From an uncultured Candidatus Saccharibacteria bacterium (GTDB lineage: Bacteria; Patescibacteriota; Minisyncoccia; UBA6257; 1-14-0-10-44-23), in assembly GCA_964549935.1 (NCBI GenBank), contig CAZJVT010000001.1, forward strand, positions 219,922-283,921: a DNA stretch of 64,000 nt. The letters are read 5' to 3'. Below the pieces are notes generated by a model. That model worked only from the letters and a program-made list of their open reading frames with translations, did not search any database and was not told the DNA's origin. The position numbers and the translations under genes are program-made. Positions within the stretch are counted from its first letter, which is position 1; the number at the start of each line of letters is the position of its first letter. Positions 1 to 64,000 of this stretch are shown one piece after another.

Positions 1-353
1 CCCCGCATTGGCGGGGGCTTCGGCGTCTCGGAGAAGACACTCGCGTACGACCGCATGTCGAGTCGCGCTGTCTTCCAGGGAAACGCCGGCCAGAGTCATG
101 GCTGCATCGATTGCGTCGTTACGGTACTCGATCGACTTCCTACCGTTACGCACCGCAAGCTTGTCAGCCATTTCCAAGGCGCTCGTGGCAATCGCCTTGA
201 TGTCGGGTTTTTTCACGGCTCTCTTTCCGTTGGATAAGAAGGTAGAACCTCTTCACCATGCGCTGCCGGACGCCGGTAAGATTCTATTATACCTCTGTTT
301 TTACTATTTGTCAAGGTGCTGGAAATGTGTCTCAACTGTGGTCTAATTGAGTC

Positions 354-1235
354 ATGGCGAAACAGGAGAGACCCTTACTTGGCGCGCATGTGCCCGCGGC
401 TGGAGGGCTTTGGAATGCGATTGATAACGGCGAGGCGATTGGCGCCGAGTGTATTCAGATTTTTGGTGCTAGTCCGCGAACTTATGCGGCGGTGCTACCG
501 AGCGCAGAGGCGGTTGCGAAGTTTAAGTCGCGCTTGAAAGAGAGCTCTATCAAGGCGGTGTATCAGCACGGCGCTTATTTGCCGAACCTTGGTACGGCTG
601 ACCCGGTGGCGATGAAGCGCTCAATCGGCAACCTGGCGATGCATTTGGAGATTGCGAATGCGATCGGAAGCCACGGAGTTATTTTCCATGTTGGCTCACC
701 CAACGGTGGAGATAGGAAAGAAGCCCTCGAGCGCGCAGCAGCGGCAATGAAGGAGGTTTTGAAGCGAGTAGACCAGTCCGGTCTTTCGGCCGGCTCAAGA
801 CAAGCGCAGCTCATCATGGAGAACTCCGGCAGCGTAAAAAAAATCGGCGGTAGCATCGAAGATCTCGCCTGGCTCTTTAAGAAAGTCGATGACTCGCGCG
901 TCAAAGTATGTATCGACACCGCTCATTCGTTTGAGGCGGGGCTGATTGAGTCGTATACACCGGCTCACATTACAGACTTTATTACTAAATGGCATGACGC
1001 TGTTGGCATTAGCAGTATTGTTGCAATTCACGCAAACGATTCGAAAACGCCTTACAACTCTCAAAACGATAAGCACGAAAACATCGGACAAGGGCTTATC
1101 GGCTTAGAGGGCTTTAAAGCGCTGGCGAAAGAAAAACGGCTCGTACACACGAGTTGGTTTTTGGAGGTTCCCGGTTTTGACGGCAATGGTCCGGACAAAA
1201 AGAATATGGATTTACTCAAATCGTGCTTCAGGTAA
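354..1235 (+). CDS. nfo: Endonuclease IV (AP endonuclease family 2, TIM-barrel)
   Basis: 293 aa. Shows the family 2 AP endonuclease pattern, including the His-rich metal-binding stretch IHANDSK, and is full length. Confidence 0.85.
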   Translation: MAKQERPLLGAHVPAAGGLWNAIDNGEAIGAECIQIFGASPRTYAAVLPSAEAVAKFKSRLKESSIKAVYQHGAYLPNLGTADPVAMKRSIGNLAMHLEIANAIGSHGVIFHVGSPNGGDRKEALERAAAAMKEVLKRVDQSGLSAGSRQAQLIMENSGSVKKIGGSIEDLAWLFKKVDDSRVKVCIDTAHSFEAGLIESYTPAHITDFITKWHDAVGISSIVAIHANDSKTPYNSQNDKHENIGQGLIGLEGFKALAKEKRLVHTSWFLEVPGFDGNGPDKKNMDLLKSCFR

Positions 1236-1268
1236 TAAACAAGGAACAAAAAATAATTAACAATAAAG

Positions 1269-2177
1269 ATGAAAAAAAGACTGATGATTCTTTTGATTCT
1301 GCTCGTGGTTTTCGTTGCTCTCGGATTAGTCGTTGGAACATTCCGGCCAAGTGCGCCGCAGGTTGCCTGCACGACGGACGCCAAGCTTTGTCCGGATGGG
1401 AGCGCCGTGGGACGCACCGGCCCGCAGTGTCAATTCGCGAGCTGTCCGGAGGTTTCAGAGAGTAAAAATATCCGTGTTTACCAGCCGGCTCCGGGCGATA
1501 TCGTCGGTCAGCCGCTTACAATTGTCGGCGAAGCCCGAGTTTTTGAAAACGCTTTTAGCTATCGGATTACGGATGCCGCGGGTAATCAGCTCGCTTCAGG
1601 ATTTGATGCCGCGCACGCTTCGGACGTTGGGAAATTTGGTGCCTTCAGTGTTATGGCCCAATATAGCTATCCGGGTAGTGGTGAAGGTTTTGTGGAGGTC
1701 TATACGCATTCCGCGAAGGACGGGGGCATAGTAGATTTAGTAAAAATCCCGGTGAAATTTGAGAAGCAGGAACTTACTGCAGTCAAAGTTTTTTTGGCGA
1801 ACGAAAAAGCAGAGCGACCGAGTACGTCGGATTTAGTTGTCGAGCAGTGTGAAACTGTTTTTCCGGTGTATCGTACAGTTCCTAAAACAGATGTCCCCGC
1901 GAAGGCCGCGATAGCCGAATTATTAAAGGGCCCATCTTCGGCCGAGTTGCAGGCGGGGTATAGCACAACGATTAACAGCGGAGTTTCTCTTCGCTTGCTT
2001 TCTATAAAAGATGGAGTTGCGACCGCTGACTTCAGTAGTGAATTAATGCGTGAAGTTGGCGGTTCTTGTCGTGTCAGCATGATAGTCACGCAGATTAACG
2101 CGACACTGCGCCAGTTTGAAACAGTAACGTCCGTTGAATCGCTTGTTGACGGAAAGCCGCACGCAATCCAACCTTAA
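1269..2177 (+). CDS. Membrane-anchored protein with Gmad2 Ig-like and GerMN-like domains
   Basis: N-terminal TM helix. The middle VYQPAPGD..IVGEARVFENAF resembles Gmad2. The C-terminal AIAELLKGP..GYSTTI..ADFS resembles GerMN. Confidence 0.55.
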   Translation: MKKRLMILLILLVVFVALGLVVGTFRPSAPQVACTTDAKLCPDGSAVGRTGPQCQFASCPEVSESKNIRVYQPAPGDIVGQPLTIVGEARVFENAFSYRITDAAGNQLASGFDAAHASDVGKFGAFSVMAQYSYPGSGEGFVEVYTHSAKDGGIVDLVKIPVKFEKQELTAVKVFLANEKAERPSTSDLVVEQCETVFPVYRTVPKTDVPAKAAIAELLKGPSSAELQAGYSTTINSGVSLRLLSIKDGVATADFSSELMREVGGSCRVSMIVTQINATLRQFETVTSVESLVDGKPHAIQP

Positions 2178-2263
2178 GCTTTAAGATAAGCCTTGAGCAA
2201 TCGTCCTTGATTTCGTGAGGGAGAGTGGTATTCTTTACAAACGTAATTATTAATTAAAACTTT

Positions 2264-3265
2264 ATGAAGAAATTTTTAGTCGTCTTTATCAGTGCGCTCG
2301 CGGTTGCCGCTCCGGCAGTAGCTGCGCAGGTGGGTGAGGGGGGAGGTTTTCCGCCTCCGCCGCAGCAGGTTGAGGTAGAGGGGAAAATGAGGCCTAGTTA
2401 TGACGTTAAGGCAAATGTAAAAGCTCGTGTCGCGCCGGGCGCACCGGTTCAGGGAGTTGCCCCTCTCTTGCGTGAGCTTCAACAGGAAAGAAAAGAGGCG
2501 AATCAGGACTTTAGGGACGGTATAAAGGGCCAGCGACTGGAGCTTAAGGGCGACCTGGAAGAAAACCGCGGTGCACTGAAGCAGGATCGCGAGGATGATC
2601 GCGACAGCTTGCGAGATGCTCTTGAGGCGCTGCGCAATGCGAGTGGTACACCCGAACAGAAGATGGAGCAGGCAAGAGAGCTCCGCGATCAGTTCGAGAA
2701 AGAGCGCGAGGCCGCCCGTGAACAGTTTGAACAGCAGCGCAAGGATTTGATGAAGCAGTTTCAGGCTAGCAGCACCCGCGCTCGGGCCGACTTCAAGCTG
2801 AAGATTGCCGGCATTAAGGACGAAAAGAAAAAGGAGATTGCCGCTCGTATCGGAGTCAATGTGAATGCGCTTAATGCCAGCGGTACCGTTCGTTTTACCG
2901 CGAACATTGATCAGATTGATGGTGTGCTTGTAAAGATTGCTAGCCGTGCGACCGAACTCGCATCGACGGGTGTTGATGTCAGCAAAACAAACACCGCAAT
3001 CGACGCGGCTAAAGTTGCAATCGCCGCCGCTCGAGCTGTCGTACTCGCCCAAAGCACCAAGACCTACACGCTGGTCGCTTCCACGACCGATGCGACAGTA
3101 AAGGCTGACGTTGGAGTTGTGCGTAAGCAGCTCGAAGACGATTTCAAGGTAGTTCGCGAGGCGATCGAAAAAGCCCGTCAGGCGGTCCGCGCAGCGGCGA
3201 TGACGTTGCCTAAGCCAGCAGCGACCTTAAACAGCACGACGACGGCAACCACTACAATCAACTAA
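2264..3265 (+). CDS. Secreted coiled-coil protein (hypothetical)
   Basis: Signal peptide MKKFLVVFISALAVAAPAVAA. A long E/R/K/Q-rich heptad-like segment and a T-rich C-terminus. Confidence 0.5.
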   Translation: MKKFLVVFISALAVAAPAVAAQVGEGGGFPPPPQQVEVEGKMRPSYDVKANVKARVAPGAPVQGVAPLLRELQQERKEANQDFRDGIKGQRLELKGDLEENRGALKQDREDDRDSLRDALEALRNASGTPEQKMEQARELRDQFEKEREAAREQFEQQRKDLMKQFQASSTRARADFKLKIAGIKDEKKKEIAARIGVNVNALNASGTVRFTANIDQIDGVLVKIASRATELASTGVDVSKTNTAIDAAKVAIAAARAVVLAQSTKTYTLVASTTDATVKADVGVVRKQLEDDFKVVREAIEKARQAVRAAAMTLPKPAATLNSTTTATTTIN

Positions 3266-3285
3266 TCAGCATCAACCCATCGTTT

Positions 3286-3498
3286 ATGAATAAGAAAGTA
3301 GTCATCAGTGTCATCGTTGTCATAGTTGTCGGTCTTTTAGTCTGGTTTGTCTCCGGTTCTCGTAAGGATTCCGCCTCGAGTGTTGATACATCAACGACCG
3401 GCGGCGACAATGCTTACACGCAAGAGCTCGACGGACTTAATCAGGCTGACGTACAGGCGGAGTTTAAAGGCATTGATGCCGACCTGCAGCAGCTGTAA
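3286..3498 (+). CDS. Small single-pass membrane protein (hypothetical)
   Basis: 70 aa with an N-terminal TM helix, followed by a strong terminator. Confidence 0.35.
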   Translation: MNKKVVISVIVVIVVGLLVWFVSGSRKDSASSVDTSTTGGDNAYTQELDGLNQADVQAEFKGIDADLQQL

Positions 3499-3512
3499 AG
3501 CATAGGCAAACA

Positions 3513-3546
3513 ATAAAGACCCGCGGCGCGGGTCTTTATTGTTTTA
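3513..3546 (+). terminator. Rho-independent terminator
   Basis: AAAGACCCGCGGCGCGGGTCTTT hairpin followed by ATTGTTTT. Confidence 0.6.
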
Positions 3547-3569
3547 AGATTTCGGGCGATACTTATCAT

Positions 3570-4556
3570 ATGCGTTTTAAGATTGCGATTGCGAGCTTGT
3601 TTTTTCTGATTCCGCTCGCGGTTAGCGCCGGCAGCGGTGTCGGCTTTGTGCAGGGGGCGATTTGGTATTCAAAAGATCCGTTTTTTGCCGGCGAGCCGGT
3701 GCGCGTGTACTCCGCAGTCTTAAATACGACAAGCGAGGACATCGTCGGTTCGGTGGCGTTTTCAGATAACGGGGCGCTGATTGGCAGTGCCGAATTTTCA
3801 GCGGCCGGAGGCAACCGCCTACAGGAGGTTTGGGTTGATTGGCAGCCGACCGAGGGGCAACACAGTGTCAGCGCCAAAATTGTTAAAGCTCTTGTTTCTA
3901 AAGCAGGAAAGCCGGCTGCGTCAGCGGCAATTCTTGGGAGTGAGTCCGGCGCGAGTGAGCGTTTTGTTGATATCGACACCGACCATGATGGCGTCGGTAA
4001 TGTTCAGGATGCTGACGACGACAACGACGGGGTGAGCGACGCGGATGAACACACGCAGGGGACAAATCCGCTCGTTGCCGATGCAAAAAGAGTTACCGGC
4101 GTAGCCGCCGCGTTTAGCGGAAGTAGCGGTACGTTTACGGCGCAAGCGGTTGATGCGAGCAAAAAAGTTGCCGCTGAAGCAAAGGACACTGTCGATACAT
4201 TCGCGCAAAAATTAGACGCCTCACTCGCGGTAACGGAACAAAATCTGGCCAATGAAGTGGCGGCCTTGAAGCAGAAGGAAAGCTCAAGAAAGCAGACGCC
4301 TGAGCTCGAGAAATTAAACGAGGCTGTCGGTGGTGGGCAAAACAGCACCTCGAGTCTTATAACCAAACCGGCAGGAACACTTTCTGACACGGTGATGCGA
4401 TTGCTCAAGCAGCTGCTTTTGTATCTCGTTAAGATTGCCCGTTGGGTGCTGCGTACACCGATCGCGCTTTACGTAGTTGTCGGCCTCGCCGTGCTTTATA
4501 TTGTGCGCTTTGCTTGGCGGATGATGCGTCGTCGCCAGTATCAGCATGCGGCATAG
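3570..4556 (+). CDS. Secreted protein with TSP3-like calcium-binding Asp repeats and a C-terminal TM anchor
   Basis: Signal peptide. DTDHDGVGNVQDADDDNDGVSDADE repeats. Hydrophobic C-terminal helix followed by an RRRQ stop-transfer. Confidence 0.5.
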   Translation: MRFKIAIASLFFLIPLAVSAGSGVGFVQGAIWYSKDPFFAGEPVRVYSAVLNTTSEDIVGSVAFSDNGALIGSAEFSAAGGNRLQEVWVDWQPTEGQHSVSAKIVKALVSKAGKPAASAAILGSESGASERFVDIDTDHDGVGNVQDADDDNDGVSDADEHTQGTNPLVADAKRVTGVAAAFSGSSGTFTAQAVDASKKVAAEAKDTVDTFAQKLDASLAVTEQNLANEVAALKQKESSRKQTPELEKLNEAVGGGQNSTSSLITKPAGTLSDTVMRLLKQLLLYLVKIARWVLRTPIALYVVVGLAVLYIVRFAWRMMRRRQYQHAA

Positions 4557-4589
4557 ACCGTAATCGGAAAATAGATTAGGATTGCCCGC

Positions 4590-5693
4590 ATGGCTGACAA
4601 CGGATTTTGGTCAAAACTCAAGAAGCCGGTTTTTGTACTCGCGCCGATGGCCAATGTTACGGATGCGGCTTTTCGGCGTATCATTTGCAAATACGGCAAG
4701 CCAGATGTCTTTTGGACGGAGTTTGTGTCTGTCGAAGGGTTGCTTTCGCGCGGCAAGGAGAAGTTGCTCCCTGATTTTTGGTTCGATAAAAATCAGCATC
4801 CAATAGTCGCCCAAATTTTTGGCGGCAAACCGGAACAGTTTTATGAAGCGGCCAAACTGATTGTCTCGCTCGGTTTTGACGGCATTGATATTAATATGGG
4901 CTGCCCGCACGATGGGGTAGAGAAGTCCGGTGCTTGTGCGATCTTGATGAAAGATCCGGCACTCGCACAAAAAATTATTTTAGAAACAAAACGTGGCGTG
5001 GCGGATGCAGGCAGCAGTATTCCGGTTTCGGTAAAGACGCGCATCGGGTACAACAAAGATGAGCTGGAAACGTGGTTGCCGGCACTGCTTGAAACAAAGC
5101 CGGCGGTTATCACGCTGCATTTGCGCACACGTAAAGAAATGAGCTCGGTGCCGGCGCATTGGGAGCGGATGGCGCGGGCCGTGGAGATTGCAAGGGGCAG
5201 CGGGGTTTTCATTTTCGGAAATGGCGACGTGAAGGATCTTTCGGAGGCTCGGCAGAAGGTTGCCGAGACCGGTTGCGACGGCGTGATGCTCGGACGAGCG
5301 ATTTTTGGTAACCCGTGGCTGTTTGCGGAGAGAGTGCCGACCACGGGAGAGAAGCTCAATGTCGCGCTTGAACATACGAAACTGTTTGAAGAACTTTTTG
5401 GCGAGGGAACCCTTCGGCGGGACTCAGGGCAAGCGGGGATTGACGGCGGGGGATTTGAATCTCGAAATCCCTCCCTAGGGCGGCCGGGTACGCCCGGGCT
5501 AGCCCCGTCTGCTGACGGTACTCCCTTTTATAAAGGGAGAATTAAGCCTTTTGACGTGATGAAAAAGCACTTTAAGGCGTATGTGAATGGTTTTGATGGC
5601 GCTAAAGAGCTGCGGGCAAAAATGATGGAGGCGCAGAGCCAAGAAGAGATAGCCGTTCTCATCGATGATTTTCTTGCAGCAATCCACGGATAG
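4590..5693 (+). CDS. dus: tRNA-dihydrouridine synthase
   Basis: FVLAPMANVTD, IDINMGCP and VSVKTRIG motifs of the Dus family. Carries a roughly 47-aa Gly/Pro-rich insertion near the C-terminus (see findings). Confidence 0.85.
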   Translation: MADNGFWSKLKKPVFVLAPMANVTDAAFRRIICKYGKPDVFWTEFVSVEGLLSRGKEKLLPDFWFDKNQHPIVAQIFGGKPEQFYEAAKLIVSLGFDGIDINMGCPHDGVEKSGACAILMKDPALAQKIILETKRGVADAGSSIPVSVKTRIGYNKDELETWLPALLETKPAVITLHLRTRKEMSSVPAHWERMARAVEIARGSGVFIFGNGDVKDLSEARQKVAETGCDGVMLGRAIFGNPWLFAERVPTTGEKLNVALEHTKLFEELFGEGTLRRDSGQAGIDGGGFESRNPSLGRPGTPGLAPSADGTPFYKGRIKPFDVMKKHFKAYVNGFDGAKELRAKMMEAQSQEEIAVLIDDFLAAIHG

Positions 5694-5697
5694 TCTA

Positions 5698-5728
5698 TTG
5701 ACAGATTCGCATTTAGTGGTAATATACT
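5698..5728 (+). promoter_or_regulatory. Sigma70-like promoter (TTGACA-N16/17-TAATAT)
   Basis: TTGACA at 5698, then TAATAT/TATACT 16-19 nt downstream, in the intergenic gap after dus. Confidence 0.4.
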
Positions 5729-5732
5729 GGCT

Positions 5733-5771
5733 GCCTCCTCGTCCTCATATGGCGAGGCGGTTTCGTTTTTC
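5733..5771 (+). promoter_or_regulatory. Hairpin plus U-run immediately downstream of the promoter (attenuator-like leader or dus terminator)
   Basis: GCCTCCTCG..CGAGGCGG stem then TTTCGTTTTT. A second hairpin CTCTGCGCGGCAGAG follows. Confidence 0.35.
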
Positions 5772-5828
5772 TCTGCGCGGCAGAGAAGCGGAATGGCTGT
5801 GAGGTAGCTCTTTGGAAGGGAGGGACTC

Positions 5829-6539
5829 TTGGAGAGAGGTAATTTTGGGGACGGAGATAAGAGTTTGCCTCCCGAAGGCAGCTCTTCATCTGCTGTCGCC
5901 ACCGTAGAGCGGCAGAGGAGCCGTCGTGGCGGGCGAGCGGTCCGGGCAGCGAAGGACGATCGTCAGCGGCCGCCGGAGGACACGACGCACTCCGGCTTGA
6001 TGGCGGCGCTCGGCGACGAGACGAGGGCGACCGCTCTCCTCTCGAAGGTCTGCTTCCTCGCTCGCGCGAGGTACGGCATCCTGCCGCAAGACGCCGAGGA
6101 CATCTTCAGTGACTCGGTCGTGACGTACCTGAAGATCCACCAGCGCTACCCACTGAACGAGAATCACTTCGGGATTCTCGTCGGTGTGTTCCACAAGAAG
6201 TCGCTGGAGTTTCTGGACGGGCGTGACCGTAGCGTCCGCGTGGCAAGGAGATTCATCGCTCGTCTGCAGGCCGAGAGGCCCGAACTCGCTCGCGGCGAGG
6301 ATCCGAGCGGGGCTGCCGTCGAGCGTGTCCTTCGCGAGGAGGATGCGACGCTCATTCGGGCGGCGATCGCGTCTCTTCCTGTGGACACGCGCGAGCTTCT
6401 GCTTAAGCTCGCCGAGGGCGGGATGACTCGTCTGGAGATGATCGAGGCGCTCGGCATCAACCGCAACACGTTCGACACGCGACTGCGTGCCGTCCGGTTG
6501 CGACTCAAGGAAGCGCTCGAGAATTCCGGCGTGCTGTAG
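5829..6539 (+). CDS. ECF-type RNA polymerase sigma-70 factor
   Basis: Region 2 (DAEDIFSDSVVTYL) and region 4 (LPVDTRELLLKLAEGGMTRLEMIEALGINRNTFDTRLRAVRLRLK). GC is about 66%. The ORF as listed begins at a TTG; a more typical start is the ATG at 6000. Confidence 0.7.
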   Translation: MERGNFGDGDKSLPPEGSSSSAVATVERQRSRRGGRAVRAAKDDRQRPPEDTTHSGLMAALGDETRATALLSKVCFLARARYGILPQDAEDIFSDSVVTYLKIHQRYPLNENHFGILVGVFHKKSLEFLDGRDRSVRVARRFIARLQAERPELARGEDPSGAAVERVLREEDATLIRAAIASLPVDTRELLLKLAEGGMTRLEMIEALGINRNTFDTRLRAVRLRLKEALENSGVL

Positions 6540-6765
6540 CGCCGGAAAGGATTATATAATTGCCTTCGCGTGTGGGCCTTTCCGAAAGGAGAAACAACAC
6601 GCAGTAGAGATTAGGAGTGCGCCATCACGGCGCAGCACAGGAGGGGCACCGTCATACGGGCCCTTTTTGCTTTTTGTAAACAGTGGGGTTTTTATGAAAA
6701 GAGACAAGCCCGCGCGAGACGATCGCGCGGGCCGTGCGCCCCGAAAGGGGTGTGTCTTGCTGTGG

Positions 6766-7029
6766 CTACCGGCCACTCTCAGCGAGTTCGAGCTCCTTCT
6801 TCTCGATCTCGAGCGCTGCCTTGAGTGCCTTGGGGTCGACCTCGACCCCATAATGGCTCTCCCAGATGATGTGTTGGGCATGTTCGCGCCCGCACACCTG
6901 GCAATACCTCTCTGCATTGAGGTATTTGCTTTGGGTTTCGTTCTTCGGTGTCGCCATGACGATACCGAAGGCCGTCACCATCAGCACGCCGGCAAGTAGC
7001 CCGACCTTCTCGATGGTTCCGAGGTTCAT
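6766..7029 (-). CDS. Small membrane-anchored protein with a CxxC..H motif (hypothetical; possible anti-sigma-like partner)
   Basis: 87 aa. Perfect AGGAGG SD 7 nt upstream. N-terminal TM helix. CQVCGREHAQH motif. High GC, convergent with the ECF sigma gene. Confidence 0.45.
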   Translation of the reverse strand: MNLGTIEKVGLLAGVLMVTAFGIVMATPKNETQSKYLNAERYCQVCGREHAQHIIWESHYGVEVDPKALKAALEIEKKELELAESGR

Positions 7030-7058
7030 AGGGCTGGCCTCCTAACCAGTAAGCGTTT

Positions 7059-7076
7059 TATATCATATATGATATA
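7059..7076. promoter_or_regulatory. 18-bp perfect palindrome TATATCATATATGATATA (operator-like), copy 1
   Basis: Perfect palindrome. The identical 22-mer TATATCATATATGATATATTTT recurs at 17667. Confidence 0.45.
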
Positions 7077-10000
7077 TTTTGTCCATTTTGTTGCAGGGGC
7101 CATGCAGAGTACAATGAGCCCAATGAACTTCGCCCAAGAAATTAAGAAATTGAACCAAAGGCAGCGGCAGGCCGTGGAGGCTATTGAAGGCCCGGTTATG
7201 GTTGTTGCCGGGCCCGGCACCGGCAAGACGCAGATTCTAACGCTGCGGATCGCGAATATTTTAAAAACTGCGCAGGTTGAGCCGGAAAACATTTTAGCGA
7301 TTACCTTTACAGAGTCGGGCGTGGCGGCGATGCGTAAGCGTTTGGCGGAGCTCATTGGCAGCGAGGCGTACGGCGTCGTCATCACGACGTTCCACGCTTT
7401 TTGCAACAACATTATCCGTGAGCACCCGGAGGGTTTCCCGCGGATTATCGGCGCCAAGGCGATGACGGAGGTTGAGCAATTCGAGATATTGGAACAAGTA
7501 ATTACGAAGAGTAAATTAAAAATTTTAAGACCGTTTGGGGAATCGCTTTTTTATATTAAAGATATTGCAAAAGCCGTTGATGAATTAAAACGAGAGAACG
7601 TCTCGCCGGAGGAGTTTGCGAAGATCGCCAAAGCGGGACTCAAAGATGCCGAAAATGATCCGGAGGCGTATCACGAGAAGGGTAAATTTAAGGGGCAGCT
7701 CAAGGGAGAGGCGGCGCGAGAGATTAAGCGTGCGCAAAAGAATGTTGAGCTAGCGCAGGTCTACGATGAGTATCAGGCCGCGCTCACAAAGCAAAAACGG
7801 TATGATTACACGGACATGATCATGGAGGTCGTGCGCGTTTTAGCTGTGGACCGCGATTTACGTTTTGAAATCCAGGAGACGTATCAGTACGTGCTTGTTG
7901 ATGAACACCAGGATACCAACAACGCGCAGAATAAATTATTGGAGCTCATCATGAGTTTCCACAAAGATCCAAACTTGTTTGTCGTGGGCGACGCCAAGCA
8001 GGCGATTTATCGTTTCCAGGGCGCCTCGCTGGAAAACTTTTTGTATTTTAAAAAGCTCTATCCGCGCGCGCAGCTGATTGAGTTAACCGATAACTACCGC
8101 AGCACACAGCACATCTTAGATGCGGCGGCGAGTGTCACTCGAGCGGATCAAATCGAGCTGACTGCTCGGGCGAAGCTGCCGAAGCGGGATATTTTGGTCG
8201 CCGCGCTTTCCGGGGAGCCGGCCGAGCAGTACTTCATCGCTAAGCACATCAGCGAGCGGCTGGCCTCCGGCGTGAGTCCGCACGAAATAGCCTTACTGTA
8301 TCGCAACAACAAAGACGCTTTGGCGATTGCCACAATGCTTGAGCGGCTCAATATCCCGTTTACTATTGAGTCGGCGCAAAATATCTTTGATGATCCCGAA
8401 ATTAAAAAGCTACGGACGCTTTTAACTGCCATCGCGAAGTTTGGCAACCACGAATTCCTGGCAGTGCTTTTGTATGCCGACTTCTTAAAGATTGATCCGC
8501 TCGACGCGCACAGAGTTGTCGCATATGCGACAACTGCAAATCGCAAATCGCAAAGCGCAAAGCGTCAAAACGAGACAATTCGGAGGTTGAGTATTTATGA
8601 CATTATTAAGTCGCCGTTTTTATTGAAGGACGCAGGAGTAGGCAATCCGGAGTCGTTTTTGAAGCTCTACGAAAATCTTTCGCGTTGGCGTAGTGCGGCA
8701 CAGTATCACTCCGCCGCCGAGGTGTTTGAAAACGCCGTTCAGGAGAGCGGATTTTTGGGTAGCATTCTAGCGAAGCAAAACAGCGTGGATATTTTACACA
8801 AGCTGAATGTGTTTTTTGACGAGCTAAAGGACTTAGCCGAGCAGCGGGGCGAGCTGGCGCTACGCGAGTTTGTGGAGTACCTGGATATGCTTGATGAGCA
8901 CGAGCTTCTGATCAAGCGCGTGCCGGCGGCGCATCGACAGATTGGCAGAGTTCGCCTGATGACTGCGCACGCGAGCAAAGGACAGGAGTTTGATTATGTC
9001 TACATTATCGGTGCCGTCGACGGCCATTGGGGTAATAAGCGGAAGATTGAGCGCCTTAAGCTGCCGCGCAAGGTTTACTCCTTGGTCGAGAGGGAGGCGG
9101 GCGAGGAGCTTGACGATGATCGCAATCTTTTTTATGTCGCGCTGACGCGTGCTCGTAAAGAAGTTGTTATTAGTTACGCAAAAGCAGCGGCAAGCGGCAA
9201 GGAGCAGATCGTGAGTGAGTTTGTGAGCGACATTAAATCGGAGCTGCTCGAGCAGATTTCGGTGGAGGCCTACGAACAGGAACTTGTGAGCAAGCCGCAG
9301 CTCGTGTATCAAAAGCCGCAGGCGGGGCAGCACCGCATCAAAGAAAAAGAATTTGTCAGGGAGCTTTTTATGGAGCGCGGGCTTTCGGTTACGCACCTTA
9401 ATAATTATTTAGAGTGTCCGTGGAAGTATTTTTTTACCAACCTCATTCGTATTCCGGAGGCGAAGAACAAGCATATGATGTACGGCAGCGCCGTGCACGA
9501 GGCGCTCGAGACGCTCTTTAATTCATTCGACCCCGTGCGAAGCGACGGCCGACAGGGGCCGGCTTCTAACGGGGCGAGAGCAAACAGCAAGAAGGTTTTG
9601 CTGGATGCTTTTAAGGCTGCGCTTAAAAAGCAGCCGTTTGCGAAGGGCGAGTTTGATGAGGCGCTGGCGAAGGGTGAGAAGGCGCTCTCGGGTTACTTTA
9701 ACCAGTACAGCAAGAGCTGGCGCAACAAAGTTCTGCCGGAGTTTGATGTCCCCGGCGTGCAGTTTGCTAAAGACATCGTCTTAAACGGCAAGATAGACAA
9801 GCTGGAGATTTTGGACAGCCGCAATAATGTGAATGTCGTTGACTACAAAACCGGTAAGGCGCCCGCTCGCCATAGCTACGCACAGGCGTTAGCGGGCGAG
9901 AAGAGCCGCGTCCTCAATGATTCTCAGAGAAAAGCAGCGAACTACCGCCGTCAGCTCGCGTTTTATTCATTGCTGCTCTCGCTTTATAAAAAAGGGAAGT

Positions 10001-10209
10001 ATAAGATGAAGACCGGTGAGATTGATTTCATCGAGCCTGATGAGAAAGGCAGGTATCACAAAGAGCAGTTTGTAATTGATGCCAAAGAGGTCGCCGAGCT
10101 GGAGCGGGAGATTAAGCGCGTTGCGGATGAGATCCTGGAGTTGAAGTTTTGGGATAAGGAGTGTGGCGAGAAAGATTGTAAATATTGCGAATTAAGAAGT
10201 TTTATATGA
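7069..10209 (+). CDS. UvrD/PcrA-like helicase fused to a C-terminal PD-(D/E)XK (RecB/Cas4-like) nuclease with a Cys cluster (AddA-like)
   Basis: Walker A AGPGTGKTQ and the UvrD motifs. C-terminal nuclease with a CGEKDCKYC cysteine cluster. The true start is probably the ATG at 7102-7123 (MNFAQEIKKLN). Confidence 0.85.
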   Translation: MIYFVHFVAGAMQSTMSPMNFAQEIKKLNQRQRQAVEAIEGPVMVVAGPGTGKTQILTLRIANILKTAQVEPENILAITFTESGVAAMRKRLAELIGSEAYGVVITTFHAFCNNIIREHPEGFPRIIGAKAMTEVEQFEILEQVITKSKLKILRPFGESLFYIKDIAKAVDELKRENVSPEEFAKIAKAGLKDAENDPEAYHEKGKFKGQLKGEAAREIKRAQKNVELAQVYDEYQAALTKQKRYDYTDMIMEVVRVLAVDRDLRFEIQETYQYVLVDEHQDTNNAQNKLLELIMSFHKDPNLFVVGDAKQAIYRFQGASLENFLYFKKLYPRAQLIELTDNYRSTQHILDAAASVTRADQIELTARAKLPKRDILVAALSGEPAEQYFIAKHISERLASGVSPHEIALLYRNNKDALAIATMLERLNIPFTIESAQNIFDDPEIKKLRTLLTAIAKFGNHEFLAVLLYADFLKIDPLDAHRVVAYATTANRKSQSAKRQNETIRRLSIYDIIKSPFLLKDAGVGNPESFLKLYENLSRWRSAAQYHSAAEVFENAVQESGFLGSILAKQNSVDILHKLNVFFDELKDLAEQRGELALREFVEYLDMLDEHELLIKRVPAAHRQIGRVRLMTAHASKGQEFDYVYIIGAVDGHWGNKRKIERLKLPRKVYSLVEREAGEELDDDRNLFYVALTRARKEVVISYAKAAASGKEQIVSEFVSDIKSELLEQISVEAYEQELVSKPQLVYQKPQAGQHRIKEKEFVRELFMERGLSVTHLNNYLECPWKYFFTNLIRIPEAKNKHMMYGSAVHEALETLFNSFDPVRSDGRQGPASNGARANSKKVLLDAFKAALKKQPFAKGEFDEALAKGEKALSGYFNQYSKSWRNKVLPEFDVPGVQFAKDIVLNGKIDKLEILDSRNNVNVVDYKTGKAPARHSYAQALAGEKSRVLNDSQRKAANYRRQLAFYSLLLSLYKKGKYKMKTGEIDFIEPDEKGRYHKEQFVIDAKEVAELEREIKRVADEILELKFWDKECGEKDCKYCELRSFI

Positions 10210-10679
10210 TCAAACGCGACACACGTACTGCGCTTATTTGGATAAATGATATTTTGGGAAACCATAATATACCTTTCGTAATCGATGGAGGTTTCGCTGC
10301 AAACTTGTACGGCGCAACACGTGAACTTGCGGATATTGATATTGTAATTCCTCGCGGGAGAACGCAGGAGATTTTTGAGGAAATTAAATCCCATAGTATT
10401 TTCGGCCCTGCGCAGTATCATGATGAGAATTGGGATTTATATCTAACCACGCTTCAATACCAAGGACAGGAGATAGATATCTGCGAGAACGAGACGACGA
10501 CGATTTTTGACCAGCAGACAAAAGAGTGGATTCCATTACGAATCGAACCGGCATCCGCGGTGCGTATAAAAGCTTTCGATTTGGACGTACTAGTAATCAA
10601 GAAAGAAGATTTGATTGCATATAAGAAAAAGCTTGCCCGCGAGGTTGACCTTGAGGACGTTAAGCAGCTAAGCTCATAG
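10206..10679 (+). CDS. Nucleotidyltransferase-fold protein, ANT(2'')-like
   Basis: IPFVIDGGFAANLYGATRELADIDIVIP matches the GGGWAID..R..DIDL..P core of ANT(2'')-Ia-type NTases. The ATGA start overlaps the upstream stop. Confidence 0.6.
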   Translation: MIKRDTRTALIWINDILGNHNIPFVIDGGFAANLYGATRELADIDIVIPRGRTQEIFEEIKSHSIFGPAQYHDENWDLYLTTLQYQGQEIDICENETTTIFDQQTKEWIPLRIEPASAVRIKAFDLDVLVIKKEDLIAYKKKLAREVDLEDVKQLSS

Positions 10680-10680
10680 C

Positions 10681-11238
10681 ATGAATCTCGTAACAATCTT
10701 CGGACCTCCGGCGGTTGGTAAAATGACCGTGGCGCAGGAACTCGCCAAAATCACCGACATCAAGGTGTTTCATAACCATATGACGATTGACCTGCTCACC
10801 AAATTCTTTGAGTTTGGTAGTGAGCCGTTTGCAAGATTAACGAAGCTTTTCCGGCACAACTTTATCGAAGAGGCGGCTAAGCATAATGTTGATATTGCCT
10901 TCTCGGTCGCCTGGGACTTCAAACATCCTCATGACACCGAAGAGATGAAGTTGATTAAGGCCTCGGTTGAAAAGCATGGCGGCACCGTTTCGTTTGTTGA
11001 GCTAACTGCGCCACTCGAGGTGCGGCTCGCGCGTAATAAGAGCGAAAATCGTTTAAAACACAAAGACCCGCACAACGTGCAGGCGATTGAGAAAAACATC
11101 GTGGAGTGGGAGACGAAGTACCAGCTTAACAGCAAGCCGGGGGAGTTTCCATTTCCGGAGCGCTATTTGCGTATTGATTTAGAAAGCATTTCCGCGGCGC
11201 AGGCAGCTAAGATGATTAAGGAGCAATTCAATCTCTAA
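10681..11238 (+). CDS. P-loop NTPase, small kinase-like (AAA_33/shikimate-kinase-like fold)
   Basis: Walker A IFGPPAVGKMT. 185 aa. No other recognisable domain. Confidence 0.5.
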   Translation: MNLVTIFGPPAVGKMTVAQELAKITDIKVFHNHMTIDLLTKFFEFGSEPFARLTKLFRHNFIEEAAKHNVDIAFSVAWDFKHPHDTEEMKLIKASVEKHGGTVSFVELTAPLEVRLARNKSENRLKHKDPHNVQAIEKNIVEWETKYQLNSKPGEFPFPERYLRIDLESISAAQAAKMIKEQFNL

Positions 11239-11280
11239 TCTCGTTGCACCATTCGCGCGAATGGTACAAACAAGCATTTT

Positions 11281-12525
11281 ATGGGAATTAATAAGAAGAA
11301 AGCTTTCCTTTGGTCGCTGTATGACTTTGCGAATTCGATAAGTACAGTAGTTTTCTTTCTCTATTTTTCGCAATGGCTAGTCGTTGAACACGGCGTAGCT
11401 GATTTTTGGTACAATATGATTTTTGTCGGGTCATCTATCTTGCTTGTTTTCACCTCGCCGATTGCCGGTGTTATCGCCGATAAAATCAATGCTCGGATGC
11501 CGTTTCTTATTTTTTCGACGTTTGGACAGTTTACGGCTTTAGCCGTAGCAGCTTTTCTTGCTTTAGCAGTTCCTGCGAGCTCGGTCACGATTCTATGGGC
11601 GGCGCTTGCATTTATGATTGGCAATTATCTCTATCAATTCTCGCTCACGTTTTACAATGCGCTTCTGACCGACATTGCAGCGCCGCAGCGACAAGGGACG
11701 CTTTCCGGTTGGGGGCAGTTTGCGAATTGGTCTGGCCAGGTGGTCGGCCTGCTCGCGGTGGCTGGTTTTGCATCGGGTGCTTGGTATTGGTTTGGTGCGC
11801 ATGGACGCGCGCAGACGCTACTCCCGGCAATCTTACTGATGATCTTGCTGGCTCTGCCGATGCTACTTTGGTTTAAAGAGTCATCGCAGCGATATACAGC
11901 CGAAATTTCTGTTATTAAAGAATATCGAGGTTTTTTGCGCGGGCTCAAGGAGCTTTGTGCAATTCCGGGAGTCGGCAGATATCTGCTGGCATTTTTCTTA
12001 TTTAATGATGCACTGCTCACGGCAACAAATAATTTTCCGATTTATTTACAGCAGGTTTTTCATGTTAGCGATAAAACCAAATCACTTTTACTTGTCGGTA
12101 TTTTAGTGATGTCAGCTCTTGGTGGGCTTGCCGGTGGATGGATTGCGGATAAAGTTGGGCTGAAAAAGACACTGCTGGTTATTCTCGCGTCTTGGATAAC
12201 AGTTTTTGCCGCAATGGCGGCAATCACTAATTTTTCGTGGTTCGTTGCTGCGGCAATCATGCTTGGTATTTTGTACGGCGCGACCTGGGCAGTAACGAGG
12301 GCGGTAATGGCCTCATTGGTACCGCACGAAAAGCTAAATCACGCTTTCAGCTACTACGCGCTCGCCGAACGATTTTCAACTTTTTTAAGTCCGCTCACGT
12401 GGGGGATTATTGTCTCGGGCTTCGTGTATCTCGGTCCGCTACGCTACCATCTCGCGATGCTTGTTATGACAGGATTTATTCTTTTAGGTTTTGCCGTCGT
12501 ACGAAAAATTCCATTGGCGCGGTAA
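11281..12525 (+). CDS. MFS transporter
   Basis: 414 aa with about 12 predicted TM helices and the typical MFS loop motifs. Confidence 0.75.
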   Translation: MGINKKKAFLWSLYDFANSISTVVFFLYFSQWLVVEHGVADFWYNMIFVGSSILLVFTSPIAGVIADKINARMPFLIFSTFGQFTALAVAAFLALAVPASSVTILWAALAFMIGNYLYQFSLTFYNALLTDIAAPQRQGTLSGWGQFANWSGQVVGLLAVAGFASGAWYWFGAHGRAQTLLPAILLMILLALPMLLWFKESSQRYTAEISVIKEYRGFLRGLKELCAIPGVGRYLLAFFLFNDALLTATNNFPIYLQQVFHVSDKTKSLLLVGILVMSALGGLAGGWIADKVGLKKTLLVILASWITVFAAMAAITNFSWFVAAAIMLGILYGATWAVTRAVMASLVPHEKLNHAFSYYALAERFSTFLSPLTWGIIVSGFVYLGPLRYHLAMLVMTGFILLGFAVVRKIPLAR

Positions 12526-12578
12526 TTTTATATTGACGATTTTAGTTGGGAGAGTAGTATGTGGCTAAAGGAGGGGTC

Positions 12579-12887
12579 ATGAAGAAATCATGGAAGCCAC
12601 GTCTTGGCTTTGCAGTTTGCGGCGGGCTTTTCATCGCCGCCATCTACAGCCTCATCGTCTGCTTCACTGATGACGAGAGGTTCCCAGCATCCGAGTTCTC
12701 GGGTCTCGCGGTCGCCAGGATGTTCCTGGCGGGAGGCCTTCTGACGGTCATCATCGATCTCCTAGTGTCTAGCACAGACGAGGATGACAAAGGCGATCGC
12801 GATGACGACGATCCGCCGTCTCCTAAGCGTTCGCCGCTCCGAACCGGTACCCGGTCTCGGGGCGGTTCGCACTTTGAGAAAGTTTAG
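12579..12887 (+). CDS. Small two-TM protein with an acidic tail (hypothetical, high GC)
   Basis: AAGGAGG SD 6 nt before the ATG at 12579. GC about 58%. DEDDKGDRDDDD tail. Confidence 0.4.
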   Translation: MKKSWKPRLGFAVCGGLFIAAIYSLIVCFTDDERFPASEFSGLAVARMFLAGGLLTVIIDLLVSSTDEDDKGDRDDDDPPSPKRSPLRTGTRSRGGSHFEKV

Positions 12888-12924
12888 TATGTGATTCGGA
12901 GGCTAATCCTCTGTTATACTTGAA

Positions 12925-15000
12925 TTGATGCTCCAAAAACGAGGTTTTACGCTGATCGAACTGCTTATTGTTATCGGCATCTTAGCGGTGCTGGCTACGG
13001 TTACCGTTCTTGTATTAAATCCAGCTGAGCTTTTTCGGCAGGCTCGCGATTCGCAGCGCCTGTCGGATATTGCTGTTTTGCAGCGGGTTTATGAATATTC
13101 ACAATTCGCGGGTTCTTCAGACAAGGACGGCCCCAATTTTCCGGATGATTCTTGTGTTACCGAGGCGAACCCTCGCATTTTCGTTTCTGTGCCGAGCGAC
13201 AACGGTGAGGTCACGCCGACACCGCCGTCCGGCTGGACCTATAACCGAGTTGCCAGTGTCAGCCTAAGAAAAACCGACGGTAACGGGTGGCTTCCGATTG
13301 ATTTGGCAGCTGCGGCTAGTGCGCTTGGCGGTTCATTTATCTCGCAGTTGCCGGTTGATCCGGTGAATACCTTTGCGAACGGTTTGTATTATTCATACAT
13401 CTGCGGGTCGTTTGAATTTAATGCAAAACTGGAATCTGCAAAGTTCCTCGCGCGGATGTCGGATGATTTAGGAGATGACACCGGATTGATTGAGGTCGGC
13501 GATGATTTGAGGATTTCTCCTGCGCGCCCTACGTCTGTTCAAAATCCCGAATCGCCGCCGGCAGCACCGCCGACAATCGCCGGGATTTCTCCGTCGAGCG
13601 CCGCGAACGATGGCGTGGTGAGCATCACTTCGATCACCGGAACCAATTTTGTTTCCGGGGCAACTGTCACGCTCGTAAAGAGCGGGCAGTCAACGATTGC
13701 CGGGTCCGGATTTACGGTAAGTAGCGGCACTTCAATAACCGGCGGTTCATTTAATATTAGTGGTGCGGTGGCCGGCGGATGGAATGTCGTGGTAACGAAT
13801 CTGGACAGTCAGTCGGCATCATTGAGCTCCGGCTTTACCGTCACGGCAGCCGGTCCGGTTGTGTTGCCAGCCCCGACGGTTTCGAGTATGAGTCCTACGA
13901 GCGTGGTTAATAATGCTGCTCTTTCACTCACCTCAATTACCGGCACGAACTTCGTTTCCGGGGCGACCGTGAAGTTGACGAAGTCCGGTCAGAGCGATAT
14001 TACCTGTACTAGCGTCAACTTCAGCAGCGCGACCGTGCTCACCGGTGGCTCTTGCAACACCGTCGGTGCTTCCGCGGGGACGTGGAGCCTGGTTGTGATG
14101 AATCCGGATGCGCAGACTGGCACGCTCACAAACGGATTCACAGTGACTGCCGCTCCGTCCGCGCCTACGGTAACTGCGCTTGGTGTTACGACCGGCGTTA
14201 ACAACGCTTCAGTCGCCATCACGCCGATTACCGGAACTGACTTCGCCACGAGTGGCGGCGTAACGGTTCAACTTGTCAAATCCGGCGAAAGCTCCATTAG
14301 TGCAACGAGCTGTTCGGTCAGTAATTCGACCTCGATAGTCAGTTGTTCCTTTGCTATCAGCGGTGCGGCAACCGGCGTGTGGAGCATCACGGTTACCAAT
14401 ACGACGAGCGGTTTGTCGGGTACCGGCGGTACTTTTACGGTAACCGCCCCGGTCGCGAGTTCATACGCTTCATGCAAAGCGATTAAGGACGCCCTCCCGG
14501 CGTCGACAGATGGCACCTACTCTATTAAGCCGACCGCTGCCGCCGCGTTTAGTGTGTATTGCGATATGAGCAATGGAGGATGGACGCGTATTATGACGCT
14601 TCATGATAAAGGCTCGATCACAGATAATATGCTGGGCATGGGTATCACTTTTAATAGATTCTGGGCGGTTAATGCCACTGATCATAGCTATGTGGGAAAC
14701 ATGCTTGCTACCTTTAGCGCTCTACAGTCCGCCGATCAAGGTTTGAACGCGGCTGCGAATGAGGCAGACAGAAAGGTGATGTTGATGGGGCCGGGAGCTT
14801 ATGGAGTTTGGAGAAAAGTGAGCGGTCCTGAGCCGTTTATCTGCAATTGGGGAACGGTAGAGATGATGGGTGCCGGGTATACCGATGCTGAAGGATGTGG
14901 TGACTACAATAACCTTACTGTTGGATATGATGATAGTTTGGGTTCAGGATGGAATCTTAACCATCGATTTGATGTAGAACTCTATGTCATGACGCAGTAA
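12925..15000 (+). CDS. Type IV pilin/pseudopilin with four IPT/TIG-like Ig repeats and a C-terminal fibrinogen-related-domain-like module
   Basis: Prepilin motif KRGFTLIELLIVIGILAVLA. Four repeats of about 90 aa (P..ISPSS..G..SITGTNFVSGATV.L.KSGQS). C-terminal CKAIKD..GTYSIKP..FSVYCDMSNGGWT matches the FReD A-subdomain signature. Confidence 0.7.
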   Translation: MMLQKRGFTLIELLIVIGILAVLATVTVLVLNPAELFRQARDSQRLSDIAVLQRVYEYSQFAGSSDKDGPNFPDDSCVTEANPRIFVSVPSDNGEVTPTPPSGWTYNRVASVSLRKTDGNGWLPIDLAAAASALGGSFISQLPVDPVNTFANGLYYSYICGSFEFNAKLESAKFLARMSDDLGDDTGLIEVGDDLRISPARPTSVQNPESPPAAPPTIAGISPSSAANDGVVSITSITGTNFVSGATVTLVKSGQSTIAGSGFTVSSGTSITGGSFNISGAVAGGWNVVVTNLDSQSASLSSGFTVTAAGPVVLPAPTVSSMSPTSVVNNAALSLTSITGTNFVSGATVKLTKSGQSDITCTSVNFSSATVLTGGSCNTVGASAGTWSLVVMNPDAQTGTLTNGFTVTAAPSAPTVTALGVTTGVNNASVAITPITGTDFATSGGVTVQLVKSGESSISATSCSVSNSTSIVSCSFAISGAATGVWSITVTNTTSGLSGTGGTFTVTAPVASSYASCKAIKDALPASTDGTYSIKPTAAAAFSVYCDMSNGGWTRIMTLHDKGSITDNMLGMGITFNRFWAVNATDHSYVGNMLATFSALQSADQGLNAAANEADRKVMLMGPGAYGVWRKVSGPEPFICNWGTVEMMGAGYTDAEGCGDYNNLTVGYDDSLGSGWNLNHRFDVELYVMTQ

Positions 15001-15038
15001 GCGCGCTTATCGCAGCTCCTTATTCTCTTATCTTACGT

Positions 15039-16157
15039 ATGCGCATAGTATTACATATTGATATGGATGCTTTCTTCGCTAGTGTCGAGGAGCGGGACCA
15101 CCCGCGTATTAAAGGTATGCCAATTGTGGTCGGCTCTGATCCGGCAAACGGCAAAGGCCGCGGTGTCGTCTCGACTGCAAACTATGCTGCACGTCAGTAC
15201 GGTATTAAAAGTGCAGTGCCGATTTCTCGCGCCTGGGACTTAAGTCAGCAGGCGAAGAAGGAAGGAAAGCCGGAGGTGGTTTTCTTTGAGCCGAATATTA
15301 AAAAATACGCCGGGATTTCGCACGAGATTTTTAGTTACATCGCGACCCGGGGTGAGGTTTTCCAGCCCGCCTCGATTGATGAGTGTTATTTGGAACTGCA
15401 AAGCGTAAATCGTAAAGCGCAAAGCGTTGATGAGGAATGGAGAAGGGCGGAGAAAATCGCTAAAGAAATACAAGAGCATGTTACTGAAAAATTCCAGTTA
15501 AGCTGTTCAATTGGTATCGGGCCAAACAAGTTGATTGCAAAGATTGCCGCCGGCCGCCAGAAGCCGCACGGGCTTACCGTGGTTCGGGTAAAAGAGGTGC
15601 AGGCCTTTTTGGATCCGCTCTCGGTGCGCGAGTTGCTTGGTATTGGGCCAAAGACCGGGGCCGGCCTCAAAGAGATCGGAGTAGAGACGATTAAACAGCT
15701 ACGGCAAAAAACTCAAAACGAGCTCGTCGAGCACTTTGGACCGAAACATGGTGTGCACATGTATGAATCCGCGTGCGGCATTGACGACAGCGTGCTTGAG
15801 ACTGATCGCGAGGCGAAGTCTATTGGCAGCGAGACGACGTTTGATAAAGACACGTTAGACGCCACAAAAATCCTGGCGGTCTTTAAAGAGCTCGCAGCAG
15901 AGGTGGCGAGGTCGGTCAAAAAAGACAAGAAGTTATTCAAAACAGTGGCGATTGTCGTAAGGTTTTCGGACTTCGAGACCAAGACGCGCTCGCATACGAT
16001 TGATGAACCGAGTGATGATAAAAAGGTCCTCGAGGCCGAGGCCCTGCAGCTACTGATGCCGTTTTTGGATAGTCGTGAGAATCCGAAGCGAAAGAAGATA
16101 CGATTGGTTGGGGTGCGGGCGGAAAAATTGCAGAGCACAGCGGGCAGGTTATTTTAG
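15039..16157 (+). CDS. dinB: DNA polymerase IV (Y-family)
   Basis: MRIVLHIDMDAFFASVEERD..IKGMPIVVG, the SIDECYLEL motif and the C-terminal little-finger region. Confidence 0.85.
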   Translation: MRIVLHIDMDAFFASVEERDHPRIKGMPIVVGSDPANGKGRGVVSTANYAARQYGIKSAVPISRAWDLSQQAKKEGKPEVVFFEPNIKKYAGISHEIFSYIATRGEVFQPASIDECYLELQSVNRKAQSVDEEWRRAEKIAKEIQEHVTEKFQLSCSIGIGPNKLIAKIAAGRQKPHGLTVVRVKEVQAFLDPLSVRELLGIGPKTGAGLKEIGVETIKQLRQKTQNELVEHFGPKHGVHMYESACGIDDSVLETDREAKSIGSETTFDKDTLDATKILAVFKELAAEVARSVKKDKKLFKTVAIVVRFSDFETKTRSHTIDEPSDDKKVLEAEALQLLMPFLDSRENPKRKKIRLVGVRAEKLQSTAGRLF

Positions 16158-16170
16158 TTTTTCGTTTACT

Positions 16171-16212
16171 TACTCCTATGCTTAGAGGACGGCCGTCTCC
16201 TAAGCATAGGAG
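16171..16212 (+). terminator. Long palindromic hairpin after dinB
   Basis: ACTCCTATGCTTAGAGG-ACGGCCGT-CTCCTAAGCATAGGAGT: 14-bp perfect outer stem around an ACGGCCGT centre. Confidence 0.5.
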
Positions 16213-16326
16213 TTAAGACCGTGTGTATTAGTTTGAATGCGGAAAAGTGGGCGTAGCAGGAAGATATTTTGCTAGCACTTTACTTTGCTAAAGTGCTACG
16301 GAGCTATGTAAAAACGAATCCGCGCG

Positions 16327-16602
16327 GTTCGCCGGTGAGGGCGACCCGCGCGGTGAAGCGAACGTGATGGTGTTTTTCTGCGTACAGCGACCCGTCGGCA
16401 TTGCGAAGAGGCCTACGGGCACCCAAAGCTTCGGCATCAGGTTAAGCATTTCATGATCGCGTAAGCGATCGCCTTAGCTATTGGTCTGGGCGCTCTACTC
16501 TGTCACCCTCTCAGCGAATGTGTGGCACGTGGCCACGCGGTAGGAGACCGAAGTACCCTTTCCGACTCTTCGCTTTTCCGCCACCATCACGTGAAGGACG
16601 CG
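16327..16602 (-). ncRNA. Candidate structured ncRNA of unknown class (promoter to terminator, no ORF)
   Basis: Minus-strand TTGACT-N18-TATGAT promoter (plus 16607-16636). A 12-bp 5'/3' closing helix CACGUGAUGGUG/CACCAUCACGUG. Internal hairpins. Intrinsic terminator (plus 16327-16372). No ORF of 60 aa or more in any frame. Confidence 0.35.
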
Positions 16603-16811
16603 CCCATCATAGCTCTTCGCTGCTTTTCTAGTCAAGTTTCTTTTTGGTGCTTACTGGTTTATAGTTAGGGAGTTAGTACCCCACAGAGATCGGCGAGTAG
16701 CGCACCTGCCTACCGGCAGGCAGGTCTCATGGGGTGAAAACTTGAGTGACCCACGCCTTTGGCGGGGTGCTCAAAATTATATCTACTCAAGTTCTCGTAA
16801 ATAATTTTGGC

Positions 16812-17654
16812 ATGTCTAAGTACTACAACCCGCAAAAAGGTTCCGCCTACTGCTTTGATCCAAAATCGACGCAGCCGTTTCGGTTGAGTCGCAGTAAGAT
16901 TGATTTGTTTTTGGAGTGCCAGCGCTGCTTTTATATCGACCGACGCGTGGGTATCGGTCGTCCGCCGGGTTTTCCGTTTTCCTTAAACTCCGCCGTTGAC
17001 ACACTGCTTAAAAAAGAGTTTGACGGTCACCGCGCCGCCGGTACACCGCATCCGTTTATGAAGGCCTACGGGCTCGATGCGATTCCATTTGCGCACGAAC
17101 GTATGGACGAGTGGCGTGATTCACTGCGTCGCGGAGTAACGTACGTTGACCCAAAAACAAACTTCAATGTAACCGGAGGCGTGGACGACCTTTGGGTAAA
17201 TCAGGCCGGAGAATTAATCATTGTTGATTATAAGGCGACGGCGAAGACCGGCGAGGTCAGTCTGGATGCGGAGTGGCAGGATGGCTACAAGCGCCAGATG
17301 GAAACCTATCAGTGGCTGTTTCGTAAAAATGGGTTTAAAGTTTCTCCGACCGGTTACTTTGTCTACGCTAATGGCGACTTAGATGCCGAGGCATTTGATG
17401 GCAAGCTGGAGTTTAAGGTTAAGTTGATTCCATACGAAGGCGACACAGCCTGGGTTGAGCCGACGCTTATTAAGGCAAAGGCCTGTTTGATGAGTGACGA
17501 GATCCCGCTGGCGCATGAGGAGTGCGATTACTGTCGCTACCGGTTTGCTGTCACTCGCGCGGAAGGGAAGGGCAATGAGACTGCGAGCATAAAAGCAGCA
17601 GGAAAGAAACCTAAGCCAAAGGCAGAGAAGCCGAAGACAATAGGGCTCTTTTAA
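16812..17654 (+). CDS. PD-(D/E)XK nuclease with a 4-Cys cluster (Cas4/RecB-like, standalone)
   Basis: N-terminal CQRCFY plus C-terminal CDYCRY cysteines and a central IIVDYKAT (D..K) motif. Start taken at MSKYYNPQ rather than the upstream TTG. Confidence 0.6.
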   Translation: MSKYYNPQKGSAYCFDPKSTQPFRLSRSKIDLFLECQRCFYIDRRVGIGRPPGFPFSLNSAVDTLLKKEFDGHRAAGTPHPFMKAYGLDAIPFAHERMDEWRDSLRRGVTYVDPKTNFNVTGGVDDLWVNQAGELIIVDYKATAKTGEVSLDAEWQDGYKRQMETYQWLFRKNGFKVSPTGYFVYANGDLDAEAFDGKLEFKVKLIPYEGDTAWVEPTLIKAKACLMSDEIPLAHEECDYCRYRFAVTRAEGKGNETASIKAAGKKPKPKAEKPKTIGLF

Positions 17655-17666
17655 GATGACGGAAAA

Positions 17667-17684
17667 TATATCATATATGATATA
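17667..17684. promoter_or_regulatory. 18-bp perfect palindrome TATATCATATATGATATA, copy 2
   Basis: Identical to the copy at 7059. Ends 10 nt before the HAD gene ATG. Confidence 0.45.
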
Positions 17685-17694
17685 TTTTTAGGCA

Positions 17695-18183
17695 ATGCCA
17701 AAAGCGATTATTTTTGATTGGGGAGGGGTACTCGTAGATGCAGAAACGAAGGAGCAGTATCCGGAGGCCTTCGCGGTTTTGCAATTCTGCAAAGCAAAGG
17801 GCTACCGACTGGCGCTGGCGTGCATCGCCAGTAAATTTAAGGAGCGCAAAAAACAAATCGAGTCCTCCGGGTTGATGCAGTTTTTTGAAAAGATTCAGCT
17901 TGAGCCGATGCCGGCCGAGAAGATTTGGGATAGTAGCTATAGAGGCAAGGACGCAGTGTTTGATCGCATCATGGAGTATTTCAATCTGCCGGCCAAAGAC
18001 GTTTTAATTATTGACGACCGGACGGTCCGGGGAGTTCGCTATGCGAATGCTCATGGCCACCCGTCTATCTGGGTCAGGCGGGGTAAGTTTGCCAACGAGG
18101 AACCGAATAGGGAGACCGGCGAGCCAACGTGTATCGCCGTGAGCCTTAGCGAAGTCCGATTACTGCTTGAGAAGCTGGCTTAG
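17695..18183 (+). CDS. HAD-superfamily hydrolase
   Basis: Motif I IIFDWGGVLVD and downstream HAD motifs (IIDDR). Confidence 0.6.
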   Translation: MPKAIIFDWGGVLVDAETKEQYPEAFAVLQFCKAKGYRLALACIASKFKERKKQIESSGLMQFFEKIQLEPMPAEKIWDSSYRGKDAVFDRIMEYFNLPAKDVLIIDDRTVRGVRYANAHGHPSIWVRRGKFANEEPNRETGEPTCIAVSLSEVRLLLEKLA

Positions 18184-18194
18184 TTTGACCTTGA

Positions 18195-18222
18195 TTGACC
18201 CGAATTGGCAAGCGTGCTATAG
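18195..18222 (+). promoter_or_regulatory. Sigma70-like promoter (TTGACC-N16-TATAGT) with a long leader of about 115 nt before the RRM gene
   Basis: Duplicated TTGACC at 18185 and 18195, with TATAGT at 18217. Confidence 0.4.
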
Positions 18223-18343
18223 TGATTTGGCTCGTAGGTATCCTTGGTTTCCGTTTCGTATAGCCGCTCGTTTAACCCGAGGCAGGCCTGGTTTCTCAAG
18301 GAAGGTCTTTCTACAGCGTTAATAGTTTCTGATATCTAGATAA

Positions 18344-18619
18344 ATGAAAAAGTTGTACGTAGGGAACCTTCCTTACTCAACGACCAGCGACGACCTGAAG
18401 GGAGTTTTCTCTGCAGCCGGCGCAGTTGCTACTGCTACCGTTATCATCGACAAGATGAGCGGCCGCAGCAAGGGCTTTGGTTTCGTTGAGTTCGAGAACG
18501 ACTCAGACGCCGATAAGGCGATTGAGATGTTCAACGGCAAGGACATGGAAGGCCGCCCGCTCACCGTTAACGAGGCTCGCCCGATGGCTCCTCGCACCGG
18601 TGGCTTCGGCCGAATGTAG
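18344..18619 (+). CDS. RRM-type RNA-binding protein
   Basis: RNP2 LYVGNL and RNP1 KGFGFVEF motifs. 91 aa. Confidence 0.8.
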   Translation: MKKLYVGNLPYSTTSDDLKGVFSAAGAVATATVIIDKMSGRSKGFGFVEFENDSDADKAIEMFNGKDMEGRPLTVNEARPMAPRTGGFGRM

Positions 18620-18893
18620 TCCTTGTTGGTCTTCGACCAATAATGATCCTAGTAAAAGCGTCCTCTATACGAGAGGGCGCTTTTACGTTTTGGAGCTGGG
18701 GGCGTTCGGGCTTTTATCAAGACGGCCACGGATACCTTTTAGTGGCCGCTATGATAAAAACCCGAACGCCTAAGGCGCGGAATGGTCTCGCCTGCACTCG
18801 GTGAGTTGGATGCTAAGGTGGCCCTGCGGGCTTTTTTATATAGGGGATTGGTTATTCGCTTTTTTGAAGTGAGAAGTGGTAAACTAATTCCAT

Positions 18894-20561
18894 ATGATGC
18901 TTGCTGAAGAAGTTAAAAAAGTGGTGAAGGGTGAGATTTTTAATGACCCGGCGACGCTGACAAAGTTTAGCCACGACGCCAGCATTTTTGAAGTTAAGCC
19001 GGAGCTCGTGGTTGCGCCAAAAGACGCGAATGATATTAAGGCGCTCGTAAAACTGGCGACTGCCGCTCGGGAGCACAACGAAAATGTTTCTATTGCCGCT
19101 CGTGCAGCAGGCACGTGTATGTCCGGCGGGTCACTCTCGGAGTCCATCGTGCTGGACATGACTGCGCATTTTAATCAGATTTGGGACGTCGAAGTGGCCC
19201 CGGATAAAAAGTCCGGCTTTGCTGTCGTTGACCCGGGTGTATATTACCGTGATTTAGATAAGGAGACGAAGCGACGCGATCTTTTTATGCCGGCGTACCC
19301 GGCCAGCCGAGAGCTCGCTGCAGTGGGCGGCATGGTGGCTAATAACTCCGGCGGAGAAAAAACACCGGCGTACGGCAAAACAGAAAAATTTATTGAAGAG
19401 CTGCACGTGGTGCTTGCCGATGGCGAGGAGCACATCATCAAAGGGCTCACGCAGGAGGAGTTGGCTAAGAAAATTACCGAAGATACTTTCGAGGGGAAGC
19501 TCTACAAGCAGATGTATGAGCTGATTCATACCAACAAGGCGGTGATTGATGCTGCCCGACCAAATGTCACTAAGAACTCCGCCGGTTACTACTTATGGAA
19601 CGTTTGGGACGGAAAGACCTTTGATTTAAATAAAATGATTGTCGGTAGCCAGGGGACTCTTGGCATTATTACCAAGATTAAATTCCGTCTTGTGCCGGTG
19701 CGGCCGGTTTCTAAAATGCTGGTGCTGTTTTTAAAGCAGCGACATATGAAGGACCTCGGCAATCTTGTCGTGGGACTCAAGCAGTTTGGGCCGGAGACGA
19801 TTGAGTCGTATGACGACAACACGCTCAAACTCGCGATTAAGTTTTTTCCTGATTTGTTGAAGATTTTGAAGCCGAAGAATTTGATTGGAATGTTTTTCCA
19901 TCTTTTGCCAGAGTTCTGGATTTTTGCAACCGGCGGGATGCCGAAGCTGGTTGTAATGGCCGAGTTTACGGGCGACAACCACAAGGAAGTAGATGAGCGC
20001 ATCGCCACCGCCGCGGCCGGTGTGAAAAAGTTCGGTATGAAGATGCGTATCACCGGCACCGAAGAAGAGGAGCGGGAGTTTTATACGATTCGTCGCGAGA
20101 GCTTCAGTCTGCTGCGCAACAAGGTGAAGGACAAACACACTGCTCCGTTTATCGATGACTTTGCCGTCCTGCCCGAGGTGTTGCCGGAGTTTTTGCCGAA
20201 GTTAATGGCAATTTTGGCGCAGTACCCGTCTCTGGTCTTTACGATTGCCGGGCATCCCGGTGACGGCAACTTCCATATCATTCCGCTGATGCAGCTTGAG
20301 GACGCTAACCAGCGGGCGATTATTCCTAAGCTTTCGGAGGAGGTTTATAATCTGGTGTTGCAATATAAAGGAACGACGACCGCCGAACACAACGACGGCT
20401 TGATTCGCACGCCGTATCTTGAAAAAATGTACGGTCCGGAAATTGTGAAGCTATTCGAACAGACGAAGGCGATCTTTGATCCGAAGGGAATTTTTAATCC
20501 GGGAAAGAAAGTGGGTGGGTCTATGGCCTACTCGATGGCACACATCCGCAAAAGCTTTTAA
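18894..20561 (+). CDS. FAD-linked oxidase (PCMH-type FAD-binding, GlcD/D-lactate dehydrogenase family)
   Basis: N-terminal FAD_binding_4-like region (VVAPKDANDIKALV..AARAAGTCMSGGS) plus a C-terminal oxidase domain. 555 aa. Confidence 0.7.
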   Translation: MMLAEEVKKVVKGEIFNDPATLTKFSHDASIFEVKPELVVAPKDANDIKALVKLATAAREHNENVSIAARAAGTCMSGGSLSESIVLDMTAHFNQIWDVEVAPDKKSGFAVVDPGVYYRDLDKETKRRDLFMPAYPASRELAAVGGMVANNSGGEKTPAYGKTEKFIEELHVVLADGEEHIIKGLTQEELAKKITEDTFEGKLYKQMYELIHTNKAVIDAARPNVTKNSAGYYLWNVWDGKTFDLNKMIVGSQGTLGIITKIKFRLVPVRPVSKMLVLFLKQRHMKDLGNLVVGLKQFGPETIESYDDNTLKLAIKFFPDLLKILKPKNLIGMFFHLLPEFWIFATGGMPKLVVMAEFTGDNHKEVDERIATAAAGVKKFGMKMRITGTEEEEREFYTIRRESFSLLRNKVKDKHTAPFIDDFAVLPEVLPEFLPKLMAILAQYPSLVFTIAGHPGDGNFHIIPLMQLEDANQRAIIPKLSEEVYNLVLQYKGTTTAEHNDGLIRTPYLEKMYGPEIVKLFEQTKAIFDPKGIFNPGKKVGGSMAYSMAHIRKSF

Positions 20562-20684
20562 TCGCTTACATTCGGCGAGCTGCAGTGTTGCGGGCGCCCA
20601 CCGGCACGCTCATCGTACTTACTAAAGTACGCCTCACGTGCCGGGAGCCCGCGTCGCGCATCTCATCCGAATGTAAACGATTAA
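20558..20684. repeat. MITE-like element bounded by 18-bp inverted repeats, with nested internal palindromes
   Basis: TTAATCGCTTACATTCGG ... CCGAATGTAAACGATTAA (1 mismatch). Inner CCGGCACG/CGTGCCGG and GTACTTA/TAAAGTAC palindromes. Core GC about 65%. Overlaps the stop codon of the upstream gene. Confidence 0.4.
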
Positions 20685-20696
20685 TCTTTATTCCTT

Positions 20697-20915
20697 ATGC
20701 GCATTACAATTCGTGTCAGTCCTAACGCGAAGAAGCCTGAAGTAAGCGAAATTTCTCCGGGTAATTTTAAGGTGCGAGTGAATGCTAAACCGGTGGACGG
20801 CGCAGCAAATATCCGGCTGATTGAAATTTTGGCCGAGCACTTCAATGTGCCGTTTGGCGCTATTCGCATTGTCAGTGGGGCAACCTCGAAAGAGAAGGTG
20901 ATTGAGATTGGGTAG
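20697..20915 (+). CDS. DUF167/YggU-family protein
   Basis: 72 aa. RVNAKPVDGAANIRLIEILAEHFNV is typical of UPF0235. Confidence 0.6.
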   Translation: MRITIRVSPNAKKPEVSEISPGNFKVRVNAKPVDGAANIRLIEILAEHFNVPFGAIRIVSGATSKEKVIEIG

Positions 20916-20971
20916 GTTCAATAAATTGCATTTTTTCTGCTTTTATGGTATTTTTTGGTAACTCTTAGATT

Positions 20972-22033
20972 ATGCTCATAGACGAAGTAAAGCTACATAT
21001 CAAAGCGGGACACGGAGGGGCCGGTAAGGTCTGCTTTGACACAGTTCCGCGCTCGCTTGGTCCAACCGGTGGCAACGGTGGTGACGGAGGCTCGGTTTAC
21101 GCCGAGGGTGTTTCTGACTTGGCCGCACTTCGACAGTACCGATTTAAGAAAGACTTTGCGGCAGAGGACGGGGGTCGCGGTGCGGAGGCCAAGCGCTCCG
21201 GTCGCGGCGGCAACGATTTTATTTTAAAGGTTCCTATTGGCACGATTATTCGCGCCAAGCTGATGAACTTTGAGGAGCTCGAAGGCGCCGAGGGCGGCGG
21301 CGGTGAGTTTAAAGGCGTTCGCGAAAAAGTTTTTGAAGTTACTAAAGTAGGGGAGAAGATTCTGATTGCCAAAGGCGGGCTCGGAGGCCGCGGCAACTTT
21401 GAATTCCGCAGTTCCAAAAATCCGTCACCGGAGTACGCACAGCCGGGACTTCCGGGTGAGGAGTTTGATACCGAATTCGAATTGCAAATCATTGCTGACA
21501 TCGGGCTCATCGGACTGCCGAACGCCGGTAAGTCCTCACTACTTAATGAACTTACAAAAGCGGGAGCAAAGGTTGCCAACTATCCGTTTACAACACTAGA
21601 GCCAAACCTGGGTGTGTATTATCCGTCTGCAGTTTTGAAGGCGAGTGATGCCGAGCAGCAAAAGGCGACGCCGCTTATCCTCGCCGACATTCCGGGACTC
21701 ATCGAAGGCGCCTCGGCTGGCAAAGGACTTGGTTTTAAATTTTTGCGCCACGTGGAGCGCACGAAAGTTTTGATTCACTGTGTCTCGGCGGAGTCAGCTG
21801 ATGTCGCCACGGATTACAAAGCCGTGCGACAGGAGCTCGGTCAGTACGACAAAGTGCTGGGCGAAAAAGAAACGTACATTCTGCTTACAAAGAGCGATCT
21901 CGTGGACGAGGCTACCTTAAAGAAACAGGCTGCCGCGCTGAAGCGTTTCAAAAAGCCGATGCTCGTCGCCTCAATTCACAATCAGGAACAGCTGGCGGAG
22001 GTCAAAAAGCTTTTGGACGGGATTGTCCGCTAG
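20972..22033 (+). CDS. obg: GTPase Obg
   Basis: Obg-fold N-terminus (glycine-rich GGNGGDGGSV) and G domain (GLIGLPNAGKSSLLN, DIPGLIEGA). Confidence 0.85.
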   Translation: MLIDEVKLHIKAGHGGAGKVCFDTVPRSLGPTGGNGGDGGSVYAEGVSDLAALRQYRFKKDFAAEDGGRGAEAKRSGRGGNDFILKVPIGTIIRAKLMNFEELEGAEGGGGEFKGVREKVFEVTKVGEKILIAKGGLGGRGNFEFRSSKNPSPEYAQPGLPGEEFDTEFELQIIADIGLIGLPNAGKSSLLNELTKAGAKVANYPFTTLEPNLGVYYPSAVLKASDAEQQKATPLILADIPGLIEGASAGKGLGFKFLRHVERTKVLIHCVSAESADVATDYKAVRQELGQYDKVLGEKETYILLTKSDLVDEATLKKQAAALKRFKKPMLVASIHNQEQLAEVKKLLDGIVR

Positions 22034-22068
22034 GGGCTTTTTAGGTTAGAATTGATGAAAGAGGGTAC

Positions 22069-22098
22069 TTGACAAAATGTCATAAAGTGTGCTATAAT
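22069..22098 (+). promoter_or_regulatory. Consensus sigma70 promoter TTGACA-N18-TATAAT
   Basis: Exact TTGACA and TATAAT hexamers. The ORF listed from 22069 starts on the -35 box and is spurious at its 5' end. Confidence 0.55.
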
Positions 22099-22104
22099 AT
22101 ATTA

Positions 22105-22251
22105 ACAGGCGGGATAGGGTTTGGTGCTGCAAAACAGCTTCAAACTCTGCCTCGCACGGTGCTTGGTAGACCTTGGGTCCCGGGGAGTGGACGGTTGGCG
22201 AAAGCTGACACCCGCGCTGGCGTATGCCAGAAACGGAAAGGAAGAGTGGAG
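22105..22251 (+). promoter_or_regulatory. Structured 5' leader with ykkC-family (guanidine-I-like) riboswitch-like motifs
   Basis: GGGAUAGGGUUUGG (compare CUAGGGUUCCG), GGGUCCCGGGGAG (compare GGUCCGAGAG) and ACGGUUGGCGAAAGC (compare ACGGAGGGAAAAAAGC), in the same order as the B. subtilis ykkC leader. Additional CUGGCGUAUGCCAG hairpin. Confidence 0.3.
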
Positions 22252-22458
22252 ATGTTGAAGAATCTCACAAGGGAAGAGGTCATCAAGACTCTCTTCGACG
22301 GCGACGAGTGCGAGCTCGATCGCCGGATCGCAGAGGTCGCCTGGCAAGAGCCGGCGGCAATCAGTCTCGGCGTGAAGGGTAGGCCTGGTCTGCTCACGCA
22401 GATCGATGAGAGCAACTTCACTCTCGAGATCGCCGGCGCACTTGCCGGCTGGCGGTAG
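22252..22458 (+). CDS. Small hypothetical protein (68 aa, high GC)
   Basis: ATG preceded by AGGAAGAGTGGAG. GC about 62%. In frame with the longer listed ORF. Confidence 0.35.
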   Translation: MLKNLTREEVIKTLFDGDECELDRRIAEVAWQEPAAISLGVKGRPGLLTQIDESNFTLEIAGALAGWR

Positions 22459-22510
22459 TCTCCGCCTCAATCATCGCGGCGCAGTTGGGTCTTCACCCTC
22501 TGCGCCGCTT

Positions 22511-22637
22511 CGCTTTCGCCCTCGCTGTGTCCTTGAAGCCCCGCGTCAGGGGCTTTTATAATTAAGCAGTAAGGAGCCACCCGGCGATTGCGCCTGCCTG
22601 CCGGCAGACAGGTATTCGCAAGCGGCAAGGGTGTTTC
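22511..22637. repeat. Intergenic repeat family copy A (terminator hairpin + TATAAT + CACCCGGCG..GCAAGCGGYAAGGGTGTTTC)
   Basis: About 130 bp homologous to 42651-42782 with palindromic indels. Contains the CCTGCCTGCCGGCAGACAGG near-palindrome also seen at 16707-16730. Confidence 0.45.
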
Positions 22638-22681
22638 AATAGTACTATTCCCTTATTTTTTTATTCTGGTATTCTTTTTCT

Positions 22682-23200
22682 ATGCAAAAATATATTATCT
22701 TTATCGTAGTTGCAGCTATTATCATTATCGGGGCGATGATGCTTAAGTCGGACAACAAGCCGGCGGCCGTCGTCACTGAAACGCAGACTGCCTCGTCCAC
22801 CGAGCAGACCGCGCAGGAGCCGGTAGTTTCCGGAACTGAAGTAACCAATCCAAAACCAATCACTATGAAAGACGGACTTATCATCGAAGACACCAAGATC
22901 GGTAACGGCGAAGAGGCCAAGGCCGGTATGCTCGCCAGTGTTCACTATGTCGGCACGCTTACTAACGGAACGAAGTTCGACAGCTCGCGCGATCGCGGTG
23001 AGCCGTTCCAGTTCCCGCTCGGACAGGGCTACGTCATTAAGGGTTGGGACGAAGGTGTCGTCGGTATGAAGGTCGGCGGTATCCGCAAGCTCACGATTCC
23101 GTCGGAGCTCGGTTACGGTACCAAAGGTGCCGGTAGCTCGATTCCTCCGAATGCCACGCTGAAGTTTGAAGTTGAGTTGCTTGGTCTTCGCTCGAACTAG
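22682..23200 (+). CDS. FKBP-type peptidyl-prolyl cis-trans isomerase (membrane-anchored)
   Basis: N-terminal TM helix. FKBP core [44 protein letters not shown]. Confidence 0.8.
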
Positions 23201-23210
23201 TCACTACTAC

Positions 23211-23246
23211 AAATCCCCCGGAGTTCCCGGGGGATTTGCTTATTTT
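23211..23246 (+). terminator. Rho-independent terminator
   Basis: AAATCCCCCGGAGTTCCCGGGGGATTT then GCTTATTTT. Confidence 0.6.
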
Positions 23247-23355
23247 AAGAAAATTTGGTATTCTTATCTCACTGAAATTTGGCCGCTGGCCATTTTTGAT
23301 TTCCCAAAGGGAAGTCCTGCCGCATTCAGTAGAATGCGGCGATTATATAACTACT

Positions 23356-25146
23356 ATGGTAAGTCCTAAAATCCGCAACATCGCAATCATCGCGCACGTC
23401 GACCACGGCAAGACGACTCTCGTTGATGCACTTTTGAAGCAGTCTGATAACTTCACCATGAAGGTGAACGGCAGCGGGGAATTAATCATGGACAACAACG
23501 AGCTCGAGCGTGAGCGCGGTATTACGATTTTGGCTAAGAACGCTGCTATTACTTACAAGGGCATCAAAATCAACATCGTCGACACGCCGGGACACGCTGA
23601 CTTCGGCGGCGAGGTGGAGCGTATCATGAGCATGGTAGACGGAGTTCTTTTGCTCGTGGATGCCCAGGAGGGTCCGATGCCGCAGACCAAGTTCGTTTTG
23701 AAAAAAGCTATCGAAGCCGGGCACAAGGCTATCGTGGTTGTCAACAAAATCGACAAACCGGCGGCGCGTCCGGAGTGGGCGCTTGATGAAACCTTCAGCT
23801 TGTTTATCGACCTCGGCGCCTCTGATGAGCAGGCACACTTTCCGGTCGTCTACGCTTCCGGTATCGCCGGTAAGGCCGGACTTAAGCCGGACATCACGAC
23901 GATGAAGGATATTACGCCGCTTTTTGATAAGATCATCGAATACATTCCGGCTCCGGTTGTCGACGAGACTGTGCCGCTTCAGCTGCTGACGATTAACTTG
24001 GCTTACGATACTTACAAAGGAAAGATGGCTATCGGCCGTTTGCATTCCGGCACCTTGAAGCCGAACCAGCAGGTGATGCACATCGATCGCGCCGGTAAGA
24101 TGAAGAAGGCACAGCTGACTAACGTTTTGATTTTCGACGGCATGAACCGCAAGGAGGCGACCGAGGTCGTCGCCGGTGACATCTGCGCGATTGCCGGTAT
24201 TCCGGATATCACTATCGGCGAAACGATCGCTGACATCAACGACCCGCGTCCGCTCACGCCGATTAAGATTGACGAGCCGACCATCAAGGCGATTTTTATG
24301 GTCAACAAGAGTCCGTTCGTCGGTAAGGAAGGGCAGTACATCACGAGCCGTAACATCAAAGAGCGCTTGGAGCGTGAGACCGAGACCGACGTTGCTTTGA
24401 AAATGGAGGAGACGGAGGACTCGGACCGTTGGATTATGTCCGGTCGTGGTGAGTTGCACCTCGCAATTTTGATTGAAAAAATGCGCCGCGAGGGTTTTGA
24501 GCTGGCCGTCGGAAAGCCGCAGGTCATTTACAAAGAAATTGACAAGGTGAAGATGGAGCCATTTGAGCTCGTGAGCATCGAGGTTCCGAATGAGTCAACC
24601 GGCGTTGTTATTCAGGACTTTGGTCAGCGCCTTGGCGAGATGCGCCACATGACCCAGGACGGTCCTATTACCAAGCTTGAGTTCTCGATTCCAACGCGCG
24701 GACTTATCGGTTACCGCAGTGACTTTATGACCCGTACCAAAGGGCTCGGTATCATGAACACGATTTTCGATTCGTATAAGCCGATGAAAGGCGATATTAC
24801 TAAGTTGCCGCACGGCTCGCTCATTGCGACCGAAGCCGGTGAGTCTACCAACTACGGTTTGCTTTTGGCGCAGGACCGCGGCGTGCTCTTTATCGGCCCG
24901 GGCGTGAAGATTTACGAAGGAATGGTTGTCGGTAAGAACGCTAAAGATATGGATCTGCGCGTGCACGTCGGCCGCGAGAAGCAGTTGACCAACTTCCGCG
25001 CCAAGAACGAAGGTATCGGCGCCTTCCTCGAGGCTCCGACACTGATGACGCTCGAAGACTCGTTGGAGTATATCTCTGACGACGAGATCGTCGAGGTCAC
25101 CCCGAAATCGATTCGTATCCGCAAAATGGACTTAAAGGCAAAGTAA
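23356..25146 (+). CDS. typA: Translational GTPase TypA/BipA
   Basis: [17 protein letters not shown] and [11 protein letters not shown]-like domain order. Start taken at MVSPKIRN; the listed ORF begins 120 nt upstream in non-coding sequence. Confidence 0.85.
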
Positions 25147-25151
25147 AATAC

Positions 25152-25175
25152 AAAACCGGGCTTCTGCCCGGTTTT
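25152..25175 (+). terminator. Rho-independent terminator
   Basis: AAAACCGGGCTTCTGCCCGGTTTT. Confidence 0.6.
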
Positions 25176-25217
25176 GTTATAGAGATGAACGAGACCTCGA
25201 CGCAGGGCGCCGGGGTC

Positions 25218-25463
25218 TCATTCGCTGCAGAAGTAGAGGTGGCGGTGTCGGTAGCCGATCCAGACTCCGGTTGTTTTAGCGAGCAGGGTCTCGCATGCAG
25301 CAACGAGAGCGAACCGGTCGGCGATCAACGTGCCGGGAGCGGAGAGGTCATCGACGTTCCCGGGGATGACGATGACCGGCATGCCTTTCCCGAGCGTGAA
25401 CCACCAAGCCTCCTCTGGCGTGCGCACCATGCGCACGCTGTCTGGGTCGATGTGCGTGCACAT
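25218..25463 (-). CDS. Small high-GC hypothetical protein (81 aa)
   Basis: AAGGAG SD 9 nt before the ATG, with TATACT upstream. GC about 62%. Weak resemblance to the N-terminus of an alpha/beta hydrolase (PVIVIPG). Confidence 0.3.
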   Translation of the reverse strand: MCTHIDPDSVRMVRTPEEAWWFTLGKGMPVIVIPGNVDDLSAPGTLIADRFALVAACETLLAKTTGVWIGYRHRHLYFCSE

Positions 25464-25544
25464 GGTGCTGTGACTCCTTTCGTTCTTAGTATACACCTTG
25501 GCAGAGCCTTGCCCGTAGAGGCCCAAAACGTTATGATAAGGGCA

Positions 25545-26633
25545 ATGACAACGCGTACAATCCAGCTTTCGTTCTTTTTCATTATATTTGGAATTACGGC
25601 AGTATTAGGCTTTTTCATTTTTAAGCCCTACATCAATACGTTGGTGCTTGCTGCGACATTCGCTATTATCTTTTATCCCTTATATCAGCGACTTGATCGA
25701 GGTTTTCACCGAAAGTATCCGAGCATCGCCTCTGCATGTACCATACTAATTGCCAGTTTGATTATTTTTGTACCCGCCGCGCTGCTCGGTGCTCGAGTGT
25801 ATCAGGAAGCGGCGGCGGTGTATGAGCGGCTGAGTGACGGAGCGGCAAACGAGGAGGCCCCGCTACCGCCTGCCGCTGCAAATGCAGGACCATTTGTGTT
25901 ACAGATTCGTGAAAAGCTTGATAGCGGCATTACCACGATTTTCAGTAACCTCGATAAGTCAATCCACCAGTCCTTTGGCTGGGTACTTACCAACGCCGGA
26001 GATTTTTCTCGGCAGTTGGGTGAAATTGGGATTCGTTTCTTTATCTGGTTTCTGGCATTTTATTATTTCTTGCGCGACGGACATCATATTCGCAAACTTT
26101 TTGTATTACTGAGTCCGCTTTCCGACAAGTACGATAATGAAATCGTTGTGCGCATCACTTCGTCAGTTAAAAGCGTCATCGGCGGATCGCTGATCGTTGC
26201 AATCATTCAGGGCATTGCCGCGGGAGTGGGTATGTGGATATTCGGAGTGCCTTCACCCGCGATTTGGGGAGCGGTTGCAATCTTAGCGGCTCTTGTCCCA
26301 AGTATTGGTACGGCGCTCGTTATGTTGCCTGCAGTGGGGTATCTATTTCTTCTTGGTAAAACTGGGTCAATGGTTGGACTACTTGTCTGGGGCGTGCTCG
26401 TTGTCGGCTTAATCGACAATTTCCTTCGCCCGAAGTTGATTGAGCGTAGCACAAAAATTCATCCGCTTATGGTCCTGCTTTCTGTGCTTGGAGGAATCGT
26501 CTTGCTCGGTCCGGTAGGTTTTCTTATCGGCCCAATCGTGATGAGTCTGCTACTGGAATTTTTAGCGATTTATAACGAGATGATCCTGCACCATAAAGCA
26601 GAGACAATCGCAGAACAGAACCAGGGCGTGTAG
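25545..26633 (+). CDS. AI-2E family transporter (PerM/UPF0118-like permease)
   Basis: About 8 TM helices and the family's conserved C-terminal region. Start taken at MTTRTIQLSFFF; the listed ORF extends upstream through antisense high-GC sequence. Confidence 0.65.
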   Translation: MTTRTIQLSFFFIIFGITAVLGFFIFKPYINTLVLAATFAIIFYPLYQRLDRGFHRKYPSIASACTILIASLIIFVPAALLGARVYQEAAAVYERLSDGAANEEAPLPPAAANAGPFVLQIREKLDSGITTIFSNLDKSIHQSFGWVLTNAGDFSRQLGEIGIRFFIWFLAFYYFLRDGHHIRKLFVLLSPLSDKYDNEIVVRITSSVKSVIGGSLIVAIIQGIAAGVGMWIFGVPSPAIWGAVAILAALVPSIGTALVMLPAVGYLFLLGKTGSMVGLLVWGVLVVGLIDNFLRPKLIERSTKIHPLMVLLSVLGGIVLLGPVGFLIGPIVMSLLLEFLAIYNEMILHHKAETIAEQNQGV

Positions 26634-26653
26634 TCGTTGGTTAGCTAAAAAAT

Positions 26654-27274
26654 ATGAGAAATGTATCTACAGCCTCTCTCCAAGCCATCATTGCTCAGCT
26701 CAAGGAGGGCTCTATCGGGATTTTACCGACGGATACGCTCTACGGTATTGTCGCACCCGCGCTTAATCAAAAAGCGGTTGAACGCGTGTATGCCGTCAAA
26801 GGCCGGCGGCCCGATAAGCCCTGCATTATTTTGATTTCCGAGATTTCTGATCTTGGACAGTTTGGTATTAATCCAGATATGCAAACTGCAGATATTCTAA
26901 CCTCACTTTGGCCGGGTCCGATTTCAATCGTTTTGCCTTGCCAGGCCGAAGCCTTGGCGAAGGATGGCCTTGCGGATAACCTGGAATACCTGCATCGCGG
27001 CACAAAAACTTTGGCATTTCGTTTGCCTCAGAATGATGAGTTGCGCGACTTCTTACGAGAGACCGGTCCACTGATTGCGCCAAGCGCGAATCTGGAGGGC
27101 AAGGAGCCGGCGCACACAATCGCCGACGCCGAGTCATACTTCAATGGGAGGGTGGATTTTTATGCTGACGGTGGGACGCTTGAGGGAGCGGCTTCAACGG
27201 TTATTGCGCTCGAAAACGGTAAAGTCAAAATTCTGCGACAGGGGCCAATCATTATTCCACATTCACTTTTATGA
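26654..27274 (+). CDS. tsaC: L-threonylcarbamoyladenylate synthase (YrdC/TsaC family)
   Basis: GILPTDTLYGIVAPA and RVYAVKGRRPDKPCIILIS motifs. Confidence 0.8.
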   Translation: MRNVSTASLQAIIAQLKEGSIGILPTDTLYGIVAPALNQKAVERVYAVKGRRPDKPCIILISEISDLGQFGINPDMQTADILTSLWPGPISIVLPCQAEALAKDGLADNLEYLHRGTKTLAFRLPQNDELRDFLRETGPLIAPSANLEGKEPAHTIADAESYFNGRVDFYADGGTLEGAASTVIALENGKVKILRQGPIIIPHSLL

Positions 27275-27361
27275 AAACTAAAGTTGCAATCTTCGATATC
27301 GACCTGCCGTCGCTAAAGCTTTGGCAAGGCGAGACTCTGACTAACTTTATTTTAGCAATCT

Positions 27362-28072
27362 ATGCCTACTCAAGTTAAGAAATCAGTCGCAGTGTTTGAT
27401 ATAGACGGGACTATTTTTCGTAACTCGTTGTTCATCGAGCTTCATTGGAAGATGGTTAAAGAAGGTATTATCCCGCGCTCGGCTATCGCGCGGCTTGATA
27501 AGCTGTATTGGAACTGGGTGACGCGCAAAGGAGAGTACGACGACTATCTTGATGAAGTTATTGCGAGTTTTAATCGTTTCATCGAGGGCGTACCGGTTGC
27601 CACGATGCACCGACTGGCTGGCGAGGTAGTAGCGACTCAAAGCAATATCGTATATCGTTACACGCGTGATTTGATTGAGAAGCTGCGCAAGACACATATT
27701 CTCGTCGCGGTATCCGGTTCACAAGACGCTATTGTTGCGGAATTCGCACGTGCCTGGAATTTTGATTACTGCATGGGTACGCAGCACGAAGTAAAAGACC
27801 GAAAGTTTACCGGCAAGGTTATCTGGATCGCCTCGCGCGACAAAAAGGCCTCACTCGAAAAATTGCAAACGGAGCACGGGTTTACAATCGGTAAGGGTTC
27901 GGTTGGTGTTGGTGATACAGAAAGCGATCTTCCGATTTTCGAGCTAGTGGAGCGGGCGATTTGTTTCAATCCGACAAACGGGTTGTATAAGCAGGCGAAG
28001 AAGCGCGGCTGGGAGGTGGTGCTTGAACGGAAGGATTTAATTTTGAGCGTAAAAAACGGTAAGGTTATCTAA
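27362..28072 (+). CDS. HAD-IB family hydrolase (phosphoserine-phosphatase-like)
   Basis: VFDIDGTIF motif I and GDTESD motif IV. Confidence 0.6.
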   Translation: MPTQVKKSVAVFDIDGTIFRNSLFIELHWKMVKEGIIPRSAIARLDKLYWNWVTRKGEYDDYLDEVIASFNRFIEGVPVATMHRLAGEVVATQSNIVYRYTRDLIEKLRKTHILVAVSGSQDAIVAEFARAWNFDYCMGTQHEVKDRKFTGKVIWIASRDKKASLEKLQTEHGFTIGKGSVGVGDTESDLPIFELVERAICFNPTNGLYKQAKKRGWEVVLERKDLILSVKNGKVI

Positions 28073-28073
28073 T

Positions 28074-29027
28074 ATGGCGAGTTCTGAATTTGATGTTGTA
28101 ATTGTCGGGGCTGGTCCGGCTGCGTGGTCATCCGCTACTTTTTTGGCGCGGGCGAATATTAAAACGCTGGTTATTGGTGATCCGGCGCAAAGCGGGCTTG
28201 CCGATGCCGCCGAGGTTTGGAATTATGTTGGATTTCCAAAGGGGATCTCCGGACGAGAACTTTTAGAGGCGATGCAGGAGCAGGCGACGAGCCAGGGTGC
28301 TACGTTTATTCTCGGCGAGGTGACACACGCTGAAAAAATAAACGACTCACAAGAAACAAAAAACAAATTTTTGATACGAACGGCGAAGCGAGAAGAATTT
28401 TTCGCGAAGCAGCTGCTACTCGCGCACGGAGCTAATTTTATTAAGGTTAATTTACCGGGCGAAAAGGAGCTGGTCGGTAAGGGGATTCATTACTGCGCGC
28501 TGTGTGACGGGCCGCTCTATAAAGGAAAGAGCGTTATAGTAGTAGGTAACAGTAATTTGGCCGTCGAGGAGGCGCTTGAATTAACCGCGATGGGCGCCAA
28601 AGTAGAAAAGATTATTACCCACGCGATTACGGCCAACATTTCTAAGGAGTTCACTGAGGCGCTCACCAAGGCGCAGGTAGCACTTTACCAAACTAAAGTG
28701 CTATCGTTTGCGCAGCAAAACGGACAACTCGCCGTCGAGTGCAAGGCGCAGGATGGAGGCGCCGTTACGCACACGGCTGATGCGGTCTTTATCGCTCTAG
28801 GCGTGGCCTCCTCCCCGACGTTTGCTCAAAAGCTTGGGCTGGAGATGCACGGCAACTTTTTGAAGGCGGACGAGAATGGCAAAACGAATGTGCCCGGCGT
28901 TTGGGTTGCCGGTCTGGCGCGCGGCGGCGTGAATCAGGTGGGCAAGTCAGTTGGCGAGGGAGCTTCGACCGCAGTTGCTATAATTAAGTTAGTCACCGGG
29001 CTGCCGCAGTACTTAGATCACACCTAA
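28074..29027 (+). CDS. trxB: Thioredoxin-disulfide reductase-like flavoprotein
   Basis: N-terminal FAD-binding fold (DVVIVGAGPA..S.A...AR), redox-active HYCALCDG and an NAD(P)-binding motif. Confidence 0.7.
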   Translation: MASSEFDVVIVGAGPAAWSSATFLARANIKTLVIGDPAQSGLADAAEVWNYVGFPKGISGRELLEAMQEQATSQGATFILGEVTHAEKINDSQETKNKFLIRTAKREEFFAKQLLLAHGANFIKVNLPGEKELVGKGIHYCALCDGPLYKGKSVIVVGNSNLAVEEALELTAMGAKVEKIITHAITANISKEFTEALTKAQVALYQTKVLSFAQQNGQLAVECKAQDGGAVTHTADAVFIALGVASSPTFAQKLGLEMHGNFLKADENGKTNVPGVWVAGLARGGVNQVGKSVGEGASTAVAIIKLVTGLPQYLDHT

Positions 29028-29031
29028 AGCA

Positions 29032-29385
29032 ATGGACACCACCAAGGAGCAGGCAGTAAATAATTTCGGTTTTTGGTTTTGGATACACCTTTCTTTCATC
29101 TGTATAGCTTATTTGGCTTGGGTACTTTTCGATTGGCGCATTGTTATTATTGGGACAGCGCTTGTCTTTTTGCAGTGGCTTGTGTTTAAGCGCTGCATTA
29201 TCAGTTCCCGGGAAATTAACGCGCAAAACTGGGAAGATAATTGGTTCTATCACTATTCTCAAAAACTCGGCCTGCGGGCTGACAAACGGCATCTGCATAT
29301 TTTTTCTACATACGTCAGCCCCGGCGCGATAGTATTTGCGGCTATTATTTGGCAAGTAGTATTGCATCACTCCAGTTATTTTTAA
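29032..29385 (+). CDS. Small multi-TM membrane protein (hypothetical)
   Basis: 117 aa with 3-4 hydrophobic helices. Confidence 0.4.
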   Translation: MDTTKEQAVNNFGFWFWIHLSFICIAYLAWVLFDWRIVIIGTALVFLQWLVFKRCIISSREINAQNWEDNWFYHYSQKLGLRADKRHLHIFSTYVSPGAIVFAAIIWQVVLHHSSYF

Positions 29386-29389
29386 ATGT

Positions 29390-29935
29390 ATGCTCGTTGT
29401 ATTTACCGGCAATGGAAAAGGGAAGACTACTGCGGCTCTTGGAGCCGCAGTGCGAGCCGTTGGCCGCGGTCAAAAAGTTTTAATGGTTCAGTTTATTAAA
29501 GGACCGTGGCAAAGTGGCGAGGATTTTTCTACGCAGCTTCTTACTGAAGAAGTTCTTATCAAGAGCAAGATTGGCAAGGGCGGGCTGACGTTTAAAAAAA
29601 TGGGACTGGGCTTTGTCGGCATCCTTGGTGATCAGTTGCCGTTTGAAGAACACGTGAAGGCGGCTAAGGCCGCGCTCGCATACGTTAAAGAGCAGCTCCC
29701 GAACTACACTATGGTGGTGATGGACGAGGTGAATGTCGCGGTGCAGCTTAACCTGATTACGGCCAAGGAGGTGCTTGAGGTAATAGCCGGAATAGAGGAT
29801 AGTAAGATTGTCGTTTTAACGGGTCGCGATGCGCCGCAGGAGTTTATCGATGCCGCAGATCTAGCGACAGAGATGCGAGAGATAAAGCACCCGTTTAACA
29901 GCGGCAAGTTAGGTAAATTAAATGTAGAATTTTAA
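29390..29935 (+). CDS. ATP:cob(I)alamin adenosyltransferase-like protein (CobA/CobO/BtuR family)
   Basis: VFTGNGKGKTTAALGAAVRAVGRGQKVLMVQFIKGPW, VVMDEVNV, LTGRD and IKHPFNSG align with the BtuR signature blocks. Confidence 0.6.
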   Translation: MLVVFTGNGKGKTTAALGAAVRAVGRGQKVLMVQFIKGPWQSGEDFSTQLLTEEVLIKSKIGKGGLTFKKMGLGFVGILGDQLPFEEHVKAAKAALAYVKEQLPNYTMVVMDEVNVAVQLNLITAKEVLEVIAGIEDSKIVVLTGRDAPQEFIDAADLATEMREIKHPFNSGKLGKLNVEF

Positions 29936-29937
29936 AT

Positions 29938-30399
29938 ATGGTAGAAGGAGCCCCAAAGCCGGAACAAGAACGCCAGCCAAGCCCGCTCACTCTGATGCGG
30001 TTCGCTCATGTTGTGTCGGAACTAAAGAAAAGATATGCACCAGCCGAGCGTTTACCCGATAGTTTAATAGACCGTGAAGGCGCAGTAACGTATGAGGTGG
30101 AAGGAGAAAGGATAAAAGCTTTATCAGTTTTTTACGTAGAGAAGAAGCCTCTTGTTTCTATGGACGACGCTGCGAAAAATATTCAGAAGATAGTTGCCAG
30201 TGCTTCAGTGGATGAAAATTCTACTGAGACTTCTGAAAAAACCAGACACTTTTTTCTTCTGAGTGATGGTAGGATAGAGGAAAAAATTGCCTATATGAAA
30301 GCAGATGGCTCTTCAACTCCAGTGATTGTGTCCAGGGATATAACCGACGAGCAGCTTGATGATTTTATTGATAAAAAGTTAAAACCATTTTTAGAGTAG
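29938..30399 (+). CDS. Hypothetical cytoplasmic protein
   Basis: 153 aa with no recognisable motif. Tightly packed on the same strand as its neighbours. Confidence 0.4.
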   Translation: MVEGAPKPEQERQPSPLTLMRFAHVVSELKKRYAPAERLPDSLIDREGAVTYEVEGERIKALSVFYVEKKPLVSMDDAAKNIQKIVASASVDENSTETSEKTRHFFLLSDGRIEEKIAYMKADGSSTPVIVSRDITDEQLDDFIDKKLKPFLE

Positions 30400-30414
30400 C
30401 GCATACCTCCTCGC

Positions 30415-31041
30415 ATGATTCAAGCCTTTTTTATCATCGTTCTCATCTTCTCCGTCATCATCCACGAGATTTCACATGGCTATGTTGCGTTACTCTTGGG
30501 CGATACGACGGCGAAGGACGCCGGGCGACTAACGCTTAATCCGCTTAAGCATATCGACCTATTCGGTTCCATTTTATTTCCACTAATGATGGTTTTACTG
30601 AAGGGGCCGGTGTTTGGCTGGGCTAAACCGGTGCCGTATGACCCGCGTTATTTAAAAAATCCGAAGCGAGCCGCCGGACTTATCGCGCTGGCCGGACCGG
30701 GGAGTAACTTGGCAGTTGCAGTTATCTTCGCGATTGTCAGCAGAATTTTACTGGTGATGCCGGCCTCTAGTTTCTTAGATGTTTTATATGTTTTAGTCGT
30801 TGTCATTGTGCAGGTTAACGTCTCACTCGCAGTCTTTAATCTTTTACCGATTCCGCCGCTCGACGGGTCGGGGATTTTGTTCTCACTACTGCCACGTGGG
30901 CTTGAAAACTTGGAACGCTTTTTCCGCCAGTTCGGCTTTTTCATCCTAATTATCCTCATCTATTCGGGGCTTAACTTTTTAAACCCGATTATGAGTTTTT
31001 TGTATAAAATCCTGCTTGGACCGGGTTCGCCGCTGCTGTAG
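30415..31041 (+). CDS. Site-2 protease-family (M50) membrane metalloprotease
   Basis: HEISHG (HExxH) in a TM helix plus the downstream LLPIPPLDGS (LDG) motif. Confidence 0.65.
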   Translation: MIQAFFIIVLIFSVIIHEISHGYVALLLGDTTAKDAGRLTLNPLKHIDLFGSILFPLMMVLLKGPVFGWAKPVPYDPRYLKNPKRAAGLIALAGPGSNLAVAVIFAIVSRILLVMPASSFLDVLYVLVVVIVQVNVSLAVFNLLPIPPLDGSGILFSLLPRGLENLERFFRQFGFFILIILIYSGLNFLNPIMSFLYKILLGPGSPLL

Positions 31042-31091
31042 TTGCTTGGTCTCTCGCAGTTGTGGTAGCTTAATGGTCCAGGAGGTGTCCC

Positions 31092-31250
31092 TTGAGCGAT
31101 CATCTGTCCGAAGATGGGGAGTGTACGGAATGTGGCTCTCCCGATGTCTACATCAAGAAGTGCCCGCAGTGCGGGCAGGAGGTCGAGGCTGCTCATGACA
31201 GCGCCTGTTCGCATCACGAGCAGAAGCACCTCTGTCACGCCGCAGCGTGA
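31092..31250 (+). CDS. Small zinc-ribbon protein (52 aa; TTG start; not in the ORF track)
   Basis: AGGAGG SD 6 nt before the TTG. CTECG..(15)..CPQCG ribbon plus extra C/H residues. GC about 62%. Confidence 0.3.
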   Translation: MSDHLSEDGECTECGSPDVYIKKCPQCGQEVEAAHDSACSHHEQKHLCHAAA

Positions 31251-31301
31251 CGAGTCCTATCGGTCTCCGGCGCGGTCTCCGCCCGGGGCCGCTGTCGTTA
31301 A

Positions 31302-31330
31302 TTGACAAATTGGCCATCTTTCTCTATATT
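31302..31330 (+). promoter_or_regulatory. Sigma70 promoter of the str operon (TTGACA-N17-TATATT), about 120-nt leader
   Basis: Exact -35 box with a good -10, upstream of rpsL. Confidence 0.5.
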
Positions 31331-31451
31331 TATCCCATCCGCTACAGCGGACATTTTGTTTACTTTTGCGGCGTGGATTAGATCCCCACGTGTCATGCTG
31401 ACAGCAAAAGAAGACAAAACTACATTTATATTGATTATTTTGCATTAAAAA

Positions 31452-31874
31452 ATGCCTACAATCCGTCAACTCGTTAAACGTGGCCGCAAGCCGCTTGCGA
31501 CAAAGTCAAAGTCGCCAGCGACCCAGCGCTACTTCAACTACATTCACAACAAGCCGAAGCAAATTCCGGCGCCGTTTAAGCGCGGTGTTTGTATTCAGGT
31601 AAAGACCATGACCCCGAAGAAGCCGAACTCAGCTATCCGTAAGATCGCTCGCGTTCGCTTAACGAACGGCATGGAAATCACCGCTTACATTCCAGGAGAA
31701 GGTCACAACTTGCAGGAGCACTCCGTCGTTATGGTTCGTGGCGGTCGTGTCAAAGACTTGCCGGGTGTTCGTTACCACGTCGTCCGCGGCGTGCTCGACA
31801 CCGCCGGTGTTGAAGATCGTCGTCAGCAGCGCAGTGCCTATGGTGCTAAGACACCGAAGGCCGCTAAAGAGTAA
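31452..31874 (+). CDS. rpsL: 30S ribosomal protein S12
   Basis: [18 protein letters not shown] and [23 protein letters not shown]. Carries an N-terminal insertion of about 13 aa. Confidence 0.92.
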
Positions 31875-31897
31875 TAACGAATATTTGAAATTATTGT

Positions 31898-32365
31898 ATG
31901 CGAAAAAAGCGTAACTATAAGCGCGACCGCACCCCGGACTTAAAGTACGGTTCTGTTGCTATTGCCCGTTTGATTAACTCCGTCATGTATGACGGTAAGA
32001 AGTCAGTTGCAGAAAAGGTTGTCTATGACGCCTTTGATATCGTTGCCGAGAAGACCAAGCAGGATGCTATGACGGTCTTTAATTTGGCTATGGAAAACGC
32101 CCAGCCGCTCGTTGAGACTTCAGCGAAGCGTGTCGGTGGTGCTAACTACCAGGTTCCTCGCGAAGTTCGCCCGGAGCGCAAGTTCCTTCTCGCGACTCGT
32201 TGGATTATCGGTGCCGCCCGCGCTAAGAAGGGTAAGGATATGGCCGAGCGTTTGGCTGAAGAGATTATTCTCGCCAGCAAAAACGAAGGTAACGCTATCA
32301 AGAAGAAACAGGACGTTCACCGTATGGCGGAAGCCAACCGAGCATTTGCACATTTTTCTTGGTAG
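31898..32365 (+). CDS. rpsG: 30S ribosomal protein S7
   Basis: 155 aa with the S7 signature (GKKSVAEKVVYDA, ANRAFAHF). Confidence 0.9.
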   Translation: MRKKRNYKRDRTPDLKYGSVAIARLINSVMYDGKKSVAEKVVYDAFDIVAEKTKQDAMTVFNLAMENAQPLVETSAKRVGGANYQVPREVRPERKFLLATRWIIGAARAKKGKDMAERLAEEIILASKNEGNAIKKKQDVHRMAEANRAFAHFSW

Positions 32366-32484
32366 AAAAATGGCAAGTCGATTCTCAATTTCTAATTTTT
32401 AATTTACAATTGGGAATAGGTAAGCGGAGATTCGCTAGCGTTTCTCATTGAAAATTGTAAATTCCAAAATTGTAAATTAATTCC

Positions 32485-34608
32485 ATGTCTAGACAATATC
32501 CGTTAGAGAGAACTCGTAACTTTGGAATCGTCGCCCACATCGATGCGGGTAAGACGACCACGTCGGAGCGCGTTTTGTACTACACCGGTGTTTCTCACAA
32601 AATCGGTGAGGTGCACGAAGGTGATACCGTCATGGACTGGATGGAGCAGGAGCGCGAGCGTGGTATCACGATTACCTCGGCTGCGACGACCGCCTTCTGG
32701 GTCCCGACCTATGTCTCGAAAGAGGACAAGGCCAAAAACAAAGACGCCAATACCTACCGCTTCAATCTTATTGATACGCCGGGGCACATAGACTTTACCG
32801 TCGAGGTTAAGCGTTCTTTGCGCGTGCTCGATGGCGCCGTCGTCGTGTTCGATGGAGTTTCCGGCGTTGAGCCGCAGTCTGAAACCAACTGGCGTTACGC
32901 TGACGAATACAACGTTCCGCGTATTTGCTTTATTAACAAGCTCGATCGTATGGGTGCCAGCTTTGAAAAGAGCTTGCAGTCAATCGTCGACCGCTTGAAC
33001 CCAAACGCTATCGCTGCGCAGCTTCCGATCGGTTCAGAAGGCGGCTTTAGTGGTCTCATCGATTTGCTTACTCAAAAGGCCTACGCCTTTGAAGGTGATA
33101 AGGGAGAGAACATCAAAGAGATTCCAATTCCGGCGGACATGGCCGATGAGGTCAAGAAGCGCCACCACCAGCTCGTGGAAAAAATTGTTGAAAACGATGA
33201 CGTGCTGATGTCGAGCTACCTCGAAGGCAAAGTGCCTTCACTCGCGGAACTCAAGAAGGTTCTCCGTAAGGCTGTTCTCGCCGTTAAAATAATCCCGGTC
33301 TACACCGGTTCCGCTCTTAAGAACAAGGGAGTTCAGTTTGTACTCGACGCCGTCGTCGACTACTTGCCGAGCCCGCTCGACCTGCCGCCGGTTAAGGGTA
33401 TCGACCCGCACACCAACGCCGAGGTATTCCGTAAGCCTTCAGACGCCGAGCCGTTTACCGCGCTCGCGTTTAAGATTATGACGGATCCGTTCGTGGGTTC
33501 CTTAACCTTCTTCCGTGTGTACGCCGGTAGCTTGAAGCGCGGTAGCTACGTGTACAACTCGACGAAAGGTGAGATGGAGCGCGTTGGACGTATTTTGCGT
33601 ATGCACGCAAACGACCGTGAAGAAATCGAAGAGATTAACGCCGGTGATATCGGTGCCTTAGTCGGTATGAAAGACACGACGACCGGTGACACGCTCTGTG
33701 ACGAGCCGACCGCCGTTGTCCTTGAAAAGATCTCCTTCCCTGAACCGGTTATCTCTATCCGCGTTGAGCCGAAGACTAAAGCTGACCAGGAAAAGATGGG
33801 TATGGCGCTCCGCCGTCTTGCAGACGAGGATCCGACCTTCCGTGTTTCCGGTAATGCTGAAACGGGTGAGACGATTATCGCCGGTATGGGTGAGCTCCAC
33901 TTAGAAGTTCTCGTTGAGCGTATGCGCCGCGAGTTTAGCGTTGAGACAACGACCGGCCGTCCGCAGGTTTCATATAAGGAAACGATTTCCAAGAAGGCCG
34001 AAGCCGAAGGTAAGTACATCAAGCAGTCTGGAGGTCGTGGTCAGTACGGTCACGTCAAACTTCGTATCGAGCCGCTCGAGCGCGGCAAGGGCTTTGAGTT
34101 CGTCAACGAAATCAAAGGAGGTTCAATTCCGAAGGAGTTTATCGCTCCGGTTGAAAAGGGTATCGAGGAGGCTCTCACTCGCGGTATTCAGGCCGGGTAC
34201 CGAGTTATCGACGTCCGCGTCGAGCTCTACGACGGTAGCTACCACGAAGTTGACTCTTCGGAAGCCGCTTTCAAAATCGCTGCTTCAATGGGTTTCCAGG
34301 AGGCTTGTAAGATGGCTGCGCCGATTATCCTTGAGCCGATTATGAAGGTCCAGGTTATCGTCCCGACTGAATACATGGGTGACATCACCGGTGACATCAG
34401 CTCGAAGCGTGGCCGCATCGATGGCATGGGTGACCGTCCGATGGTTAAGGTTATCGACGCCTTCGTACCACTTTCCGAAATGTTCGGTTACGCGACCAAG
34501 CTTCGTTCGATGACACAGGGCCGTGGTAACTTCACGATGGAGTTCTACGCCTACGAGCCGGCTCCGGGCAACGTGACGAAGGAGATCATTGAGGGCAAGA
34601 GACAGTAA
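32485..34608 (+). CDS. fusA: Elongation factor G
   Basis: AHIDAGKTT and DTPGHIDF motifs, 707 aa, full domain set. Confidence 0.95.
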
Positions 34609-34650
34609 GAATAGTAGACAGTAGTTAGTAGATAGTAGACAGGGGATTTT

Positions 34651-34683
34651 AGCCGGGCGCGACATCTTGTCGCGCCCGGCTTT
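34651..34683 (+). terminator. Rho-independent terminator after fusA
   Basis: AGCCGGGCGCGACATCTTGTCGCGCCCGGCTTT. Confidence 0.7.
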
Positions 34684-34882
34684 GTCCAAGGAGTCAAACT
34701 CGGCTCAAAGTTTTTACAAACACTATTCGTATGAATAGTAGTGTTAATTCAGTATTTTATATTTTCAGAAAAGTTTAGCGCAGCAGCGCAAACGCCGAGT
34801 TTGTACTACGGGATTGCTTTTCTTTTTTCGAAAGAGTAGATTCTGTTGTGTCTGCGCGTGTCGTGGACAAGGAGGAGATACG

Positions 34883-35353
34883 TTGGCGTACAAAGAGCTG
34901 CCTGTCGAGAAGGGAAGGAAGTACCTGCCGCACATCTGGAACCTGTTCTTCAAGCCGCTCGACGAACCCGACTTTTTCGTCGAACCGTGGCGCAACTGCG
35001 AGCTCGGTGATTGTGCCGAGTTTCGCGAAGACGAAGTATCGTTCTTCGTGCTCGATGCAGAGCTGGTTGCCTTCCTCGATGGCGCGAGGGAAGGGCTGCA
35101 CCTCTTCGGTGCCTACAACCAGGTCAACGTCTGCCAGATGCGAGCCCGCGGCACCGTATCACGGGTGGATGATCCGGCCGAAATCGCACGGGTCAAGAAG
35201 AGCAGGCGGGCCAGCATCACGAAGCGAGTCGGCAAGACGGTCGATGGTCTCAGAGAGGAAGAGGCGGATGCGCGACGTGTCATCATCGACAGTGGCACCC
35301 TCTTCCGCTTCTCCGTCACCTCCTACGCGCACAAGATGTACGAACGGGGGTAG
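34883..35353 (+). CDS. Cassette ORF 1: hypothetical protein (high GC; TTG start)
   Basis: AAGGAGG SD 7 nt before the TTG. GC about 62%. Shares its 65-bp leader and 45-bp 3' hairpin repeat with the next module. The alternative-frame ORF 34848-35444 is judged spurious. Confidence 0.4.
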   Translation: MAYKELPVEKGRKYLPHIWNLFFKPLDEPDFFVEPWRNCELGDCAEFREDEVSFFVLDAELVAFLDGAREGLHLFGAYNQVNVCQMRARGTVSRVDDPAEIARVKKSRRASITKRVGKTVDGLREEEADARRVIIDSGTLFRFSVTSYAHKMYERG

Positions 35354-35361
35354 CAGCAACT

Positions 35362-35406
35362 GGGCCGTAGGCCGACCGTGGAGGTCGCCCTGCGGCCCTC
35401 ACGTTT
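35362..35406 (+). repeat. 45-bp 3' hairpin repeat, copy 1
   Basis: GGGCCGTAGGCCGACCGTGGAGGTCGCCCTGCGGCCCTCACGTTT, identical to 35992-36036. Confidence 0.6.
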
Positions 35407-35486
35407 TAATATTTAAGTTTGCTTTTCTTTTTTCAAAAGAGTAGATTCTGGTTGTGTCTGCGCGTGTCGCGGGCAAGGAGGAATCG

Positions 35487-35987
35487 ATGAATCACAAGAC
35501 GTATCTCGGGTGGGTCTCGCGACTGCGCGGGTTCGCTCTGCGCAGGCCGATCGACAGGGATGACCTCAAGGACGTCCTGGAGTATCTGGCGAAGCAGCTT
35601 CCGGAGCACGAGGAGAAGATCGCGCGCGCCGAGGCGAAGACCCAGGAGTTCGAGTTCGGAGGGCAGTGCTTTGTCCCCCTCGAGCGGGACGACAGGACGG
35701 GTGTCATCGTCCTGGAGTACGCCTACGGCAATGTCTGGTCGCCTCTTCACCGGCATGGGCGGTCAACCGATCCGAGTGAGCCGGGCGAGATCGTCGACAC
35801 CTACGACGGACTTCTGCTCGACCGCCACGCCAATGGCAGCGTGATCACTCATCGTGTCGGCGACCCTTCGATCGTTCATCTGCCCGGGAGCATTCATCAG
35901 CCGCTCATCTACGGCGGATGGGTCGGGAGCTTCTGGCATCCTGTCCGAGCGGAGGACCTCGACCTCGAGAAGCTGCTCGGGGTGTAG
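35487..35987 (+). CDS. Cassette ORF 2: cupin-like hypothetical protein (high GC)
   Basis: AAGGAGG SD 5 nt before the ATG. SPLHRHG..E and PGSIHQP resemble the two cupin motifs. GC about 63%. Confidence 0.45.
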   Translation: MNHKTYLGWVSRLRGFALRRPIDRDDLKDVLEYLAKQLPEHEEKIARAEAKTQEFEFGGQCFVPLERDDRTGVIVLEYAYGNVWSPLHRHGRSTDPSEPGEIVDTYDGLLLDRHANGSVITHRVGDPSIVHLPGSIHQPLIYGGWVGSFWHPVRAEDLDLEKLLGV

Positions 35988-35991
35988 CACC

Positions 35992-36036
35992 GGGCCGTAG
36001 GCCGACCGTGGAGGTCGCCCTGCGGCCCTCACGTTT
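35992..36036 (+). repeat. 45-bp 3' hairpin repeat, copy 2
   Basis: Identical to copy 1. Confidence 0.6.
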
Positions 36037-36075
36037 CAGTTTGCTTTTGCGAATTTTCAGCGCTACACTTTCTGT

Positions 36076-36438
36076 ATGAACTTATTTTCTTTGGCTCACG
36101 CGGCTACGAGCACTTGTACGGTAAATGGTGATCCGGTTGACTGCGCGCAACTTGGCAATGCAGTAAAAGGATTCGCTGCGTTTGCTTTTATTATCCCGGC
36201 GATTTTTGGAATCGTTGGTCTCGCCCTGTTTGTCTTCTGGATTATGATGCTCGTCCATGTTGCGAAGCATCCCATCAAAGATAAAGCCCTTTGGGTTATT
36301 GTCCTTTTAGTCGGTAACGGCGTCGGTGCCATTGTATATTATTTTGCAGTTAAGCGTCATTATGACGCCATGCAAGTAGCGCCTGGGAACGTGCCGCCGA
36401 CAGCCCCGATTCCGCCGTCCGCACCTCCAGCTATTTAA
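36076..36438 (+). CDS. Small membrane protein, PLDc_N-like
   Basis: Two TM helices. ALWVIVLLVGNGVGAIVYYF resembles the phospholipase-D/nuclease N-terminal membrane domain. Confidence 0.4.
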   Translation: MNLFSLAHAATSTCTVNGDPVDCAQLGNAVKGFAAFAFIIPAIFGIVGLALFVFWIMMLVHVAKHPIKDKALWVIVLLVGNGVGAIVYYFAVKRHYDAMQVAPGNVPPTAPIPPSAPPAI

Positions 36439-36452
36439 GAGAAGGAGGGGGA

Positions 36453-36480
36453 TTGACAATTTTTCGGCTGTACGTATAAT
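36453..36480 (+). promoter_or_regulatory. Consensus sigma70 promoter of tuf (TTGACA-N16-TATAAT) with a leader hairpin
   Basis: Exact hexamers. An AACCCGCTCGGCGGGTTT hairpin sits in the 70-nt leader. Confidence 0.55.
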
Positions 36481-36552
36481 TACGGGACATTTAGAACCCG
36501 CTCGGCGGGTTTGCATTTATTAATAAAACTAAATAATTTTTAAGTAACGCAT

Positions 36553-37755
<1,203 letters not shown>

Positions 37756-37784
37756 TCTCTGCTGTTTAGCGAGATCCTTACCAT

Positions 37785-38138
37785 ATGACTGTTGCTGCAC
37801 CAAAAAAGACTGTGAAGGCCGCGGAGGTTACGAAAGAGAAGCTCCGTCTGCGCATCAAAGCGTACGACACCAAGCTTATCGACTCGTCCTGCCGTCAGAT
37901 TATTGAAGCCGCCAAGAAGCATGAGGCGACTGTCGTCGGCCCGATTCCTCTTCCGACTGAATTTAAGAAGTTCACAGTGAACCGCTCAACGTTCATCGAC
38001 AAGAACTCTCGCGAACAGTTCGAACTCCGTATCCACAAGCGCTTGATTGATATTTTGCACCCAACCCAGCAGATCATTAGCTCGCTCTCGAGCTTGAACC
38101 TGCCGGCCGGAGTAGATATCGAGATCAAGATGGTTTAA
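37785..38138 (+). CDS. rpsJ: 30S ribosomal protein S10
   Basis: LRIKAYD..LID and GPIPLPT motifs. About 15-aa N-terminal extension. Confidence 0.9.
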
Positions 38139-38158
38139 GGAGAATGATTGTATCTAGC

Positions 38159-38231
38159 AAAAGCCGCCGAAAGGCGGCTTTTGCGTTTTTGGCTCTCACG
38201 GCTCAACGGCGTACCGTTGAGCCGTTGAGGT
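38159..38231 (+). terminator. Terminator-repeat family copy 1 (hairpin + U-run, then a second 10-bp-stem hairpin)
   Basis: CAAAAGCCGCCGAAAGGCGGCTTTTGCGTTTTT then GGCTCAACGGCGTACCGTTGAGCC. Paralogous to 40958 and 41751. Confidence 0.6.
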
Positions 38232-38261
38232 TAGAAAGGCCTTCGTAGAGGCGTTTTTCTT

Positions 38262-38290
38262 TTGACCAGACGGTCAAAAAAGGATAATAT
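38262..38290 (+). promoter_or_regulatory. Sigma70-like promoter (TTGACC-N17-TAATAT)
   Basis: The -35 lies within the palindrome TTGACCAGACGGTCAA. Upstream of the 865-aa gene. Confidence 0.45.
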
Positions 38291-38339
38291 CAAGGGATAA
38301 CACCAGGCCTGAGGCCCGGTCCAATTAACCCTTATTAGT

Positions 38340-40937
38340 ATGCGTACAAACTTCAAGAAACTGATCGCGGTTTTAGTCATTAGTTTATTTGTAAGCGGGG
38401 TAGGGCAGGCTCCTGTTGCCAAGGCAACGACTTTGGCGGAGCTCCAGGCACAGCTCAACGCCTTGATCGCTCAGCTTGCGCAGATGCAGGCGGCGCAGAG
38501 CGGCAATCAAAACAGCCAGGGTAATTCCGGCAACAGTTACCGAGGCAACAGCAGCAACGGCTGCAGTTTCTCGCGTACTATTCGCATCGGTTCGATAGGT
38601 TCGGACGTGACTTGTTTGCAGGGAGTTTTAATTGAATCAGGATACTTAAAAGCGTCAGCGACGGGCTACTTTGGCGCACTCTCAAGTGCTGCCGTTCGTC
38701 AGTGGCAGGTGGAGCACGAGCTCGCTTCAACTGGTGTCTGGGGCAGTGCCGAGCGTACAGCGTATGCAGCTACTTTTGATAACGACACCAACGACGACAA
38801 CGACAATAATGGCAGTGGCTCAAACAGCAACTCCGGTAGCGGACAGATGTGTGCGCAGGTGATGCGTCAGTGCTGGAACGGTACCTATGTCGGTTACCGC
38901 CCGGGCACCTGCACCTACTACGACTGTCCGGCGTACGTCCCACCAACTACGACTCCAGCGCCGCCAAGCAGTTGGTCAGAAAGCGGTACTTTGCGCATCG
39001 CCTTGGATTCTACGAGCGTTCCAAGTTCCGTGGTACCGGGTTCTGTTGGCAATCAGGTTCTGCGTATCGTTGCAACTCCAATTTCGGGAAGCGCGCGCCT
39101 AACTGACCTGACGGTCACAGATACGATTAGCGGCGGATCCAATAATCTTTCTTCGTTCCAAAATTTCACGCTCTGGGGCGGAGTTGGCGATAGCCAGGTT
39201 GCTGGCCCTATTGCCATGACAATGAACGGCGTCAGTAATGGCACAATTAGTTTTAATCTGGCTGGGTCGGGATTACTACTGCTCGCTGGTAACAATTACA
39301 CGCTAACTATTAAAGCAGATGTTGCTACTACTAGCTCTGGTGCAGTTGCGGTTGGCTCATCGCATGTTTTCAGCGTAGCAAACTCCGGTCCAATCGCGTT
39401 TGCTACAAACGGCGTGACGAACGGTGGGCGCGACATAATCATTGGTTCAGTCGTTGGTAGCTCCATATATATCAGCAGCGGTACCAGTCAGAACGTAGCC
39501 CCGTCTGCAAGTATCAACGCAGCTTCGGGCTTCGCTAATCCAACGGTTGTCGCAGGGACAAACAATCAGCGTGTCGCGTCTTTCGTAATCACCGCTTCAA
39601 CTGCTCAAGCTATTCAAGTAGGTAGTTTGACCTTCTCTAAAACGGGTAGCGGGATTGCTCTCCAGAATCTTAAGGTGATGATTGGTGGTACCCAATTCGG
39701 GAATACGATTGCGACGGTTGGCGCAAATGTGAGCGCAGCAAGCTTCTCTAGCTACGCACCGATTTCAGTAAATGCGGGCGGTTCGCAGACCGTTGATGTG
39801 TATGCTGATGTGCTTTCGAGCGCAACTGCCGGTACCTACTATTCAGTTATTAGTTTGGTTAACTGGCAGGCAGGGGGAACAATCAGCGGTTCTGCGCTTG
39901 CTTTCCCCGGAACTGTCAGTGGTCAGAATGTTACGGTGACCGCCCAGACCGCCAGCGCACCGGGACACCTCACGCTCACGCTTGACTCGAGTACGCCGCC
40001 GGCCAAGTCGGTGGTCATGGGTTCAACTAACAACGAGGTTGCCCGCTTCCGATTCTACGCGGACAACAATGACGACTTGCGTATCACCGACCTCGTTATC
40101 AAAGATACGATTTCCGGTGGTGCGACAGGACTTGCCTCGTTCGAAAGTATGACGCTCTGGGATGGCAACACCCAGGTTGCCGGGCCGATTACGCCGACCA
40201 GCAACAGCGCAAGTTTGGCGACGATTAGCTTCTCTTTGAGCGGTAGCGGCGTCATCGTATCCCGCAACACTGCAAAGACGCTGACGCTCAAAGGGACTGT
40301 TTCGACCTTTACCTCGGGCGGTGCAGTTTCTAACTCCCAGCACGTGTTTTCGATTAATGCGAATAGTGATATTACCGTTCGCGGTGTAAATTATTCCGCC
40401 ACGCCCGTCACCGTTACCGGTGCTCCGGTTTCAGGTTACTCGATGAAGGTGCTTCGAACCTCGCAGGGAGTAACAGCTTCAGTGATTGGCTCAAGCAGCA
40501 GCCGCGTTCGCACCGCAGTGGACGATGTCGCTACGCTCAACATCACGGCTGACAGTGCCTACCAGGTTGCGCTTCAGGTGGTTAAGCTCTATATGACCGG
40601 TGGTGCGCTTGCGAATGTCTCCGGTGTTACCGTGGACTTAATCGACAGCAATACCAACACCCCGATTGGCAGCGCGACAGCGCAGACCTGCAACGCGGTT
40701 AATGCCGGCTGCACCCTGACCTTCAGCCCGAACTTTACGATTAGTGCCGGTACGACCAAGCAGATGAAGATCCGCATCAACTCCTCGTCGTTTACTAATA
40801 GCGGCGGCGCTGATGGGTTGCAGATACTGCTTAATACAACCGATGCTATCCAGATCGGCGACGGTACGGCGAACAATATCCCAGCCCTTGATTCAACGGC
40901 GGTTCCATTTATGGTCGCGCAGATTTCGTACGAATAA
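38340..40937 (+). CDS. Large secreted surface protein with a peptidoglycan-binding-like domain and T/S/G/A-rich Ig-like repeats (S-layer/adhesin-like)
   Basis: Signal peptide. Coiled-coil segment LAELQAQLNALIAQLAQMQAA. PGBD-like CLQGVLIESGYL..GYFGALSSAAVRQWQ. Long low-complexity beta-rich repeats. Confidence 0.55.
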   Translation: MRTNFKKLIAVLVISLFVSGVGQAPVAKATTLAELQAQLNALIAQLAQMQAAQSGNQNSQGNSGNSYRGNSSNGCSFSRTIRIGSIGSDVTCLQGVLIESGYLKASATGYFGALSSAAVRQWQVEHELASTGVWGSAERTAYAATFDNDTNDDNDNNGSGSNSNSGSGQMCAQVMRQCWNGTYVGYRPGTCTYYDCPAYVPPTTTPAPPSSWSESGTLRIALDSTSVPSSVVPGSVGNQVLRIVATPISGSARLTDLTVTDTISGGSNNLSSFQNFTLWGGVGDSQVAGPIAMTMNGVSNGTISFNLAGSGLLLLAGNNYTLTIKADVATTSSGAVAVGSSHVFSVANSGPIAFATNGVTNGGRDIIIGSVVGSSIYISSGTSQNVAPSASINAASGFANPTVVAGTNNQRVASFVITASTAQAIQVGSLTFSKTGSGIALQNLKVMIGGTQFGNTIATVGANVSAASFSSYAPISVNAGGSQTVDVYADVLSSATAGTYYSVISLVNWQAGGTISGSALAFPGTVSGQNVTVTAQTASAPGHLTLTLDSSTPPAKSVVMGSTNNEVARFRFYADNNDDLRITDLVIKDTISGGATGLASFESMTLWDGNTQVAGPITPTSNSASLATISFSLSGSGVIVSRNTAKTLTLKGTVSTFTSGGAVSNSQHVFSINANSDITVRGVNYSATPVTVTGAPVSGYSMKVLRTSQGVTASVIGSSSSRVRTAVDDVATLNITADSAYQVALQVVKLYMTGGALANVSGVTVDLIDSNTNTPIGSATAQTCNAVNAGCTLTFSPNFTISAGTTKQMKIRINSSSFTNSGGADGLQILLNTTDAIQIGDGTANNIPALDSTAVPFMVAQISYE

Positions 40938-40957
40938 GAGGGTAGCCAGCGAGATCC

Positions 40958-40994
40958 ACAAAAGCCGCCGCCGGGCGGCTTTTGGGTTTTTGGC
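40958..40994 (+). terminator. Terminator-repeat family copy 2 (first hairpin only)
   Basis: CAAAAGCCGCCGCCGGGCGGCTTTTGGGTTTTTGGC. Confidence 0.6.
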
Positions 40995-41034
40995 GCACTC
41001 CTGGTATAGTTTTAGTAATAACCTTTAAATTAAT

Positions 41035-41745
41035 ATGAGAAATTTAGGCGGCGGTGGTTTAGATGATATCAATCAGGCGGGATTACCGGGTGGTGAGGGC
41101 TCTGATCCAACCCTGGAGGTAAAAGTGCGAGAGATTCTTGAAAGTCTTGAGCATGAAGCCATCGGGAAAGGTTACTTCGCCCTTATTCCCAAGGCTGATC
41201 AGTCTTTTATTGATGGCATAAGTGCCGATCAAAAATCTTATTATCCGGATATGTCTGCCGAGGAGGTGCGCGAAATGATTTCACGTAACTGGCTTGGGCG
41301 AGCGCGTATTTTTGACGCTATCGCAACGGCTCGAGGATTTCGTGCGGTCCAGGAGCTCTCGGATGCTAATCCCGCAGAAGTGGCCGCCCTGACTCGTAGC
41401 GCATCGTATGTTTTTATGGATGAAAAAGTTTTCACTCCTTCGGGCGGCACACTAAATTATTTTAAGATTGCGGGACGCCATTCAAACATTGCTGATGGTA
41501 ATTCCAGCGGCGTGCAGGTTCGCGGGTCCATTGCTATCGGCAGGCGTTTGGAATTGAGTGGTGCTCCGATAAGTAGTACGACAAGTCTTCAGCAATTATT
41601 TATTCGCCACGTCGACAGAACAGGAGGTGGGAAAAGTATTCTTGATGTAAGCGCAGAGGTTCGCGATGGCACGCAGATGATCAATGAACAGACTCTTAGG
41701 AAGGTGTTAGATGCTGCGCGCAAAAATAAGGAATTGCCAGGATAA
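41035..41745 (+). CDS. Hypothetical protein
   Basis: 236 aa with no recognisable motif. Gly-rich N-terminus. Confidence 0.4.
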   Translation: MRNLGGGGLDDINQAGLPGGEGSDPTLEVKVREILESLEHEAIGKGYFALIPKADQSFIDGISADQKSYYPDMSAEEVREMISRNWLGRARIFDAIATARGFRAVQELSDANPAEVAALTRSASYVFMDEKVFTPSGGTLNYFKIAGRHSNIADGNSSGVQVRGSIAIGRRLELSGAPISSTTSLQQLFIRHVDRTGGGKSILDVSAEVRDGTQMINEQTLRKVLDAARKNKELPG

Positions 41746-41750
41746 CTTAA

Positions 41751-41824
41751 CAAAAGCCGCCGCAAGGCGGCTTTTGTGTTTTTAGCTCTCACGGCTCAAC
41801 GGTACGCCGTTGAGCCGTTGGGGA
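41751..41824 (+). terminator. Terminator-repeat family copy 3 (both hairpins)
   Basis: CAAAAGCCGCCGCAAGGCGGCTTTTGTGTTTTT then GGCTCAACGGTACGCCGTTGAGCC. Confidence 0.6.
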
Positions 41825-41842
41825 TTGGAAGGCCTATGCTTA

Positions 41843-41871
41843 TTGACTTTTTTGTACTTTAATTCTATAAT
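41843..41871 (+). promoter_or_regulatory. Sigma70 promoter (TTGACT-N17-TATAAT)
   Basis: Near-consensus hexamers upstream of the high-GC gene at 41939. Confidence 0.5.
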
Positions 41872-41938
41872 ATTCCGCATTGTCCGCGCAGTGCGGATGA
41901 CGGTTTCGGGCGTAACCCGGACCCCAAGGAGGGGAACG

Positions 41939-42547
41939 ATGAGGCTTTCAACTGATGTTCTGGTGCAGATCGTGCGCCCGCTGGTGGGGTCCAAGGACCT
42001 CGGCATGCGAGGAACCGCGATCGTGCTGGCGATGAACCCGGTGTTGGACGCGGCGCTCGACTTCTTCGGGACCCCGGCGCACAGCGGAGGTCCGGGCGAG
42101 CCGCAGCGCACGGGCTTCTATGTGAGCGTGGGAGATCAACGCAGCGGCGACGTGGTCCACACGGTTCGCTTCGGCGACATGATGGGGCCGGGCTACGACG
42201 GAGAGCGCCGACGCCGCTACGAGCGCAACGCTGCGAACAAGGTCCGGTTCGCCATCGATCGAGACGTCGAGACGAGCTGGGACATCCGGGACGACAAGGC
42301 AGATCCGCCGATCTATCCGGGTAGCGTCCGGATGATCGACTGGCACTTGGCGGTCTCGGGTCTTTCGAGCGGCCACAAGGACCAGGCGGTCGTGCTGGTG
42401 GGAGGAATGTACCTCCACGTCTGCGGGTTCTTCCTCGGTCGCGGCCCTGGAATCGGCCCGACCAAGGCCTTCGGCATCGCAGAACGGACCCAGGATCCAG
42501 AGTTCGAACCGTTCCTCGCGTTCGTCCGCTCGCGCGGGATCTTCTAG
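41939..42547 (+). CDS. High-GC hypothetical protein (202 aa)
   Basis: AAGGAGG SD 5 nt before the ATG. GC about 66%. The listed ORF starts upstream at 41810 across the promoter. Antisense ORFs 41865-42602 and 41948-42583 are judged spurious. Confidence 0.45.
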   Translation: MRLSTDVLVQIVRPLVGSKDLGMRGTAIVLAMNPVLDAALDFFGTPAHSGGPGEPQRTGFYVSVGDQRSGDVVHTVRFGDMMGPGYDGERRRRYERNAANKVRFAIDRDVETSWDIRDDKADPPIYPGSVRMIDWHLAVSGLSSGHKDQAVVLVGGMYLHVCGFFLGRGPGIGPTKAFGIAERTQDPEFEPFLAFVRSRGIF

Positions 42548-42650
42548 CGGGCACGGGCGCCTGACCGCCCAGTACATATCCAAGCCTTAAGGCGCGGTTC
42601 ATTCCGCGTGCAGCAACCCGGCCCCCGGGACGAAACGACTCGTCAGGGGG

Positions 42651-42782
42651 TCTTTCGTTTTTTGCCCTTGCTCATCCTTAAAGCACCGCGTCAGGCTTGC
42701 CCGTCTCTGGAGGGCGCTTTTATAATTGAGTAGCAAGGCGCACACCCGGCGCTTGCGAGAACGCAAGCGGTAAGGGTGTTTC
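42651..42782. repeat. Intergenic repeat family copy B
   Basis: Homologous to 22511-22637 (CCGCGTCAGG, GCTTTTATAATT, CACCCGGCG, GCAAGCGGTAAGGGTGTTTC). Confidence 0.45.
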
Positions 42783-42864
42783 CTTGATTTAATTCATTGA
42801 CAATTTTTTGCCGTGGGAGTTGAATGAGGTTGTTGACCCGTGGTGGGTCATGAAGGAGGAGCTC

Positions 42865-43299
42865 ATGGGCTTCTTGAGTAGGCTCAAGGATGCGGGTCTC
42901 GCGCTCGTCGTTGCGCTGATGTCCGTCTTCGTGTTCTGGGTCGTCGTCAGTCTCGTGAGGACGAACGTGCCGATGTCGTACTCAATGGGGATCGGCCTGC
43001 CGGCGGTCTGGCGCGGACTCGATCTGTTCATCGCGCCGATCTGGGTGCTTGCATCGAGCACCTACTACGACGTCGTTCAGCGCTTCGTCGATGACGCCAA
43101 GGCCCGCAACTTCTGGGTCGAGGGGTACATCTGGATCACGCTCGTCTCCGGAGTCGTCGCGCTCGTCTGGGGGCTGCTTCCCGGAGTCGTGATCCTGCTC
43201 GGAGTCGGGCTCGGCCTGACCCTGGTGCATGTCGTCTGGTTCCTGCTGATGTCGGGCTTCGCCCGACTGATGGAAAAGGGGATCCGCGGAATCTCGTAG
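42865..43299 (+). CDS. High-GC 4-TM membrane protein (hypothetical)
   Basis: AAGGAGG SD 5 nt before the ATG at 42865. GC about 62%. Confidence 0.45.
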   Translation: MGFLSRLKDAGLALVVALMSVFVFWVVVSLVRTNVPMSYSMGIGLPAVWRGLDLFIAPIWVLASSTYYDVVQRFVDDAKARNFWVEGYIWITLVSGVVALVWGLLPGVVILLGVGLGLTLVHVVWFLLMSGFARLMEKGIRGIS

Positions 43300-43371
43300 C
43301 GTGGGCCGCCGGCGATCATTGGGTCGCTTCGGCGGCCCTCTGATTTTGTAGAAAATAAGAAAGGGCTTGAC

Positions 43372-43493
43372 CCCCCCCACGCCAAGAGAGGAGTAAAGTA
43401 TTTTTTGTAAACATTTCTCTATTTGAGACCACCCAAATTATCTGCGCATTATTGCGTGCGGATCAGGAAAATACTCCTCTCTTGGTGTGGGGC
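43372..43493. repeat. MITE-like element with about 17-bp terminal inverted repeats CCCCACRCCAAGAGAGG, flanked by direct CTTGAC
   Basis: Left CCCCACGCCAAGAGAGG, right CCTCTCTTGGTGTGGGG. CTTGAC(C) occurs on both flanks. The TIR core is shared with 56745-56842. Confidence 0.45.
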
Positions 43494-43522
43494 TTGACCG
43501 AAAAACCGACCTCGTGTATACT
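43494..43522 (+). promoter_or_regulatory. Sigma70 promoter of the rplC...secY cluster (TTGACC-N17-TATACT)
   Basis: Good hexamers with 17-nt spacing, 128 nt upstream of rplC. Confidence 0.5.
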
Positions 43523-43649
43523 ATCCCAACGGTTAGGTATAGGTCTGCCGGACGCACAGTCCGCCATCGACCTGCAAAAACTAGTGATTCAGTCCTCAAG
43601 AGGAGCTGGCATTAGTCCAGCTTTTTTGTTTACCTAACTCAAACATTCT

Positions 43650-44084
43650 ATGACCCGCTTAGTTGGCACAAAAATGAAGATGACGAGCATGTATAAGGAC
43701 GGACGCCAGTGTGGCGTTACGCCAGTTAAGCTTTCCGAAAAAGCAGACCTCTCTCTCGTTAAGGTTGGAAGCCTCGTCATGGTTTCCGGTATTAGCAAGG
43801 GACACGGTTTTGCAGGAGGTGTGAAGCGTTGGAACTTCCGTGGAGGTCCGGCTACGCACGGTCAAAAGAACCGTCACCGCGCTCCAGGTTCAATTGGTAA
43901 CACGACACCGCAACGCGTTTTGCCTGGTCGTCACATGGCTGGTCACATGGGTATGGAGCGGATTACGAGCCGCAATATCGCTGTCATCGCTATCGACGAG
44001 GAGAAGCGCGTCGTGATGCTCAATGGTTCAGTTCCGGGTATTACCGGTATTAAGATGGAAATCCGAATCGCTGACGCGAAGTAA
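43650..44084 (+). CDS. rplC: 50S ribosomal protein L3 (shortened, 144 aa)
   Basis: GFAGGVKRWNFRGGPATHGQ..HRAPGSIG core. Lacks about 60 aa of the usual N-terminal half. Confidence 0.85.
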   Translation: MTRLVGTKMKMTSMYKDGRQCGVTPVKLSEKADLSLVKVGSLVMVSGISKGHGFAGGVKRWNFRGGPATHGQKNRHRAPGSIGNTTPQRVLPGRHMAGHMGMERITSRNIAVIAIDEEKRVVMLNGSVPGITGIKMEIRIADAK

Positions 44085-44094
44085 TTTTTGATAT

Positions 44095-44712
44095 ATGAAA
44101 GCACCGCTTTACAACATTGCCGGCAAAGAAGTTGGGAACATCGAAATCTCCGACGCTATCTTTGCTCACGAGTGGAACGCTGACTTGGTTCACCAGGCAG
44201 TTTTGGCACAGCAGGCTAACCTCCGTCGCCCATGGGCTCACGCCAAGGGTCGCGGTGAGGTTCGTGGTGGTGGCAAAAAGCCTTGGAAGCAAAAGGGTAC
44301 TGGCCGCGCTCGTCATGGTTCAACTCGCTCTCCGATTTGGAAGGGTGGAGGTGTCAGCCACGGACCGGTTAAGACTCGCGACTTCAGCCAGAAGTTGAAC
44401 AAGAAGATGTACCGCATTGCGCTACACGCTATTTTGAGCAAGAAGTTTGCCGATGGTCAGCTCGTCTTCGTTGATGCAATGGCCGGTACTAAGACTAAAG
44501 AGGTTGCCGCTAACTTGAAGAGCTTCCTGAAGGCCAAGCGCACGATTGCTTCAACCCTGCTCGTTCGTGATCAGAAAAACGCTACGATTCTCCGCGCCGC
44601 TCGCAACATTGCTAAAGTTTCTATCTTGACCGGCGAGAGCCTCAACGTCTACGAGCTTATGAAGGCTAAGCATATTTTAGTCGAGCAGGCTGCCGTAACT
44701 TCAATCAAGTAA
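44095..44712 (+). CDS. rplD: 50S ribosomal protein L4
   Basis: 205 aa with the L4 signature (RGGGKKPWKQKGTGRAR). Confidence 0.9.
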   Translation: MKAPLYNIAGKEVGNIEISDAIFAHEWNADLVHQAVLAQQANLRRPWAHAKGRGEVRGGGKKPWKQKGTGRARHGSTRSPIWKGGGVSHGPVKTRDFSQKLNKKMYRIALHAILSKKFADGQLVFVDAMAGTKTKEVAANLKSFLKAKRTIASTLLVRDQKNATILRAARNIAKVSILTGESLNVYELMKAKHILVEQAAVTSIK

Positions 44713-44716
44713 ACAT

Positions 44717-44998
44717 ATGGCTGATAAGACACTCATTCGACACCCGCACATCACCGAGAAGTCCTCGATGCTCGCCGAAAACGGCCAGTACGTGTTTGTG
44801 GTTGATGGAGCTGCTACCGCTCCGGAGGTTAAGAAGGCGATTGTCGCTACCTACAAAGTGAAGGTTGCCTCAGTCCACATGATCAACACCAAGAGCAAAG
44901 AGAAGCGCATGGGCCGCTCGATTGGTATCAAGCCGGGTTTCCGTAAGGCGATTGTTACTTTGAAAAAGGGCGAGAAGTTAGACATTCTCACTGCTTAA
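44717..44998 (+). CDS. rplW: 50S ribosomal protein L23
   Basis: 93 aa. KTLIRHPHITEKS..YVFVVD. Confidence 0.85.
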   Translation: MADKTLIRHPHITEKSSMLAENGQYVFVVDGAATAPEVKKAIVATYKVKVASVHMINTKSKEKRMGRSIGIKPGFRKAIVTLKKGEKLDILTA

Positions 44999-45002
44999 TT
45001 TT

Positions 45003-45839
45003 ATGAAGCTCTATAAACCAACAAGCGCCGGTATCCGTCAGCGCGCAATCGTCGAATACAAGAAGCTTCTTTCTGGTGAATCCGGACCGAAGAAGTCTTT
45101 GACGATGAAGCTTCAGGACAATGCTGGCCGTAACCACCGCGGTGTTATCACGACTCGTCACCAGGGTGGCGGTGTGAAGAAGGTCTACCGTATGGTTGAC
45201 TTCATGATGAACAAAACCAACGTTCCGGGCACGATCACCACGATTGAGTACGATCCGTACCGCAGTGCGTTTATCTCGCTCGTTGTCTACAAGGACGGTG
45301 ATCAGCGCTACGTTGTCACTCCGCAGAACGTGAAGGTTGGCGACGAAATCGTTACCGCTCCGAACGCTCCGGTTAAAGTTGGCAACCGCTTGCAGCTTAA
45401 GAACATCCCGATTGGTTACCAGGTTTTTGCTGTTGAGATGCGCCCAGGAGGTGGTGCGAAGATTGCCCGCTCAGCCGGAGGCTACGTCGAAGTACTTGGT
45501 ACCGACGCCGGTCTTACTGACTTGCGCATGGCTTCAAAAGAAGTCCGCCGCGTTCCTTCAGAGTGCTACGCTACTATCGGTGCCGCTTCAAACCCGGACT
45601 ACTCGCTCATCAACCTTTCTAAGGCTGGCCGCAGCCGCTGGCTCGGTATTCGTCCGACTGTCCGTGGTAGCGCTATGAACCCGGTTGACCACCCATACGG
45701 TGGTGGTGAAGGTGCGCAGCCGCGTGGTACTAAGCGTCCGAAGACTATGTGGGGTAAGGTTGTCGGAGGTCACAAGACTCGTAAGCCGAAGAAGTGGTCG
45801 ACCACTCGTATTTTGCAGCGCCGTCCTAAAGTTCGTTAA
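45003..45839 (+). CDS. rplB: 50S ribosomal protein L2
   Basis: 278 aa. [16 protein letters not shown] and [13 protein letters not shown]. Confidence 0.95.
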
Positions 45840-45847
45840 ACAAAAAT

Positions 45848-46195
45848 ATGTCACGCTCAAGTAAAAAAGGCCCATACGTTGATCCGAAGCTCCTCAAGAA
45901 GGTGAGTGTCTTAAAGCAGGGCGACCGCAAGGTTATCAAGACCTGGGCTCGCGCTTCGACTATCGCTCCGGAGTTTGTCGGCTTCACCTTTGGCGTGCAC
46001 AACGGCCGCAAGCACATTGAAGTTATCGTGAAAGAAGAGATGGTTGGTCACCGCTTGGGTGAGTTCGCTCCTACTCGTATGTTCGTTAAACACGGTGGTA
46101 AGCTCACGAAGCAGCTTGAGGCTGCAGCGTCAGCGACCGAAGCCGCTAAGAAAGCCGCCAGCCAGGCCGCACCGGCAGCTGGAGCTAAGAAATAA
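45848..46195 (+). CDS. rpsS: 30S ribosomal protein S19 (with an Ala/Lys-rich C-terminal tail)
   Basis: [26 protein letters not shown] core plus an extra tail of about 25 aa. Confidence 0.9.
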
Positions 46196-46764
46196 TGCAT
46201 ATGGCACACGTTGAAAAAGTACAACTGAATTATCTGATGATTGCGCCGCGTAAGGTCCGGTTGATTGGCAACACCTTAAAGGGTATGCCGGTCGCTGAAG
46301 CCCAGGCTCAATTGATGCTCCGCCCGCAGCGCGTTGCTGAAGCGCTCTTGCGCCTCTTAAACAGCGCCGTTAGTAACGCCAAGCACAACAAGCAGATTGA
46401 TGCCAAGAACCTCCGCGTTGTCCGCGTGATGGTTGACCCGGCTCCGGTACTTAAGCGTTCATTGCCGCGTGCTCAGGGCCGTGCCACTTCGATTTTTAAG
46501 CGTATGAGCCACGTCACCCTCGTTATCGAAGAGTTCGTCAACAACAAGGCTATCCGTTTTGTTACTGGAGTTGCTAAGAAAGAAAAGAACGACAAGCCAA
46601 AGGCTAAGCCGACTCGTAACGCTACTAAAGAGGAGAAGAAGAAAGACATCGAGCACACCAAGCCGGAGAAGAAGCTTATCGATGAGAAGGAGAAGGACGC
46701 CGAGAGCCGCAAGTCAAACACGCGTGGTTCAGTGAAGCGCTTATTTAACCGTAAAGCCATCTAA
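46195..46764 (+). CDS. rplV: 50S ribosomal protein L22 (with a 75-aa K/E-rich C-terminal extension)
   Basis: L22 core through about aa 115, then KKEKNDKPKAKPT..EKKKDIEHTKPEKK. Confidence 0.9.
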   Translation: MHMAHVEKVQLNYLMIAPRKVRLIGNTLKGMPVAEAQAQLMLRPQRVAEALLRLLNSAVSNAKHNKQIDAKNLRVVRVMVDPAPVLKRSLPRAQGRATSIFKRMSHVTLVIEEFVNNKAIRFVTGVAKKEKNDKPKAKPTRNATKEEKKKDIEHTKPEKKLIDEKEKDAESRKSNTRGSVKRLFNRKAI

Positions 46765-46805
46765 AGGTTGAATCTTCTATTAATTTACTATAAAATCCAC
46801 ACACT

Positions 46806-47501
46806 ATGGGACAGAAGATTCGACCAGATTCATTCCGCCTCGGTATCACGCGCGATTGGAACGCCCGTTGGTACGCCGGCAAGTCATTCGCTGCTAAATT
46901 GCAGGAGGACGTTGTCATTCGCCGCGTCATCAATGAGAAGATCAAATTGGCCGGTATTGTCAGCATTACGATTGAGCGCAGTGCCAACAATGCTTACCGC
47001 GTTACCGTCAAAGCCGCAAAGCCGGGTCTCGTCATCGGTCGTGGTGGTACCGGTATCGAAGACTTGAGCAAGGCTATCAACTCCGAGCTCGCAGCTTTGG
47101 CCCGCAAGCGTGGCGCGAAGCACCCGAAGGTTCAGCTTTCGGTTACTATCGAAGAGTTGAAGCGCAGTGATATCTCTTCAATGTTCGTCGCACAGAGTTT
47201 GGCGTGGGAGCTTGAAAAGCGTATGCCGTTCCGCCGTGCTATGAAGAAGGCGATTGAATCAGCTCTCATGAACCGCGATGTTAAGGGTATCAAAGTAAAG
47301 ATGAGTGGCCGTTTGGACGGCAACGAAATCGCCCGCAACGAGTTCTTGGCGAAGGGGACTTTGCCGCTTACGACGCTCCGTGCCGATATTGATTACGGAA
47401 CCGCGACTGCTTTTTGTACCTACGGTGCAATCGGTATCAAGGTTTGGATTTACAAAGGCATGATTTTCAACAAGGCCGCCAAAAAGCCGGAAGCTAAATA
47501 A
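46806..47501 (+). CDS. rpsC: 30S ribosomal protein S3
   Basis: KH domain ([14 protein letters not shown]) and the S3 C-terminal domain. Confidence 0.92.
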
Positions 47502-47509
47502 ACACGAGT

Positions 47510-47929
47510 ATGTTAATTCCTAAAAAAGTAAAACATCGTAAGTGGATGAAGGGCCGCCGCAAGAACCGCAACATCGAGGTTCGTGGTGCCTCTCTCGCAT
47601 ACGGCTCATACGGCTTAAAGGCTATGTCCTCGGCGTGGATCAACTCCCGTCAGATTGAGGCCGCTCGTCGCACTATCACCAACTCGGTGAAGCGCGCCGG
47701 TAAAGTGTTTATTCGCATCTTCCCGGACAAGCCGATTACCGAGCGTCCGCCGGAGGTCACCATGGGTGGTGGTAAGGGTTCAGTTGATCACTACGTGTTT
47801 CCGGTTCGCCCAGGACGAATCATGTTCGAAATGGACGGTGTGACCGAAGCGCAGGCTCGTGCCGCTCTCCGTTTGGCCGGTTTCAAGTTGCCGGTTCGCA
47901 GTCGCTTTGTTAAGAAAGAAGACCAGTAA
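47510..47929 (+). CDS. rplP: 50S ribosomal protein L16
   Basis: 139 aa. [20 protein letters not shown]. Confidence 0.92.
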
Positions 47930-48026
47930 TCACTAACATACGAACACGCTAAACATACGAACAAAGAATTCTAATCTTGCTATCCCATTAGTATGATTCG
48001 TGAGTTAGTATGTTCGTGAACACTCC

Positions 48027-48239
48027 ATGAAAAAGAACGATATCTCAAAATTGAAGAACCGCTCAGAGGCCGAACTCCGCAAGGAGGCGGTTGAGGCTAA
48101 GGAAAAGCTCTGGGAAATCCGCCGCGAAATCGCCGGTGGTAAAATCAAGAACGTCAAAGCCCGTAATGCCCTTAGAAAGGACGTCGCCCGCTTGCTGACG
48201 ATTGCCAATGAAAAGGCCTTGCAAACTAAAGCAAAATAG
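48027..48239 (+). CDS. rpmC: 50S ribosomal protein L29
   Basis: 70 aa helical protein with the L29 pattern (LRKEAVEAKEKLWEIRREIAGG). Confidence 0.8.
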   Translation: MKKNDISKLKNRSEAELRKEAVEAKEKLWEIRREIAGGKIKNVKARNALRKDVARLLTIANEKALQTKAK

Positions 48240-48260
48240 TATAAACTAGGTCACTCACGT

Positions 48261-48518
48261 ATGAAGCGCCAATTAAACGGAACAGTCGTGTCCGACAAAA
48301 TGATGAAGACCGCGGTCGTCGCGGTGTCATACCAAAAGAAGCACCCGAAGTACCTTAAGTACTACACGGTGACTCGCCGTTTTAAAGCTCACAACGAAAA
48401 CAACGAATACAAGACGGGTGACCAGGTTGTTATCGAAGAGACCCGCCCACTTTCCAAAGATAAACACTTTATAATTGTCGCCATGATTAAGAAGGCGGCA
48501 ATGACAGGGGTTGAATAA
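48261..48518 (+). CDS. rpsQ: 30S ribosomal protein S17
   Basis: GTVVSDKMMKTAVVAV..KYKAH.E....GD.V.IEETRPLSK. Confidence 0.85.
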   Translation: MKRQLNGTVVSDKMMKTAVVAVSYQKKHPKYLKYYTVTRRFKAHNENNEYKTGDQVVIEETRPLSKDKHFIIVAMIKKAAMTGVE

Positions 48519-48557
48519 ATCACTGATCATTCGTAAACAAGATAAGAAAACAAAGAT

Positions 48558-48926
48558 ATGTTGCAGATTCGATCAGTAGTAAAAGTAGCAGACAACACCG
48601 GAGCTAAGCTCATCCGTGTCTTCACGGTGTACGGTGGTAGCCGCAAGCGTTATGCCCGCCTTGGTGAGGTTGTTAATGCTTCGGTTCAGTCCGCTGAGCC
48701 GCGTAAGGCTATTAAGAAGAAAGATATCGTTAAGTGCGTCGTCGTTCGTACGGCCGCGCCGATTCGCCGTGCCGATGGTACTGTTATCCGCTTTGACGAA
48801 AACGCCGTTGTCATCATTGACGACAAAAAGGCTCCGAAGGGAACCCGCGTTTTCGGTCCTATTCCTCGCGAAATCAAGGAGATGGGATATGAAGCAATTT
48901 TCACTATGGCTGAAGAAGTTGTGTAG
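48558..48926 (+). CDS. rplN: 50S ribosomal protein L14
   Basis: MLQIRSVVKVADNTGAK..I.V... Confidence 0.92.
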   Translation: MLQIRSVVKVADNTGAKLIRVFTVYGGSRKRYARLGEVVNASVQSAEPRKAIKKKDIVKCVVVRTAAPIRRADGTVIRFDENAVVIIDDKKAPKGTRVFGPIPREIKEMGYEAIFTMAEEVV

Positions 48927-48968
48927 TGTTCACGAACACACGAACTCACGAATCACACGAATAAAACT

Positions 48969-49190
48969 ATGAAAATGAGCATCAAAAAAGGCGATACCGC
49001 CGTTATACGCAAAGGAAAGGACGCAGGTAAGAGCGGTAAAGTGCTCCGCGTTTTCCCGAAGGCCAACAAAGTTCTCGTTGAGGGTATTAACATGGTCAAG
49101 AAGCACAAGAAGCCGACCAAAGACGGCGAGAAGGGTCAGACCGTCAGCATTGCCCGTCCGATTGATCGCTCTAACGTTTCTGTTAAATAA
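48969..49190 (+). CDS. rplX: 50S ribosomal protein L24 (short, 73 aa)
   Basis: KOW motif IKKGDTAVIRKGKDAGKSGKVLRV. Confidence 0.85.
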   Translation: MKMSIKKGDTAVIRKGKDAGKSGKVLRVFPKANKVLVEGINMVKKHKKPTKDGEKGQTVSIARPIDRSNVSVK

Positions 49191-49195
49191 CGTCT

Positions 49196-49714
49196 ATGTC
49201 TAAAATTGTAAACACAATTGAAAAGGTAGTCGTTAACACCAGCTTCGGTAAGCTTTCGACTAACACTCCGGACTTTGACGGTAAGGTTCTTCCGACTATC
49301 GAAGAGCAGTTCTCAGCTATCGTTGGCCAAAAGGGTCAGCGCCGCCCGGCTCGTATTTCGATCTCCGGTTTCAAGCTCCGCTCCGGCATTATCATCGCCC
49401 TTAAGGCGACCCTTCGCGGTGCCCGTGCCCGTCAGTTTGTTTCGCGTACGGTCAACATCGTTATGCCGCGTGTCCGTGACTTCCACGGTATTAAGACCTC
49501 CGGTATCGACCGCGACGGCAACCTTACGTTTGGTATTAAGGAGCACGCCGTTTACCCGGAAATCGTTCTTGAAAAAGTTAAGTTCCCGTTTGGTATGGAG
49601 GTTACTATCGTTCCGAAGGCCCCGATGAAGCGTGAGGCAGCCCTCGCGTTTTATAAGGAGCTCGGTATTCCATTTGAAAAAACGGTCGCAACGACTAAAA
49701 AAGGAAACAAATAA
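49196..49714 (+). CDS. rplE: 50S ribosomal protein L5
   Basis: 172 aa with the L5 signature (RDFHGIK.SGIDRDGNLTFGIKE). Confidence 0.92.
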   Translation: MSKIVNTIEKVVVNTSFGKLSTNTPDFDGKVLPTIEEQFSAIVGQKGQRRPARISISGFKLRSGIIIALKATLRGARARQFVSRTVNIVMPRVRDFHGIKTSGIDRDGNLTFGIKEHAVYPEIVLEKVKFPFGMEVTIVPKAPMKREAALAFYKELGIPFEKTVATTKKGNK

Positions 49715-49717
49715 GGT

Positions 49718-49903
49718 ATGGCTAAAAAATCCATCATTGCCCGAGCAAATAAGAAGCCGAAGTTTAGCAGCCGCACTGTCCGCCGCTGTTTCCGCTGCGG
49801 CCGTAAGCATGGTTACATGCGCTTGTTTGGTATTTGCCGTATCTGTTTCCGCGAGATGGCCGGTCGCGGCGAAATCCCAGGTGTTAAGAAAGCTTCTTGG
49901 TAA
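49718..49903 (+). CDS. rpsZ: 30S ribosomal protein S14 type Z (zinc-binding)
   Basis: 61 aa with [23 protein letters not shown]. Confidence 0.9.
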
Positions 49904-49907
49904 ATTT

Positions 49908-50288
49908 ATGTACATTGATCTACTTACAAAACTGAAGAACGCCCAGAAGGCGAAGAAGGCCAGCATTAAGATGGCGTACTCCAACATGGACTTTGCCGTC
50001 GCCGAACTTTTGGCAGCCCGTGGTTTGGTTGCTTCAGTAACGAAGAAGGGCCGTATGCCGAAGCGCGTTATGGAGGTTGAGCTTAAATATGAAAACGGTG
50101 TCGGTGGTATTGGCGGCATGAAGCTTCTCTCTGTACCGAGCCGCCGCTTGTATGTCGGTTACGACAAGCTCCGCACAGTCCGCCAGGGTTTCGGTCTTTC
50201 TGTGATTTCAACGCCGAAGGGTATTATGACTTCGTCACAAGCCCGTAAAGAAAAGGTCGGAGGCCAATTGTTATTTGAAATCTGGTAA
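49908..50288 (+). CDS. rpsH: 30S ribosomal protein S8
   Basis: Start at MYIDLLTKLKNAQ. The listed ORF from 49632 is an upstream in-frame read-through. Confidence 0.9.
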   Translation: MYIDLLTKLKNAQKAKKASIKMAYSNMDFAVAELLAARGLVASVTKKGRMPKRVMEVELKYENGVGGIGGMKLLSVPSRRLYVGYDKLRTVRQGFGLSVISTPKGIMTSSQARKEKVGGQLLFEIW

Positions 50289-50295
50289 AAAATAT

Positions 50296-50838
50296 ATGTC
50301 AAAGATCGGTAAAAAACCAATTGTGCTTCCGGAGGGCGTAACTGCTACTATTGACGCTAAAGAAGTCACCGTAAAAGGTAAGGGCGGAACGCTCGTTGTC
50401 CCTGTTCTTCCGCATGTCACCGCCGCCATCGAAGGTTCGACTATCACTCTCACGATTGATTCGACCGTCGTTCAGGCTCGCGCTAACTGGGGAACTATGG
50501 GTGCCCACGTCCGCAACGCTATCGCCGGTGTCACCACGGGATTCGAAAAGAAGCTCGACGTGCAGGGTATCGGTTATAAGGCTGCGATGGAAGGACCTTT
50601 GCTCGTTTTGAGCCTTGGTTTCTCGCACCCGGTTAAGTACAAGGCCCCGGCCGGTATCAAATTGACCCTCGAGAAGAGCTTCATCACTGTTTCCGGTATC
50701 GACCGTCAGCTCGTTGGTCAGACCGCCGCTCAAATCCGCAAGTTCAAAAAGCCGGAGCCGTACCAGGGTAAGGGTATCCGTTATGTTGGTGAACAGGTCC
50801 GCCGTAAGGAAGGTAAGAAGGTCGCCGGAGCCGCGTAA
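50296..50838 (+). CDS. rplF: 50S ribosomal protein L6
   Basis: [15 protein letters not shown]. Two L6 repeats. Confidence 0.9.
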
Positions 50839-50852
50839 AATCAAAGAACTAT

Positions 50853-51221
50853 ATGAATCGAGCTATCAAGAAAAATTTGACCCGTGCCCGCCGCCGCCAC
50901 AGTATCCGTGGTCACTTAAAGCAGGTTACTACCCACCCGCGCCTTTCAGTGTTTCGCAGCAACGTGAACATGTATGTTCAGGTTATTGACGACAACGCCG
51001 GCAAGACTTTGGCTTCAGCCAGACTCTCAGAAATCAAAGCCACTAAAGTTAAGCAGCCGGAGGCTCAGATTGAGAGAGCGCAGGCTCTTGGTAAGTTGAT
51101 CGCAGAGCGCGCTATCAAAGCCGGTGTTAATGCAGTTGTGTTTGATCGTGGAAATTATGCGTATCACGGTCGAGTGAAGGCGATTGCCGCCGGCGCACGT
51201 GGGGGGGGTCTCAAGTTCTAG
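50853..51221 (+). CDS. rplR: 50S ribosomal protein L18
   Basis: [25 protein letters not shown]. Confidence 0.9.
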
Positions 51222-51248
51222 AAAACGATAAACAAGAAACAAAAAACA

Positions 51249-51962
51249 ATGGAAGACGTAAAGCCACAACAGAATACGAATCCAGTAGCTCCCGCCTCCG
51301 CCGAGGCTTCGGTGGGCAAGCCTGCCGCAGCTCCGAAGGCAGCCGCTCCAGCCGGTCGTCCGGGTTTTGACAGCCGCCGTGGTCCTGGTGGTGCAAGCCG
51401 TGGTCCGGGTATGGGTGGTCGTGGTCCAGGTGGCGCAGGTCGCCCGGGAGGCCGTGGTCCAGGTGGCAACCGTCCTTTTGTTAAGAAAGACGAGTTCCAA
51501 GAGCAGACGCTTGATATGCGCCGCGTCGTCCGTGTTATGGCCGGTGGTAAGCGTTTCCGCTTCCGTGCAACTATCGTCATCGGTGACCTCCGTGGTCGCG
51601 TTGGTGTCGGTATGGGTAAGGGTCTCGACGTGCAGCAGGCTATTGCCAAGGCGCAGCGTGATGCTCGTAAACATTTGATCGTTGTCCCTCTTTCAAAGCG
51701 CACTATTCCGCACGAGGTTGAGGCTAAGTTTTCAGCTGCTCGTATCCGCTTGAAGCCGGCCCGCGAAGGTCACGGACTTGTCGCCGGAGGTGCCGCTCGC
51801 GCCGTGCTTTCTCTCGCCGGCATCAAAGACGTTACCGCCAAGACTCTTGGCCGTACGCCGAACCAGGTGACCAACGCCCTTGCAACCTTTGAAGCTTTGA
51901 AACAACTCAAAGCCCGCAAGCCGAAGGCCGAAAAGAAAGTCGTCGCCGAAGCTGCTAAGTAA
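51249..51962 (+). CDS. rpsE: 30S ribosomal protein S5 with a 75-aa Ala/Pro then Gly-Arg-Pro-rich N-terminal extension
   Basis: S5 core from RVVRVMAGGKRFRFRA onward. N-terminal GRPGFDSRRGPGGASRGPGMGGRGPGGAGRPGGRGPGG. Confidence 0.9.
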   Translation: MEDVKPQQNTNPVAPASAEASVGKPAAAPKAAAPAGRPGFDSRRGPGGASRGPGMGGRGPGGAGRPGGRGPGGNRPFVKKDEFQEQTLDMRRVVRVMAGGKRFRFRATIVIGDLRGRVGVGMGKGLDVQQAIAKAQRDARKHLIVVPLSKRTIPHEVEAKFSAARIRLKPAREGHGLVAGGAARAVLSLAGIKDVTAKTLGRTPNQVTNALATFEALKQLKARKPKAEKKVVAEAAK

Positions 51963-51982
51963 TCTGAATATTTTCTACTTCT

Positions 51983-52396
51983 ATGGAACTCCATCAATTA
52001 AAACGCAAACACCCGAACGCTAATAAGAGCCCGCGTGTTGGTCGCGGAGGTAAGCGTGGTACGACTTCTGGTAAGGGCACCAAGGGTCAGAAGTCACGTT
52101 CCGGTCACCGCATTCGTCCGGCTATGCGCGAATTCATCCAGCGCTTGCCGAAGTTGCGCGGTTACGCCAACAAATCAATCGCCGAAGAGGCGGCTGTTAT
52201 CTCGCTCCCGATGCTTGCTAAGCTTGCTTCACCGGTTTCTATGAAAACCATCGTTGAGGCTGGTTACGCAAAGCACGGTCAGCCGGTTAAGGTGCTTGGC
52301 AACGGCGAACTCAAGAAGGCGATTACGCTTGAAGGCGTGAAGGTCTCGGCAAAAGCCAAGGCTGCTATCGAGAAGGCGGGCGGTGCAGTAAAGTAG
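51983..52396 (+). CDS. rplO: 50S ribosomal protein L15
   Basis: K-R-G-rich N-terminus (RVGRGGKRGTTSGKGTKGQKSRSG). Directly follows rpsE with no rpmD between them. Confidence 0.9.
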   Translation: MELHQLKRKHPNANKSPRVGRGGKRGTTSGKGTKGQKSRSGHRIRPAMREFIQRLPKLRGYANKSIAEEAAVISLPMLAKLASPVSMKTIVEAGYAKHGQPVKVLGNGELKKAITLEGVKVSAKAKAAIEKAGGAVK

Positions 52397-52420
52397 TTTT
52401 CTTTCGTAAAACAATATCTT

Positions 52421-53692
52421 ATGCAAAAGTTCCTCCAACTGTTTCGAGTCCCAGAACTGCGCAAAAAAGTCCTCACGGTTGCAGGTTTACTTATCGTCTT
52501 CCGTTTGCTCGCCACTATCCCGGTGCCGGGTATTGATGCCGCCCAGCTCGCTAATGTGCTCGGTCAGAACCAGTTCCTCGGTTTCGTAAACTTGCTCTCC
52601 GGTGGCAGCCTCTCGAGTATGTCAATCTTGATGCTCGGTGTCGGTCCATACATCACGGGTTCCATCATCATGCAGCTCATGACGATGATGAGCAGCCGCC
52701 TCAAGCAGCTTTACTATGAAGAGGGAGCTATGGGCCGTATGAAGTTTAACCAGTACTCACGCTACCTGACTGTGCCGCTCGCGTTTCTTTCCGGTTACGG
52801 TTTCTTGAACCTCCTCGCTCGTCAGGGCGTGCTTCCGCAGCTCGGCGGTTTCCAGCTTATCACGACGCTTGTTATTATCACCGCCGGCTCATGTATCTTG
52901 ATGTGGCTCGGTGAGCTCATTAGCGAGCAGAAGATGGGCAACGGAATTTCCTTAATCATCTTTGCCGGTATCGTCTCACGTCTTCCGACCACGATTCAGC
53001 AGATGATCGCCAGTTACACGCCGGATCAGCTCGTGACTTATGTCGTGATTGCCGTGCTAGCCATTGCCGTTATCGCCGGCGTTATCTTCGTTAGCGAGGG
53101 TGAGCGCAAGATCGCCGTTACGTATGCTAAGCGCGTTCGCGGCAACAAGATGTACGGAGGCGTCACCAGCTATCTGCCTTTGAAGGTTAACCAGGCTGGT
53201 GTTATCCCTATCATCTTTGCGGTTTCGATTTTGCTCTTCCCGCAGTTGCTCGCACAGCTTCTTGCTATCTTCTCGGTGGATCTTTCGGTTTCACTACAGA
53301 ACACGGTTACGACTTTCTTAAACAACCAGGGGATTTACGCGATTATCTATTTCGTCCTCGTCGTCGCGTTTACCTACTTCTACACTGCCATCAGCTTTAA
53401 CCCGGATGAGCTTTCCAAGAACTTGCAGCAGTCCGGTGGCTTTATCCCGGGTATTCGTCCGGGTGAGCCGACGACAGAGTTCTTAAAGAGCACGAGTGGC
53501 CGCATTACGTTCTTTGGTGCCGTTTTCCTTGGTATCGTTGCCATCTTGCCGAATATCGTGCAGATGTTTACTGGCTTCCGTAGCTTCACGATTGGTGGTA
53601 CCGCACTGCTCATCGTCGTCTCGGTGGCACTTGAGATCGCTCGACAGGTTAACTCGCAGCTTACGATCCGCGAGTACGACTCAATAGGGTAG
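52421..53692 (+). CDS. secY: Preprotein translocase subunit SecY
   Basis: 423 aa, 10 TM helices, with the SecY plug and hinge motifs. Confidence 0.92.
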   Translation: MQKFLQLFRVPELRKKVLTVAGLLIVFRLLATIPVPGIDAAQLANVLGQNQFLGFVNLLSGGSLSSMSILMLGVGPYITGSIIMQLMTMMSSRLKQLYYEEGAMGRMKFNQYSRYLTVPLAFLSGYGFLNLLARQGVLPQLGGFQLITTLVIITAGSCILMWLGELISEQKMGNGISLIIFAGIVSRLPTTIQQMIASYTPDQLVTYVVIAVLAIAVIAGVIFVSEGERKIAVTYAKRVRGNKMYGGVTSYLPLKVNQAGVIPIIFAVSILLFPQLLAQLLAIFSVDLSVSLQNTVTTFLNNQGIYAIIYFVLVVAFTYFYTAISFNPDELSKNLQQSGGFIPGIRPGEPTTEFLKSTSGRITFFGAVFLGIVAILPNIVQMFTGFRSFTIGGTALLIVVSVALEIARQVNSQLTIREYDSIG

Positions 53693-53747
53693 GGGACGTA
53701 AAGCGTTGAGCGTGTAACGTGTAACGTAGAAAAGAAATCAAACCATT

Positions 53748-53780
53748 CCGGGCGGGCGCTACTGCGCCCGCCCGGTTTTG
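53748..53780 (+). terminator. Rho-independent terminator after secY
   Basis: CCGGGCGGGCGCTACTGCGCCCGCCCGG then TTTTG. Confidence 0.7.
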
Positions 53781-53795
53781 TTCGTATAATTCCGG

Positions 53796-53833
53796 GTATC
53801 ACTGATTACTACGGCCGTAGTAATCAGTGATAC
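53796..53833. repeat. 38-bp perfect palindrome (19-bp arms) with an ACGGCCGT centre
   Basis: GTATCACTGATTACTACGG|CCGTAGTAATCAGTGATAC. TATAAT lies just upstream. Between convergent genes. Confidence 0.5.
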
Positions 53834-53978
53834 GGGTTGAGCTGTATTAAAATAGTTCTATCATCTGGCCAGAAATCAGAATCGGCCAGCCCTCGAAAGG
53901 ACCGGCCGATTCAGCTCGCCATTTGTCGCAGCTACACTGCTGCGACCTGCCCGGGTTGCGGGCGCGCCTGGCGGGGCG

Positions 53979-54464
53979 CTATTTCTTCTCGTCGTATCCG
54001 ACGATGAGAGTCAGCGAGTTTTCCGGCGGGCTGGAGATCGCCGGTATCAGTCCGTCGCGCGGATATGCGCATCGTTGGACCTTGACTCGACTGCCCCTGG
54101 GGTAGGGCTTCTGTTCGGCGCAGTTCATCATCGCAATGAACTCGCTGCTCAGATTGCGAACCCCGTCCCAGTTTTCCGGGAGCGTCCCGTCAGACTTCAG
54201 GAGCCTGCGCTCCTTGAGCTGATCTTCCTTGCAGACGGCGACGTAGTACAGGTCGCCTGCCCACCGGAGCGGGTAGTCCATGACGATGTAGCCGTCTTCC
54301 AGCTTGTTGGTCGCCCTGAATTGCTGCATCGTGAAGGGCATGCGCCCCTTGGCTTCGAGCGCGCCGGCAGTCGGCCCGGTGCCTTCGGCCTCCAGCGACT
54401 GCCGAATCCCATTGACCAGAGCGAGAGCCAGCAGCGCGATGACTATCCAGTGTCTTTTCTTCAC
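53979..54464 (-). CDS. High-GC secreted hypothetical protein (GTG start)
   Basis: GGAGG SD 6 nt before the GTG. Signal peptide MKKRHWIVIALLALALVNG. GC about 62%. The overlapping + strand ORF 54075-54671 is judged spurious. Confidence 0.45.
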   Translation of the reverse strand: MKKRHWIVIALLALALVNGIRQSLEAEGTGPTAGALEAKGRMPFTMQQFRATNKLEDGYIVMDYPLRWAGDLYYVAVCKEDQLKERRLLKSDGTLPENWDGVRNLSSEFIAMMNCAEQKPYPRGSRVKVQRCAYPRDGLIPAISSPPENSLTLIVGYDEKK

Positions 54465-54652
54465 GGCCCACCTCCATTTCCCAGCGGGCGGTATGCCCTA
54501 GCTGTTAAATATATTACAGCACACTTTATGATATTTTGTCAAGTATTGGAGCCAGAGTTAACTATTGGCGCCGCCCAGGCCAAAATCCTCGATTCCATAG
54601 ACTTTTCTGCACCCTATTGCATGTTGATTATATTTGTTACAATTAATAGCAA

Positions 54653-55768
54653 ATGGCTATTCGCTCCGTAGAATCACTCAAAAACCTTGCTGGGAAAACT
54701 GTGCTTTTGCGCGTGGACTTTAACGTGGAAACGCCGCGCGATGCGCTGCGCCTGACTCGTTCCTTGCCGACGATTAAATATTTACTTGGTCAGCGAGCCC
54801 GTGTCGTACTCATCAGTCACCGTGGCCGGCCGGAGGGTTCGGTCGTTCCGGAGTTAAGCCTCAAGATTTTACTGCCGTTTTTGCGTCGCAAAGCCAGCCA
54901 GAGCATTTTCTTATTTGATCACTTCAACTTCGCGCACATTCGCGCGCAAGTTCACGCCGCCCGCCCGGGGACACTTTTTATGCTCGAAAATATCCGCTTC
55001 CTTTCCGGCGAAGAAAACGACGACCTAGCCGCCCGCAAAAAGTTGGCTGCGCAGTTGGCCGAACTTGGCGACTACTACGTCAACGACGCATTTGCTGTGT
55101 GTCACCGCGCCGGCGCCTCGATTACCGAGCTACCGCGTTTGCTGCCAGCCTACGCCGGATTTATCGTCCAGGAGGAGGTTACGAAATTGACGACCGTGCT
55201 TAAAAAGCCAAAGTTGCCGCTCGTTGTGGTTGTTGGCGGCGGTAAGGCGAAGGATAAGTTTGCGGTGGTTCACAATCTGCACCGCAAGGCGTCGCACTTT
55301 TTAATTGGCGGAGTACTGGCCAACACATTCTTGAAAGCGCGTGGCGTGGACATTGGCTATTCGGCGACCGACAACAGTATTTTTGATGACGTAAAGCGCA
55401 GCCTCAAAGACAAAAAGATCTCTCTGCCGCTTGATTGGATCGTTGGCGATACGGGAAAGATTTCGGATATTGGCCCACTGACCGTGGATTCCTTTGCCTC
55501 CGTCATTTCTGGCGCCAAAACAATTATCTGGAACGGGCCGATGGGAATTTTCGAAGACCCACGCTACCGGGCCGGTTCACTAGCCATTTCTAAGGCGATT
55601 GCCAAGAGCAAAGCCTTTTCAATTATTGGCGGCGGTGAGACGACGCAGTTTGTCGATCAGATTCGCATGGCCGACAAGTTTGATTTTCTCTCAACCGGTG
55701 GCGGCGCGATGCTGGAGCTCTTGGCAGGGAAGAAGTTGCCCGGAATCGAAGCTTTAAAAAAGAAATAA
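54653..55768 (+). CDS. pgk: Phosphoglycerate kinase
   Basis: LLRVDFNV, LPTIKYLL, ISHRGRP and C-terminal GGGAMLELLAGKKLPGIEAL. Confidence 0.85.
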   Translation: MAIRSVESLKNLAGKTVLLRVDFNVETPRDALRLTRSLPTIKYLLGQRARVVLISHRGRPEGSVVPELSLKILLPFLRRKASQSIFLFDHFNFAHIRAQVHAARPGTLFMLENIRFLSGEENDDLAARKKLAAQLAELGDYYVNDAFAVCHRAGASITELPRLLPAYAGFIVQEEVTKLTTVLKKPKLPLVVVVGGGKAKDKFAVVHNLHRKASHFLIGGVLANTFLKARGVDIGYSATDNSIFDDVKRSLKDKKISLPLDWIVGDTGKISDIGPLTVDSFASVISGAKTIIWNGPMGIFEDPRYRAGSLAISKAIAKSKAFSIIGGGETTQFVDQIRMADKFDFLSTGGGAMLELLAGKKLPGIEALKKK

Positions 55769-55771
55769 CCT

Positions 55772-56326
55772 ATGATTTTTCTAAAAGAGGGTCTTGACGT
55801 TAGAGATTTCGACCTCGTTTTCGTCGACTGCGAGTTCACGGGGCTCGAGGCGAAGCACGAGGTTGTCGAAATTGGATTCGTAAAAGTTAAGGCGGGAAGT
55901 TACGATGTAATCGCGCAGAAGTCTATCAAGATTAAGCCGACCCGACTTGCTGACGCCAACCCGGAGTCGCTGGCTATTTCGGGCTATAACGAAGTTGATT
56001 GGAAGGACGCCGTGGATTTAAAAACCGGACTCGAGGATTTTTTGAGCTACACCGACGGTGCGATGCTGGCCGGGCAAAACTTGGCGATTGACTGGTTCTT
56101 CTTAAAAAAGTCTTTGGCCGAGTGCGGACTCAAAGAAAATTACTTCTACAAAGGCCTTGATACCTTTACGCTAGCCTGGTCGCGGCTTTCCGGTGAGCGC
56201 GATATCAAGCGCTTTTCGCTTTCCGAGCTCGCGCCACGCTTTAGCGTCGACGCCGGAACGCAGCACCGGGCGCTTGATGACGCCCGCACAACATATCGTG
56301 TTTTCTTAAAGCTGATCGGACGCTAA
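55772..56326 (+). CDS. DEDDh 3'-5' exonuclease (DnaQ/epsilon-like)
   Basis: Exo I FVDCEFTGL, Exo II and Exo III HRALDDARTT. Confidence 0.7.
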   Translation: MIFLKEGLDVRDFDLVFVDCEFTGLEAKHEVVEIGFVKVKAGSYDVIAQKSIKIKPTRLADANPESLAISGYNEVDWKDAVDLKTGLEDFLSYTDGAMLAGQNLAIDWFFLKKSLAECGLKENYFYKGLDTFTLAWSRLSGERDIKRFSLSELAPRFSVDAGTQHRALDDARTTYRVFLKLIGR

Positions 56327-56330
56327 CAGT

Positions 56331-56738
56331 ATGGTAGACGTCATCATCTACACCGACGGCGGTAGCCGCGGCAATCCGGGCCCTTCGGCTTCAGGTTATA
56401 CAGTAAACGGCAAGCCATACGGCAAATACCTAGGCGTCACGACTAATAACGTCGCCGAGTACACCGCGATTAAACTTGCCCTGGAACAAGCCAAAGCCGA
56501 CCTTGGCGGTAAAGCCAAAGAGGCGCACGTCGAAGTACGAATGGATAGTCAGCTAGCCCAGCGGCAGCTTATCGGAAAATACAAAATGAAAAATGCCGGC
56601 CTGCGACCGATTTTTGACGCTATCAACGTGCTGCGTCGTGATTTTCGTTCAGTGTTGTTCATCCACGTTCCGCGCGAAGAAAACAAGGCGGCCGACGCCG
56701 CTGTTAATAAAGCCTTAAACGAAGTGGTGGGAATGTAG
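56331..56738 (+). CDS. rnhA: Ribonuclease HI
   Basis: IYTDGGSRGNPG, NNVAEYTAIKLAL, RMDSQLA and HVPREENKAAD. Confidence 0.85.
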   Translation: MVDVIIYTDGGSRGNPGPSASGYTVNGKPYGKYLGVTTNNVAEYTAIKLALEQAKADLGGKAKEAHVEVRMDSQLAQRQLIGKYKMKNAGLRPIFDAINVLRRDFRSVLFIHVPREENKAADAAVNKALNEVVGM

Positions 56739-56744
56739 GATATA

Positions 56745-56842
56745 CCCCCACACCAAGAGATAGCGCGTTTCAATAAAGCTGGTTAGCAAGGGCTAGCGCT
56801 TTGTGTGTGGATAACAAAGTAGGGAATCTCTTGGTGTGGGGG
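56745..56842. repeat. MITE-like element with 16-bp terminal inverted repeats CCCCCACACCAAGAGA
   Basis: Left CCCCCACACCAAGAGA, right TCTCTTGGTGTGGGGG. Flanked by TATA and followed directly by TATACT. The TIR core is shared with 43372-43493. Confidence 0.45.
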
Positions 56843-56880
56843 TATACTGAAGTAAACAGTAAACTATTACATTTTTAACC

Positions 56881-59424
56881 ATGTTTCATTTTCCGACGAA
56901 AGCGGGGTTTTACAGTTTTCTTTTATTAATTGGTGCAACAGCCAGCATGTTGCTTGGTGCGTCGGTTCGGAATCTTGTTTCCGAGAGTAACACCAGAACA
57001 ACCTATCTGGGTTTGGCAGCTATGCAATTTGCAGCTCCTGCCGCAATTACGAGCGTACCATCGCAACCAACAGGCTTTATTAGTAGCGACACCCGCTTTG
57101 CGGTTGCGTCGGCCTTGCCTTCGGTGGTGCAGTTTGCCAGTGACGGCAGCGAGAAGTATGAAGTTGTTACCCAGCCAAAATTGGCAGCGGGTGATGGAGA
57201 GCACGAAGTTATTTCAGTCTTAAAAGGCGAGGCAGTTGTTTTGACGCCTTGGAAGAAGTGGGCCACTCCTGCTCCGGGCGCATCGTGGATTAGCTACAGT
57301 AAAAAGACCGGGGCGAATAAAGACGGAAATGCACGGAATAAAGGCCCGATGAACGGCACAGTTGTTCGCTTTACAAAAAATGTTGAACTTGCCGCCCCGA
57401 GCGTTTCAGGCTTGATTGCGGTGATGGCTGATGACACAGTGAAAGTTTCGGTTGACGGTAAACAGCTTTTTTCCAGCAAGAACGGGCAGCGCGGGCTGTC
57501 ACAAACTCCGAAAATCGTAACAGTTCCAAAGCTTACGGCCGGCAAGCATAAGTTCACGTTCGACGTTGCGCAGTACGATCAGGCAGACGCGCGTCCTTTC
57601 GGCGTGACATTTAACGGTTATCTGATGGGTGCGCCCGCAGCGAGCGAACAGAAAGTTGCCGGCGGCACTTCTATGATAAAGCTTGGAACGCTTGCTTTCT
57701 TGGGTAACGGCAGTGAGCAGACACTGACGTATCTTAAAGTATCTATTAATCACCTTGATCCGACTTTTACGAGCGTCGGGACAATTCCCGCCGGCGAGAT
57801 TAAAAATATTCAACTGATTGATGAATCGACTGGAATCGTCGTGAAGGCGATCCCTAACTATCGCGTCACTTCGGACACGACTTGGTGTGCTTATGCCGGT
57901 AGTGCAAACAAGTATGGCTTAAGCTGTAACTTTGGCAGCACGCAGAAACCGATCAGCTACACCTTCCCGGCTGCGCCGCTTGGTACGCCGCGAGTAATTT
58001 CGTTGTTTGCCGACGTGGCGACAACCGGGAAAACGTACACGTTGCAGGCGAGCTTTGAGGGTGGAGTCGACAATCTTCGCAGTATCGCTCCGGCTTCAAA
58101 AGAAGAGGCTCGCTATAATACTCCGGCTGTAGCAGGCGCAGCAATCACGGTTTCAGCTTCAACCCCGACAGGCGAGACAACTGATACTTCAGGGGGCACG
58201 ACGAGTGGCGCATCGGGGAACGGGACTACGCCGGCTGCTGCTCCGACGCAGTGCCAGCAGTACCGTACAGCCTCGCCGGAAACCTATGATGATTGTATAG
58301 AAAACCCTGCGGCGTATCCTTCTGCCGGTTCGAGTGGCTCCACCGGAAGCAGCGGTTCAACGGGCGGCATAGTTAGCAACGACAGCAAAAATGACAACCA
58401 CGGTGCGACTAACTCCACCGGAAGCGTCAGCGGTAGTTCTTCGGCGGGCGGTAGCGGAGCTCTCTCGGTGACACCTCCTCCGCTTTCTCTCCCAATTTCT
58501 TATCTGACTATTGCCACTGATTCTGCGACTCCGGTCGGCAAGAAGATTTACGGAGGTAATGCGGGGATTCCTCTTCTTAAGGTTCGTTTAAGTGTTGACG
58601 CGGCCCCGGTTGGCGTTAAGATAACGCAGCTTAGGTTTGTTGATAACGTGCAGGATGCCGGCGGTCAGCCGACATTCGCGAAGTTTACGCTTTACCGGAA
58701 CGGCGGAGTGGTAGGAGATAATTCGACGTATGTTATTAATGAGAAACCGGGTATTGCTACGATTCTCTTTAAGACGCCGCTCGAAATTCAGTCTGCCGGT
58801 GTTACGACGCTCGAGCTTCGCGGCACAGTCCTTAGTTTTCCGGAAAAAATTGGTGCCGGCTCGGTGCACGCCTTTAGTCTTGCCGCCGCCGATGTTGTTG
58901 CCACTAATGCTAATGTAAATGGCTCCGCGCTCGGTAATCCTTTTACAGCCTACCGAACTTCAATTGATCTCCCAACGCCGGTCGCCATCGGGCCGGGGGT
59001 GAGCCGTGTTCGGACGAGCGTCGACGAGGTTGTCTCTGTGCCGTTTAAAAACGGCGGAGCGATTCCGGCAAAAATTACCAGTGTCAAATTCAAGATCAGC
59101 GGTTCGGCGCTTGTCGGCGTCACTCCGTTTGTCGTTGATTTGCTAAGCGATACAAATTCCTCGTTTGGTGCGCAGAGCTGCACGCCGGTTAACGGCACTT
59201 GCTACGTTGAATTTTCGCTCGGCAATCTTCAGCTTGCCGCCGGACAGACGCGGTCAGTTCGTATGCGTGTCAATTCGAGCAAGTTTAAGAATGATACCGC
59301 CGCGCTTGATACCTTTAGCGTCATGATAGAAAGTGGCGCGGATGTAACCTACAACGACGGAGTTTCGACGCTCAATCTGGACATCCCGTCTCCAAAGACG
59401 ATCGTTTCGTTGATCTATCAATAG
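56881..59424 (+). CDS. Large secreted surface protein (847 aa) with an S/G/T-rich linker
   Basis: Signal peptide/TM at the N-terminus. Central TGETTDTSGGTTSGASGNGTT..SSGSTGSSGSTGG linker. Beta-rich repeat domains. Confidence 0.5.
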   Translation: MFHFPTKAGFYSFLLLIGATASMLLGASVRNLVSESNTRTTYLGLAAMQFAAPAAITSVPSQPTGFISSDTRFAVASALPSVVQFASDGSEKYEVVTQPKLAAGDGEHEVISVLKGEAVVLTPWKKWATPAPGASWISYSKKTGANKDGNARNKGPMNGTVVRFTKNVELAAPSVSGLIAVMADDTVKVSVDGKQLFSSKNGQRGLSQTPKIVTVPKLTAGKHKFTFDVAQYDQADARPFGVTFNGYLMGAPAASEQKVAGGTSMIKLGTLAFLGNGSEQTLTYLKVSINHLDPTFTSVGTIPAGEIKNIQLIDESTGIVVKAIPNYRVTSDTTWCAYAGSANKYGLSCNFGSTQKPISYTFPAAPLGTPRVISLFADVATTGKTYTLQASFEGGVDNLRSIAPASKEEARYNTPAVAGAAITVSASTPTGETTDTSGGTTSGASGNGTTPAAAPTQCQQYRTASPETYDDCIENPAAYPSAGSSGSTGSSGSTGGIVSNDSKNDNHGATNSTGSVSGSSSAGGSGALSVTPPPLSLPISYLTIATDSATPVGKKIYGGNAGIPLLKVRLSVDAAPVGVKITQLRFVDNVQDAGGQPTFAKFTLYRNGGVVGDNSTYVINEKPGIATILFKTPLEIQSAGVTTLELRGTVLSFPEKIGAGSVHAFSLAAADVVATNANVNGSALGNPFTAYRTSIDLPTPVAIGPGVSRVRTSVDEVVSVPFKNGGAIPAKITSVKFKISGSALVGVTPFVVDLLSDTNSSFGAQSCTPVNGTCYVEFSLGNLQLAAGQTRSVRMRVNSSKFKNDTAALDTFSVMIESGADVTYNDGVSTLNLDIPSPKTIVSLIYQ

Positions 59425-59464
59425 AGGATATAACGGGAGCCCGTTTTGCTCGGTACAACAAAAA

Positions 59465-59490
59465 ATCCCGCCTTGCAGCGGGATTTTTTG
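59465..59490. terminator. Bidirectional intrinsic terminator
   Basis: AAAAAATCCCGCCTTGCAGCGGGATTTTTTG, with A/T runs on both sides. Confidence 0.6.
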
Positions 59491-60022
59491 GTACCTCGTA
59501 AACGGGATTCTGTTTGAGTGATGATAATTTGTCTGGGCCTATGATTACTCATAAGCTCAAGCGGTACTTCCGTCTTGCGACGGACACGACCTTGCACCTC
59601 GTAAGGATTTAGCCGTTTCACCCCAGCTTTTTTATCTCTATCGCTGGATTAATCCTTTTGGCCTGAGATTAGGATCTCCATGTCTTTTCAGACCGGACGC
59701 GCCTGCACCAGAGTCGCTTACGCGACACGGCGTAGGGCAGTCCTGAACTGTGCTGCCAAAGGCAGCTCTAGTTCATGGACGTCACTGCTCGCACCTGTAC
59801 CTTGCGGTTCGCGGCTGTTAGCCGCTACGTTCCAATGTGGCTCCGAGCGAAGCGAGGCTAGCACATTGAGAACCCCGCAGAATGCGGGGTCTGCCCACGC
59901 CTATGGCGGGGCACTCACTGTTGTAGTTGCTCGAAATACTCGCAAACAACACTGGTGGAGTCCCGATTTTCCTCATCTCCCACTTGCGCAGGGGATGTAA
60001 TCATCCGAGTACCGTTTATTTA
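59488..60022 (-). ncRNA. rnpB: RNase P RNA (bacterial type A-like, extended)
   Basis: Reading the minus strand: P2 GGUACUCG pairs with CGAG(G)UACC. P3 hairpin CAUCCCCUGCGCAAGUGGGAGAUG. GAGGAAAAUCGGGACUCC (compare GAGGAAAGUCCGGGCUCC) pairs with ACAGAAUCCCGUUUAC (compare ACAGAACCCGGCUUA), giving P4 with the bulged U. GCAAGGUACAGGUGCG resembles the conserved GGUAAGGGUGAAAGGGUGCG block. Upstream promoter and 3' terminator. Confidence 0.6.
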
Positions 60023-60153
60023 TATCATAAATGCCGATTTTCGGTCAAATGCAACAAAGTTGCATTAATATAGCCAAGTTTTGTGAATGAGTGTCAATGC
60101 AGGCCAGAAAAGATTATAGAATATAGGCTTTCAGCTGTTTAGGCCTCTATCTA

Positions 60154-60182
60154 TTGACAATTTAAATAATGTATGCTATACT
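60154..60182 (+). promoter_or_regulatory. Consensus-like sigma70 promoter (TTGACA-N17-TATACT), about 110-nt leader
   Basis: Exact -35 with a good -10, upstream of the high-GC secreted gene. Confidence 0.5.
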
Positions 60183-60295
60183 AGTACTTGTCTCATGAAA
60201 TCTCGGTTAAAGGTCCCGTTGGGGCTACTGGGGTGGAGTGGGCATGTAACGCTAGCTTGGGCTTAACGGCCTGGGTTAGGTGGAGGGAGAGAGTC

Positions 60296-61075
60296 ATGGT
60301 CAATCGCAGGAAGTCGTGCATCGCGTCGATCGCGATGGTTCTCGGATTCGTCTTCGGCTGGTGGGGGTTCTCCCCCGACGCCAAGGCCGGCGAGGGCCAG
60401 CTCTTCATCGGCTCGCGGCCGGTGGCGGAAGCGGGCGGCGGCTCGGCCAGCGCCGAGGCGTACCAGAAGTCGGAGGCCAAATCCCGGCGCATCGTGTTCA
60501 ACAACAACACGGGAAGCGAGGCGACCTTCGACCTCACGATCCGCGGCGTCAAGATGACGGGCGCCAGCTTCTATTGGCAGCGCGCCAACACGACGATCAA
60601 GGCGGGCGACGGCTTCTTCAAGGTCCTGCCGCCCGGCGAGTACGCGGGCAGCGCCCGGGATCTCGACGGGAATGTCGTTTCGAAGAAGAAGTTCGTGGTG
60701 ACTTCGAAGCGCGACTACGTGGTGCCGATCGGCACGGCGGTCACTCCGCCGACGCCGACTGGGACGGGGATCCTCCTCGTCAACAACACCGGCGTGACGT
60801 GGAACGTGCTGTTCACGCTCAGCAGTCCGTCGTACCTCGGCGGGGGTGAGCTCGGCTACACCTTCGCAAGTCAGGTTCCGAACCTGGCGATCGCCTCGGC
60901 GCTTCCGCCGACGGGCGATCTCGTCTCGTACACCATCAAGGTGACGACGATGACGACCCCAGCGGTGACGATCACTGCGGGCCCCGGAACGGGAGTCACG
61001 GCGTCGGACGGGAAGACCCGGACGATCGTGCTGGTGAGAAACGCGGATGGAACTTACGGGGTGAAACCCCTCTAG
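60296..61075 (+). CDS. High-GC secreted hypothetical protein (259 aa)
   Basis: GGAGGGAG SD 6 nt before the ATG. Signal peptide. GC about 65%. The listed ORF starts at 60188 across the leader. Confidence 0.45.
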   Translation: MVNRRKSCIASIAMVLGFVFGWWGFSPDAKAGEGQLFIGSRPVAEAGGGSASAEAYQKSEAKSRRIVFNNNTGSEATFDLTIRGVKMTGASFYWQRANTTIKAGDGFFKVLPPGEYAGSARDLDGNVVSKKKFVVTSKRDYVVPIGTAVTPPTPTGTGILLVNNTGVTWNVLFTLSSPSYLGGGELGYTFASQVPNLAIASALPPTGDLVSYTIKVTTMTTPAVTITAGPGTGVTASDGKTRTIVLVRNADGTYGVKPL

Positions 61076-61174
61076 CGCCGTCTGCAGCCCTCTAGTCTCG
61101 AGTGGTGCCTCACGGCGCCACTCGAGACAGAAAGGATTAATAAGTTCAAAAACTGCTATACTACAAATTCGATT

Positions 61175-63385
61175 ATGAAAAAAAATGTTATGAAAACCGT
61201 TATTAAAGTAAACGCATATGCGGTAATTGTTTGTGCGCTTGTTTTAGTGCCGGGCATTTCTTTTGCGCAAGTTTCTTCAAATCCAACGAGTGGGTATATC
61301 AACTCAGCGCCGCTTCAAATTATCTCGTCTTCGCCGGTGGGAGTTTCTGTCGGTGTGAGCAATAGCGGATCTTCGCCGATTATCGGTAGCTCTTACGGCG
61401 GTCCCGTTTCTTCTCAGGGAACGAGCGGTGCCAATGTTGGCTCTCGCGCTAGCTCTGGCTACATCAGTTCAACTCCGAGTCCGTATGGCGGTGTAACTGT
61501 TGGTTCAGCTCCGACGCAGTATATTGGTTCGAGCCAAAGCAGTGGCTATATCAGTTCTTCGCCATCACCCTACGGTGGCGTCATCGTTGGTTCTTCGCCA
61601 TATAACTCTATTTCTTCTCAAAACGGATACTCGTCTATCAGTTCAGCGCCGGCCTACTCACAAAATATCTCTTCAGGTGGTTACGGCTACATCAGTTCAA
61701 CTCCGAGTCCGTATGGCGGTGTAACTGTTGGTTCAGCTCCGACGCAGTATATTGGTTCGAGCCAAAGCAGTGGCTATATCAGTTCTTCGCCATCACCCTA
61801 CGGTGGCGTCATCGTTGGTTCTTCGCCGCTTAACCCAATCACCTCACAGGGTGGTTATCCAACCATTGGTTCTTCGGCGTCATCCGGCTACATCAGTTCA
61901 ACTCCGTCACCCTACGGAGGCGTAACTGTCGGTTCTTCTCAAACCCAGTACATTCCTTCGACGCGCAACGGGGCCATCACTTCTTCGCCATCACCCAATG
62001 GTGGGGTTATCGTTGGCAAAGGGTCAGGTTATATTAGTTCTTCGCCGACTAACAATTCAGTGATTTCTTCAAAGCCTGTCGGAGCTGTCATTACCTCTTC
62101 TCCTACAAACGGCAGCAATATTATTACTTCAAAACCGACAAACAGTGGGTATATCTCTTCATCTCCAAATTCACAAACTGTCATTACCTCTCGCCCAAGC
62201 AACCCGACAATTATTACTTCAACGCAAAATCCACAGGTCGTTATCACTTCCAGTCCGAATACTCCGACAGTTATTCCGTCGCAATTAACTTCATGTCCAA
62301 CGGGCTACGTAGTTTCAGGTAACCACTGCGTTGCACAGTCTGTTCAGTGTCCCTCTGGCTCTACGTACAACAGCGCGACCAATAGCTGTGTTACCAACAC
62401 GCTGCAGTGTCCGACCGGATACGTGCTCGTGATTGTTAGCGGCTACGGCCAGGTCTGCGTTTCACAAAACGGCGGCGGCACTAACACGACCTGCCCGTCC
62501 GGATACTACTTTAATACGAACACCAACACCTGCTACCCAAACAGCACCTACTACCCGGGTTACACCTACGGCACGAGCTGTGGCAGTGGTTACTACTACA
62601 ACACCAACACGAATTCCTGCTACCCGAACTACTCCTACGGTTGCTCGGTAAATTGTGGCACGCCGTACTACGGTGGCGGTTACTCGTACGGTTACAATAA
62701 TTACAACTACGGTTACAGTTCGTACGGCTACCCGTACTATCAGCAGCAGGGTACGTACTACAACGTCCCGAACTACTACTATCCGTCGCAGCCGCAGACG
62801 ACGATTACCGGTCCGCAGATTTCTATTGAACAGCCGGGTGCTACGCGCACGGTGTATGTCCAGCAGGGAACGCAGACGACTAACGTCCAGACCCAGCCGA
62901 GCTCCAACGTCATTGTGGCCAGCGCCAACATTTTGGATGTCTACAATATCTCGATTCGTACCGACTTAGACGGCAACACTATCATCGCCTGGGACAACAA
63001 CGTCCCGACGCTTGGTGAGGTGGTCTTCGGTCTGACGAGCCAGCCGGTAGACGGTCTTGCCCGCTACAGCTACGACTTTACAACCGGTGGTATCGGCCCG
63101 CGCTCGGCGCATCACGAGGCCAACCTTGGTAAGCTTGAGTTAAACCGCGCGTACTATCTCCGCATCATCTCGCAGTCAGAAAACGCCAGCGACGTCTCTT
63201 CGGAGATTGCTTACATTCCGGTTCCGGGTAAGCACGTGACGCCGGATTCGCCGACGACTCTTGCCAGTGCCTCGACCGTCTTTGGCGTGATCACGCTGCG
63301 CGGTTTGATCCTGCTCGGCCTGACACTCATCTTGATCGTTCTTGTCTATGTCGCAGCCAAGCGTCGTGCCTCGTACTATTCGTAA
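61175..63385 (+). CDS. Cell-surface protein with S/G/Y-rich tandem repeats, a Cys-rich module, a Y/N/G-rich low-complexity region and a C-terminal TM anchor
   Basis: Signal peptide. SGYISSTPSPYGGVTVGS repeats. CxxGY modules. YYNTNTNSCYPNYSYG..YNNYNYGYSSYGYPYY. C-terminal hydrophobic helix followed by KRRASYYS. Confidence 0.55.
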   Translation: MKKNVMKTVIKVNAYAVIVCALVLVPGISFAQVSSNPTSGYINSAPLQIISSSPVGVSVGVSNSGSSPIIGSSYGGPVSSQGTSGANVGSRASSGYISSTPSPYGGVTVGSAPTQYIGSSQSSGYISSSPSPYGGVIVGSSPYNSISSQNGYSSISSAPAYSQNISSGGYGYISSTPSPYGGVTVGSAPTQYIGSSQSSGYISSSPSPYGGVIVGSSPLNPITSQGGYPTIGSSASSGYISSTPSPYGGVTVGSSQTQYIPSTRNGAITSSPSPNGGVIVGKGSGYISSSPTNNSVISSKPVGAVITSSPTNGSNIITSKPTNSGYISSSPNSQTVITSRPSNPTIITSTQNPQVVITSSPNTPTVIPSQLTSCPTGYVVSGNHCVAQSVQCPSGSTYNSATNSCVTNTLQCPTGYVLVIVSGYGQVCVSQNGGGTNTTCPSGYYFNTNTNTCYPNSTYYPGYTYGTSCGSGYYYNTNTNSCYPNYSYGCSVNCGTPYYGGGYSYGYNNYNYGYSSYGYPYYQQQGTYYNVPNYYYPSQPQTTITGPQISIEQPGATRTVYVQQGTQTTNVQTQPSSNVIVASANILDVYNISIRTDLDGNTIIAWDNNVPTLGEVVFGLTSQPVDGLARYSYDFTTGGIGPRSAHHEANLGKLELNRAYYLRIISQSENASDVSSEIAYIPVPGKHVTPDSPTTLASASTVFGVITLRGLILLGLTLILIVLVYVAAKRRASYYS
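61457..61834 (+). repeat. Near-perfect 150-bp tandem direct repeats (228-bp period) inside the surface-protein gene
   Basis: 61457-61606 is essentially identical to 61685-61834. This is also reflected by identical off-frame ORFs in the track. Confidence 0.7.
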
Positions 63386-63408
63386 GAAACAATATACAAG
63401 AAACAAAA

Positions 63409-64000
63409 ATACAATAGTATGAAAAAGATTTTAATCACAACTGCCATCCTTGCACTTATCGGCCTGACTATCGCTCCAGCGGCTTTGGCTCAAACGATTA
63501 GCTATGTTGGCTACAACGTCGCTCCGACTTGGAACAACCGTCAGACGACCTTCTCGGTCGTACAGGGTCAGACCCTCTCGGTTACGGTTGATGCAACCGA
63601 CAACAACAACGAGGCGCTCACCTACGCTAGCGTTCGTTTGCCCAGTAACGCTTCGTTTGACGTAAATAATCACGTCTTGAACTTCACGCCGGACTACACC
63701 CAGCTGGGCAGTTTTTCGGTCGTGCTTTCGGTTACCGATTCGCACAGCACACCAGTCAACAAAACCTTCTATGTAAACGTAATGAGTGCGGGTAACAGCT
63801 ACGTATACCGTGATGCGTTTGGTGACAGCTTCGACAACGCCGCTCCGTATTTTATTTCAACTCAGTCCTACTACACGATTAACTCCGGCTCATCGCTGAC
63901 CTTTACGGTGCGCGCTGCTGATCCGGACGATAACGCTGTGCGCTTTACTGCCAGCAATTTGCCGAGTGGTGCGAGCTTCAACGGTTCAAATGGCCAGTTC
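63409..64000 (+). CDS. Secreted protein with cadherin-like/putative-Ig (He_PIG-like) repeats, 3' partial at the window edge
   Basis: Signal peptide MKKILITTAILALIGLTIAPAALA. Repeats of the form TFSVVQGQTLSVTVDATDNNNEALTYASVRLPSNASFDVNNHVLNFTPDYTQLGSFSVVL. No stop before the window end. Confidence 0.5.

Follow-up and report, generated by a model that had tools for sequence, protein, structure and literature searches.

GC-rich, Shine-Dalgarno-led genes in slots between core genes: a probable lineage-intrinsic accessory class in a Patescibacterial genome

The window (the whole stretch of DNA that was analysed, 64,000 nucleotides from an uncultured Candidatus Saccharibacteria bacterium) carries twelve small ORFs that a preliminary description had singled out as GC-rich and preceded by Shine-Dalgarno (SD) sites. 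All twelve are present, in frame and stop-terminated, at the coordinates below, and most are followed by a hairpin terminator.

5698-5725, plus strand: sigma-70-like promoter (TTGACA-16-TAATAT) of the ECF-like sigma module
5737-5757, plus strand: hairpin and U-tract in the roughly 100-nt leader, with CCTCC inside; a possible attenuator or anti-SD element
5829-6539, plus strand: ECF-like sigma factor ORF, 236 aa, GC3 0.77, SD GGGAGGG
6707-6733, minus strand: terminator hairpin of the 6766-7029 module
6766-7029, minus strand: membrane-anchored ORF, 87 aa, GC3 0.76, SD AGGAGG
12533-12560, plus strand: promoter-like site (TTGACG-16-TAGTAT) of the 12579 module
12579-12887, plus strand: membrane ORF, 102 aa, GC3 0.66, SD AAGGAGG
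12897-12913, plus strand: terminator-like hairpin past the 12579 module
22069-22098, plus strand: perfect promoter (TTGACA-18-TATAAT) of the 22252 module
22252-22458, plus strand: ORF of 68 aa, GC3 0.77, with a structured leader of about 150 nt and a weak SD
25150-25177, minus strand: terminator hairpin 3' of the 25218 ORF, just past the stop of the plus-strand gene 23236-25146
25218-25463, minus strand: ORF of 81 aa, GC3 0.79, SD AAGGAG at about 10 nt, -10 box TATACT
31092-31250, plus strand: zinc-ribbon ORF in the M50-rpsL slot, 52 aa, GC3 0.68, SD AGGAGGTG
34814-34876, plus strand: 5' flank of cassette 1 (promoter TTGCTT-N17-TAGATT, leader, SD), 94% identical to 35419-35482
34883-35353, plus strand: cassette 1 ORF, 156 aa, GC3 0.77, PNPOx-like split beta-barrel fold
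35347-35406, plus strand: 3' flank of cassette 1, a 44-nt imperfect hairpin with a T-rich tail, 93% identical to 35979-36036
35419-35482, plus strand: 5' flank of cassette 2
35487-35987, plus strand: cassette 2 ORF, 166 aa, GC3 0.81, unrelated to the 34883 ORF
35979-36036, plus strand: 3' flank of cassette 2
41843-41871, plus strand: promoter of the 41939 module (TTGACT-17-TATAAT), kept in relatives
41872-41938, plus strand: leader of the 41939 module, 67 nt, 64% GC, two hairpins, AAGGAGG
41939-42547, plus strand: ORF of 202 aa, GC3 0.83, of the rpsJ-rplC slot family
42637-42652, plus strand: terminator of the 41939 module, which matches its L088 counterpart at 89% identity
42865-43299, plus strand: hydrophobic ORF of 144 aa with about four TM helices by eye, GC3 0.86, SD AAGGAGG
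43321-43338, plus strand: terminator of the 42865 module
53879-53912, minus strand: terminator of the 53979 module, 15-bp stem
53979-54464, minus strand: ORF in the SecY-PGK slot, 161 aa, signal-peptide-like N-terminus by eye, GC3 0.80, SD GGAGGTG
54502-54545, minus strand: promoter element of the 53979 module
60154-60182, plus strand: promoter of the 60296 module (TTGACA-17-TATACT), kept in a relative
60296-61075, plus strand: ORF of 259 aa, signal-peptide-like N-terminus by eye, GC3 0.89

Base composition sets these ORFs apart. Their GC content, described earlier as 60-66%, is indeed enriched over the window (51.9%), but it ranges from 0.576 to 0.654, with four ORFs slightly below 60%. Third codon positions differ as well: GC3 is 0.66-0.89 in the class and 0.568±0.059 (range 0.37-0.67) in 57 hand-curated native genes (Mann-Whitney p=4e-8), and GC at fourfold-degenerate sites is 0.78 versus 0.54. 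SD matches of 5 nt or more precede 12 of 12 class ORFs and only three of the 57 natives, in line with the earlier statement that native genes lack SDs (Fisher p=5e-11; this test is partly circular because the set had been chosen by both GC and SD). A spacing of 5-9 nt had been claimed throughout; GGAGG lies 4-9 nt before the start in ten of the twelve, whereas 25218-25463 has AAGGAG some 10 nt away and 22252-22458, the least certain member of the class, has AAGGAA/GTGGAG only. A scan that took in every ORF of 40 aa or more with an SD-like motif and a GC3 no lower than 0.66 recovered ten of the twelve, 22252 and 12579 falling narrowly under the cut-offs. It yielded no convincing further member in the window, as the remaining hits were internal or antisense to genes already counted and were judged spurious.

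The earlier description gave several ORFs consensus promoters, and most of the twelve do have a sigma-70-like one, together with a GC-rich, structured leader. TTGACA-N16-18-TATAAT matches of at least 10/12 lie upstream of 5829, 22252, 41939, and 60296, but those upstream of 12579, 34883, 35487, 42865, and 53979 are weaker, and the overall total of promoter-like matches does not exceed shuffle expectation. The element at 22066-22108 recurs inverted at 54502-54545 with 93% identity. The hairpin at 25150-25177 has A/T-rich arms on its stem, and may therefore terminate both strands.

The twelve ORFs are real protein genes, as indicated by GC3 exceeding GC2, AlphaFold2 models, and conserved families. 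It is scarcely credible that they are assembly chimeras, contamination, or chance open frames in GC-rich non-coding RNA. Stop codons are scarce in GC-rich DNA, 25218-25463 is the one checked class ORF without a gene call in the public annotation, and at L090 16370-17434 an antisense ORF was called; against this, GC2 is 0.35-0.53, so that GC3 exceeds it by 0.2-0.5 in a coding-type periodicity, pLDDT is 90 for the 41939 model and 97 for the 34883 model, and Rfam places no RNA family in these segments. The NCBI record (a 357,676-bp contig) annotates 9 of the 10 class ORFs checked (22252 and 31092 were outside the check), and the same proteins recur in assemblies made independently: the NCBI contig on the one hand, Logan contigs of other runs on the other. 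In addition, the modules are flanked by native promoters and terminators, with synteny preserved in relatives.

Might these simply be weakly expressed genes at a GC-rich mutational equilibrium, with translational selection pulling core genes toward A/U-ending codons and the SD as the default signal where expression is low? A gradient in native fourfold-site GC (GC4) points that way, with ribosomal proteins and EF-Tu at 0.39-0.55 and Dus, UvrD, DinB, and PGK at 0.65-0.70, as does the ECF-like sigma gene, whose GC4 of 0.74 is only slightly above that of its own neighbours. However, large, fast-evolving surface proteins have GC4 of 0.53-0.59, most class ORFs reach 0.78-0.90 and exceed all native genes, and GC1, GC2, and leaders are GC-shifted as well. 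Bacterial mutation, moreover, is AT-biased in nearly all lineages studied. An excess of mRNA structure over synonymous shuffles, confined to the class, adds to these objections, and we regard this explanation as improbable.

The two groups of genes also appear to begin translation differently. The tuf, rpsL, and rplC operon leaders are AU-rich, 70-125 nt long, and devoid of an SD; leader GC is 0.35-0.47 in natives versus 0.55-0.64 in the class, and folding energy from -30 to +30 averages -5.9 versus -12.8 kcal/mol (p=1e-6). Against synonymous-codon shuffles, which do not preserve dinucleotides spanning codon boundaries, class ORFs are more stable in the window (z=-2.08; t-test p=2e-4) and in relatives (z=-1.79), whereas z is -0.02 and -0.14 for native genes, and -0.58 for a set of 19 genes with equal GC3 taken from truly high-GC organisms. 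In the 41939 family itself, z is near 0. Core genes would start at sites that are AU-rich, little structured, and free of an SD. Because class mRNAs are GC-rich and strongly folded, SD:anti-SD pairing would be needed to recruit the 30S subunit, which would make the SD functionally indispensable to the class. By prediction, about half of the SDs are exposed and the other half paired, a mixed picture in which no single regulatory logic is apparent. Core starts that lack SDs and lie in A/U-rich unstructured regions resemble the SD-poor regimes of Bacteroidota and cyanobacteria (GeneMarkS-2 genome classes, PMC6028130), but here a sizeable SD-led minority forms a compositional and evolutionary class of accessory genes with GC-rich, structured mRNAs. 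We found no description in the literature of such a class in Patescibacteria.

The distribution of these ORFs among relatives bears most directly on their origin. We compared about ten related loci, each up to 21 kb, and found that a slot may hold a diverged homolog, an unrelated ORF, or nothing. For at least four slots (Dus-UvrD, rpsJ-rplC, SecY-PGK, and one that precedes a surface-protein gene), related Patescibacteria have an SD-led ORF of high GC at the matching locus, and its promoter, leader, and SD are homologous to those in the window. In L083, L084, L085, and L088, rpsJ-rplC is occupied by 41939-family members with alignable promoter and leader (41841-41936 is 85% identical to L088). 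In the SecY-PGK slot, promoter and GGGAAATGGAGG are kept in a relative whose ORF is unrelated. Promoter and SD of the 60296 slot are likewise common to window and relative; L094 has an ortholog there (52% identical, GC3 0.85), and L090 has a 289-aa ORF that cannot be aligned with 60296 (GC3 0.88). At L090 16370-17434, the annotated ORF was the antisense one. The M50-rpsL slot of a relative holds an unrelated, SD-led ORF of 139 aa, and a stretch of about 3.8 kb in the window (MFS transporter, 12579, and a pilin-like gene) is unmatched in a relative's Dus-to-FAD-oxidase region (L099).

Turnover can be fast. L087 and L088 have flanks that are 99% identical, and a module of about 800 bp is present in one and missing from the other. 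Core genes of L083 and L084 are 90-92% identical (fourfold-site identity 0.69-0.72), whereas their slot ORFs share 29% amino acid identity (0.33 at fourfold sites); the flanks retain 88% and 96% identity as far as the ends of the ORF. In L095, a member of the 34883 family occupies a different slot with different flanks. The earlier picture of expression-ready modules, each with promoter, SD leader, ORF, and terminator, thus stands, with gain, loss, and replacement over short time scales. Between window and relative, fourfold-site identity is 0.3-0.5, and slot ORFs have GC3 of 0.62-0.89 in both; as synonymous sites are near saturation and GC3 is nonetheless high on both sides, the GC-richness is not leftover donor composition.

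The preliminary description had proposed that ready-made modules were transferred repeatedly, and fairly recently, from a donor with high GC and SD use, possibly an actinobacterial host, with GC not yet ameliorated. Class GC1, GC2, and GC3 do resemble those of a genome of about 65% GC, and modules are gained and lost between strains. But orthologous or analogous modules occupy the same slots in relatives, promoters are of a native AT-rich type shared with those relatives, and the families of 34883, 35487, 41939, 53979, and 60296 are all small, and those members that carry a name or whose context was read are Patescibacterial. An exhaustive HMMER search with six ORFs returned 125 hits in all; the 34883 family has about 45 cluster representatives and the 35487 family about 7. 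For 41939, searched as a single query by shared words only, there were 26 members among 5.8 billion proteins, the named ones from Patescibacteria, and its AlphaFold2 model had no known structural neighbour; a search of 1.84 billion cluster representatives turned up no homolog of 42865. These searches give no taxonomy apart from a few organism labels, none of them actinobacterial, and TM7x, the best-studied Saccharibacterium, has no strong sign of host-derived genes (PMC7427843). With GC3 high despite near-saturated synonymous sites, we consider the donor proposal very unlikely for the class as a whole. Some of the five smallest ORFs (6766, 12579, 22252, 25218, and 31092), which lay outside the sensitive homology searches, may be recent arrivals.

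The ECF-like sigma gene looks like the exception. Homologs with 58-61% amino acid identity occur in L097, a non-CPR contig of 72% GC, and one homolog is labelled Planctomycetes, which favours a high-GC donor for this single ORF, though none is labelled actinobacterial. An ortholog in the Dus-UvrD slot of GCA_964641225.1 (65% amino acid identity) has GC3 of 0.66 versus about 0.45 in neighbouring genes. From these sequence comparisons, the gene seems to have crossed phyla long ago, from a high-GC bacterium, and to be partly ameliorated by now; since horizontal transfer is its simplest explanation, the origins of the class would be mixed. Like ECF (group 4) sigma-70 factors, it encodes a product with matches to Sigma70_r4_2 and to a phage sigma PHROG, and homologs are named sigma-24 family in their sources, but the region 4 match is under the Pfam cut-off and region 2 is undetected. 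The gene's family is small and tight, with 84 proteins at E<=1e-5 from 8,000 word-sharing candidates scored. A zf-HC2 anti-sigma-like ORF precedes the sigma gene in L097; no such ORF is apparent in the window.

A different possibility is continuing import from a mobile, GC-rich reservoir that is specific to this CPR clade and so far unseen, be it phage, plasmid, or a GC-rich sister lineage; it would account for continued high GC through resupply and for the universal SD through translation in any host. The promoter-ORF-terminator architecture is moron-like, and both ORF replacement and presence/absence polymorphism fit. In more distant CPR, L092 (6385-11257) and L096 (850-6170) contain islands in which small ORFs are SD-led, lack Pfam hits, and have higher GC than neighbouring core genes, and L093, a CPR-like contig of 56-65% GC, has a 41939-family member among SD-led genes. 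Yet class ORFs had no match in 50,697 phage (INPHARED) and 72,556 plasmid (PLSDB) records, PHROGs gave nothing beyond a generic match to sigma factors and a single weak match without known function, and searches of 41939 against BFVD folds and 34883 against IMG/VR were empty. Among the window proteins scanned, none is an integrase, a transposase, or a phage structural protein. Within their families, the alleles of the window's clade have the highest GC, and the promoter, leader, and SD of a slot pass down with the chromosome. Elsewhere, 34883-family members lie on contigs of 29-52% GC, so a high-GC reservoir is not visible, which also counts against the donor proposal. We therefore hold import from such a reservoir to be unlikely, if with some chance of being right.

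Genes of the same kind at the same sites in relatives suggest instead that most of the class are the lineage's own fast-turning-over accessory genes. Our preferred reading, to which we give a probability of roughly 60%, is that the class is a flexible, lineage-intrinsic accessory part of the Patescibacteria (CPR) genome, exchanged by recombination. Each module would be a monocistronic unit (sigma-70-type promoter, GC-rich structured leader with SD, GC-rich ORF, hairpin terminator) filling an intergenic slot between conserved housekeeping genes. Turnover would proceed by homologous recombination in conserved flanks, namely core genes, the promoter and leader on one side, and the terminator on the other, yielding presence/absence polymorphism and ORF-only replacement; replacement ending at the ORF ends is part of this proposal, and its route a candidate only. 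High GC would be held at a class-specific level, most likely by selection on mRNA structure or stability, possibly together with GC-biased gene conversion at recombination-prone slots. This is the weakest step, and we know of no precedent for gene conversion of such magnitude.

Several known systems share parts of this organization. One slot holds two tandem cassettes, 34883 and 35487, whose flanks are 93-94% identical and whose ORFs are unrelated. Like integron gene cassettes, these combine unrelated ORFs in tandem, with the same imperfect inverted repeat at the end of each, and the ORFs are mostly small and of unknown function; but no IntI-type integrase is seen, GTTTTAA or GTTTCAG rather than GTTRRRY comes after the 3' hairpin, and each cassette has its own promoter, with cassettes spread over many sites. 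Phage morons, reportedly defined by Juhala et al. in 2000 as promoter-ORF-terminator units of deviant GC between conserved lambdoid prophage genes, are likewise self-contained transcription units, variable among relatives. Here, by contrast, the replicon is the chromosomal core (str/S10/spc ribosomal clusters) rather than a prophage, phage homology is absent, and GC deviates upward. Neisseria minimal mobile elements, which Saunders and Snyder in 2002 and Snyder et al. in 2007 are said to have described as islets exchanged via conserved flanking genes, offer a further parallel: different genes or none occupy one site between conserved genes across strains, mobility genes are absent, and flank homology can explain exchange, which we infer here to be transformation-mediated. 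Unlike those elements, the cassettes described here differ from the core genome in base composition and initiation signal, and their promoter, leader, SD, and terminator are partly conserved while the inner ORF is swapped.

All twelve of the GC-rich ORFs led by a Shine-Dalgarno (SD) sequence (the class, named here by start coordinate: 5829, 6766(-), 12579, 22252, 25218(-), 31092, 34883, 35487, 41939, 42865, 53979(-) and 60296) are intact, with a GC of 0.576–0.654 in a window of 51.9% GC. Their GC at third codon positions (GC3) is 0.66–0.89 and their GC2 is 0.35–0.53, and this excess of GC3 over GC2 is a signature of coding sequence. By comparison, GC3 is 0.568±0.059 and never above 0.67 in 57 native genes (the natives), which we curated from a greedy longest-ORF call together with gene calls of syntenic relatives; mean GC at 4-fold sites (GC4) is 0.78 in the class versus 0.54 in the natives. 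The per-ORF GC3 check proposed in the preliminary description thus bears out a GC-rich class, although four ORFs lie slightly under the 60–66% GC it had quoted. A match to the SD of at least 5 nt precedes 12/12 class ORFs but 3/57 natives (Fisher p=5e-11, a figure that is partly circular since the set was chosen on both features). GGAGG stands 4–9 nt before the start in ten of the twelve, so that the SD expected before every ORF is there, although two are weak (AAGGAG at 25218(-) and a weak match only at 22252). A scan of the window for all ORFs that reach 40 aa and a GC3 of 0.66 and have an SD-like motif recovered 10/12 class ORFs; its remaining matches lay inside or antisense to counted genes and were judged spurious. 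The GC-rich, SD-led observation is real and statistically strong.

We rejected the possibility that these ORFs are spurious or assembly chimeras. Ten class ORFs were looked up in the public record, a 357,676-bp NCBI contig, and nine of them are annotated there as genes. At 90% identity all are singletons except 60296, which clusters only with an extended version of itself (295 aa) from a Logan contig. The window's best sigma-70 consensus matches precede class modules and the principal native operons; the total number of such matches in the window shows no excess over shuffle expectation; hairpin terminators follow most class modules. AlphaFold models built from family alignments reached a pLDDT of 90.2 for 41939 and 97.1 for 34883. 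On the strength of its model, the 34883 product, which has no Pfam sequence match, is predicted to adopt a PNPOx-like split beta-barrel fold (Foldseek against the PDB: E=3e-5 to 1e-3, probability 1.00, TM 0.5–0.65; neighbours are PNPOx-like, Nim, PaiB and piperazate-synthase chains). For the 41939 model, neither the PDB nor BFVD yielded a significant neighbour, and a GlcG/DUF336 identity for this family, raised by motif resemblance, was not supported by Pfam, PDB profile search or Foldseek. ORF 5829-6539, an ECF-like sigma factor, matches Pfam sigma region 4 below threshold (E=8.8e-5; 22.5 bits against a cut-off of 25.7), shows no match to Pfam region 2 and matches a PHROG sigma factor at E=3e-7; source databases name its homologs as sigma-70/sigma-24 family. 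In a related genome, a public gene call (L090 16370-17434(-)) took the antisense frame (GC1 0.80) of a GC-rich ORF at 16406-17275(+); gene callers trained on the core genome can mis-strand class genes.

CPR/Patescibacteria account for a large share of bacterial diversity, and to our knowledge almost nothing is known of their gene expression. As had been described, the natives almost all start without an SD, and the tuf, rpsL and rplC operon leaders of 70–125 nt also lack one; the core therefore uses SD-independent initiation, beyond leaderless mRNAs alone. Over positions -30 to -1 the natives are AU-rich at 33% GC versus 59% in the class, and the mean folding energy of the translation-initiation region is -5.9 versus -12.8 kcal/mol (p=1e-6). 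Rfam searches returned no RNA family over the modules and their long leaders, and nothing at E<=0.01 apart from the RNase P RNA described below, leaving a riboswitch or known cis-regulatory RNA without support there, and uniform sequestration of the SD, as in a thermosensor-like switch, was set aside because predicted SD accessibility is mixed. Within the leader of the ECF-like sigma gene, roughly 100 nt long, a terminator-like hairpin is followed by or includes a U-tract (5737-5757); the hairpin has a CCTCC able in principle to pair with the SD that lies downstream, and may from its sequence be an attenuator or an SD-sequestering switch.

By the preliminary description's own test, acquisition would be refuted if related CPR genomes had orthologues of equal GC at these loci. 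The GTDB species representatives nearest by EF-G (62–70% identity; MAGs labelled Saccharibacteria, Parcubacteria or Patescibacteria) were too distant for a synteny test, and their str/S10 region contains no GC3 outliers. A closer relative, GCA_964641225.1 (loci L082, L090 and L099), has 92–96% amino acid identity in EF-G, EF-Tu and SecY and is collinear with the window over three fetched regions, roughly 370-20,560 and 25,540-63,880. The segments that fail to align between the two are exactly the slots, that is, intergenic sites between conserved genes. Outside the translation genes, the most conserved stretch is 18201-18689 (91.5% nucleotide identity over 494 nt), which includes the flanks of a gene (18344-18619) for a 91-aa RRM-domain RNA-binding protein (RRM_1).

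Contents of slots in the window and in related genomes (relative: GCA_964641225.1)
M50–rpsL: window, 52-aa zinc-ribbon ORF; relative, unrelated 139-aa ORF with SD GGGAGGT and GC3 0.62 versus about 0.48 in natives
fusA–tuf: window, two cassettes; relative, 173-aa ORF with GC3 0.70
SecY–PGK: minus-strand ORF in both, with homologous promoter and the string GGGAAATGGAGG; proteins unrelated
Slot before the large surface protein: promoters homologous; relative, 289-aa ORF with GC3 0.88, unalignable as protein or DNA
Dus–UvrD: relative, ECF ortholog with 65% amino acid identity and GC3 0.66 versus about 0.45 in natives
DinB–PDDEXK: relative, 272-aa SD-led ORF with GC3 0.77; window, remnant only
rpsJ–rplC: 41939-family members with GC3 0.73–0.85 in four other genomes (L083, L084, L085 and L088)

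A third genome (L094) carries an ortholog of 60296 in the slot before the large surface protein (52% identity, GC3 0.85), and the promoter and two-hairpin leader of the four rpsJ–rplC loci align with those of the window. Across a comparison base of about ten related loci, then, orthologues of like GC do stand at the same loci in related CPR genomes, which goes against the acquisition model by its own test; nor are the ORFs strain-specific, as these loci are occupied in relatives by orthologs or by analogous modules whose promoter and SD are conserved.

What does vary is the content of the slots. The same slot holds different genes or none in relatives at M50–rpsL, fusA–tuf, rpsJ–rplC, SecY–PGK and DinB–PDDEXK. 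Between loci L087 and L088 the flanks are 99% identical, and a module of about 800 bp in L088 is replaced by 64 nt of unrelated sequence in L087. L083 and L084 are 90–92% identical in fusA, tuf and rpsJ, with a 4-fold-site identity of 0.69–0.72, whereas their slot ORFs share 29% amino acid identity and a 4-fold identity of 0.33, equal to random; the 91 nt upstream are nonetheless 88% identical, and the 100 nt from the stop codon 96% identical. Judged from these sequences, this is an allelic replacement confined to the ORF. The preliminary description's idea of expression-ready modules is therefore right, and the modules turn over, as seen in the presence or absence in L087/L088 and the ORF replacement in L083/L084. 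In the fusA–tuf slot of the window, the 5' flanks of the two cassettes are 94% identical and the 3' flanks 93%, around unrelated ORFs, and the cassette promoter TTGCTT-N17-TAGATT resembles TTGCTT-N17-TACACT of the downstream native gene. A 34883-family member occupies another slot with other flanks in L095. Because identity breaks off sharply at the ORF ends, we infer that slot contents would be exchanged by homologous recombination in the conserved flanks. No integrase or transposase was seen among the window proteins scanned, which include some but not all of the small ORFs, or in the annotated relatives. The window also carries a gene resembling those for type IV pilins.

These features invite comparison with known systems of gene exchange. 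Integrons carry an IntI tyrosine recombinase beside the array, whereas Pfam found no recombinase domain in the scanned window proteins or annotated relatives; an attC site has a GTTRRRY core, whereas here GTTTTAA or GTTTCAG comes after the 44-nt imperfect hairpin that the cassettes share, and other class modules end in terminators unrelated to that hairpin, unlike the attC of each cassette; and integron cassettes are promoterless and driven by Pc, whereas each cassette here has its own -35/-10 pair. We therefore rejected an integron model. Phage morons lie in prophages or have phage homology, but the class ORFs showed none in our searches. The minimal mobile elements of Neisseria have variable genes at a single site between conserved flanks, as do the class slots; their exchange has been proposed to proceed by homologous recombination in those flanks. 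We regard the class as a variant on flank-recombination islets, moron-like modules and SD-poor genomes. For Patescibacteria, a literature search turned up no account of accessory genes that form such an SD-led, GC-rich class.

Searches for an outside source yielded little. With the 12 concatenated class proteins, tblastn found no match in 50,697 phage records or 72,556 plasmid records, PADLOC had no match to the class ORFs, and PHROGs gave a generic sigma-factor match and one weak match of unknown function only. The 34883 family is absent from IMG/VR. Origins as phage moron or prophage cargo, as plasmid genes or as defence genes thus drew no supporting match from these searches or from BFVD for 41939. 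Homologs surfaced only through profiles or exhaustive HMMER. The latter, run with six concatenated ORFs against 1.84 billion cluster representatives, gave 125 matches in total (about 60 for the ECF-like sigma, about 45 for 34883, about 7 for 35487, 3 for 53979, 1 for 60296 and none for 42865). A 41939-family profile recovered 26 proteins among 5.8 billion, all hypothetical and the named ones labelled "Patescibacteria group bacterium", and a word-based search with 41939 alone returned only the query itself. Every match to the 41939, 34883, 35487, 53979 and 60296 families that is named or was read in context is Patescibacterial, most matches carrying no taxon; these families thus appear, by sequence, to be small and Patescibacterial wherever named or read in context. 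This leaves a high-GC donor or actinobacterial host unsupported as source of the class, and the anticipated Actinobacteria-like top matches did not appear under any actinobacterial label, both statements applying to searches that covered the seven largest ORFs at high sensitivity. For the Saccharibacterium TM7x, no strong signal of host-derived genes has been reported (PMC7427843).

The ECF-like sigma is the one member for which a high-GC source retains some support. Its family is tight, with at least 84 proteins at 38–78% identity (BLAST local). One homolog lies on an unclassified contig of 72% GC (L097), with GC3 and GC4 both 0.97, and adjoins a zf-HC2 anti-sigma-like ORF, a sulfatase and a Ser/Thr kinase. 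The sole non-CPR taxon label in the family, however, is Planctomycetes, and none is actinobacterial. GC4 of the sigma gene is 0.74–0.76 in the window versus 0.65–0.70 in its neighbours, and 0.64 versus about 0.51 in the relative, a pattern that fits an old horizontal transfer with partial amelioration. An old transfer from a high-GC bacterium is plausible for this gene on sequence grounds; the part of the claim that pointed to actinobacteria found no label to support it.

Why, then, are the other ORFs GC-rich? In ordinary genes, 4-fold identity between window and relative is 0.31–0.54, close to saturation, and composition from an acquisition before the split should therefore have decayed strongly; yet class GC3 is 0.62–0.89 in both lineages. 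No high-GC reservoir is visible for the CPR-restricted families, and members of the 34883 family elsewhere lie on contigs of 29–52% GC; an unseen, GC-rich mobile reservoir is a possible source all the same. GC-biased gene conversion at recombination-prone slots is another possibility. Fast-evolving native surface proteins have a GC4 of 0.53–0.59 and are not GC-rich, which argues against the class merely being at mutational equilibrium. The composition seems to be maintained and not inherited from a donor. Among 13 loci of the 34883 family, GC3 exceeds the local background in ten, by 0.03–0.22; a clear SD-like motif is present in seven, and a (GGAA)n run lies directly upstream in three more. 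On a contig of 31% GC (L096), SD-led ORFs without Pfam matches have a GC3 of 0.24–0.32 versus 0.09–0.22 in SD-less neighbours. An association of the SD with higher GC therefore extends beyond the window's clade, although it is strongest there.

Class mRNAs are also more structured than their codon content predicts. Against a null in which synonymous codons were shuffled within each gene, their folding z averages -2.08 in the window (one-sample p=2e-4) and -1.79 across 14 class ORFs of relatives, compared with -0.02 and -0.14 for size-matched natives and -0.58 for 19 genes matched in GC3 and taken from truly high-GC organisms. These values are evidence for, but do not prove, selection on class RNA structure, and they suggest why the SD is there: an mRNA so GC-rich and strongly folded would be barred from the AU-rich, unstructured route and would need SD:anti-SD pairing. 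A bolder reading, to which we give a probability of roughly 15%, is that the small genomes of this CPR clade run two insulated expression regimes, an SD-independent, AU-rich core and a set of dedicated sites holding interchangeable, structured, SD-dependent, GC-rich ORFs that are swapped by recombination. Each site would consist of a conserved promoter, a structured SD-bearing leader and a terminator around the interchangeable ORF; selection would keep slot ORFs as highly structured, SD-dependent mRNAs while recombination swaps them ORF by ORF. Such a system would be a functional analogue of an integron without an integrase, supplying fast-changing secreted, membrane and regulatory proteins to the symbiont–host interface. 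A more extreme variant would have codon usage and SD tuned to translation on a high-GC host's ribosomes.

Accessory and mobile DNA tends to be more AT-rich than the core. If the pattern holds genome-wide, it would be a case of accessory genes GC-richer than the core, in which base composition and SD presence separate core from flexible genes and offer a cheap finder of candidate host-interaction genes among hypothetical proteins. A maintained composition also bears on the use of atypical GC as evidence for horizontal transfer, and ORF replacement within conserved flanks provides a concrete system for recombination-driven gene turnover in reduced genomes.

Several other elements were observed in the window. 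A divergent bacterial class A RNase P RNA lies at 59483-60016(-), matching the full model (1-367) at 48.5 bits and E=6e-12, under the Rfam gathering score of 100; its length of 534 nt implies insertions. The sequence around it is 72–92% conserved with L090 15561-16126, and the mechanical ORFs 59418-59621(-) and 59680-60000(+) that overlap it are unlikely to be genes. A terminator hairpin of CAAAAGCCGCCG, a loop and GGCGGCTTTTG is present in three copies (38157-38184, 40959-40984 and 41750-41777), placed after rpsJ, after an 865-aa PG_binding gene and after a 236-aa gene. An 88-nt direct repeat (38155-38242 and 41748-41835, 86% identical) brackets 3.5 kb with two native-GC genes, absent from rpsJ–rplC of every relative fetched; from its sequence this segment looks like an insertion via recombination at the terminator. 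The gene for the 736-aa surface protein, which has a chitin-binding (CBM_14) match, contains about three tandem copies of a unit of about 230 nt (61457-62016, 76–81% identical).

Further observations concern related contigs. The (GGAA)n runs upstream of 34883-family ORFs are at least 30 nt long, lie on three JGI metagenome contigs (L100 about 5970-6000, L101 about 1305-1334 and L102 about 722-751) and could, given their sequence, form a slippage-prone, phase-variable ribosome-binding region. In L095, at about 3400-4170, a tRNA-like gene is split by a long insert that looks like an intron, and is followed by a Cys-rich HNH-like ORF just upstream of the 34883-family module. In two more distant, lower-GC Patescibacteria contigs, islands of 8–10 consecutive small ORFs without Pfam matches (L092 5888-11257 and L096 850-6170) include many SD-led ORFs, with GC above that of neighbouring core genes; in these genomes the class seems to be clustered, not scattered.

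Follow-up and report, generated by a model that had tools for sequence, protein, structure and literature searches.

Between fusA and tuf, in a chromosome of the Patescibacteria (CPR, Paceibacteria-like), there are two small ORF modules that look recently acquired, each made of an ORF with a conserved 65-nt leader in front of it, carrying TTGCTT-N17-TAGATT and an SD, and a GC-rich hairpin behind it. The model we propose, to which we grant about an even chance of being right, regards them as two autonomous promoter-ORF-terminator ('moron'-like) units whose composite flanks would permit a homology-driven exchange of the cargo. The stretch analysed, hereafter the window, comprises 64,000 nucleotides.

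The presence of two modules at this place had been noted in the initial annotation and is borne out by the gene order obtained with Pfam, rpsL-rpsG-fusA-[ORF1, ORF2, ORF3]-tuf-rpsJ. The conserved flanks of the interval and the elements adjoining them are the following:

32485..34608, + strand: fusA (EF-G, 707 aa; Pfam GTP_EFTU/EFG_II-IV/EFG_C), the left conserved flank
34651..34681, + strand: fusA terminator hairpin, an inverted repeat with a 14-bp perfect stem (-35.3 kcal/mol, z = -6.5)
36039..36069, + strand: right junction, where GTTTGCTTTT, matching the opening 10 nt of the leader, is followed by the promoter-like TTGCTT-N17-TACACT of ORF3
36076..36438, + strand: ORF3, a membrane protein of 120 aa containing PLDc_N (Pfam PF13396, E = 8e-7)
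36453..36512, + strand: tuf promoter (TTGACA-16-TATAAT, 12/12 in the promoter scan) and 5'UTR hairpin
36553..37755, + strand: tuf (EF-Tu, by Pfam), the right conserved flank

Because fusA ends in a terminator of its own and tuf has a separate consensus promoter, the 'operon' is here already divided into separate transcription units. The EF-G of the window is 96% identical to that of L030, the closest relative, 92% to those of L031 and L034 and 85% to that of L035, and the region of the tuf promoter and 5'UTR hairpin is native sequence, 93.5% identical to that of L030. The GC content of ORF3 is likewise native-like (GC3 0.46), and tblastn finds no homologue of it in L030-L035. The TTGCTT-N17-TACACT motif of the right junction is a candidate promoter for ORF3; since the ATG of this ORF is situated 7 nt 3' of the -10 box and has no SD, its mRNA may be leaderless.

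The two modules themselves are composed as follows:

34812..34876, + strand: leader copy 1, with TTGCTT at 34814-34819 and, after a 17-nt spacer, TAGATT at 34837-34842; its 5'UTR is GC-rich and its SD is AAGGAGGA
34883..35353, + strand: ORF1, 156 aa, TTG start, a conserved family of unknown function (27 homologues, aligned)
35359..35406, + strand: hairpin H1, its stem at 35362-35398 and its tail TCACGTTTT, a putative terminator or 3' stabiliser
35417..35482, + strand: leader copy 2, with TTGCTT at 35419-35424, a 17-nt spacer, TAGATT at 35442-35447 and the SD AAGGAGGA
35487..35987, + strand: ORF2, 166 aa, a rare cupin-fold family with an invariant H-x-H...E...H...H
35989..36036, + strand: hairpin H2 (stem 35992-36028), 47/48 identical to H1

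The leaders, first described as two copies of about 65 bp ending in an SD, are confirmed as such: they are ~92% identical, the alignment consisting of two blocks separated by a 1-nt indel (31/32 positions between 34814-34845 and 35419-35450, 30/32 between 34845-34876 and 35451-35482), and both terminate in AAGGAGGA. Leader and hairpin patterns each give exactly 2 matches in the 64-kb window when up to 3 mismatches are allowed (0.00 expected). We infer that the leader is a weak sigma-70-like promoter followed by a 5'UTR and a strong SD. Its match to the promoter consensus is 8/12, which lies under the threshold of the promoter scan and left it uncalled, and the structure of the 5'UTR is non-significant when its folding is compared with that of shuffles (z = -0.6 and -1.2). 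Within the window, both copies are confined to the fusA–tuf spacer and the leader is not found with other hairpin-bearing cargo; other genes inserted in this spacer and in the rpsJ-rplC spacer have clear TTGAC-N17-TATAAT-like promoters.

The 10-mer GTTTGCTTTT sits at the module junctions, the left edge carrying the 1-mismatch variant GATTGCTTTT. The third partial leader proposed downstream of ORF2 reduces to this 10-mer, at 36039-36048; the window contains it 4 times where 0.33 would be expected, a suggestive but weak signal.

The 3' repeat also exists in two copies, each of 48 nt. It was thought to begin at the stop codon, which has to be corrected, the conserved block starting 5 nt past the stop of ORF1 and 1 nt past that of ORF2. 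With a folding energy of -32.5 kcal/mol (z = -4.4, no shuffle being as stable), the hairpin forms a 10-bp stem and, past a symmetric 1x1 mismatch, a 5-bp stem closed by a 5-nt loop; it contains no bulged bases. Together with its T-rich tail, it probably terminates or stabilises the transcript, the position of the T-tract, which begins 5 nt beyond the stem, being atypical of an intrinsic terminator.

The proximity of such repeats (45-65 nt, within 600 nt) in a genome of metagenomic source raises the question of a chimeric join created during assembly. We consider such an artefact very improbable: an independent Logan contig, L001 (SRR14271336), shows no difference over 1,056 bp covering leader1-ORF1-hairpin-leader2-ORF2, the repeats are far below the typical read length, and the flanking synteny with the relatives is perfect.

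The search for the hairpin beside other ORFs, suggested in the initial annotation, brought to light diverged members of the same family (hereafter H) after two further unrelated cargo ORFs. One of them is in the window:

43303..43338, + strand: third H-family hairpin, diverged (-30.4 kcal/mol, z = -3.9)

It is placed directly 3' of a high-GC ORF encoding a 144-aa membrane protein (42865-43299) in the rpsJ-rplC spacer. The other follows the cargo ORF of the fusA-tuf spacer of L030, with an identity of 79-84%. The H family thus amounts to four hairpins after four unrelated cargo ORFs, high-GC in every case, in two spacers and two genomes, and all the H-family hairpins and leaders of the window lie within these two variable spacers. 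The outer-stem cells of the family are 95% paired and one compensatory double change, A-U to C-G, is seen, the covariation being non-significant with 3 distinct sequences (79/500 shuffles). These four hairpins in two genomes are what suggests a 'portable element'. In the Rfam searches, the E-value scan of the locus returned spurious miRNA matches only and the gathering-threshold scan of the window returned 0. A 20-mer of the hairpin gave 16 matches in 185,579 species genomes, all due to chance with flanks not matching, because the source genome is not included in this set.

Judged by their homologues, ORF1 and ORF2 are real conserved genes. ORF1 models as a split-barrel PNPOx/FMN-binding-like fold: the AF2 model has a pLDDT of 92.5 and its Foldseek matches in the PDB are PNPOx-like, Nim-like and FAD-binding split barrels, with TM of 0.5-0.6. 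ORF2 matches only itself in a word-indexed database of 5.8 billion proteins, and a full HMMER search yields 8 representatives, which were aligned. This alignment, the AF2 model (pLDDT 90.7) and structural matches to cupins such as DddK and cysteine dioxygenase support the earlier description of ORF2 as 'cupin-like', and it is predicted to be a cupin metalloprotein. That the two ORFs are unrelated, as had been claimed, also holds: BLASTP gives no similarity (E = 3.4) and the predicted folds differ, by which their origin as diverged paralogues is rejected.

The composition of both ORFs departs from that of the host, with a GC3 of 0.77 for ORF1 (z = 3.7) and 0.81 for ORF2 (z = 4.4) against 0.583 ± 0.051 for 34 native genes. 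Both look horizontally acquired, being outliers of high GC3 that the relatives lack. The ORF1 homologues of several other contigs also have a GC content above that of their own loci. In L026, an ORF1 homologue is part of an array of small ORFs, all on one strand, with a nearly invariant 27-nt motif between them (9 copies). The leader and the hairpin are absent beside the ORF1 homologues at six other loci, and none of the other loci examined has homologues of ORF1 and ORF2 side by side. Searches for a source of the cargo in phages or plasmids were negative: no PHROG or NCBIfam family was assigned, and tblastn against 50,697 phage and 72,556 plasmid records gave no match. ORF1 has no relatives in IMG/VR, where the degenerate hairpin pattern, the leader and the L026 motif also give 0 matches.

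These data on composition bear on a transfer en bloc, in which ORF1 and ORF2 would already have been neighbours, with their flanks, in a donor of higher GC (a further CPR bacterium, or a phage or plasmid of such a bacterium), the repeats being the standard regulatory signals of this donor. The GC richness of both ORFs, of the hairpin and of the leader's 3' half relative to the host would be accounted for, as would the high GC of every hairpin-bearing cargo ORF and the elevated GC of the ORF1 homologues. We nevertheless find such a transfer rather unlikely, as no donor emerged from the scan of the species genomes, phage and plasmid matches are nil, and the homologues of the two ORFs are not neighbours in any other locus examined.

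The comparison of the relatives reveals that the locus differs in every one of them examined, contrary to the alternative of an identical locus in all relatives with the repeats absent elsewhere. The fusA-tuf spacer is empty in L031 and L033 (92 nt) and in L035 (84 nt), it is occupied by a different, 173-aa high-GC ORF in L030 and by a Bro-N gene in L034, and in none of L030-L035 does it contain a homologue of ORF1, ORF2 or ORF3. Since the spacers of the relatives are either empty or filled with other cargo, the fusA-tuf spacer behaves as an insertion hotspot. The rpsJ-rplC spacer is likewise a recurrent insertion hotspot. The native rpsJ terminator, whose hairpin has the same sequence in L030, is present 3 times in the window, bracketing an 865-aa ORF and a 236-aa ORF; for the former, a metagenome scan found just one relative, at 33% and non-syntenic. 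The sole sequence related to the modules in the loci of the relatives is a distant copy of the ORF2 family in the rpsJ-rplC spacer of L035, and P0029, of the cupin family, is located directly 3' of an rpsJ-type terminator in L036. By the positions of its members, the cupin family moves between hotspots. A further candidate insertion, a 268-aa ORF on the minus strand (49313-50119), was rejected as an antisense ORF artefact over rplE/rpsN.

A purely local event could also have produced the array, either by tandem duplication of a unit in situ and replacement of one of the coding regions, or by adjacent insertions homogenised by gene conversion, the flanks having no role in mobility. Such an origin, which we regard as unlikely, agrees with the restriction of the leader copies to this spacer, and near-identical hairpins together with leaders differing at only 5 positions have the appearance of a recent local copy. 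Moreover, orthologous structured intergenic elements diverge fast in this lineage, as seen for the fusA terminator between the window and L030, so the L030 hairpin could be an orthologous resident of the spacer instead of a mobile member of the family. However, an exact swap of the ORF between SD and stop, the flanks being left intact, would still need a recombination route; orthology cannot account for the hairpin of the same family at 43303-43338, in another spacer and behind another ORF; and the triplicated rpsJ terminator around unrelated cargo displays the same pattern independently.

In the preferred model of moron-like units, the flanks are best read, from their order in the sequence, as one composite intergenic element going from stop codon to start codon through hairpin, AT-rich spacer, -35/-10 boxes and SD. 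Positions 35354-35486 follow this order: stop, hairpin, 10-nt AT-rich spacer, TTGCTT-N17-TAGATT, SD and ATG. Such terminator-plus-promoter flanks would provide a portable homology, as in the PeSLs of T4-type phages. General homologous recombination between copies of this terminator/promoter element or, after uptake of DNA, between the translation genes on either side, which are extremely conserved, would then result in the insertion, deletion or swapping of the cargo. The integration, at a resident copy, of a circle made of one ORF and one composite element would generate exactly the observed array, and a dedicated recombinase would be unnecessary. Against this reading, homologous recombination on repeats of 45-65 nt is inefficient in model bacteria. 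In addition, PeSLs and morons are phage features, and neither the cargo nor the repeats showed a link to phages or plasmids.

The promoter-early stem-loops, or PeSLs, serve T4-type phages as mobile regulatory cassettes, with mini-circle intermediates (Arbiol et al. 2010 PMC2839356; Comeau et al. 2014 PMC4122927). They are composite repeats in which an upstream stop is succeeded by a stem-loop terminator, an AT-rich segment, sigma-70-like boxes, an SD and a start (PMC2839356, PMC4122927), an arrangement reproduced here at the sequence level. Both kinds of element flank unrelated small ORFans in plastic regions amid conserved core genes. PeSL repeats bound indels and replacements that distinguish close relatives; here the differing cargoes of the window and L030 are bounded 3' by homologous hairpins and the copies of the rpsJ terminator bracket window-specific genes. 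The differences concern the host, which is a cellular CPR chromosome with ribosomal genes and gives no phage matches, the number of copies (~50 per phage genome against 2 leaders and 3 hairpins in the 64-kb window), the weak promoter match, and the stem-loop, placed here solely upstream of the -35 box. With the morons, the modules have in common that single extra genes with their own (here predicted) promoter and terminator are intercalated between conserved genes, have a GC content unlike that of their neighbours, and are absent at the same position from related genomes, here L030-L035 (Cumby, Davidson & Maxwell 2012, PMC3594210). Unlike morons, they are outside any phage or prophage, the flanks being fusA and tuf with no phage genes in the window, and adjacent units with near-identical flanks are not part of the moron definition.

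The modules also evoke integron cassettes and attC sites (including CALINs), with which they share a tandem array of small unrelated ORFs in the same orientation, each followed by an imperfect palindrome (Nivina et al. 2016, PMC5027507), and a cargo of small enzymes of unknown role. The cassette architecture announced in the initial annotation holds, whereas its 'integron-like' mechanism is not supported: intI, attI and Pc are absent here, the H hairpin shows neither the extrahelical bases nor the unpaired central spacer that, with a variable terminal structure, characterise attC, and each ORF has a leader with a candidate promoter, integron cassettes being promoterless and driven by Pc. Pairs of RYYYAAC...GTTRRRY 40-150 nt apart number zero on either strand of 34600-36560, and no AAC is common to the sequences lying 5' of the window's three hairpins (GCAGCAACT, TGTAGCACC, TCGTAGCGT); with this negative consensus scan, an attC identity is rejected. 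The check for a nearby integrase or recombinase, suggested in the initial annotation, was negative as well: Pfam detects no Phage_integrase and no other recombinase or transposase domain in the 29 non-ribosomal window ORFs scanned or in the ORFs around the locus; eight ORFs have no Pfam match.

A site-specific cassette system, novel or very divergent from integrons, whose recombinase is encoded elsewhere in the genome, would leave similar traces. The GC-rich hairpin, folded as single-stranded DNA and possibly with GTTTGCTTTT as core, would be the recombination site, and the cassettes would be added serially at intergenic attachment sites of the ribosomal gene cluster. The sharp boundaries of conservation at SD and stop codon point in this direction, as do the excess of GTTTGCTTTT and its presence at three junctions, the structurally conserved hairpin after four unrelated ORFs in two hotspots and two genomes, and the motif-separated array containing the ORF1 homologue in L026. 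We judge this system to be improbable, since integrase, transposase and recombinase domains are lacking in the 29 window ORFs scanned and in the loci of the relatives, the AAC/GTT core pair and the extrahelical bases are both absent, the cassettes have promoter-like leaders that are not common to the other hairpin cargo, and IMG/VR contains neither hairpin nor leader. In its most developed form, which seems to us likewise improbable, it would be an undescribed CPR cassette-exchange system in which the H hairpin travels with small accessory genes as a single-stranded recombination site and a recombinase encoded elsewhere targets promoter-proximal spacer sites in the ribosomal-protein/translation-factor cluster, the L026 arrays being a storage form of the same or of a sister system.

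Other repeated elements offer partial parallels. REP/BIME sequences are GC-rich palindromes located just 3' of stops, present in tens to hundreds of copies and associated with RAYT. The H hairpin is also GC-rich, 3' of stops, repeated and possibly involved in the stabilisation or termination of transcripts, with 3 copies of the family seen in the 64-kb window, where neither RAYT nor a Y1 transposase was detected. A MITE or transposon was rejected: the module ends have no inverted repeat, just the 10-nt direct repeat G(T/A)TTGCTTTT at the junctions. At integration hotspots, accessory genes vary among close relatives at one interval between highly conserved genes. The fusA-tuf interval varies among close relatives in the same manner, with the difference that the spacers belong here to the str/S10 ribosomal gene cluster and that the cargo comes as single-gene units with duplicated terminators.

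If the reading of the modules as moron-like units is right, the 'regulatory cassette' logic of phage hyperplastic regions would also shape the turnover of accessory genes in streamlined CPR chromosomes, and this turnover would act inside the gene cluster usually held to be the most syntenic in bacterial genomes. The fusA-tuf and rpsJ-rplC intervals belong to syntenic marker blocks used in CPR binning and phylogeny, yet they carry strain-variable foreign genes in this lineage. Both spacers are thus defined places in which to seek gene flow in uncultured episymbionts, and possibly also functions of host interaction or detoxification.

The assignment of Pfam families gives the gene order rpsL, rpsG, fusA (32485-34608), three extra ORFs, tuf (36553-37755) and rpsJ, in agreement with the interrupted str order described in the initial annotation. 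The encoded EF-G shows 73-76% identity to proteins that bear the names Candidatus Harrisonbacteria, Candidatus Liptonbacteria or Patescibacteria, and the source is, as judged from its sequence, a CPR genome. The ORFs of the fusA-tuf spacer are:

34883-35353, ORF1, TTG start, 156 aa
35487-35987, ORF2, 166 aa
36076-36438, ORF3, PLDc_N membrane protein of native-like composition

Direct-repeat analysis recovers, at 34812-36060, the two leader copies and the two 3' hairpin repeats described in the initial annotation. The leader consists of two matching blocks separated by one inserted G (34814-34845 against 35419-35450, 31/32 identical; 34845-34876 against 35451-35482, 30/32 identical), and the 48-nt 3' blocks at 35359-35406 and 35989-36036 are identical at 47 positions. 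The latter fold into stems of 10 bp and 5 bp that are separated by a 1x1 mismatch (-32.5 kcal/mol, z = -4.4). With up to three mismatches, the leader and hairpin patterns each have two matches in the 64-kb window and none in shuffled sequence. The intergenic region 35354-35486 contains, in order, a stop codon, the stem-loop, an AT-rich spacer, TTGCTT-N17-TAGATT, a GC-rich 5'UTR, AAGGAGGA and ATG. The third partial leader proposed at 36040-36060 reduces to the 10-mer GTTTGCTTTT at 36039-36048, nothing longer of the leader being present; the window holds four copies of it against 0.33 expected, and as a putative junction motif this short sequence is suggestive. An independent assembly, the Logan contig L001 (run SRR14271336), shows no difference along the 1,056 bp that start upstream of leader 1 and end within ORF2, so that the junctions are not the artefact of a single assembly; a misassembly, which this contig contradicts, is hardly credible. 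Downstream of the fusA terminator and ahead of leader 1, a perfect 10-nt inverted repeat (CAAACTCGGC / GCCGAGTTTG) surrounds ~90 nt of AT-rich sequence; this segment (34695-34803), which folds at -34 kcal/mol (z = -4.5), is perhaps the remnant of a small mobile element.

The ORF1 and ORF2 proteins are unrelated, as initially stated: they share no similarity, which excludes tandem paralogues. ORF1 belongs to a conserved family of ~160 residues per protein that has no model in Pfam, NCBIfam or PHROG; its N-terminus aligns with those of the related proteins, so that the start codon is confirmed and the leader is shown to be non-coding. Its AlphaFold model (pLDDT 92.5) matches split-barrel PNPOx-like, FMN/FAD-binding and Nim-like proteins with TM 0.5-0.6. 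ORF2 is rare, a word-indexed search returning its self-match alone and an exhaustive HMMER search 8 representatives, in whose alignment His88, His90, Glu101, His131 and His137 are invariant. The cupin first suspected there is borne out by its predicted structure (pLDDT 90.7), the matches of which include DddK and cysteine dioxygenase. Both genes are compositional outliers (GC3 0.77 for ORF1 and 0.81 for ORF2, against 0.583 ± 0.051 in 34 native genes). Their en-bloc transfer from a higher-GC donor would agree with this composition, but the donor was not found and homologues of ORF1 and ORF2 are never neighbours in the other loci examined; we hold such a transfer to be improbable.

Outside the ribosomal cluster, high GC3 was also observed for an ECF-type sigma-70-like protein gene (5829-6539, GC3 0.77) and for a 295-aa ORF without family match (60188-61075, GC3 0.85), both preceded by a strong TTGACA-N17 promoter. 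A 736-aa ORF (61175-63385) with a weak chitin-binding (CBM_14) match contains degenerate tandem repeats in steps of 84-141 nt (61284-62166), and is probably a repetitive surface protein. The ATG of ORF3 lies 7 nt past a TACACT -10-like hexamer (36064-36078) and lacks a Shine-Dalgarno sequence, an arrangement which suggests a leaderless mRNA. Two contigs bearing ORF1 homologues carry repeats of their own. In L026 (JGI Ga0480578_0012228, 1700-9800), an array of ~11 small ORFs, all on one strand and of unknown function, carries 9 copies of a nearly invariant 27-nt motif, GTTCCGATGTCGTCCCAGACGGTGAGC, each placed after the terminator of the preceding gene and before the -35 box of the next promoter; the motif was not found in the window or in IMG/VR. 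In L002 (JGI Ga0172374_1000127, 1600-5230), unrelated small ORFs lie amid repeated intergenic modules: 179 nt at 1605 and 2837 (96%), a 67-nt stop-codon-plus-hairpin at 3790 and 4438, and 40 nt at 3863 and 5161.

The initial annotation had compared this architecture to integron cassettes. According to published integron criteria (PMC5027507), neither strand of the locus contains an RYYYAAC...GTTRRRY pair, the hairpin 5' flanks have no AAC in common, and the hairpin fold has neither bulged bases nor a central unpaired spacer; moreover, the ORF1 and ORF2 units each possess a promoter-like leader of their own. The search for an integrase, transposase or other recombinase domain covered 29 non-ribosomal ORFs in the window and the loci of the relatives, and found none; inverted repeats are absent from the module ends. 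That the modules belong to integrons or to transposon-like families is thus not supported: the feature is real, non-random and cassette-like, but it is not an integron. A dedicated site-specific system would account for the family of structured hairpins, for boundaries as sharp as these and for the GTTTGCTTTT motif at the junctions, but with no recombinase found to accompany it we consider it quite improbable; a true recombinase-driven cassette system is doubtful to much the same extent.

The fusA-tuf spacer was compared across five loci, which belong to four closer relatives:

L031/L033, EF-G 92% identical: empty, 92 nt
L035, EF-G 85% identical: empty, 84 nt
L030 (GCA_964641225.1), EF-G 96% identical: single unrelated high-GC ORF, 173 aa
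L034, EF-G 92% identical: Bro-N domain gene

The locus is therefore not identical throughout, and none of these spacers encodes ORF1, ORF2 or ORF3; the sole related sequence in the relatives' loci is a distant ORF2-family cupin in the rpsJ-rplC spacer of L035. Since fusA has its own strong terminator and tuf a perfect TTGACA-16-TATAAT promoter (93.5% conserved relative to L030), the insertions sit between separate transcription units. The rpsJ-rplC spacer also varies in all genomes compared. L030 has an aldo-keto reductase there; in L031, L034 and L035 it contains small ORFs, and in the window (38139-43649) these four ORFs:

38340-40937, 865-aa PG_binding_1 protein
41035-41745, 236-aa ORF
41939-42547, high-GC 202-aa ORF
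42865-43299, high-GC 144-aa membrane ORF

Both spacers are thus lineage-specific insertion hotspots. The leader is limited, in the 64-kb window, to ORF1 and ORF2, unlike the hairpin: GGGCCGCCGGCGATCATTGGGTCGCTTCGGCGGCCCTCTGATTTT (43303-43338, -30.4 kcal/mol) follows the 144-aa membrane ORF, and in L030 GGCCGCCGAGCCGACCTGAGGGTCGCTCCGGCGGCCCTCTCGTTT, which has 79-84% identity to the window hairpin and the same fold, comes after the 173-aa ORF. In the alignment of the four hairpins, 95% of the outer-stem cells are paired, with one A-U to C-G change on both sides and one U.G to C-G change; this covariation is not statistically significant (79/500 shuffles, three distinct sequences). The four cargo genes concerned are all high-GC and mutually unrelated. 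A hairpin 20-mer gave only chance matches in species-representative genomes, a set from which the source genome is absent.

The rpsJ terminator (AGCAAAAGCCGCCGAAAGGCGGCTTTTGCGTTTT), whose hairpin sequence is the same in L030, is present in the window in three copies (38159, 40960, 41752) around the 865-aa and 236-aa ORFs. Local duplication or gene conversion and nothing more would agree with the confinement of the leader, but it explains neither the hairpin copy in another spacer nor this independent triplication, and appears unlikely. On contig L036, an rpsJ-type terminator is directly followed by P0029, an ORF2 homologue (52% identical); together with the L035 cupin, this indicates that cargo moves between the two hotspots and that terminator copies mark the joints.

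Several further features were observed. Two rpsJ terminator copies are part of a longer, 88-nt repeat that includes a second hairpin (38155-38242, 41748-41835). In L035 (8040-8612), a (GT)n microsatellite separates the rpsJ terminator from the cupin homologue, which appears in the gene calls as separate ORFs of 62 aa and 82 aa and may be frameshifted or phase-variable. A MITE-like family of ~105-120 nt, with an AT-rich interior and 20-nt terminal inverted repeats (CCCCCACACCAAGAGAG...CTCTCTTGGTGTGGGG), has these copies:

43376-43493, window
56741-56846, window
12891-13021, L030

For the two copies whose folding was predicted, the energies are -54 to -56 kcal/mol. Two copies lie between duplicated (C)TTGAC, which also supplies the -35 box for the native promoter downstream, that of rplC in the window and that of tuf in L030. 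Between the fusA-tuf spacer of L030 and the rpsJ-rplC spacer of the window, the stretch extending from the hairpin as far as the left inverted repeat is ~80% identical. ARAGORN found no tRNA gene and Rfam no family at gathering threshold in the 64-kb window; the leader ahead of rplC (43500-43640), conserved and seemingly structured, which L030 shares (15660-15800), likewise gave no match.

The closest analogues are found in phages. The promoter-early stem-loops (PeSLs) of T4-type phages are 'mobile regulatory cassettes' repeated beside ORFans in plastic regions, which bound indels between close relatives and recombine into ORF-plus-PeSL mini-circles (PMC2839356; PMC4122927), and 35354-35486 shares their layout of stop, stem-loop, AT-rich spacer, promoter boxes and start. 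Phage morons are defined as units that bring their own promoter and terminator, deviate in GC content and are lacking in related genomes (PMC3594210), a definition to which the ORF1 and ORF2 units each conform at the sequence level. On these two likenesses, the modules can be read as autonomous, insulated expression units whose shared flanks would serve as portable homology, a reading to which we give an even chance. The main weaknesses are the weak -35/-10 match of the leader, the 5-nt gap between the hairpin stem and the T-tract, and the few copies. A circle or fragment with one ORF and one composite element would enter a resident copy by general recombination, and this integration would duplicate the composite element; the extremely conserved fusA, tuf, rpsJ and rplC would provide long homology arms for exchange following DNA uptake. 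The promoter activity, the terminator activity and this recombination route are what we infer for modules that are best classed as promoter-terminator modules of the moron/PeSL type, carried by a CPR chromosome at hotspots within its ribosomal gene cluster.

Follow-up and report, generated by a model that had tools for sequence, protein, structure and literature searches.

Gene turnover between rpsJ and rplC in a Saccharibacteria-like genome

INTRODUCTION

The ribosomal protein genes rpsJ and rplC lie more than 1.5 kb apart in just 3 of the 137 related loci that have both genes. In the 64-kb stretch of Saccharibacteria-like DNA analyzed here (the window; GC content, 0.52), the gap between them is 5,511 nt long and contains four plus-strand open reading frames (ORFs). 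How did these genes come to lie at this junction, and how is the interruption tolerated? A sequence-only reading of the window had proposed stepwise insertion at a shared terminator.

RESULTS

Layout and assembly support of the locus

The rpsJ gene (S10; 37785 to 38138, plus strand; Pfam Ribosomal_S10, E value of 3e-33) closes the fusA-tuf-rpsJ unit and makes up the conserved flank on the left; its identity is 96% to the related locus L002 and 95% to L083. The rplC gene (uL3, a short form of 144 aa; 43650 to 44084, plus strand; Pfam Ribosomal_L3, E value of 5.5e-14) encodes a protein that is 83% identical to its L164 counterpart. The ORF coordinates and Pfam matches confirm that four genes split the pair, as had been claimed. 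Contigs from sister samples match the window at 100% identity, with L001 covering 37521 to 38859, L082 covering 38160 to ~42757, and L170 covering 42726 to 43874, and these independent contigs, from three sister samples, thereby confirm three junctions of the locus. At ~42757, the Logan contig L082 departs from the window and continues into the region upstream of rpsA instead of gc144, the fourth ORF, and L170 begins within the same repeated promoter/hairpin element (42697 to 42790), in which the ends of both contigs lie. This is the sole within-population discrepancy, and it may reflect an assembly mis-join, the join at ~42757 being supported solely by the window assembly and synteny with relatives. 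That a mis-join at a repeat placed some of the four genes falsely between rpsJ and rplC is nevertheless scarcely credible, given the three matching junctions, the contiguity of rpsJ, slot, and rplC in the relatives L002 and L164, and the order in L164 (a homolog of the third ORF, gc202, then one further cassette, then rplC), which is the same as in the window; doubt is confined at most to the 42757 join.

Comparison with related genomes

The slot was compared across four to five relatives, some of them on short contigs, with the L083 contig stopping before rplC. Synteny with L002, which is 85 to 88% identical on both immediate flanks, ends at 38189, just past the rpsJ terminator, and restarts at 43487, just before the rplC -35 box, which delimits a variable segment at 38190 to 43486. 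The L002 slot holds a 304-aa aldo-keto reductase gene. In L083 (S10 identity, 95%), rpsJ is followed by the hairpin H1 described below, an inverted-repeat element, a homolog of the second ORF (hyp236), another H1, and two unrelated high-GC ORFs, and in L164 (86%), H1 is followed by a 324-aa minus-strand gene, tRNA-Cys, the gc202 homolog, a 144-aa ORF, an inverted-repeat element, and the rplC promoter. L084 (80%) carries a different gene behind an unrelated terminator. In the more distant L003 and L085 (75 to 77%), rpsJ and rplC are ~110 nt apart and the slot is empty. The sequence between H1 and the rplC promoter is thus unconserved: slot content differs in all five close relatives, and the junction alignment shows no shared identical insertion, in line with the earlier proposal of modular change. 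On the left, variability reaches exactly to the rpsJ terminator. The slot ORFs gave no match to any integrase, transposase, phage, or defense family, no similarity to known phages or plasmids was detected, and neither a recombinase, a recombination intermediate, strain-level presence/absence polymorphism, nor a donor copy was observed.

The terminator module

An 88-nt repeat, present on the plus strand at 38155 to 38242 (copy a) and 41748 to 41835 (copy c) with 86% identity, combines a terminator hairpin, H1, with a perfect palindrome, H2. A third H1 without H2 lies at 40958 to 40994 (plus strand), which bears out the earlier observation of a terminator recurring at 38159, 40958 (partially), and 41751. 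A pattern search of the 64 kb found three H1 and two H2 copies, all within the locus, where shuffled sequences give an expectation of 0.00. All three H1 copies resemble intrinsic terminators, with an 11- to 12-bp stem followed by a T-run. Copy a (DNA fold z score, -8.2) comprises H1a (stem, 38157 to 38184, plus T-run) and H2a (38198 to 38225, loop CGTA), and L002 has a hairpin identical to H1a after rpsJ, down to the flank CTAGCAAAAGCC and the loop GAAA. The 3' half and T-run of H1b, the copy at 40958, run into the hyp236 promoter, and the flank downstream, GGCTTTTG.GTTTTTGGC...TATAGT, shares homology with the sequence preceding the L083 hyp236 homolog. Copy c comprises H1c (stem, 41750 to 41777) and H2c (41791 to 41818), whose loop, TACG, is the exact inverse of the H2a loop; the outer stem pair differs in a compensatory way, being G-C in H1a and A-T in H1c.

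Four genomes, including L002, L083, and L164, have a conserved H1 behind rpsJ; H1 is therefore the native, predicted intrinsic terminator of the fusA-tuf-rpsJ unit rather than an imported module, as had been supposed. An H1 with the same GCAA loop as H1c also follows the hyp236 homolog in L083, which places this duplication before the species split. None of the 170 other loci has H2. H1 is duplicated, wholly or partly, around inserted DNA in two genomes, with 37 nt of H1 on both sides of the first ORF, an 865-aa gene, in the window and 18 nt from the 3' half of H1 repeated on either side of a ~170-nt insert in L083. The H1 copies could also be mere retained local duplications with no part in gene capture.

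Genes and elements in the slot

The slot in this genome consists of four independent promoter-ORF-terminator units and an element resembling a miniature inverted-repeat transposable element (MITE), all four genes lying on the plus strand. The 865-aa gene (38340 to 40937), preceded by a promoter-like site (TTGACC-17-TAATAT; 38262 to 38290, plus strand; 9/12 as a consensus match only), encodes a putative secreted or surface protein with a PG_binding_1 domain (Pfam; E value of 1e-8) and a signal-peptide-like N terminus. The protein is a member of a Patescibacteria family of large peptidoglycan-binding proteins, and its best homologs, 42 to 46% identical, are encoded at other loci; in the rpsJ-rplC slot, the gene is found in this genome only. 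The hyp236 gene (236 aa; 41035 to 41745) lies between two H1 copies and has no match in Pfam, NCBIfam, PHROGs, or PADLOC and a poor AF2 model (pLDDT, 42); its single homolog, P0003 (57% identical), is located directly after rpsJ in L083. A candidate extended -10 element for hyp236 (TGGTATAGT; 41002 to 41010, plus strand), read from the sequence by eye, has an L083 equivalent (TGATATAGT), and this element, the gene, and its upstream H1 half are common to both genomes. The claim of a near-consensus promoter for each inserted gene consequently holds for three of the four, whereas hyp236 has only the extended -10 and no -35/-10 pair.

The gc202 gene (202 aa; 41939 to 42547), preceded by TTGACT-17-TATAAT (41843 to 41871, plus strand; 11/12 matches), has a GC content of 0.654, and its GC1/2/3 values of 0.67/0.46/0.82 identify the coding frame; the start given here is that of the same gene call in L082. 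Among 1.84 billion representatives, gc202 has one real homolog, P0004 (E value of 2e-19; ~40% identical), which occupies the rpsJ-rplC gap as well, in L164, and has a GC content of 0.625 and a GC3 of 0.78 in a locus with a GC content of 0.478. The gc202 AF2 model (pLDDT, 81; pTM, 0.83) gave no match to the PDB at E values of ≤0.001. A weak terminator-like hairpin with a T-run follows gc202 (42630 to 42666, plus strand; hairpin, 42637 to 42652; 62% match to H1). Upstream of gc144, the repeated promoter/hairpin element (plus strand) is composed of TTGCCC-18-TATAAT (10/12) followed by CACCC-GGCGCTTGCG..CGCAAGCGG-GGGTG, and a second copy at ~22560 to 22650 and a third upstream of rpsA in L082 show inner-stem compensatory changes. 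The gc144 gene (42865 to 43299) encodes a membrane-like 144-aa protein, likewise called at 144 aa in L170, has a GC content of 0.62 and a GC3 of 0.86, and has no family match. It ends at a cassette 3' hairpin-terminator of the family GGGCCG..GGTCGC..GCGGCCC-TC..TTT (43298 to 43352, plus strand; covariance model score of 55.8 bits, E value of 1e-16). The other members are located at 35357 to 35412 and 35987 to 36042 in the window, 8476 to 8532 in L002, 4466 to 4517 in L083, and 10631 to 10690 in L164, giving six members in four genomes, and the ORFs ahead of them are unrelated. In two cassettes between fusA and tuf, the 5' modules are 94 to 97% identical and the 3' modules are 98% identical, with unrelated ORFs between them.

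The 118-nt MITE-like element (43375 to 43492; fold z score, -6.0) has 21-bp terminal inverted repeats (43375 to 43395 and 43472 to 43492) that are 95% complementary, and CTTGA occurs on both sides (43366 to 43370 and 43493 to 43497), which places the element in the -35 box of the rplC promoter. Family members at 56741 to 56846 in the window (flanks, TATA) and 8547 to 8668 in L002 (flanks, TTGA, at the tuf -35 box) lend further support to the original call of a MITE-like element at this site.

The rplC promoter and leader

The right conserved flank begins with a candidate rplC operon promoter (TTGACC-17-TATACT; 43494 to 43522, plus strand; 10/12), the -35 box, spacing, and -10 box of which are invariant in L002 and L164. 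The predicted 5' leader (43523 to 43649, plus strand; ~125 nt; fold z score, -4.1) is conserved in three genomes; its conserved start (TCCCAACGGTTAG) is followed by a variable hairpin, by CAAAAACTAGT, and by a hairpin that, with its U-run, resembles a terminator (43598 to 43629). An alignment of only three sequences predicts 22 pairs, 4 of them with compensatory changes, and no Rfam match was found. The promoter and structured leader are already present in L002 and L164 with other cargo; they were therefore not created by the insertion, contrary to the suggestion that the downstream cluster had been repromoted.

DISCUSSION

Synteny breaks at a native terminator and restarts at the conserved rplC promoter, with different cargo in between, which leads us to favor, with moderate confidence, the view that, in this Saccharibacteria-like (CPR/Patescibacteria) lineage, the rpsJ-rplC junction offers a permissive, transcriptionally insulated slot and has become a hotspot of accessory-gene turnover. 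Inserted DNA may be tolerated because transcription is already interrupted there, so that ribosomal protein expression would be undisturbed. The units differ in age, with hyp236 shared with L083 and the 865-aa gene present only here, and the distal high-GC ORFans have been exchanged between species. The stepwise part of the earlier proposal stands, whereas recombination at the terminator is an inferred and no more than plausible mechanism, and the H1 length of 26 to 37 nt is marginal for RecA-dependent recombination. Genes may be gained or replaced by homologous recombination, either after DNA uptake, through the conserved flanks, or through short repeated modules (H1, the cassette 3' hairpin, the promoter/hairpin element, and the MITE). 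The uptake route is proposed because Saccharibacteria in culture show natural competence; this trait and allelic exchange by recombination are reported for Saccharibacteria in PMC10633639. The duplicated terminators would be partly footprints of such events and partly kept since each unit needs a terminator.

The mechanism first suggested, in which H1 plus H2 is itself an active recombination module and each gene was captured at a copy, for example, by Campbell-type integration of a circle with one H1 that leaves H1 on both sides, is possible but doubtful. The 865-aa gene and hyp236 each lie between H1 copies, the 88-nt repeat brackets the pair, the independent L083 insert lies between copies of the H1 half repeat, variability begins at H1 on the left in every relative, and neither hairpin occurs elsewhere in the 64 kb. 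However, the native rpsJ terminator and the copy shared with L083 are old rather than footprints of recent capture, the absence of H2 from the other loci makes it unnecessary for slot turnover in relatives, and the cargo of L002, L164, and L084 is present without H1 duplication. The repeated terminator bounds the island only on the left, as the right-hand genes, gc202 and gc144, are bounded by the promoter/hairpin element, the cassette terminator, and the MITE. Moreover, the homology is short, and neither a circle nor a junction variant was observed.

It is improbable that gc202, gc144, and the fusA-tuf cassettes are recent, unameliorated transfers from high-GC donors such as actinobacterial hosts, phages, or plasmids. 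Their GC3 of 0.76 to 0.86, against 0.42 to 0.66 in neighboring genes, and the contrast between the ORFs and their AT-rich promoters and flanks would fit such an origin, as would the residence of cultured Saccharibacteria on actinobacterial hosts, also reported in PMC10633639. Yet the sole gc202 homolog comes from a related CPR genome, in the same slot, and is also GC rich, phage and plasmid collections gave no matches, and the lineage-specific 3' hairpin common to six cassettes indicates that they circulate inside the lineage rather than being single arrivals from outside. Integron-like, site-specific cassettes, with the 3' hairpins or long inverted repeats acting as attC-like sites for a recombinase encoded elsewhere, are very improbable. 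The tandem, unrelated ORFs, each with a conserved imperfect 3' hairpin, in four genomes resemble such an array, and inverted-repeat elements follow the last cassette in each relative, their structure kept and their sequence not. But unlike attC sites, the hairpins lack the core sites (RYYYAAC/GTTRRRY) on inspection and are followed by a T-run, as in terminators; the cassettes carry their own promoters, no integrase or other recombinase is encoded in or adjoining any slot, Rfam gives no hit, and the covariance model finds no additional copies in the window.

Set against a simple form of the favored insulated-slot model is the persistent high GC3 of both gc202-family genes, for which it does not account. 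The gene-turnover hotspot at rpsJ-rplC is nonetheless real and of a broadly familiar kind, and the genes of the island, which include a surface protein, a membrane protein, and ORFans, probably have roles in host interaction or niche adaptation.

Gene content of the rpsJ-rplC interval

The genome from which the window derives is CPR/Patescibacteria-like, with nearly all genes on the + strand, and the closest public relatives of its S10 protein are found in MAGs labelled Candidatus Saccharibacteria, the top match being that of locus L002 (96% identical). In the window, fusA (32485-34608), tuf (36553-37755), and rpsJ (37785-38138) precede rplC (43650-44084), which is followed by rplD, rplW, and rplB. 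The distance from rpsJ to rplC is 5,511 nt, and this interval holds four + strand genes. They encode an 865-aa protein (38340-40937) with a signal-peptide-like N-terminus and a PG_binding_1 domain; hyp236, a 236-aa protein of no family (41035-41745); gc202, a 202-aa ORF (41939-42547; GC, 0.654; GC3, 0.82); and gc144, a 144-aa membrane-like ORF (42865-43299; GC, 0.62; GC3, 0.86). The mean GC of the window is 0.52, and the coding frames of gc202 and gc144 are assigned to the + strand on the basis of the GC1/2/3 pattern. A gap of more than 1.5 kb between rpsJ and rplC is seen in only 3 of the 137 related loci that carry both genes, so the arrangement is unusual, not unique. The nearest homologues of the 865-aa protein, 42 to 46% identical, lie at unrelated loci of other Patescibacteria, and homology searches with hyp236 found a single homologue, with 57% identity, in locus L083. 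The sequence-only reading had assigned a promoter to each inserted gene; promoter-like sites do precede three of the four genes, and rplC as well, but hyp236 has an extended -10 only.

The uL3 protein encoded by rplC (43650-44084) is only 144 aa long, and the same short form is present in L002, L164, and L003. Typical bacterial L3 has about 210 aa, and by-eye comparison with an L3 of that length suggests that the window protein lacks an internal stretch of about 65 aa. A small uL3 without the internal region has already been reported for some CPR bacteria (PMC9297842). Exact-protein look-ups for rplC, up166 (an ORF between fusA and tuf), and up120 returned no contigs.

Assembly support

Independent assemblies of three sister samples yielded contigs that are 100% identical to the window over 37521-38859 (L001), 38160 to about 42757 (L082), and 42726-43874 (L170), and together they confirm all junctions except one at about 42757. 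Past this point, L082 (sample SRR14271332; L082 positions 4599-5499) runs into the upstream region of the S1 gene (rpsA) and not into gc144. The position falls inside a repeated promoter/hairpin element, of which one further copy lies near window position 22.6 kb and another ahead of rpsA. The simplest interpretation is therefore that L082 was mis-joined in the de Bruijn graph; alternatively, L082 may record a real rearrangement between copies of this element. Synteny in L002 and L164 also supports the join seen in the window.

Variation of the slot in related genomes

Two conserved transcription signals, the rpsJ terminator and the rplC promoter, bound a segment (the slot) that differs in each relative. 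Synteny with L002, at 88% identity, begins at the tuf promoter and breaks off at 38189, immediately beyond the T-run of the terminator hairpin H1; it restarts at 43487, seven bases ahead of the -35 box of rplC, at 80% identity; between these points, L002 has a single gene for a 304-aa aldo-keto reductase. In L083 (S10, 95% identical), rpsJ is followed by extra hairpins, H1, an insert of about 170 nt that contains a 29-bp inverted repeat, the hyp236 homologue, H1 again, and a pair of unrelated high-GC ORFs, 293 and 143 aa long, after which the contig stops. The order in L164 (S10, 86% identical) is rpsJ, H1, a low-GC 324-aa gene on the minus strand, a tRNA-Cys gene (L164 9785-9858, within the slot), a gc202 homologue, a 144-aa ORF, an inverted repeat, and the rplC promoter. 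In L084 (S10, 80% identical), both the terminator and the gene downstream of rpsJ are different, and in L003 and L085 (S10, 75 to 77% identical), the slot is empty, with rpsJ and rplC about 110 nt apart. The same insertion, whose presence in relatives would have refuted the modular view of the sequence-only reading, was thus not shared among these relatives: the slots of the window, L002, L083, L164, and L084 all differ, and those of L003 and L085 hold nothing. In this comparison, which is between species and covers few relatives, the slot varies at the genus level and is empty one step further out. Long inverted repeats with arms of 29 to 31 nt also occur in the relatives after the last cassette or inside H1 (L083 1894-2005 and 4519-4637; L164 11262-11356); their structure is conserved and their sequences are unrelated.

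Terminator repeats H1 and H2

The terminator repeat described in the sequence-only reading is real. An 88-nt module composed of H1 and a palindrome, H2, is present at 38155-38242 and 41748-41835 (86% identical), and the first hairpin occurs alone at 40958-40994; within the 64 kb, H1 and H2 are restricted to the rpsJ-rplC locus, with zero matches expected by chance. All three H1 copies (H1a, H1b, and H1c, in order of position) have the form of intrinsic terminators, with 11- to 12-bp stems containing 7 to 8 G-C pairs, a 4-nt loop, and then GTTTTTGGC; their folding z-scores are -8.2, -3.5, and -7.6, and each lies at most 18 to 22 nt downstream of a stop codon. The outermost stem pair changes from G-C in one to A-T in the other between H1a and H1c, a compensatory change that is consistent with selection for the hairpin. 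Rfam searches, at the gathering threshold on the whole window and at an E value of ≤1 on 38100-43700, gave only sub-threshold sRNA-terminator matches onto H1. H2 is a perfect palindrome with a 12-bp stem and without a T-run, which does not qualify as an intrinsic terminator. Compared with the loci of relatives, it is seen in the window's genome only, and a scan of IMG/VR for H2 gave no match. The stems of the two H2 copies are 100% identical, and their 4-nt loops, CGTA (38210-38213) and TACG (41803-41806), are exact reverse complements, which suggests inversion of the hairpin loop by template switching or inter-arm recombination.

H1 follows rpsJ in four genomes (the window, L002, L083, and L164), and the copies in the window and L002 agree in their loop and in their upstream flank, CTAGCAAAAGCC. 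H1 is the terminator native to rpsJ and not an imported module. The H1 copy after hyp236 is matched by a counterpart after the hyp236 homologue in L083, and homology between the window and L083 also covers the stretch upstream of hyp236, namely, the 3' half of H1, its T-run, and the extended -10; the order rpsJ, H1, hyp236, H1 therefore predates the divergence of the two species. The gene for the 865-aa protein was inserted later, between the rpsJ-linked H1 and hyp236, and 37 nt of H1 was left in duplicate around it. In L083, the independent insert of about 170 nt lies between two copies of an 18-nt segment from the 3' half of H1 and is a second case of insertion and duplication at this terminator, so that the terminator sequence is doubled at two independent insertion points. 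The orthology of the H1 copies is based on flanking sequences. The loop (GAAA versus GCAA) was set aside as a proof, as it is a 1-nt difference and a GCAA-type loop is also found in the copy after rpsJ in L164.

The rplC promoter and leader

The window, L002, and L164 share an invariant rplC promoter, CTTGACC-N17-TATACT, which is therefore older than the present cargo. The sequence-only reading had regarded it as a re-promotion of the ribosomal-protein cluster after the insertion, a view contradicted by its presence in the two relatives with other cargo; it was not made to rescue the operon. The leader that follows (window 43523-43649; L002 11331-11460; L164 11399-11531) is about 125 nt long. 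Its 5' end, TCCCAACGGTTAG, is conserved; next come a variable hairpin, the sequence CAAAAACTAGT, and lastly a terminator-like hairpin whose U-run ends about 20 nt before the start codon. Compensatory changes are found in 4 of the 22 predicted pairs, on the basis of three sequences, a number too small for statistical support, and Rfam gave no match to the leader, whether the gathering threshold or an E value of ≤1 was applied. The leader could be a ribosomal-protein (L4?) attenuator specific to this CPR lineage. The S10-operon leader of Escherichia coli mediates transcription attenuation through L4 together with translational control. The candidate resembles it in being a structured 5' leader with a terminator-like hairpin and U-run just upstream of the first gene of an operon that encodes L4. 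It differs in that the operon begins at rplC and not at rpsJ and in matching no Rfam family; it is represented by three sequences, and its response to L4 is a candidate one, suggested by analogy. The distribution of S10-type leaders is treated in PMC3616713.

A MITE-like element in the rplC promoter

An element of 118 nt with 21-bp terminal inverted repeats lies at 43375-43492 and has CTTGA on both sides, which places it in the -35 hexamer of rplC, regenerated by the duplication. In the 64-kb window and the L002 locus, the family has three copies of 106 to 126 nt, without an ORF, at three different loci in two genomes: the copy in the rplC promoter, one at window 56741-56846 upstream of an 847-aa ORF (56881-59424), and one at L002 8547-8668 in the -35 region of the tuf promoter. 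All three have 21-nt terminal arms that are 95 to 100% complementary and a common core, CCCC(C)ACRCCAASAGAG. The target duplications are CTTGA/CTTGA (window, 43.4 kb), TATA/TATA (window, 56.7 kb), and TTGA/TTGA (L002), with the exact boundaries uncertain by 1 to 2 nt owing to C/G-runs at the ends of the terminal repeats. The terminal inverted repeats, short target duplications, and dispersed small ORF-less copies bear out the description of this element as MITE-like in the sequence-only reading. A scan of IMG/VR for the element gave no match.

In behavior, the described element nearest to it is the neisserial Correia element (CREE), which is flanked by a TA duplication. Like CREE and other bacterial MITEs, the present element is small and noncoding, has terminal inverted repeats of 17 to 21 bp and short flanking direct repeats, and occurs in several copies beside or inside promoters. 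Unlike CREE, to which its sequence is unrelated, it has flanking repeats of 4 to 5 bp (CTTGA, TTGA, and TATA), and two of its three copies occupy a -35 hexamer that is restored by the duplication. CREE is reported to generate promoters and to give rise to RNase III substrates (PMC2649163).

High-GC ORFans and their expression modules

The slot content consists of self-contained expression units that differ in age, and the slot is populated by a MITE and several families of short repeated expression modules. A high-GC coding signature (GC3, 0.76 to 0.86) marks four window ORFs, gc202, gc144, and two between fusA and tuf, up156 (34883-35353) and up166 (35487-35987), and comparable high-GC genes are present in the slots of relatives. 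These ORFs are mutually unrelated except for gc202 and gc189 of L164. Six GC-rich ORFs in four genomes have the same two-level hairpin-terminator of about 45 nt at the 3' end (alignment A8, covariance model R1), with the consensus GGGCCG..CCGACC..GGTCGC..GCGGCCC-TC..TTT. The copies lie at window 35357-35412, 35987-36042, and 43298-43352, L002 8476-8532, L083 4466-4517, and L164 10631-10690, always in the fusA-tuf or rpsJ-rplC spacer. The R1 model recovered only its six training members and weak generic matches on H1, with none further in the 64 kb, so the family is not shown to be genome-wide.

The fusA-tuf spacer is also split (window 34814-36042), by two tandem high-GC ORFan cassettes that encode unrelated proteins; a conserved PLDc_N membrane gene (36076-36438) comes next. 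The two cassettes have in common a 66-nt promoter/5'UTR/RBS module that is 94 to 97% identical and a 48-nt 3' hairpin-terminator module that is 98% identical. The corresponding spacer of L002 (7880-8532) contains a different high-GC ORF. Two other GC-rich window genes, at 5829-6539 and 60188-61075 (GC, 0.64; GC3, 0.76 to 0.85), have strong consensus promoters, one being sigma-factor-like and one secreted-protein-like; the cassette 3' hairpin is absent from both. A further element, a TATAAT promoter followed by a 5' stem-loop (CACCC-GGCG.TTG, a variable hairpin, and CAAGCGG-GGGTG), lies upstream of three unrelated genes, namely, gc144 (window 42697-42790), an FKBP-like ORF at 22682-23200 (element at about 22560-22650), and rpsA (L082 4530-4640). 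Its inner stem has compensatory changes, and it may be a portable promoter with an mRNA-stabilizing hairpin or a small RNA.

At the word-index level, gc202 matched itself only, and an exhaustive HMMER search of 1.84 billion representative proteins added one homologue. This sole real homologue is the L164 slot gene, which is about 40% identical and equally GC-rich although its genome is 48% GC. The AF2 model of gc202 is confident (pLDDT, 81), and Foldseek found no PDB match to it. In phage and plasmid collections, there was no match by blastn of the 5.5-kb segment or by tblastn of three high-GC ORFs. Given that the only homologue is an equally GC-rich L164 gene and that the phage and plasmid collections contain none, there is no support for a simple, recent acquisition from a sampled actinobacterial host.

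Class of locus and possible mechanism

A minimal mobile element is a site between conserved genes at which differing whole-gene cassettes are exchanged by transformation and flank recombination. Such elements are described for Neisseria (Saunders and Snyder 2002, cited in PMC1538595). The rpsJ-rplC locus has the same conserved flanking genes around different content, with no mobility genes in the variable segment; in these testable features, it works like a minimal mobile element or hotspot, and the exchange itself is what we infer. Comparison of the window slot ORFs with Pfam, NCBIfam, PHROGs, and PADLOC found no transposase, integrase, or phage genes, the only matches being PG_binding_1, weak endolysin-type matches over the PG-binding region, and weak noise; the cargo of relatives (the aldo-keto reductase and gc173 of L002 and the ORFs of L071, L083, and L164), searched against fewer libraries, likewise yielded no integrase or transposase. 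The locus resembles the neisserial elements in its varying whole-gene cassettes between two conserved genes, its lack of mobility genes, and an exchange presumed to proceed via competence and flank recombination. It differs in being flanked by the rpsJ terminator and the rplC promoter, within a gene cluster that is normally the most conserved one of bacteria; in that the comparison is between species and not strains, with exchange again presumed; and in its repeated terminator/promoter modules and the high-GC ORFans sharing a 3' hairpin among its cassettes. The slot would be tolerated because the operons are already insulated at that point, and its content may turn over when incoming DNA undergoes homologous recombination with the conserved flanks, when short repeats recombine, or by both routes. 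The route through the flanks is suggested by the natural competence of cultured Saccharibacteria and their integration of DNA by recombination (PMC10633639). Stepwise recombination at H1/H2, as first proposed, fits the terminator duplications but does not account for the distal cassettes or the cargo of relatives, and it is kept as a proposal.

Other classes of element share some of these features. CALINs are clusters of attC sites without an integrase, and the slot recalls them and integron cassettes in its tandem array of unrelated ORFs with an imperfect hairpin of conserved structure after each; it differs in having no integrase, no attC core motifs, its own promoters, and terminator-like hairpins. 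An integron was rejected, as the R''/R' core motifs (RYYYAAC ... GTTRRRY) are absent from the A8 hairpins and the inverted repeats by inspection, with no Rfam match, and as no recombinase is found among the slot ORFs, whose cassettes have their own promoter-like sites. A genomic island of the tRNA/integrase type was rejected for the window, which has no tRNA and no integrase, and no similarity of the locus to known phages or plasmids was detected. The 88-nt repeats were considered as attL/attR and rejected, with both H1 positions having counterparts in relatives and no recombinase present. In cyanobacteria and plastids, the str operon includes rps10 (rps12-rps7-fus-tufA-rps10), and the rpl3 cluster forms a unit of its own. 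The present locus is similar in that rpsJ is transcriptionally tied to tuf, apart from a separately promoted rplC; unlike that arrangement, both units stay neighbors with the gap filled by variable accessory genes, and relatives at 75 to 77% S10 identity keep rpsJ and rplC about 110 nt apart. A broader reading, which we regard as improbable, is that the slot is one site of a lineage-specific, recombinase-free cassette exchange in naturally competent Saccharibacteria, in which unrelated, persistently GC-rich ORFans carried between standard modules are shuffled by short homology into the fusA-tuf and rpsJ-rplC spacers and their high GC3 is kept by recombination. The modules would be a portable promoter with a 5' hairpin and the conserved 3' hairpin-terminator GGGCCG..GGTCGC..GCGGCCC, in many cases together with a MITE or a long inverted repeat; the target spacers would flank the strongest housekeeping promoters, and high GC3 would be maintained, for example, by GC-biased gene conversion and not inherited from a donor.

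Implications

The main phenomenon is familiar, and if the hotspot reading is everything, the locus is an instructive and unsurprising example of it; what is notable is its location in the S10 cluster, the conserved candidate leader, a MITE that targets promoters, and the 3' hairpin common to the GC-rich ORFan cassettes. Conserved gene order has its archetype in the S10-spc ribosomal-protein cluster, which also serves as a set of phylogenetic markers for CPR genomes. A hotspot between rpsJ and rplC reveals the true operon boundaries in these organisms: one unit stops at the terminator behind rpsJ, and the next starts at the rplC promoter, which is followed by a candidate attenuator leader. The slot also offers a natural neutral landing site for the engineering of Saccharibacteria, which are now transformable. 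The fast-evolving surface, membrane, and ORFan genes beside the strongest promoters are candidates for epibiont-host interaction, and the high-GC ORFan cassettes with a common 3' hairpin could show how gene novelty circulates in ultra-small genomes.
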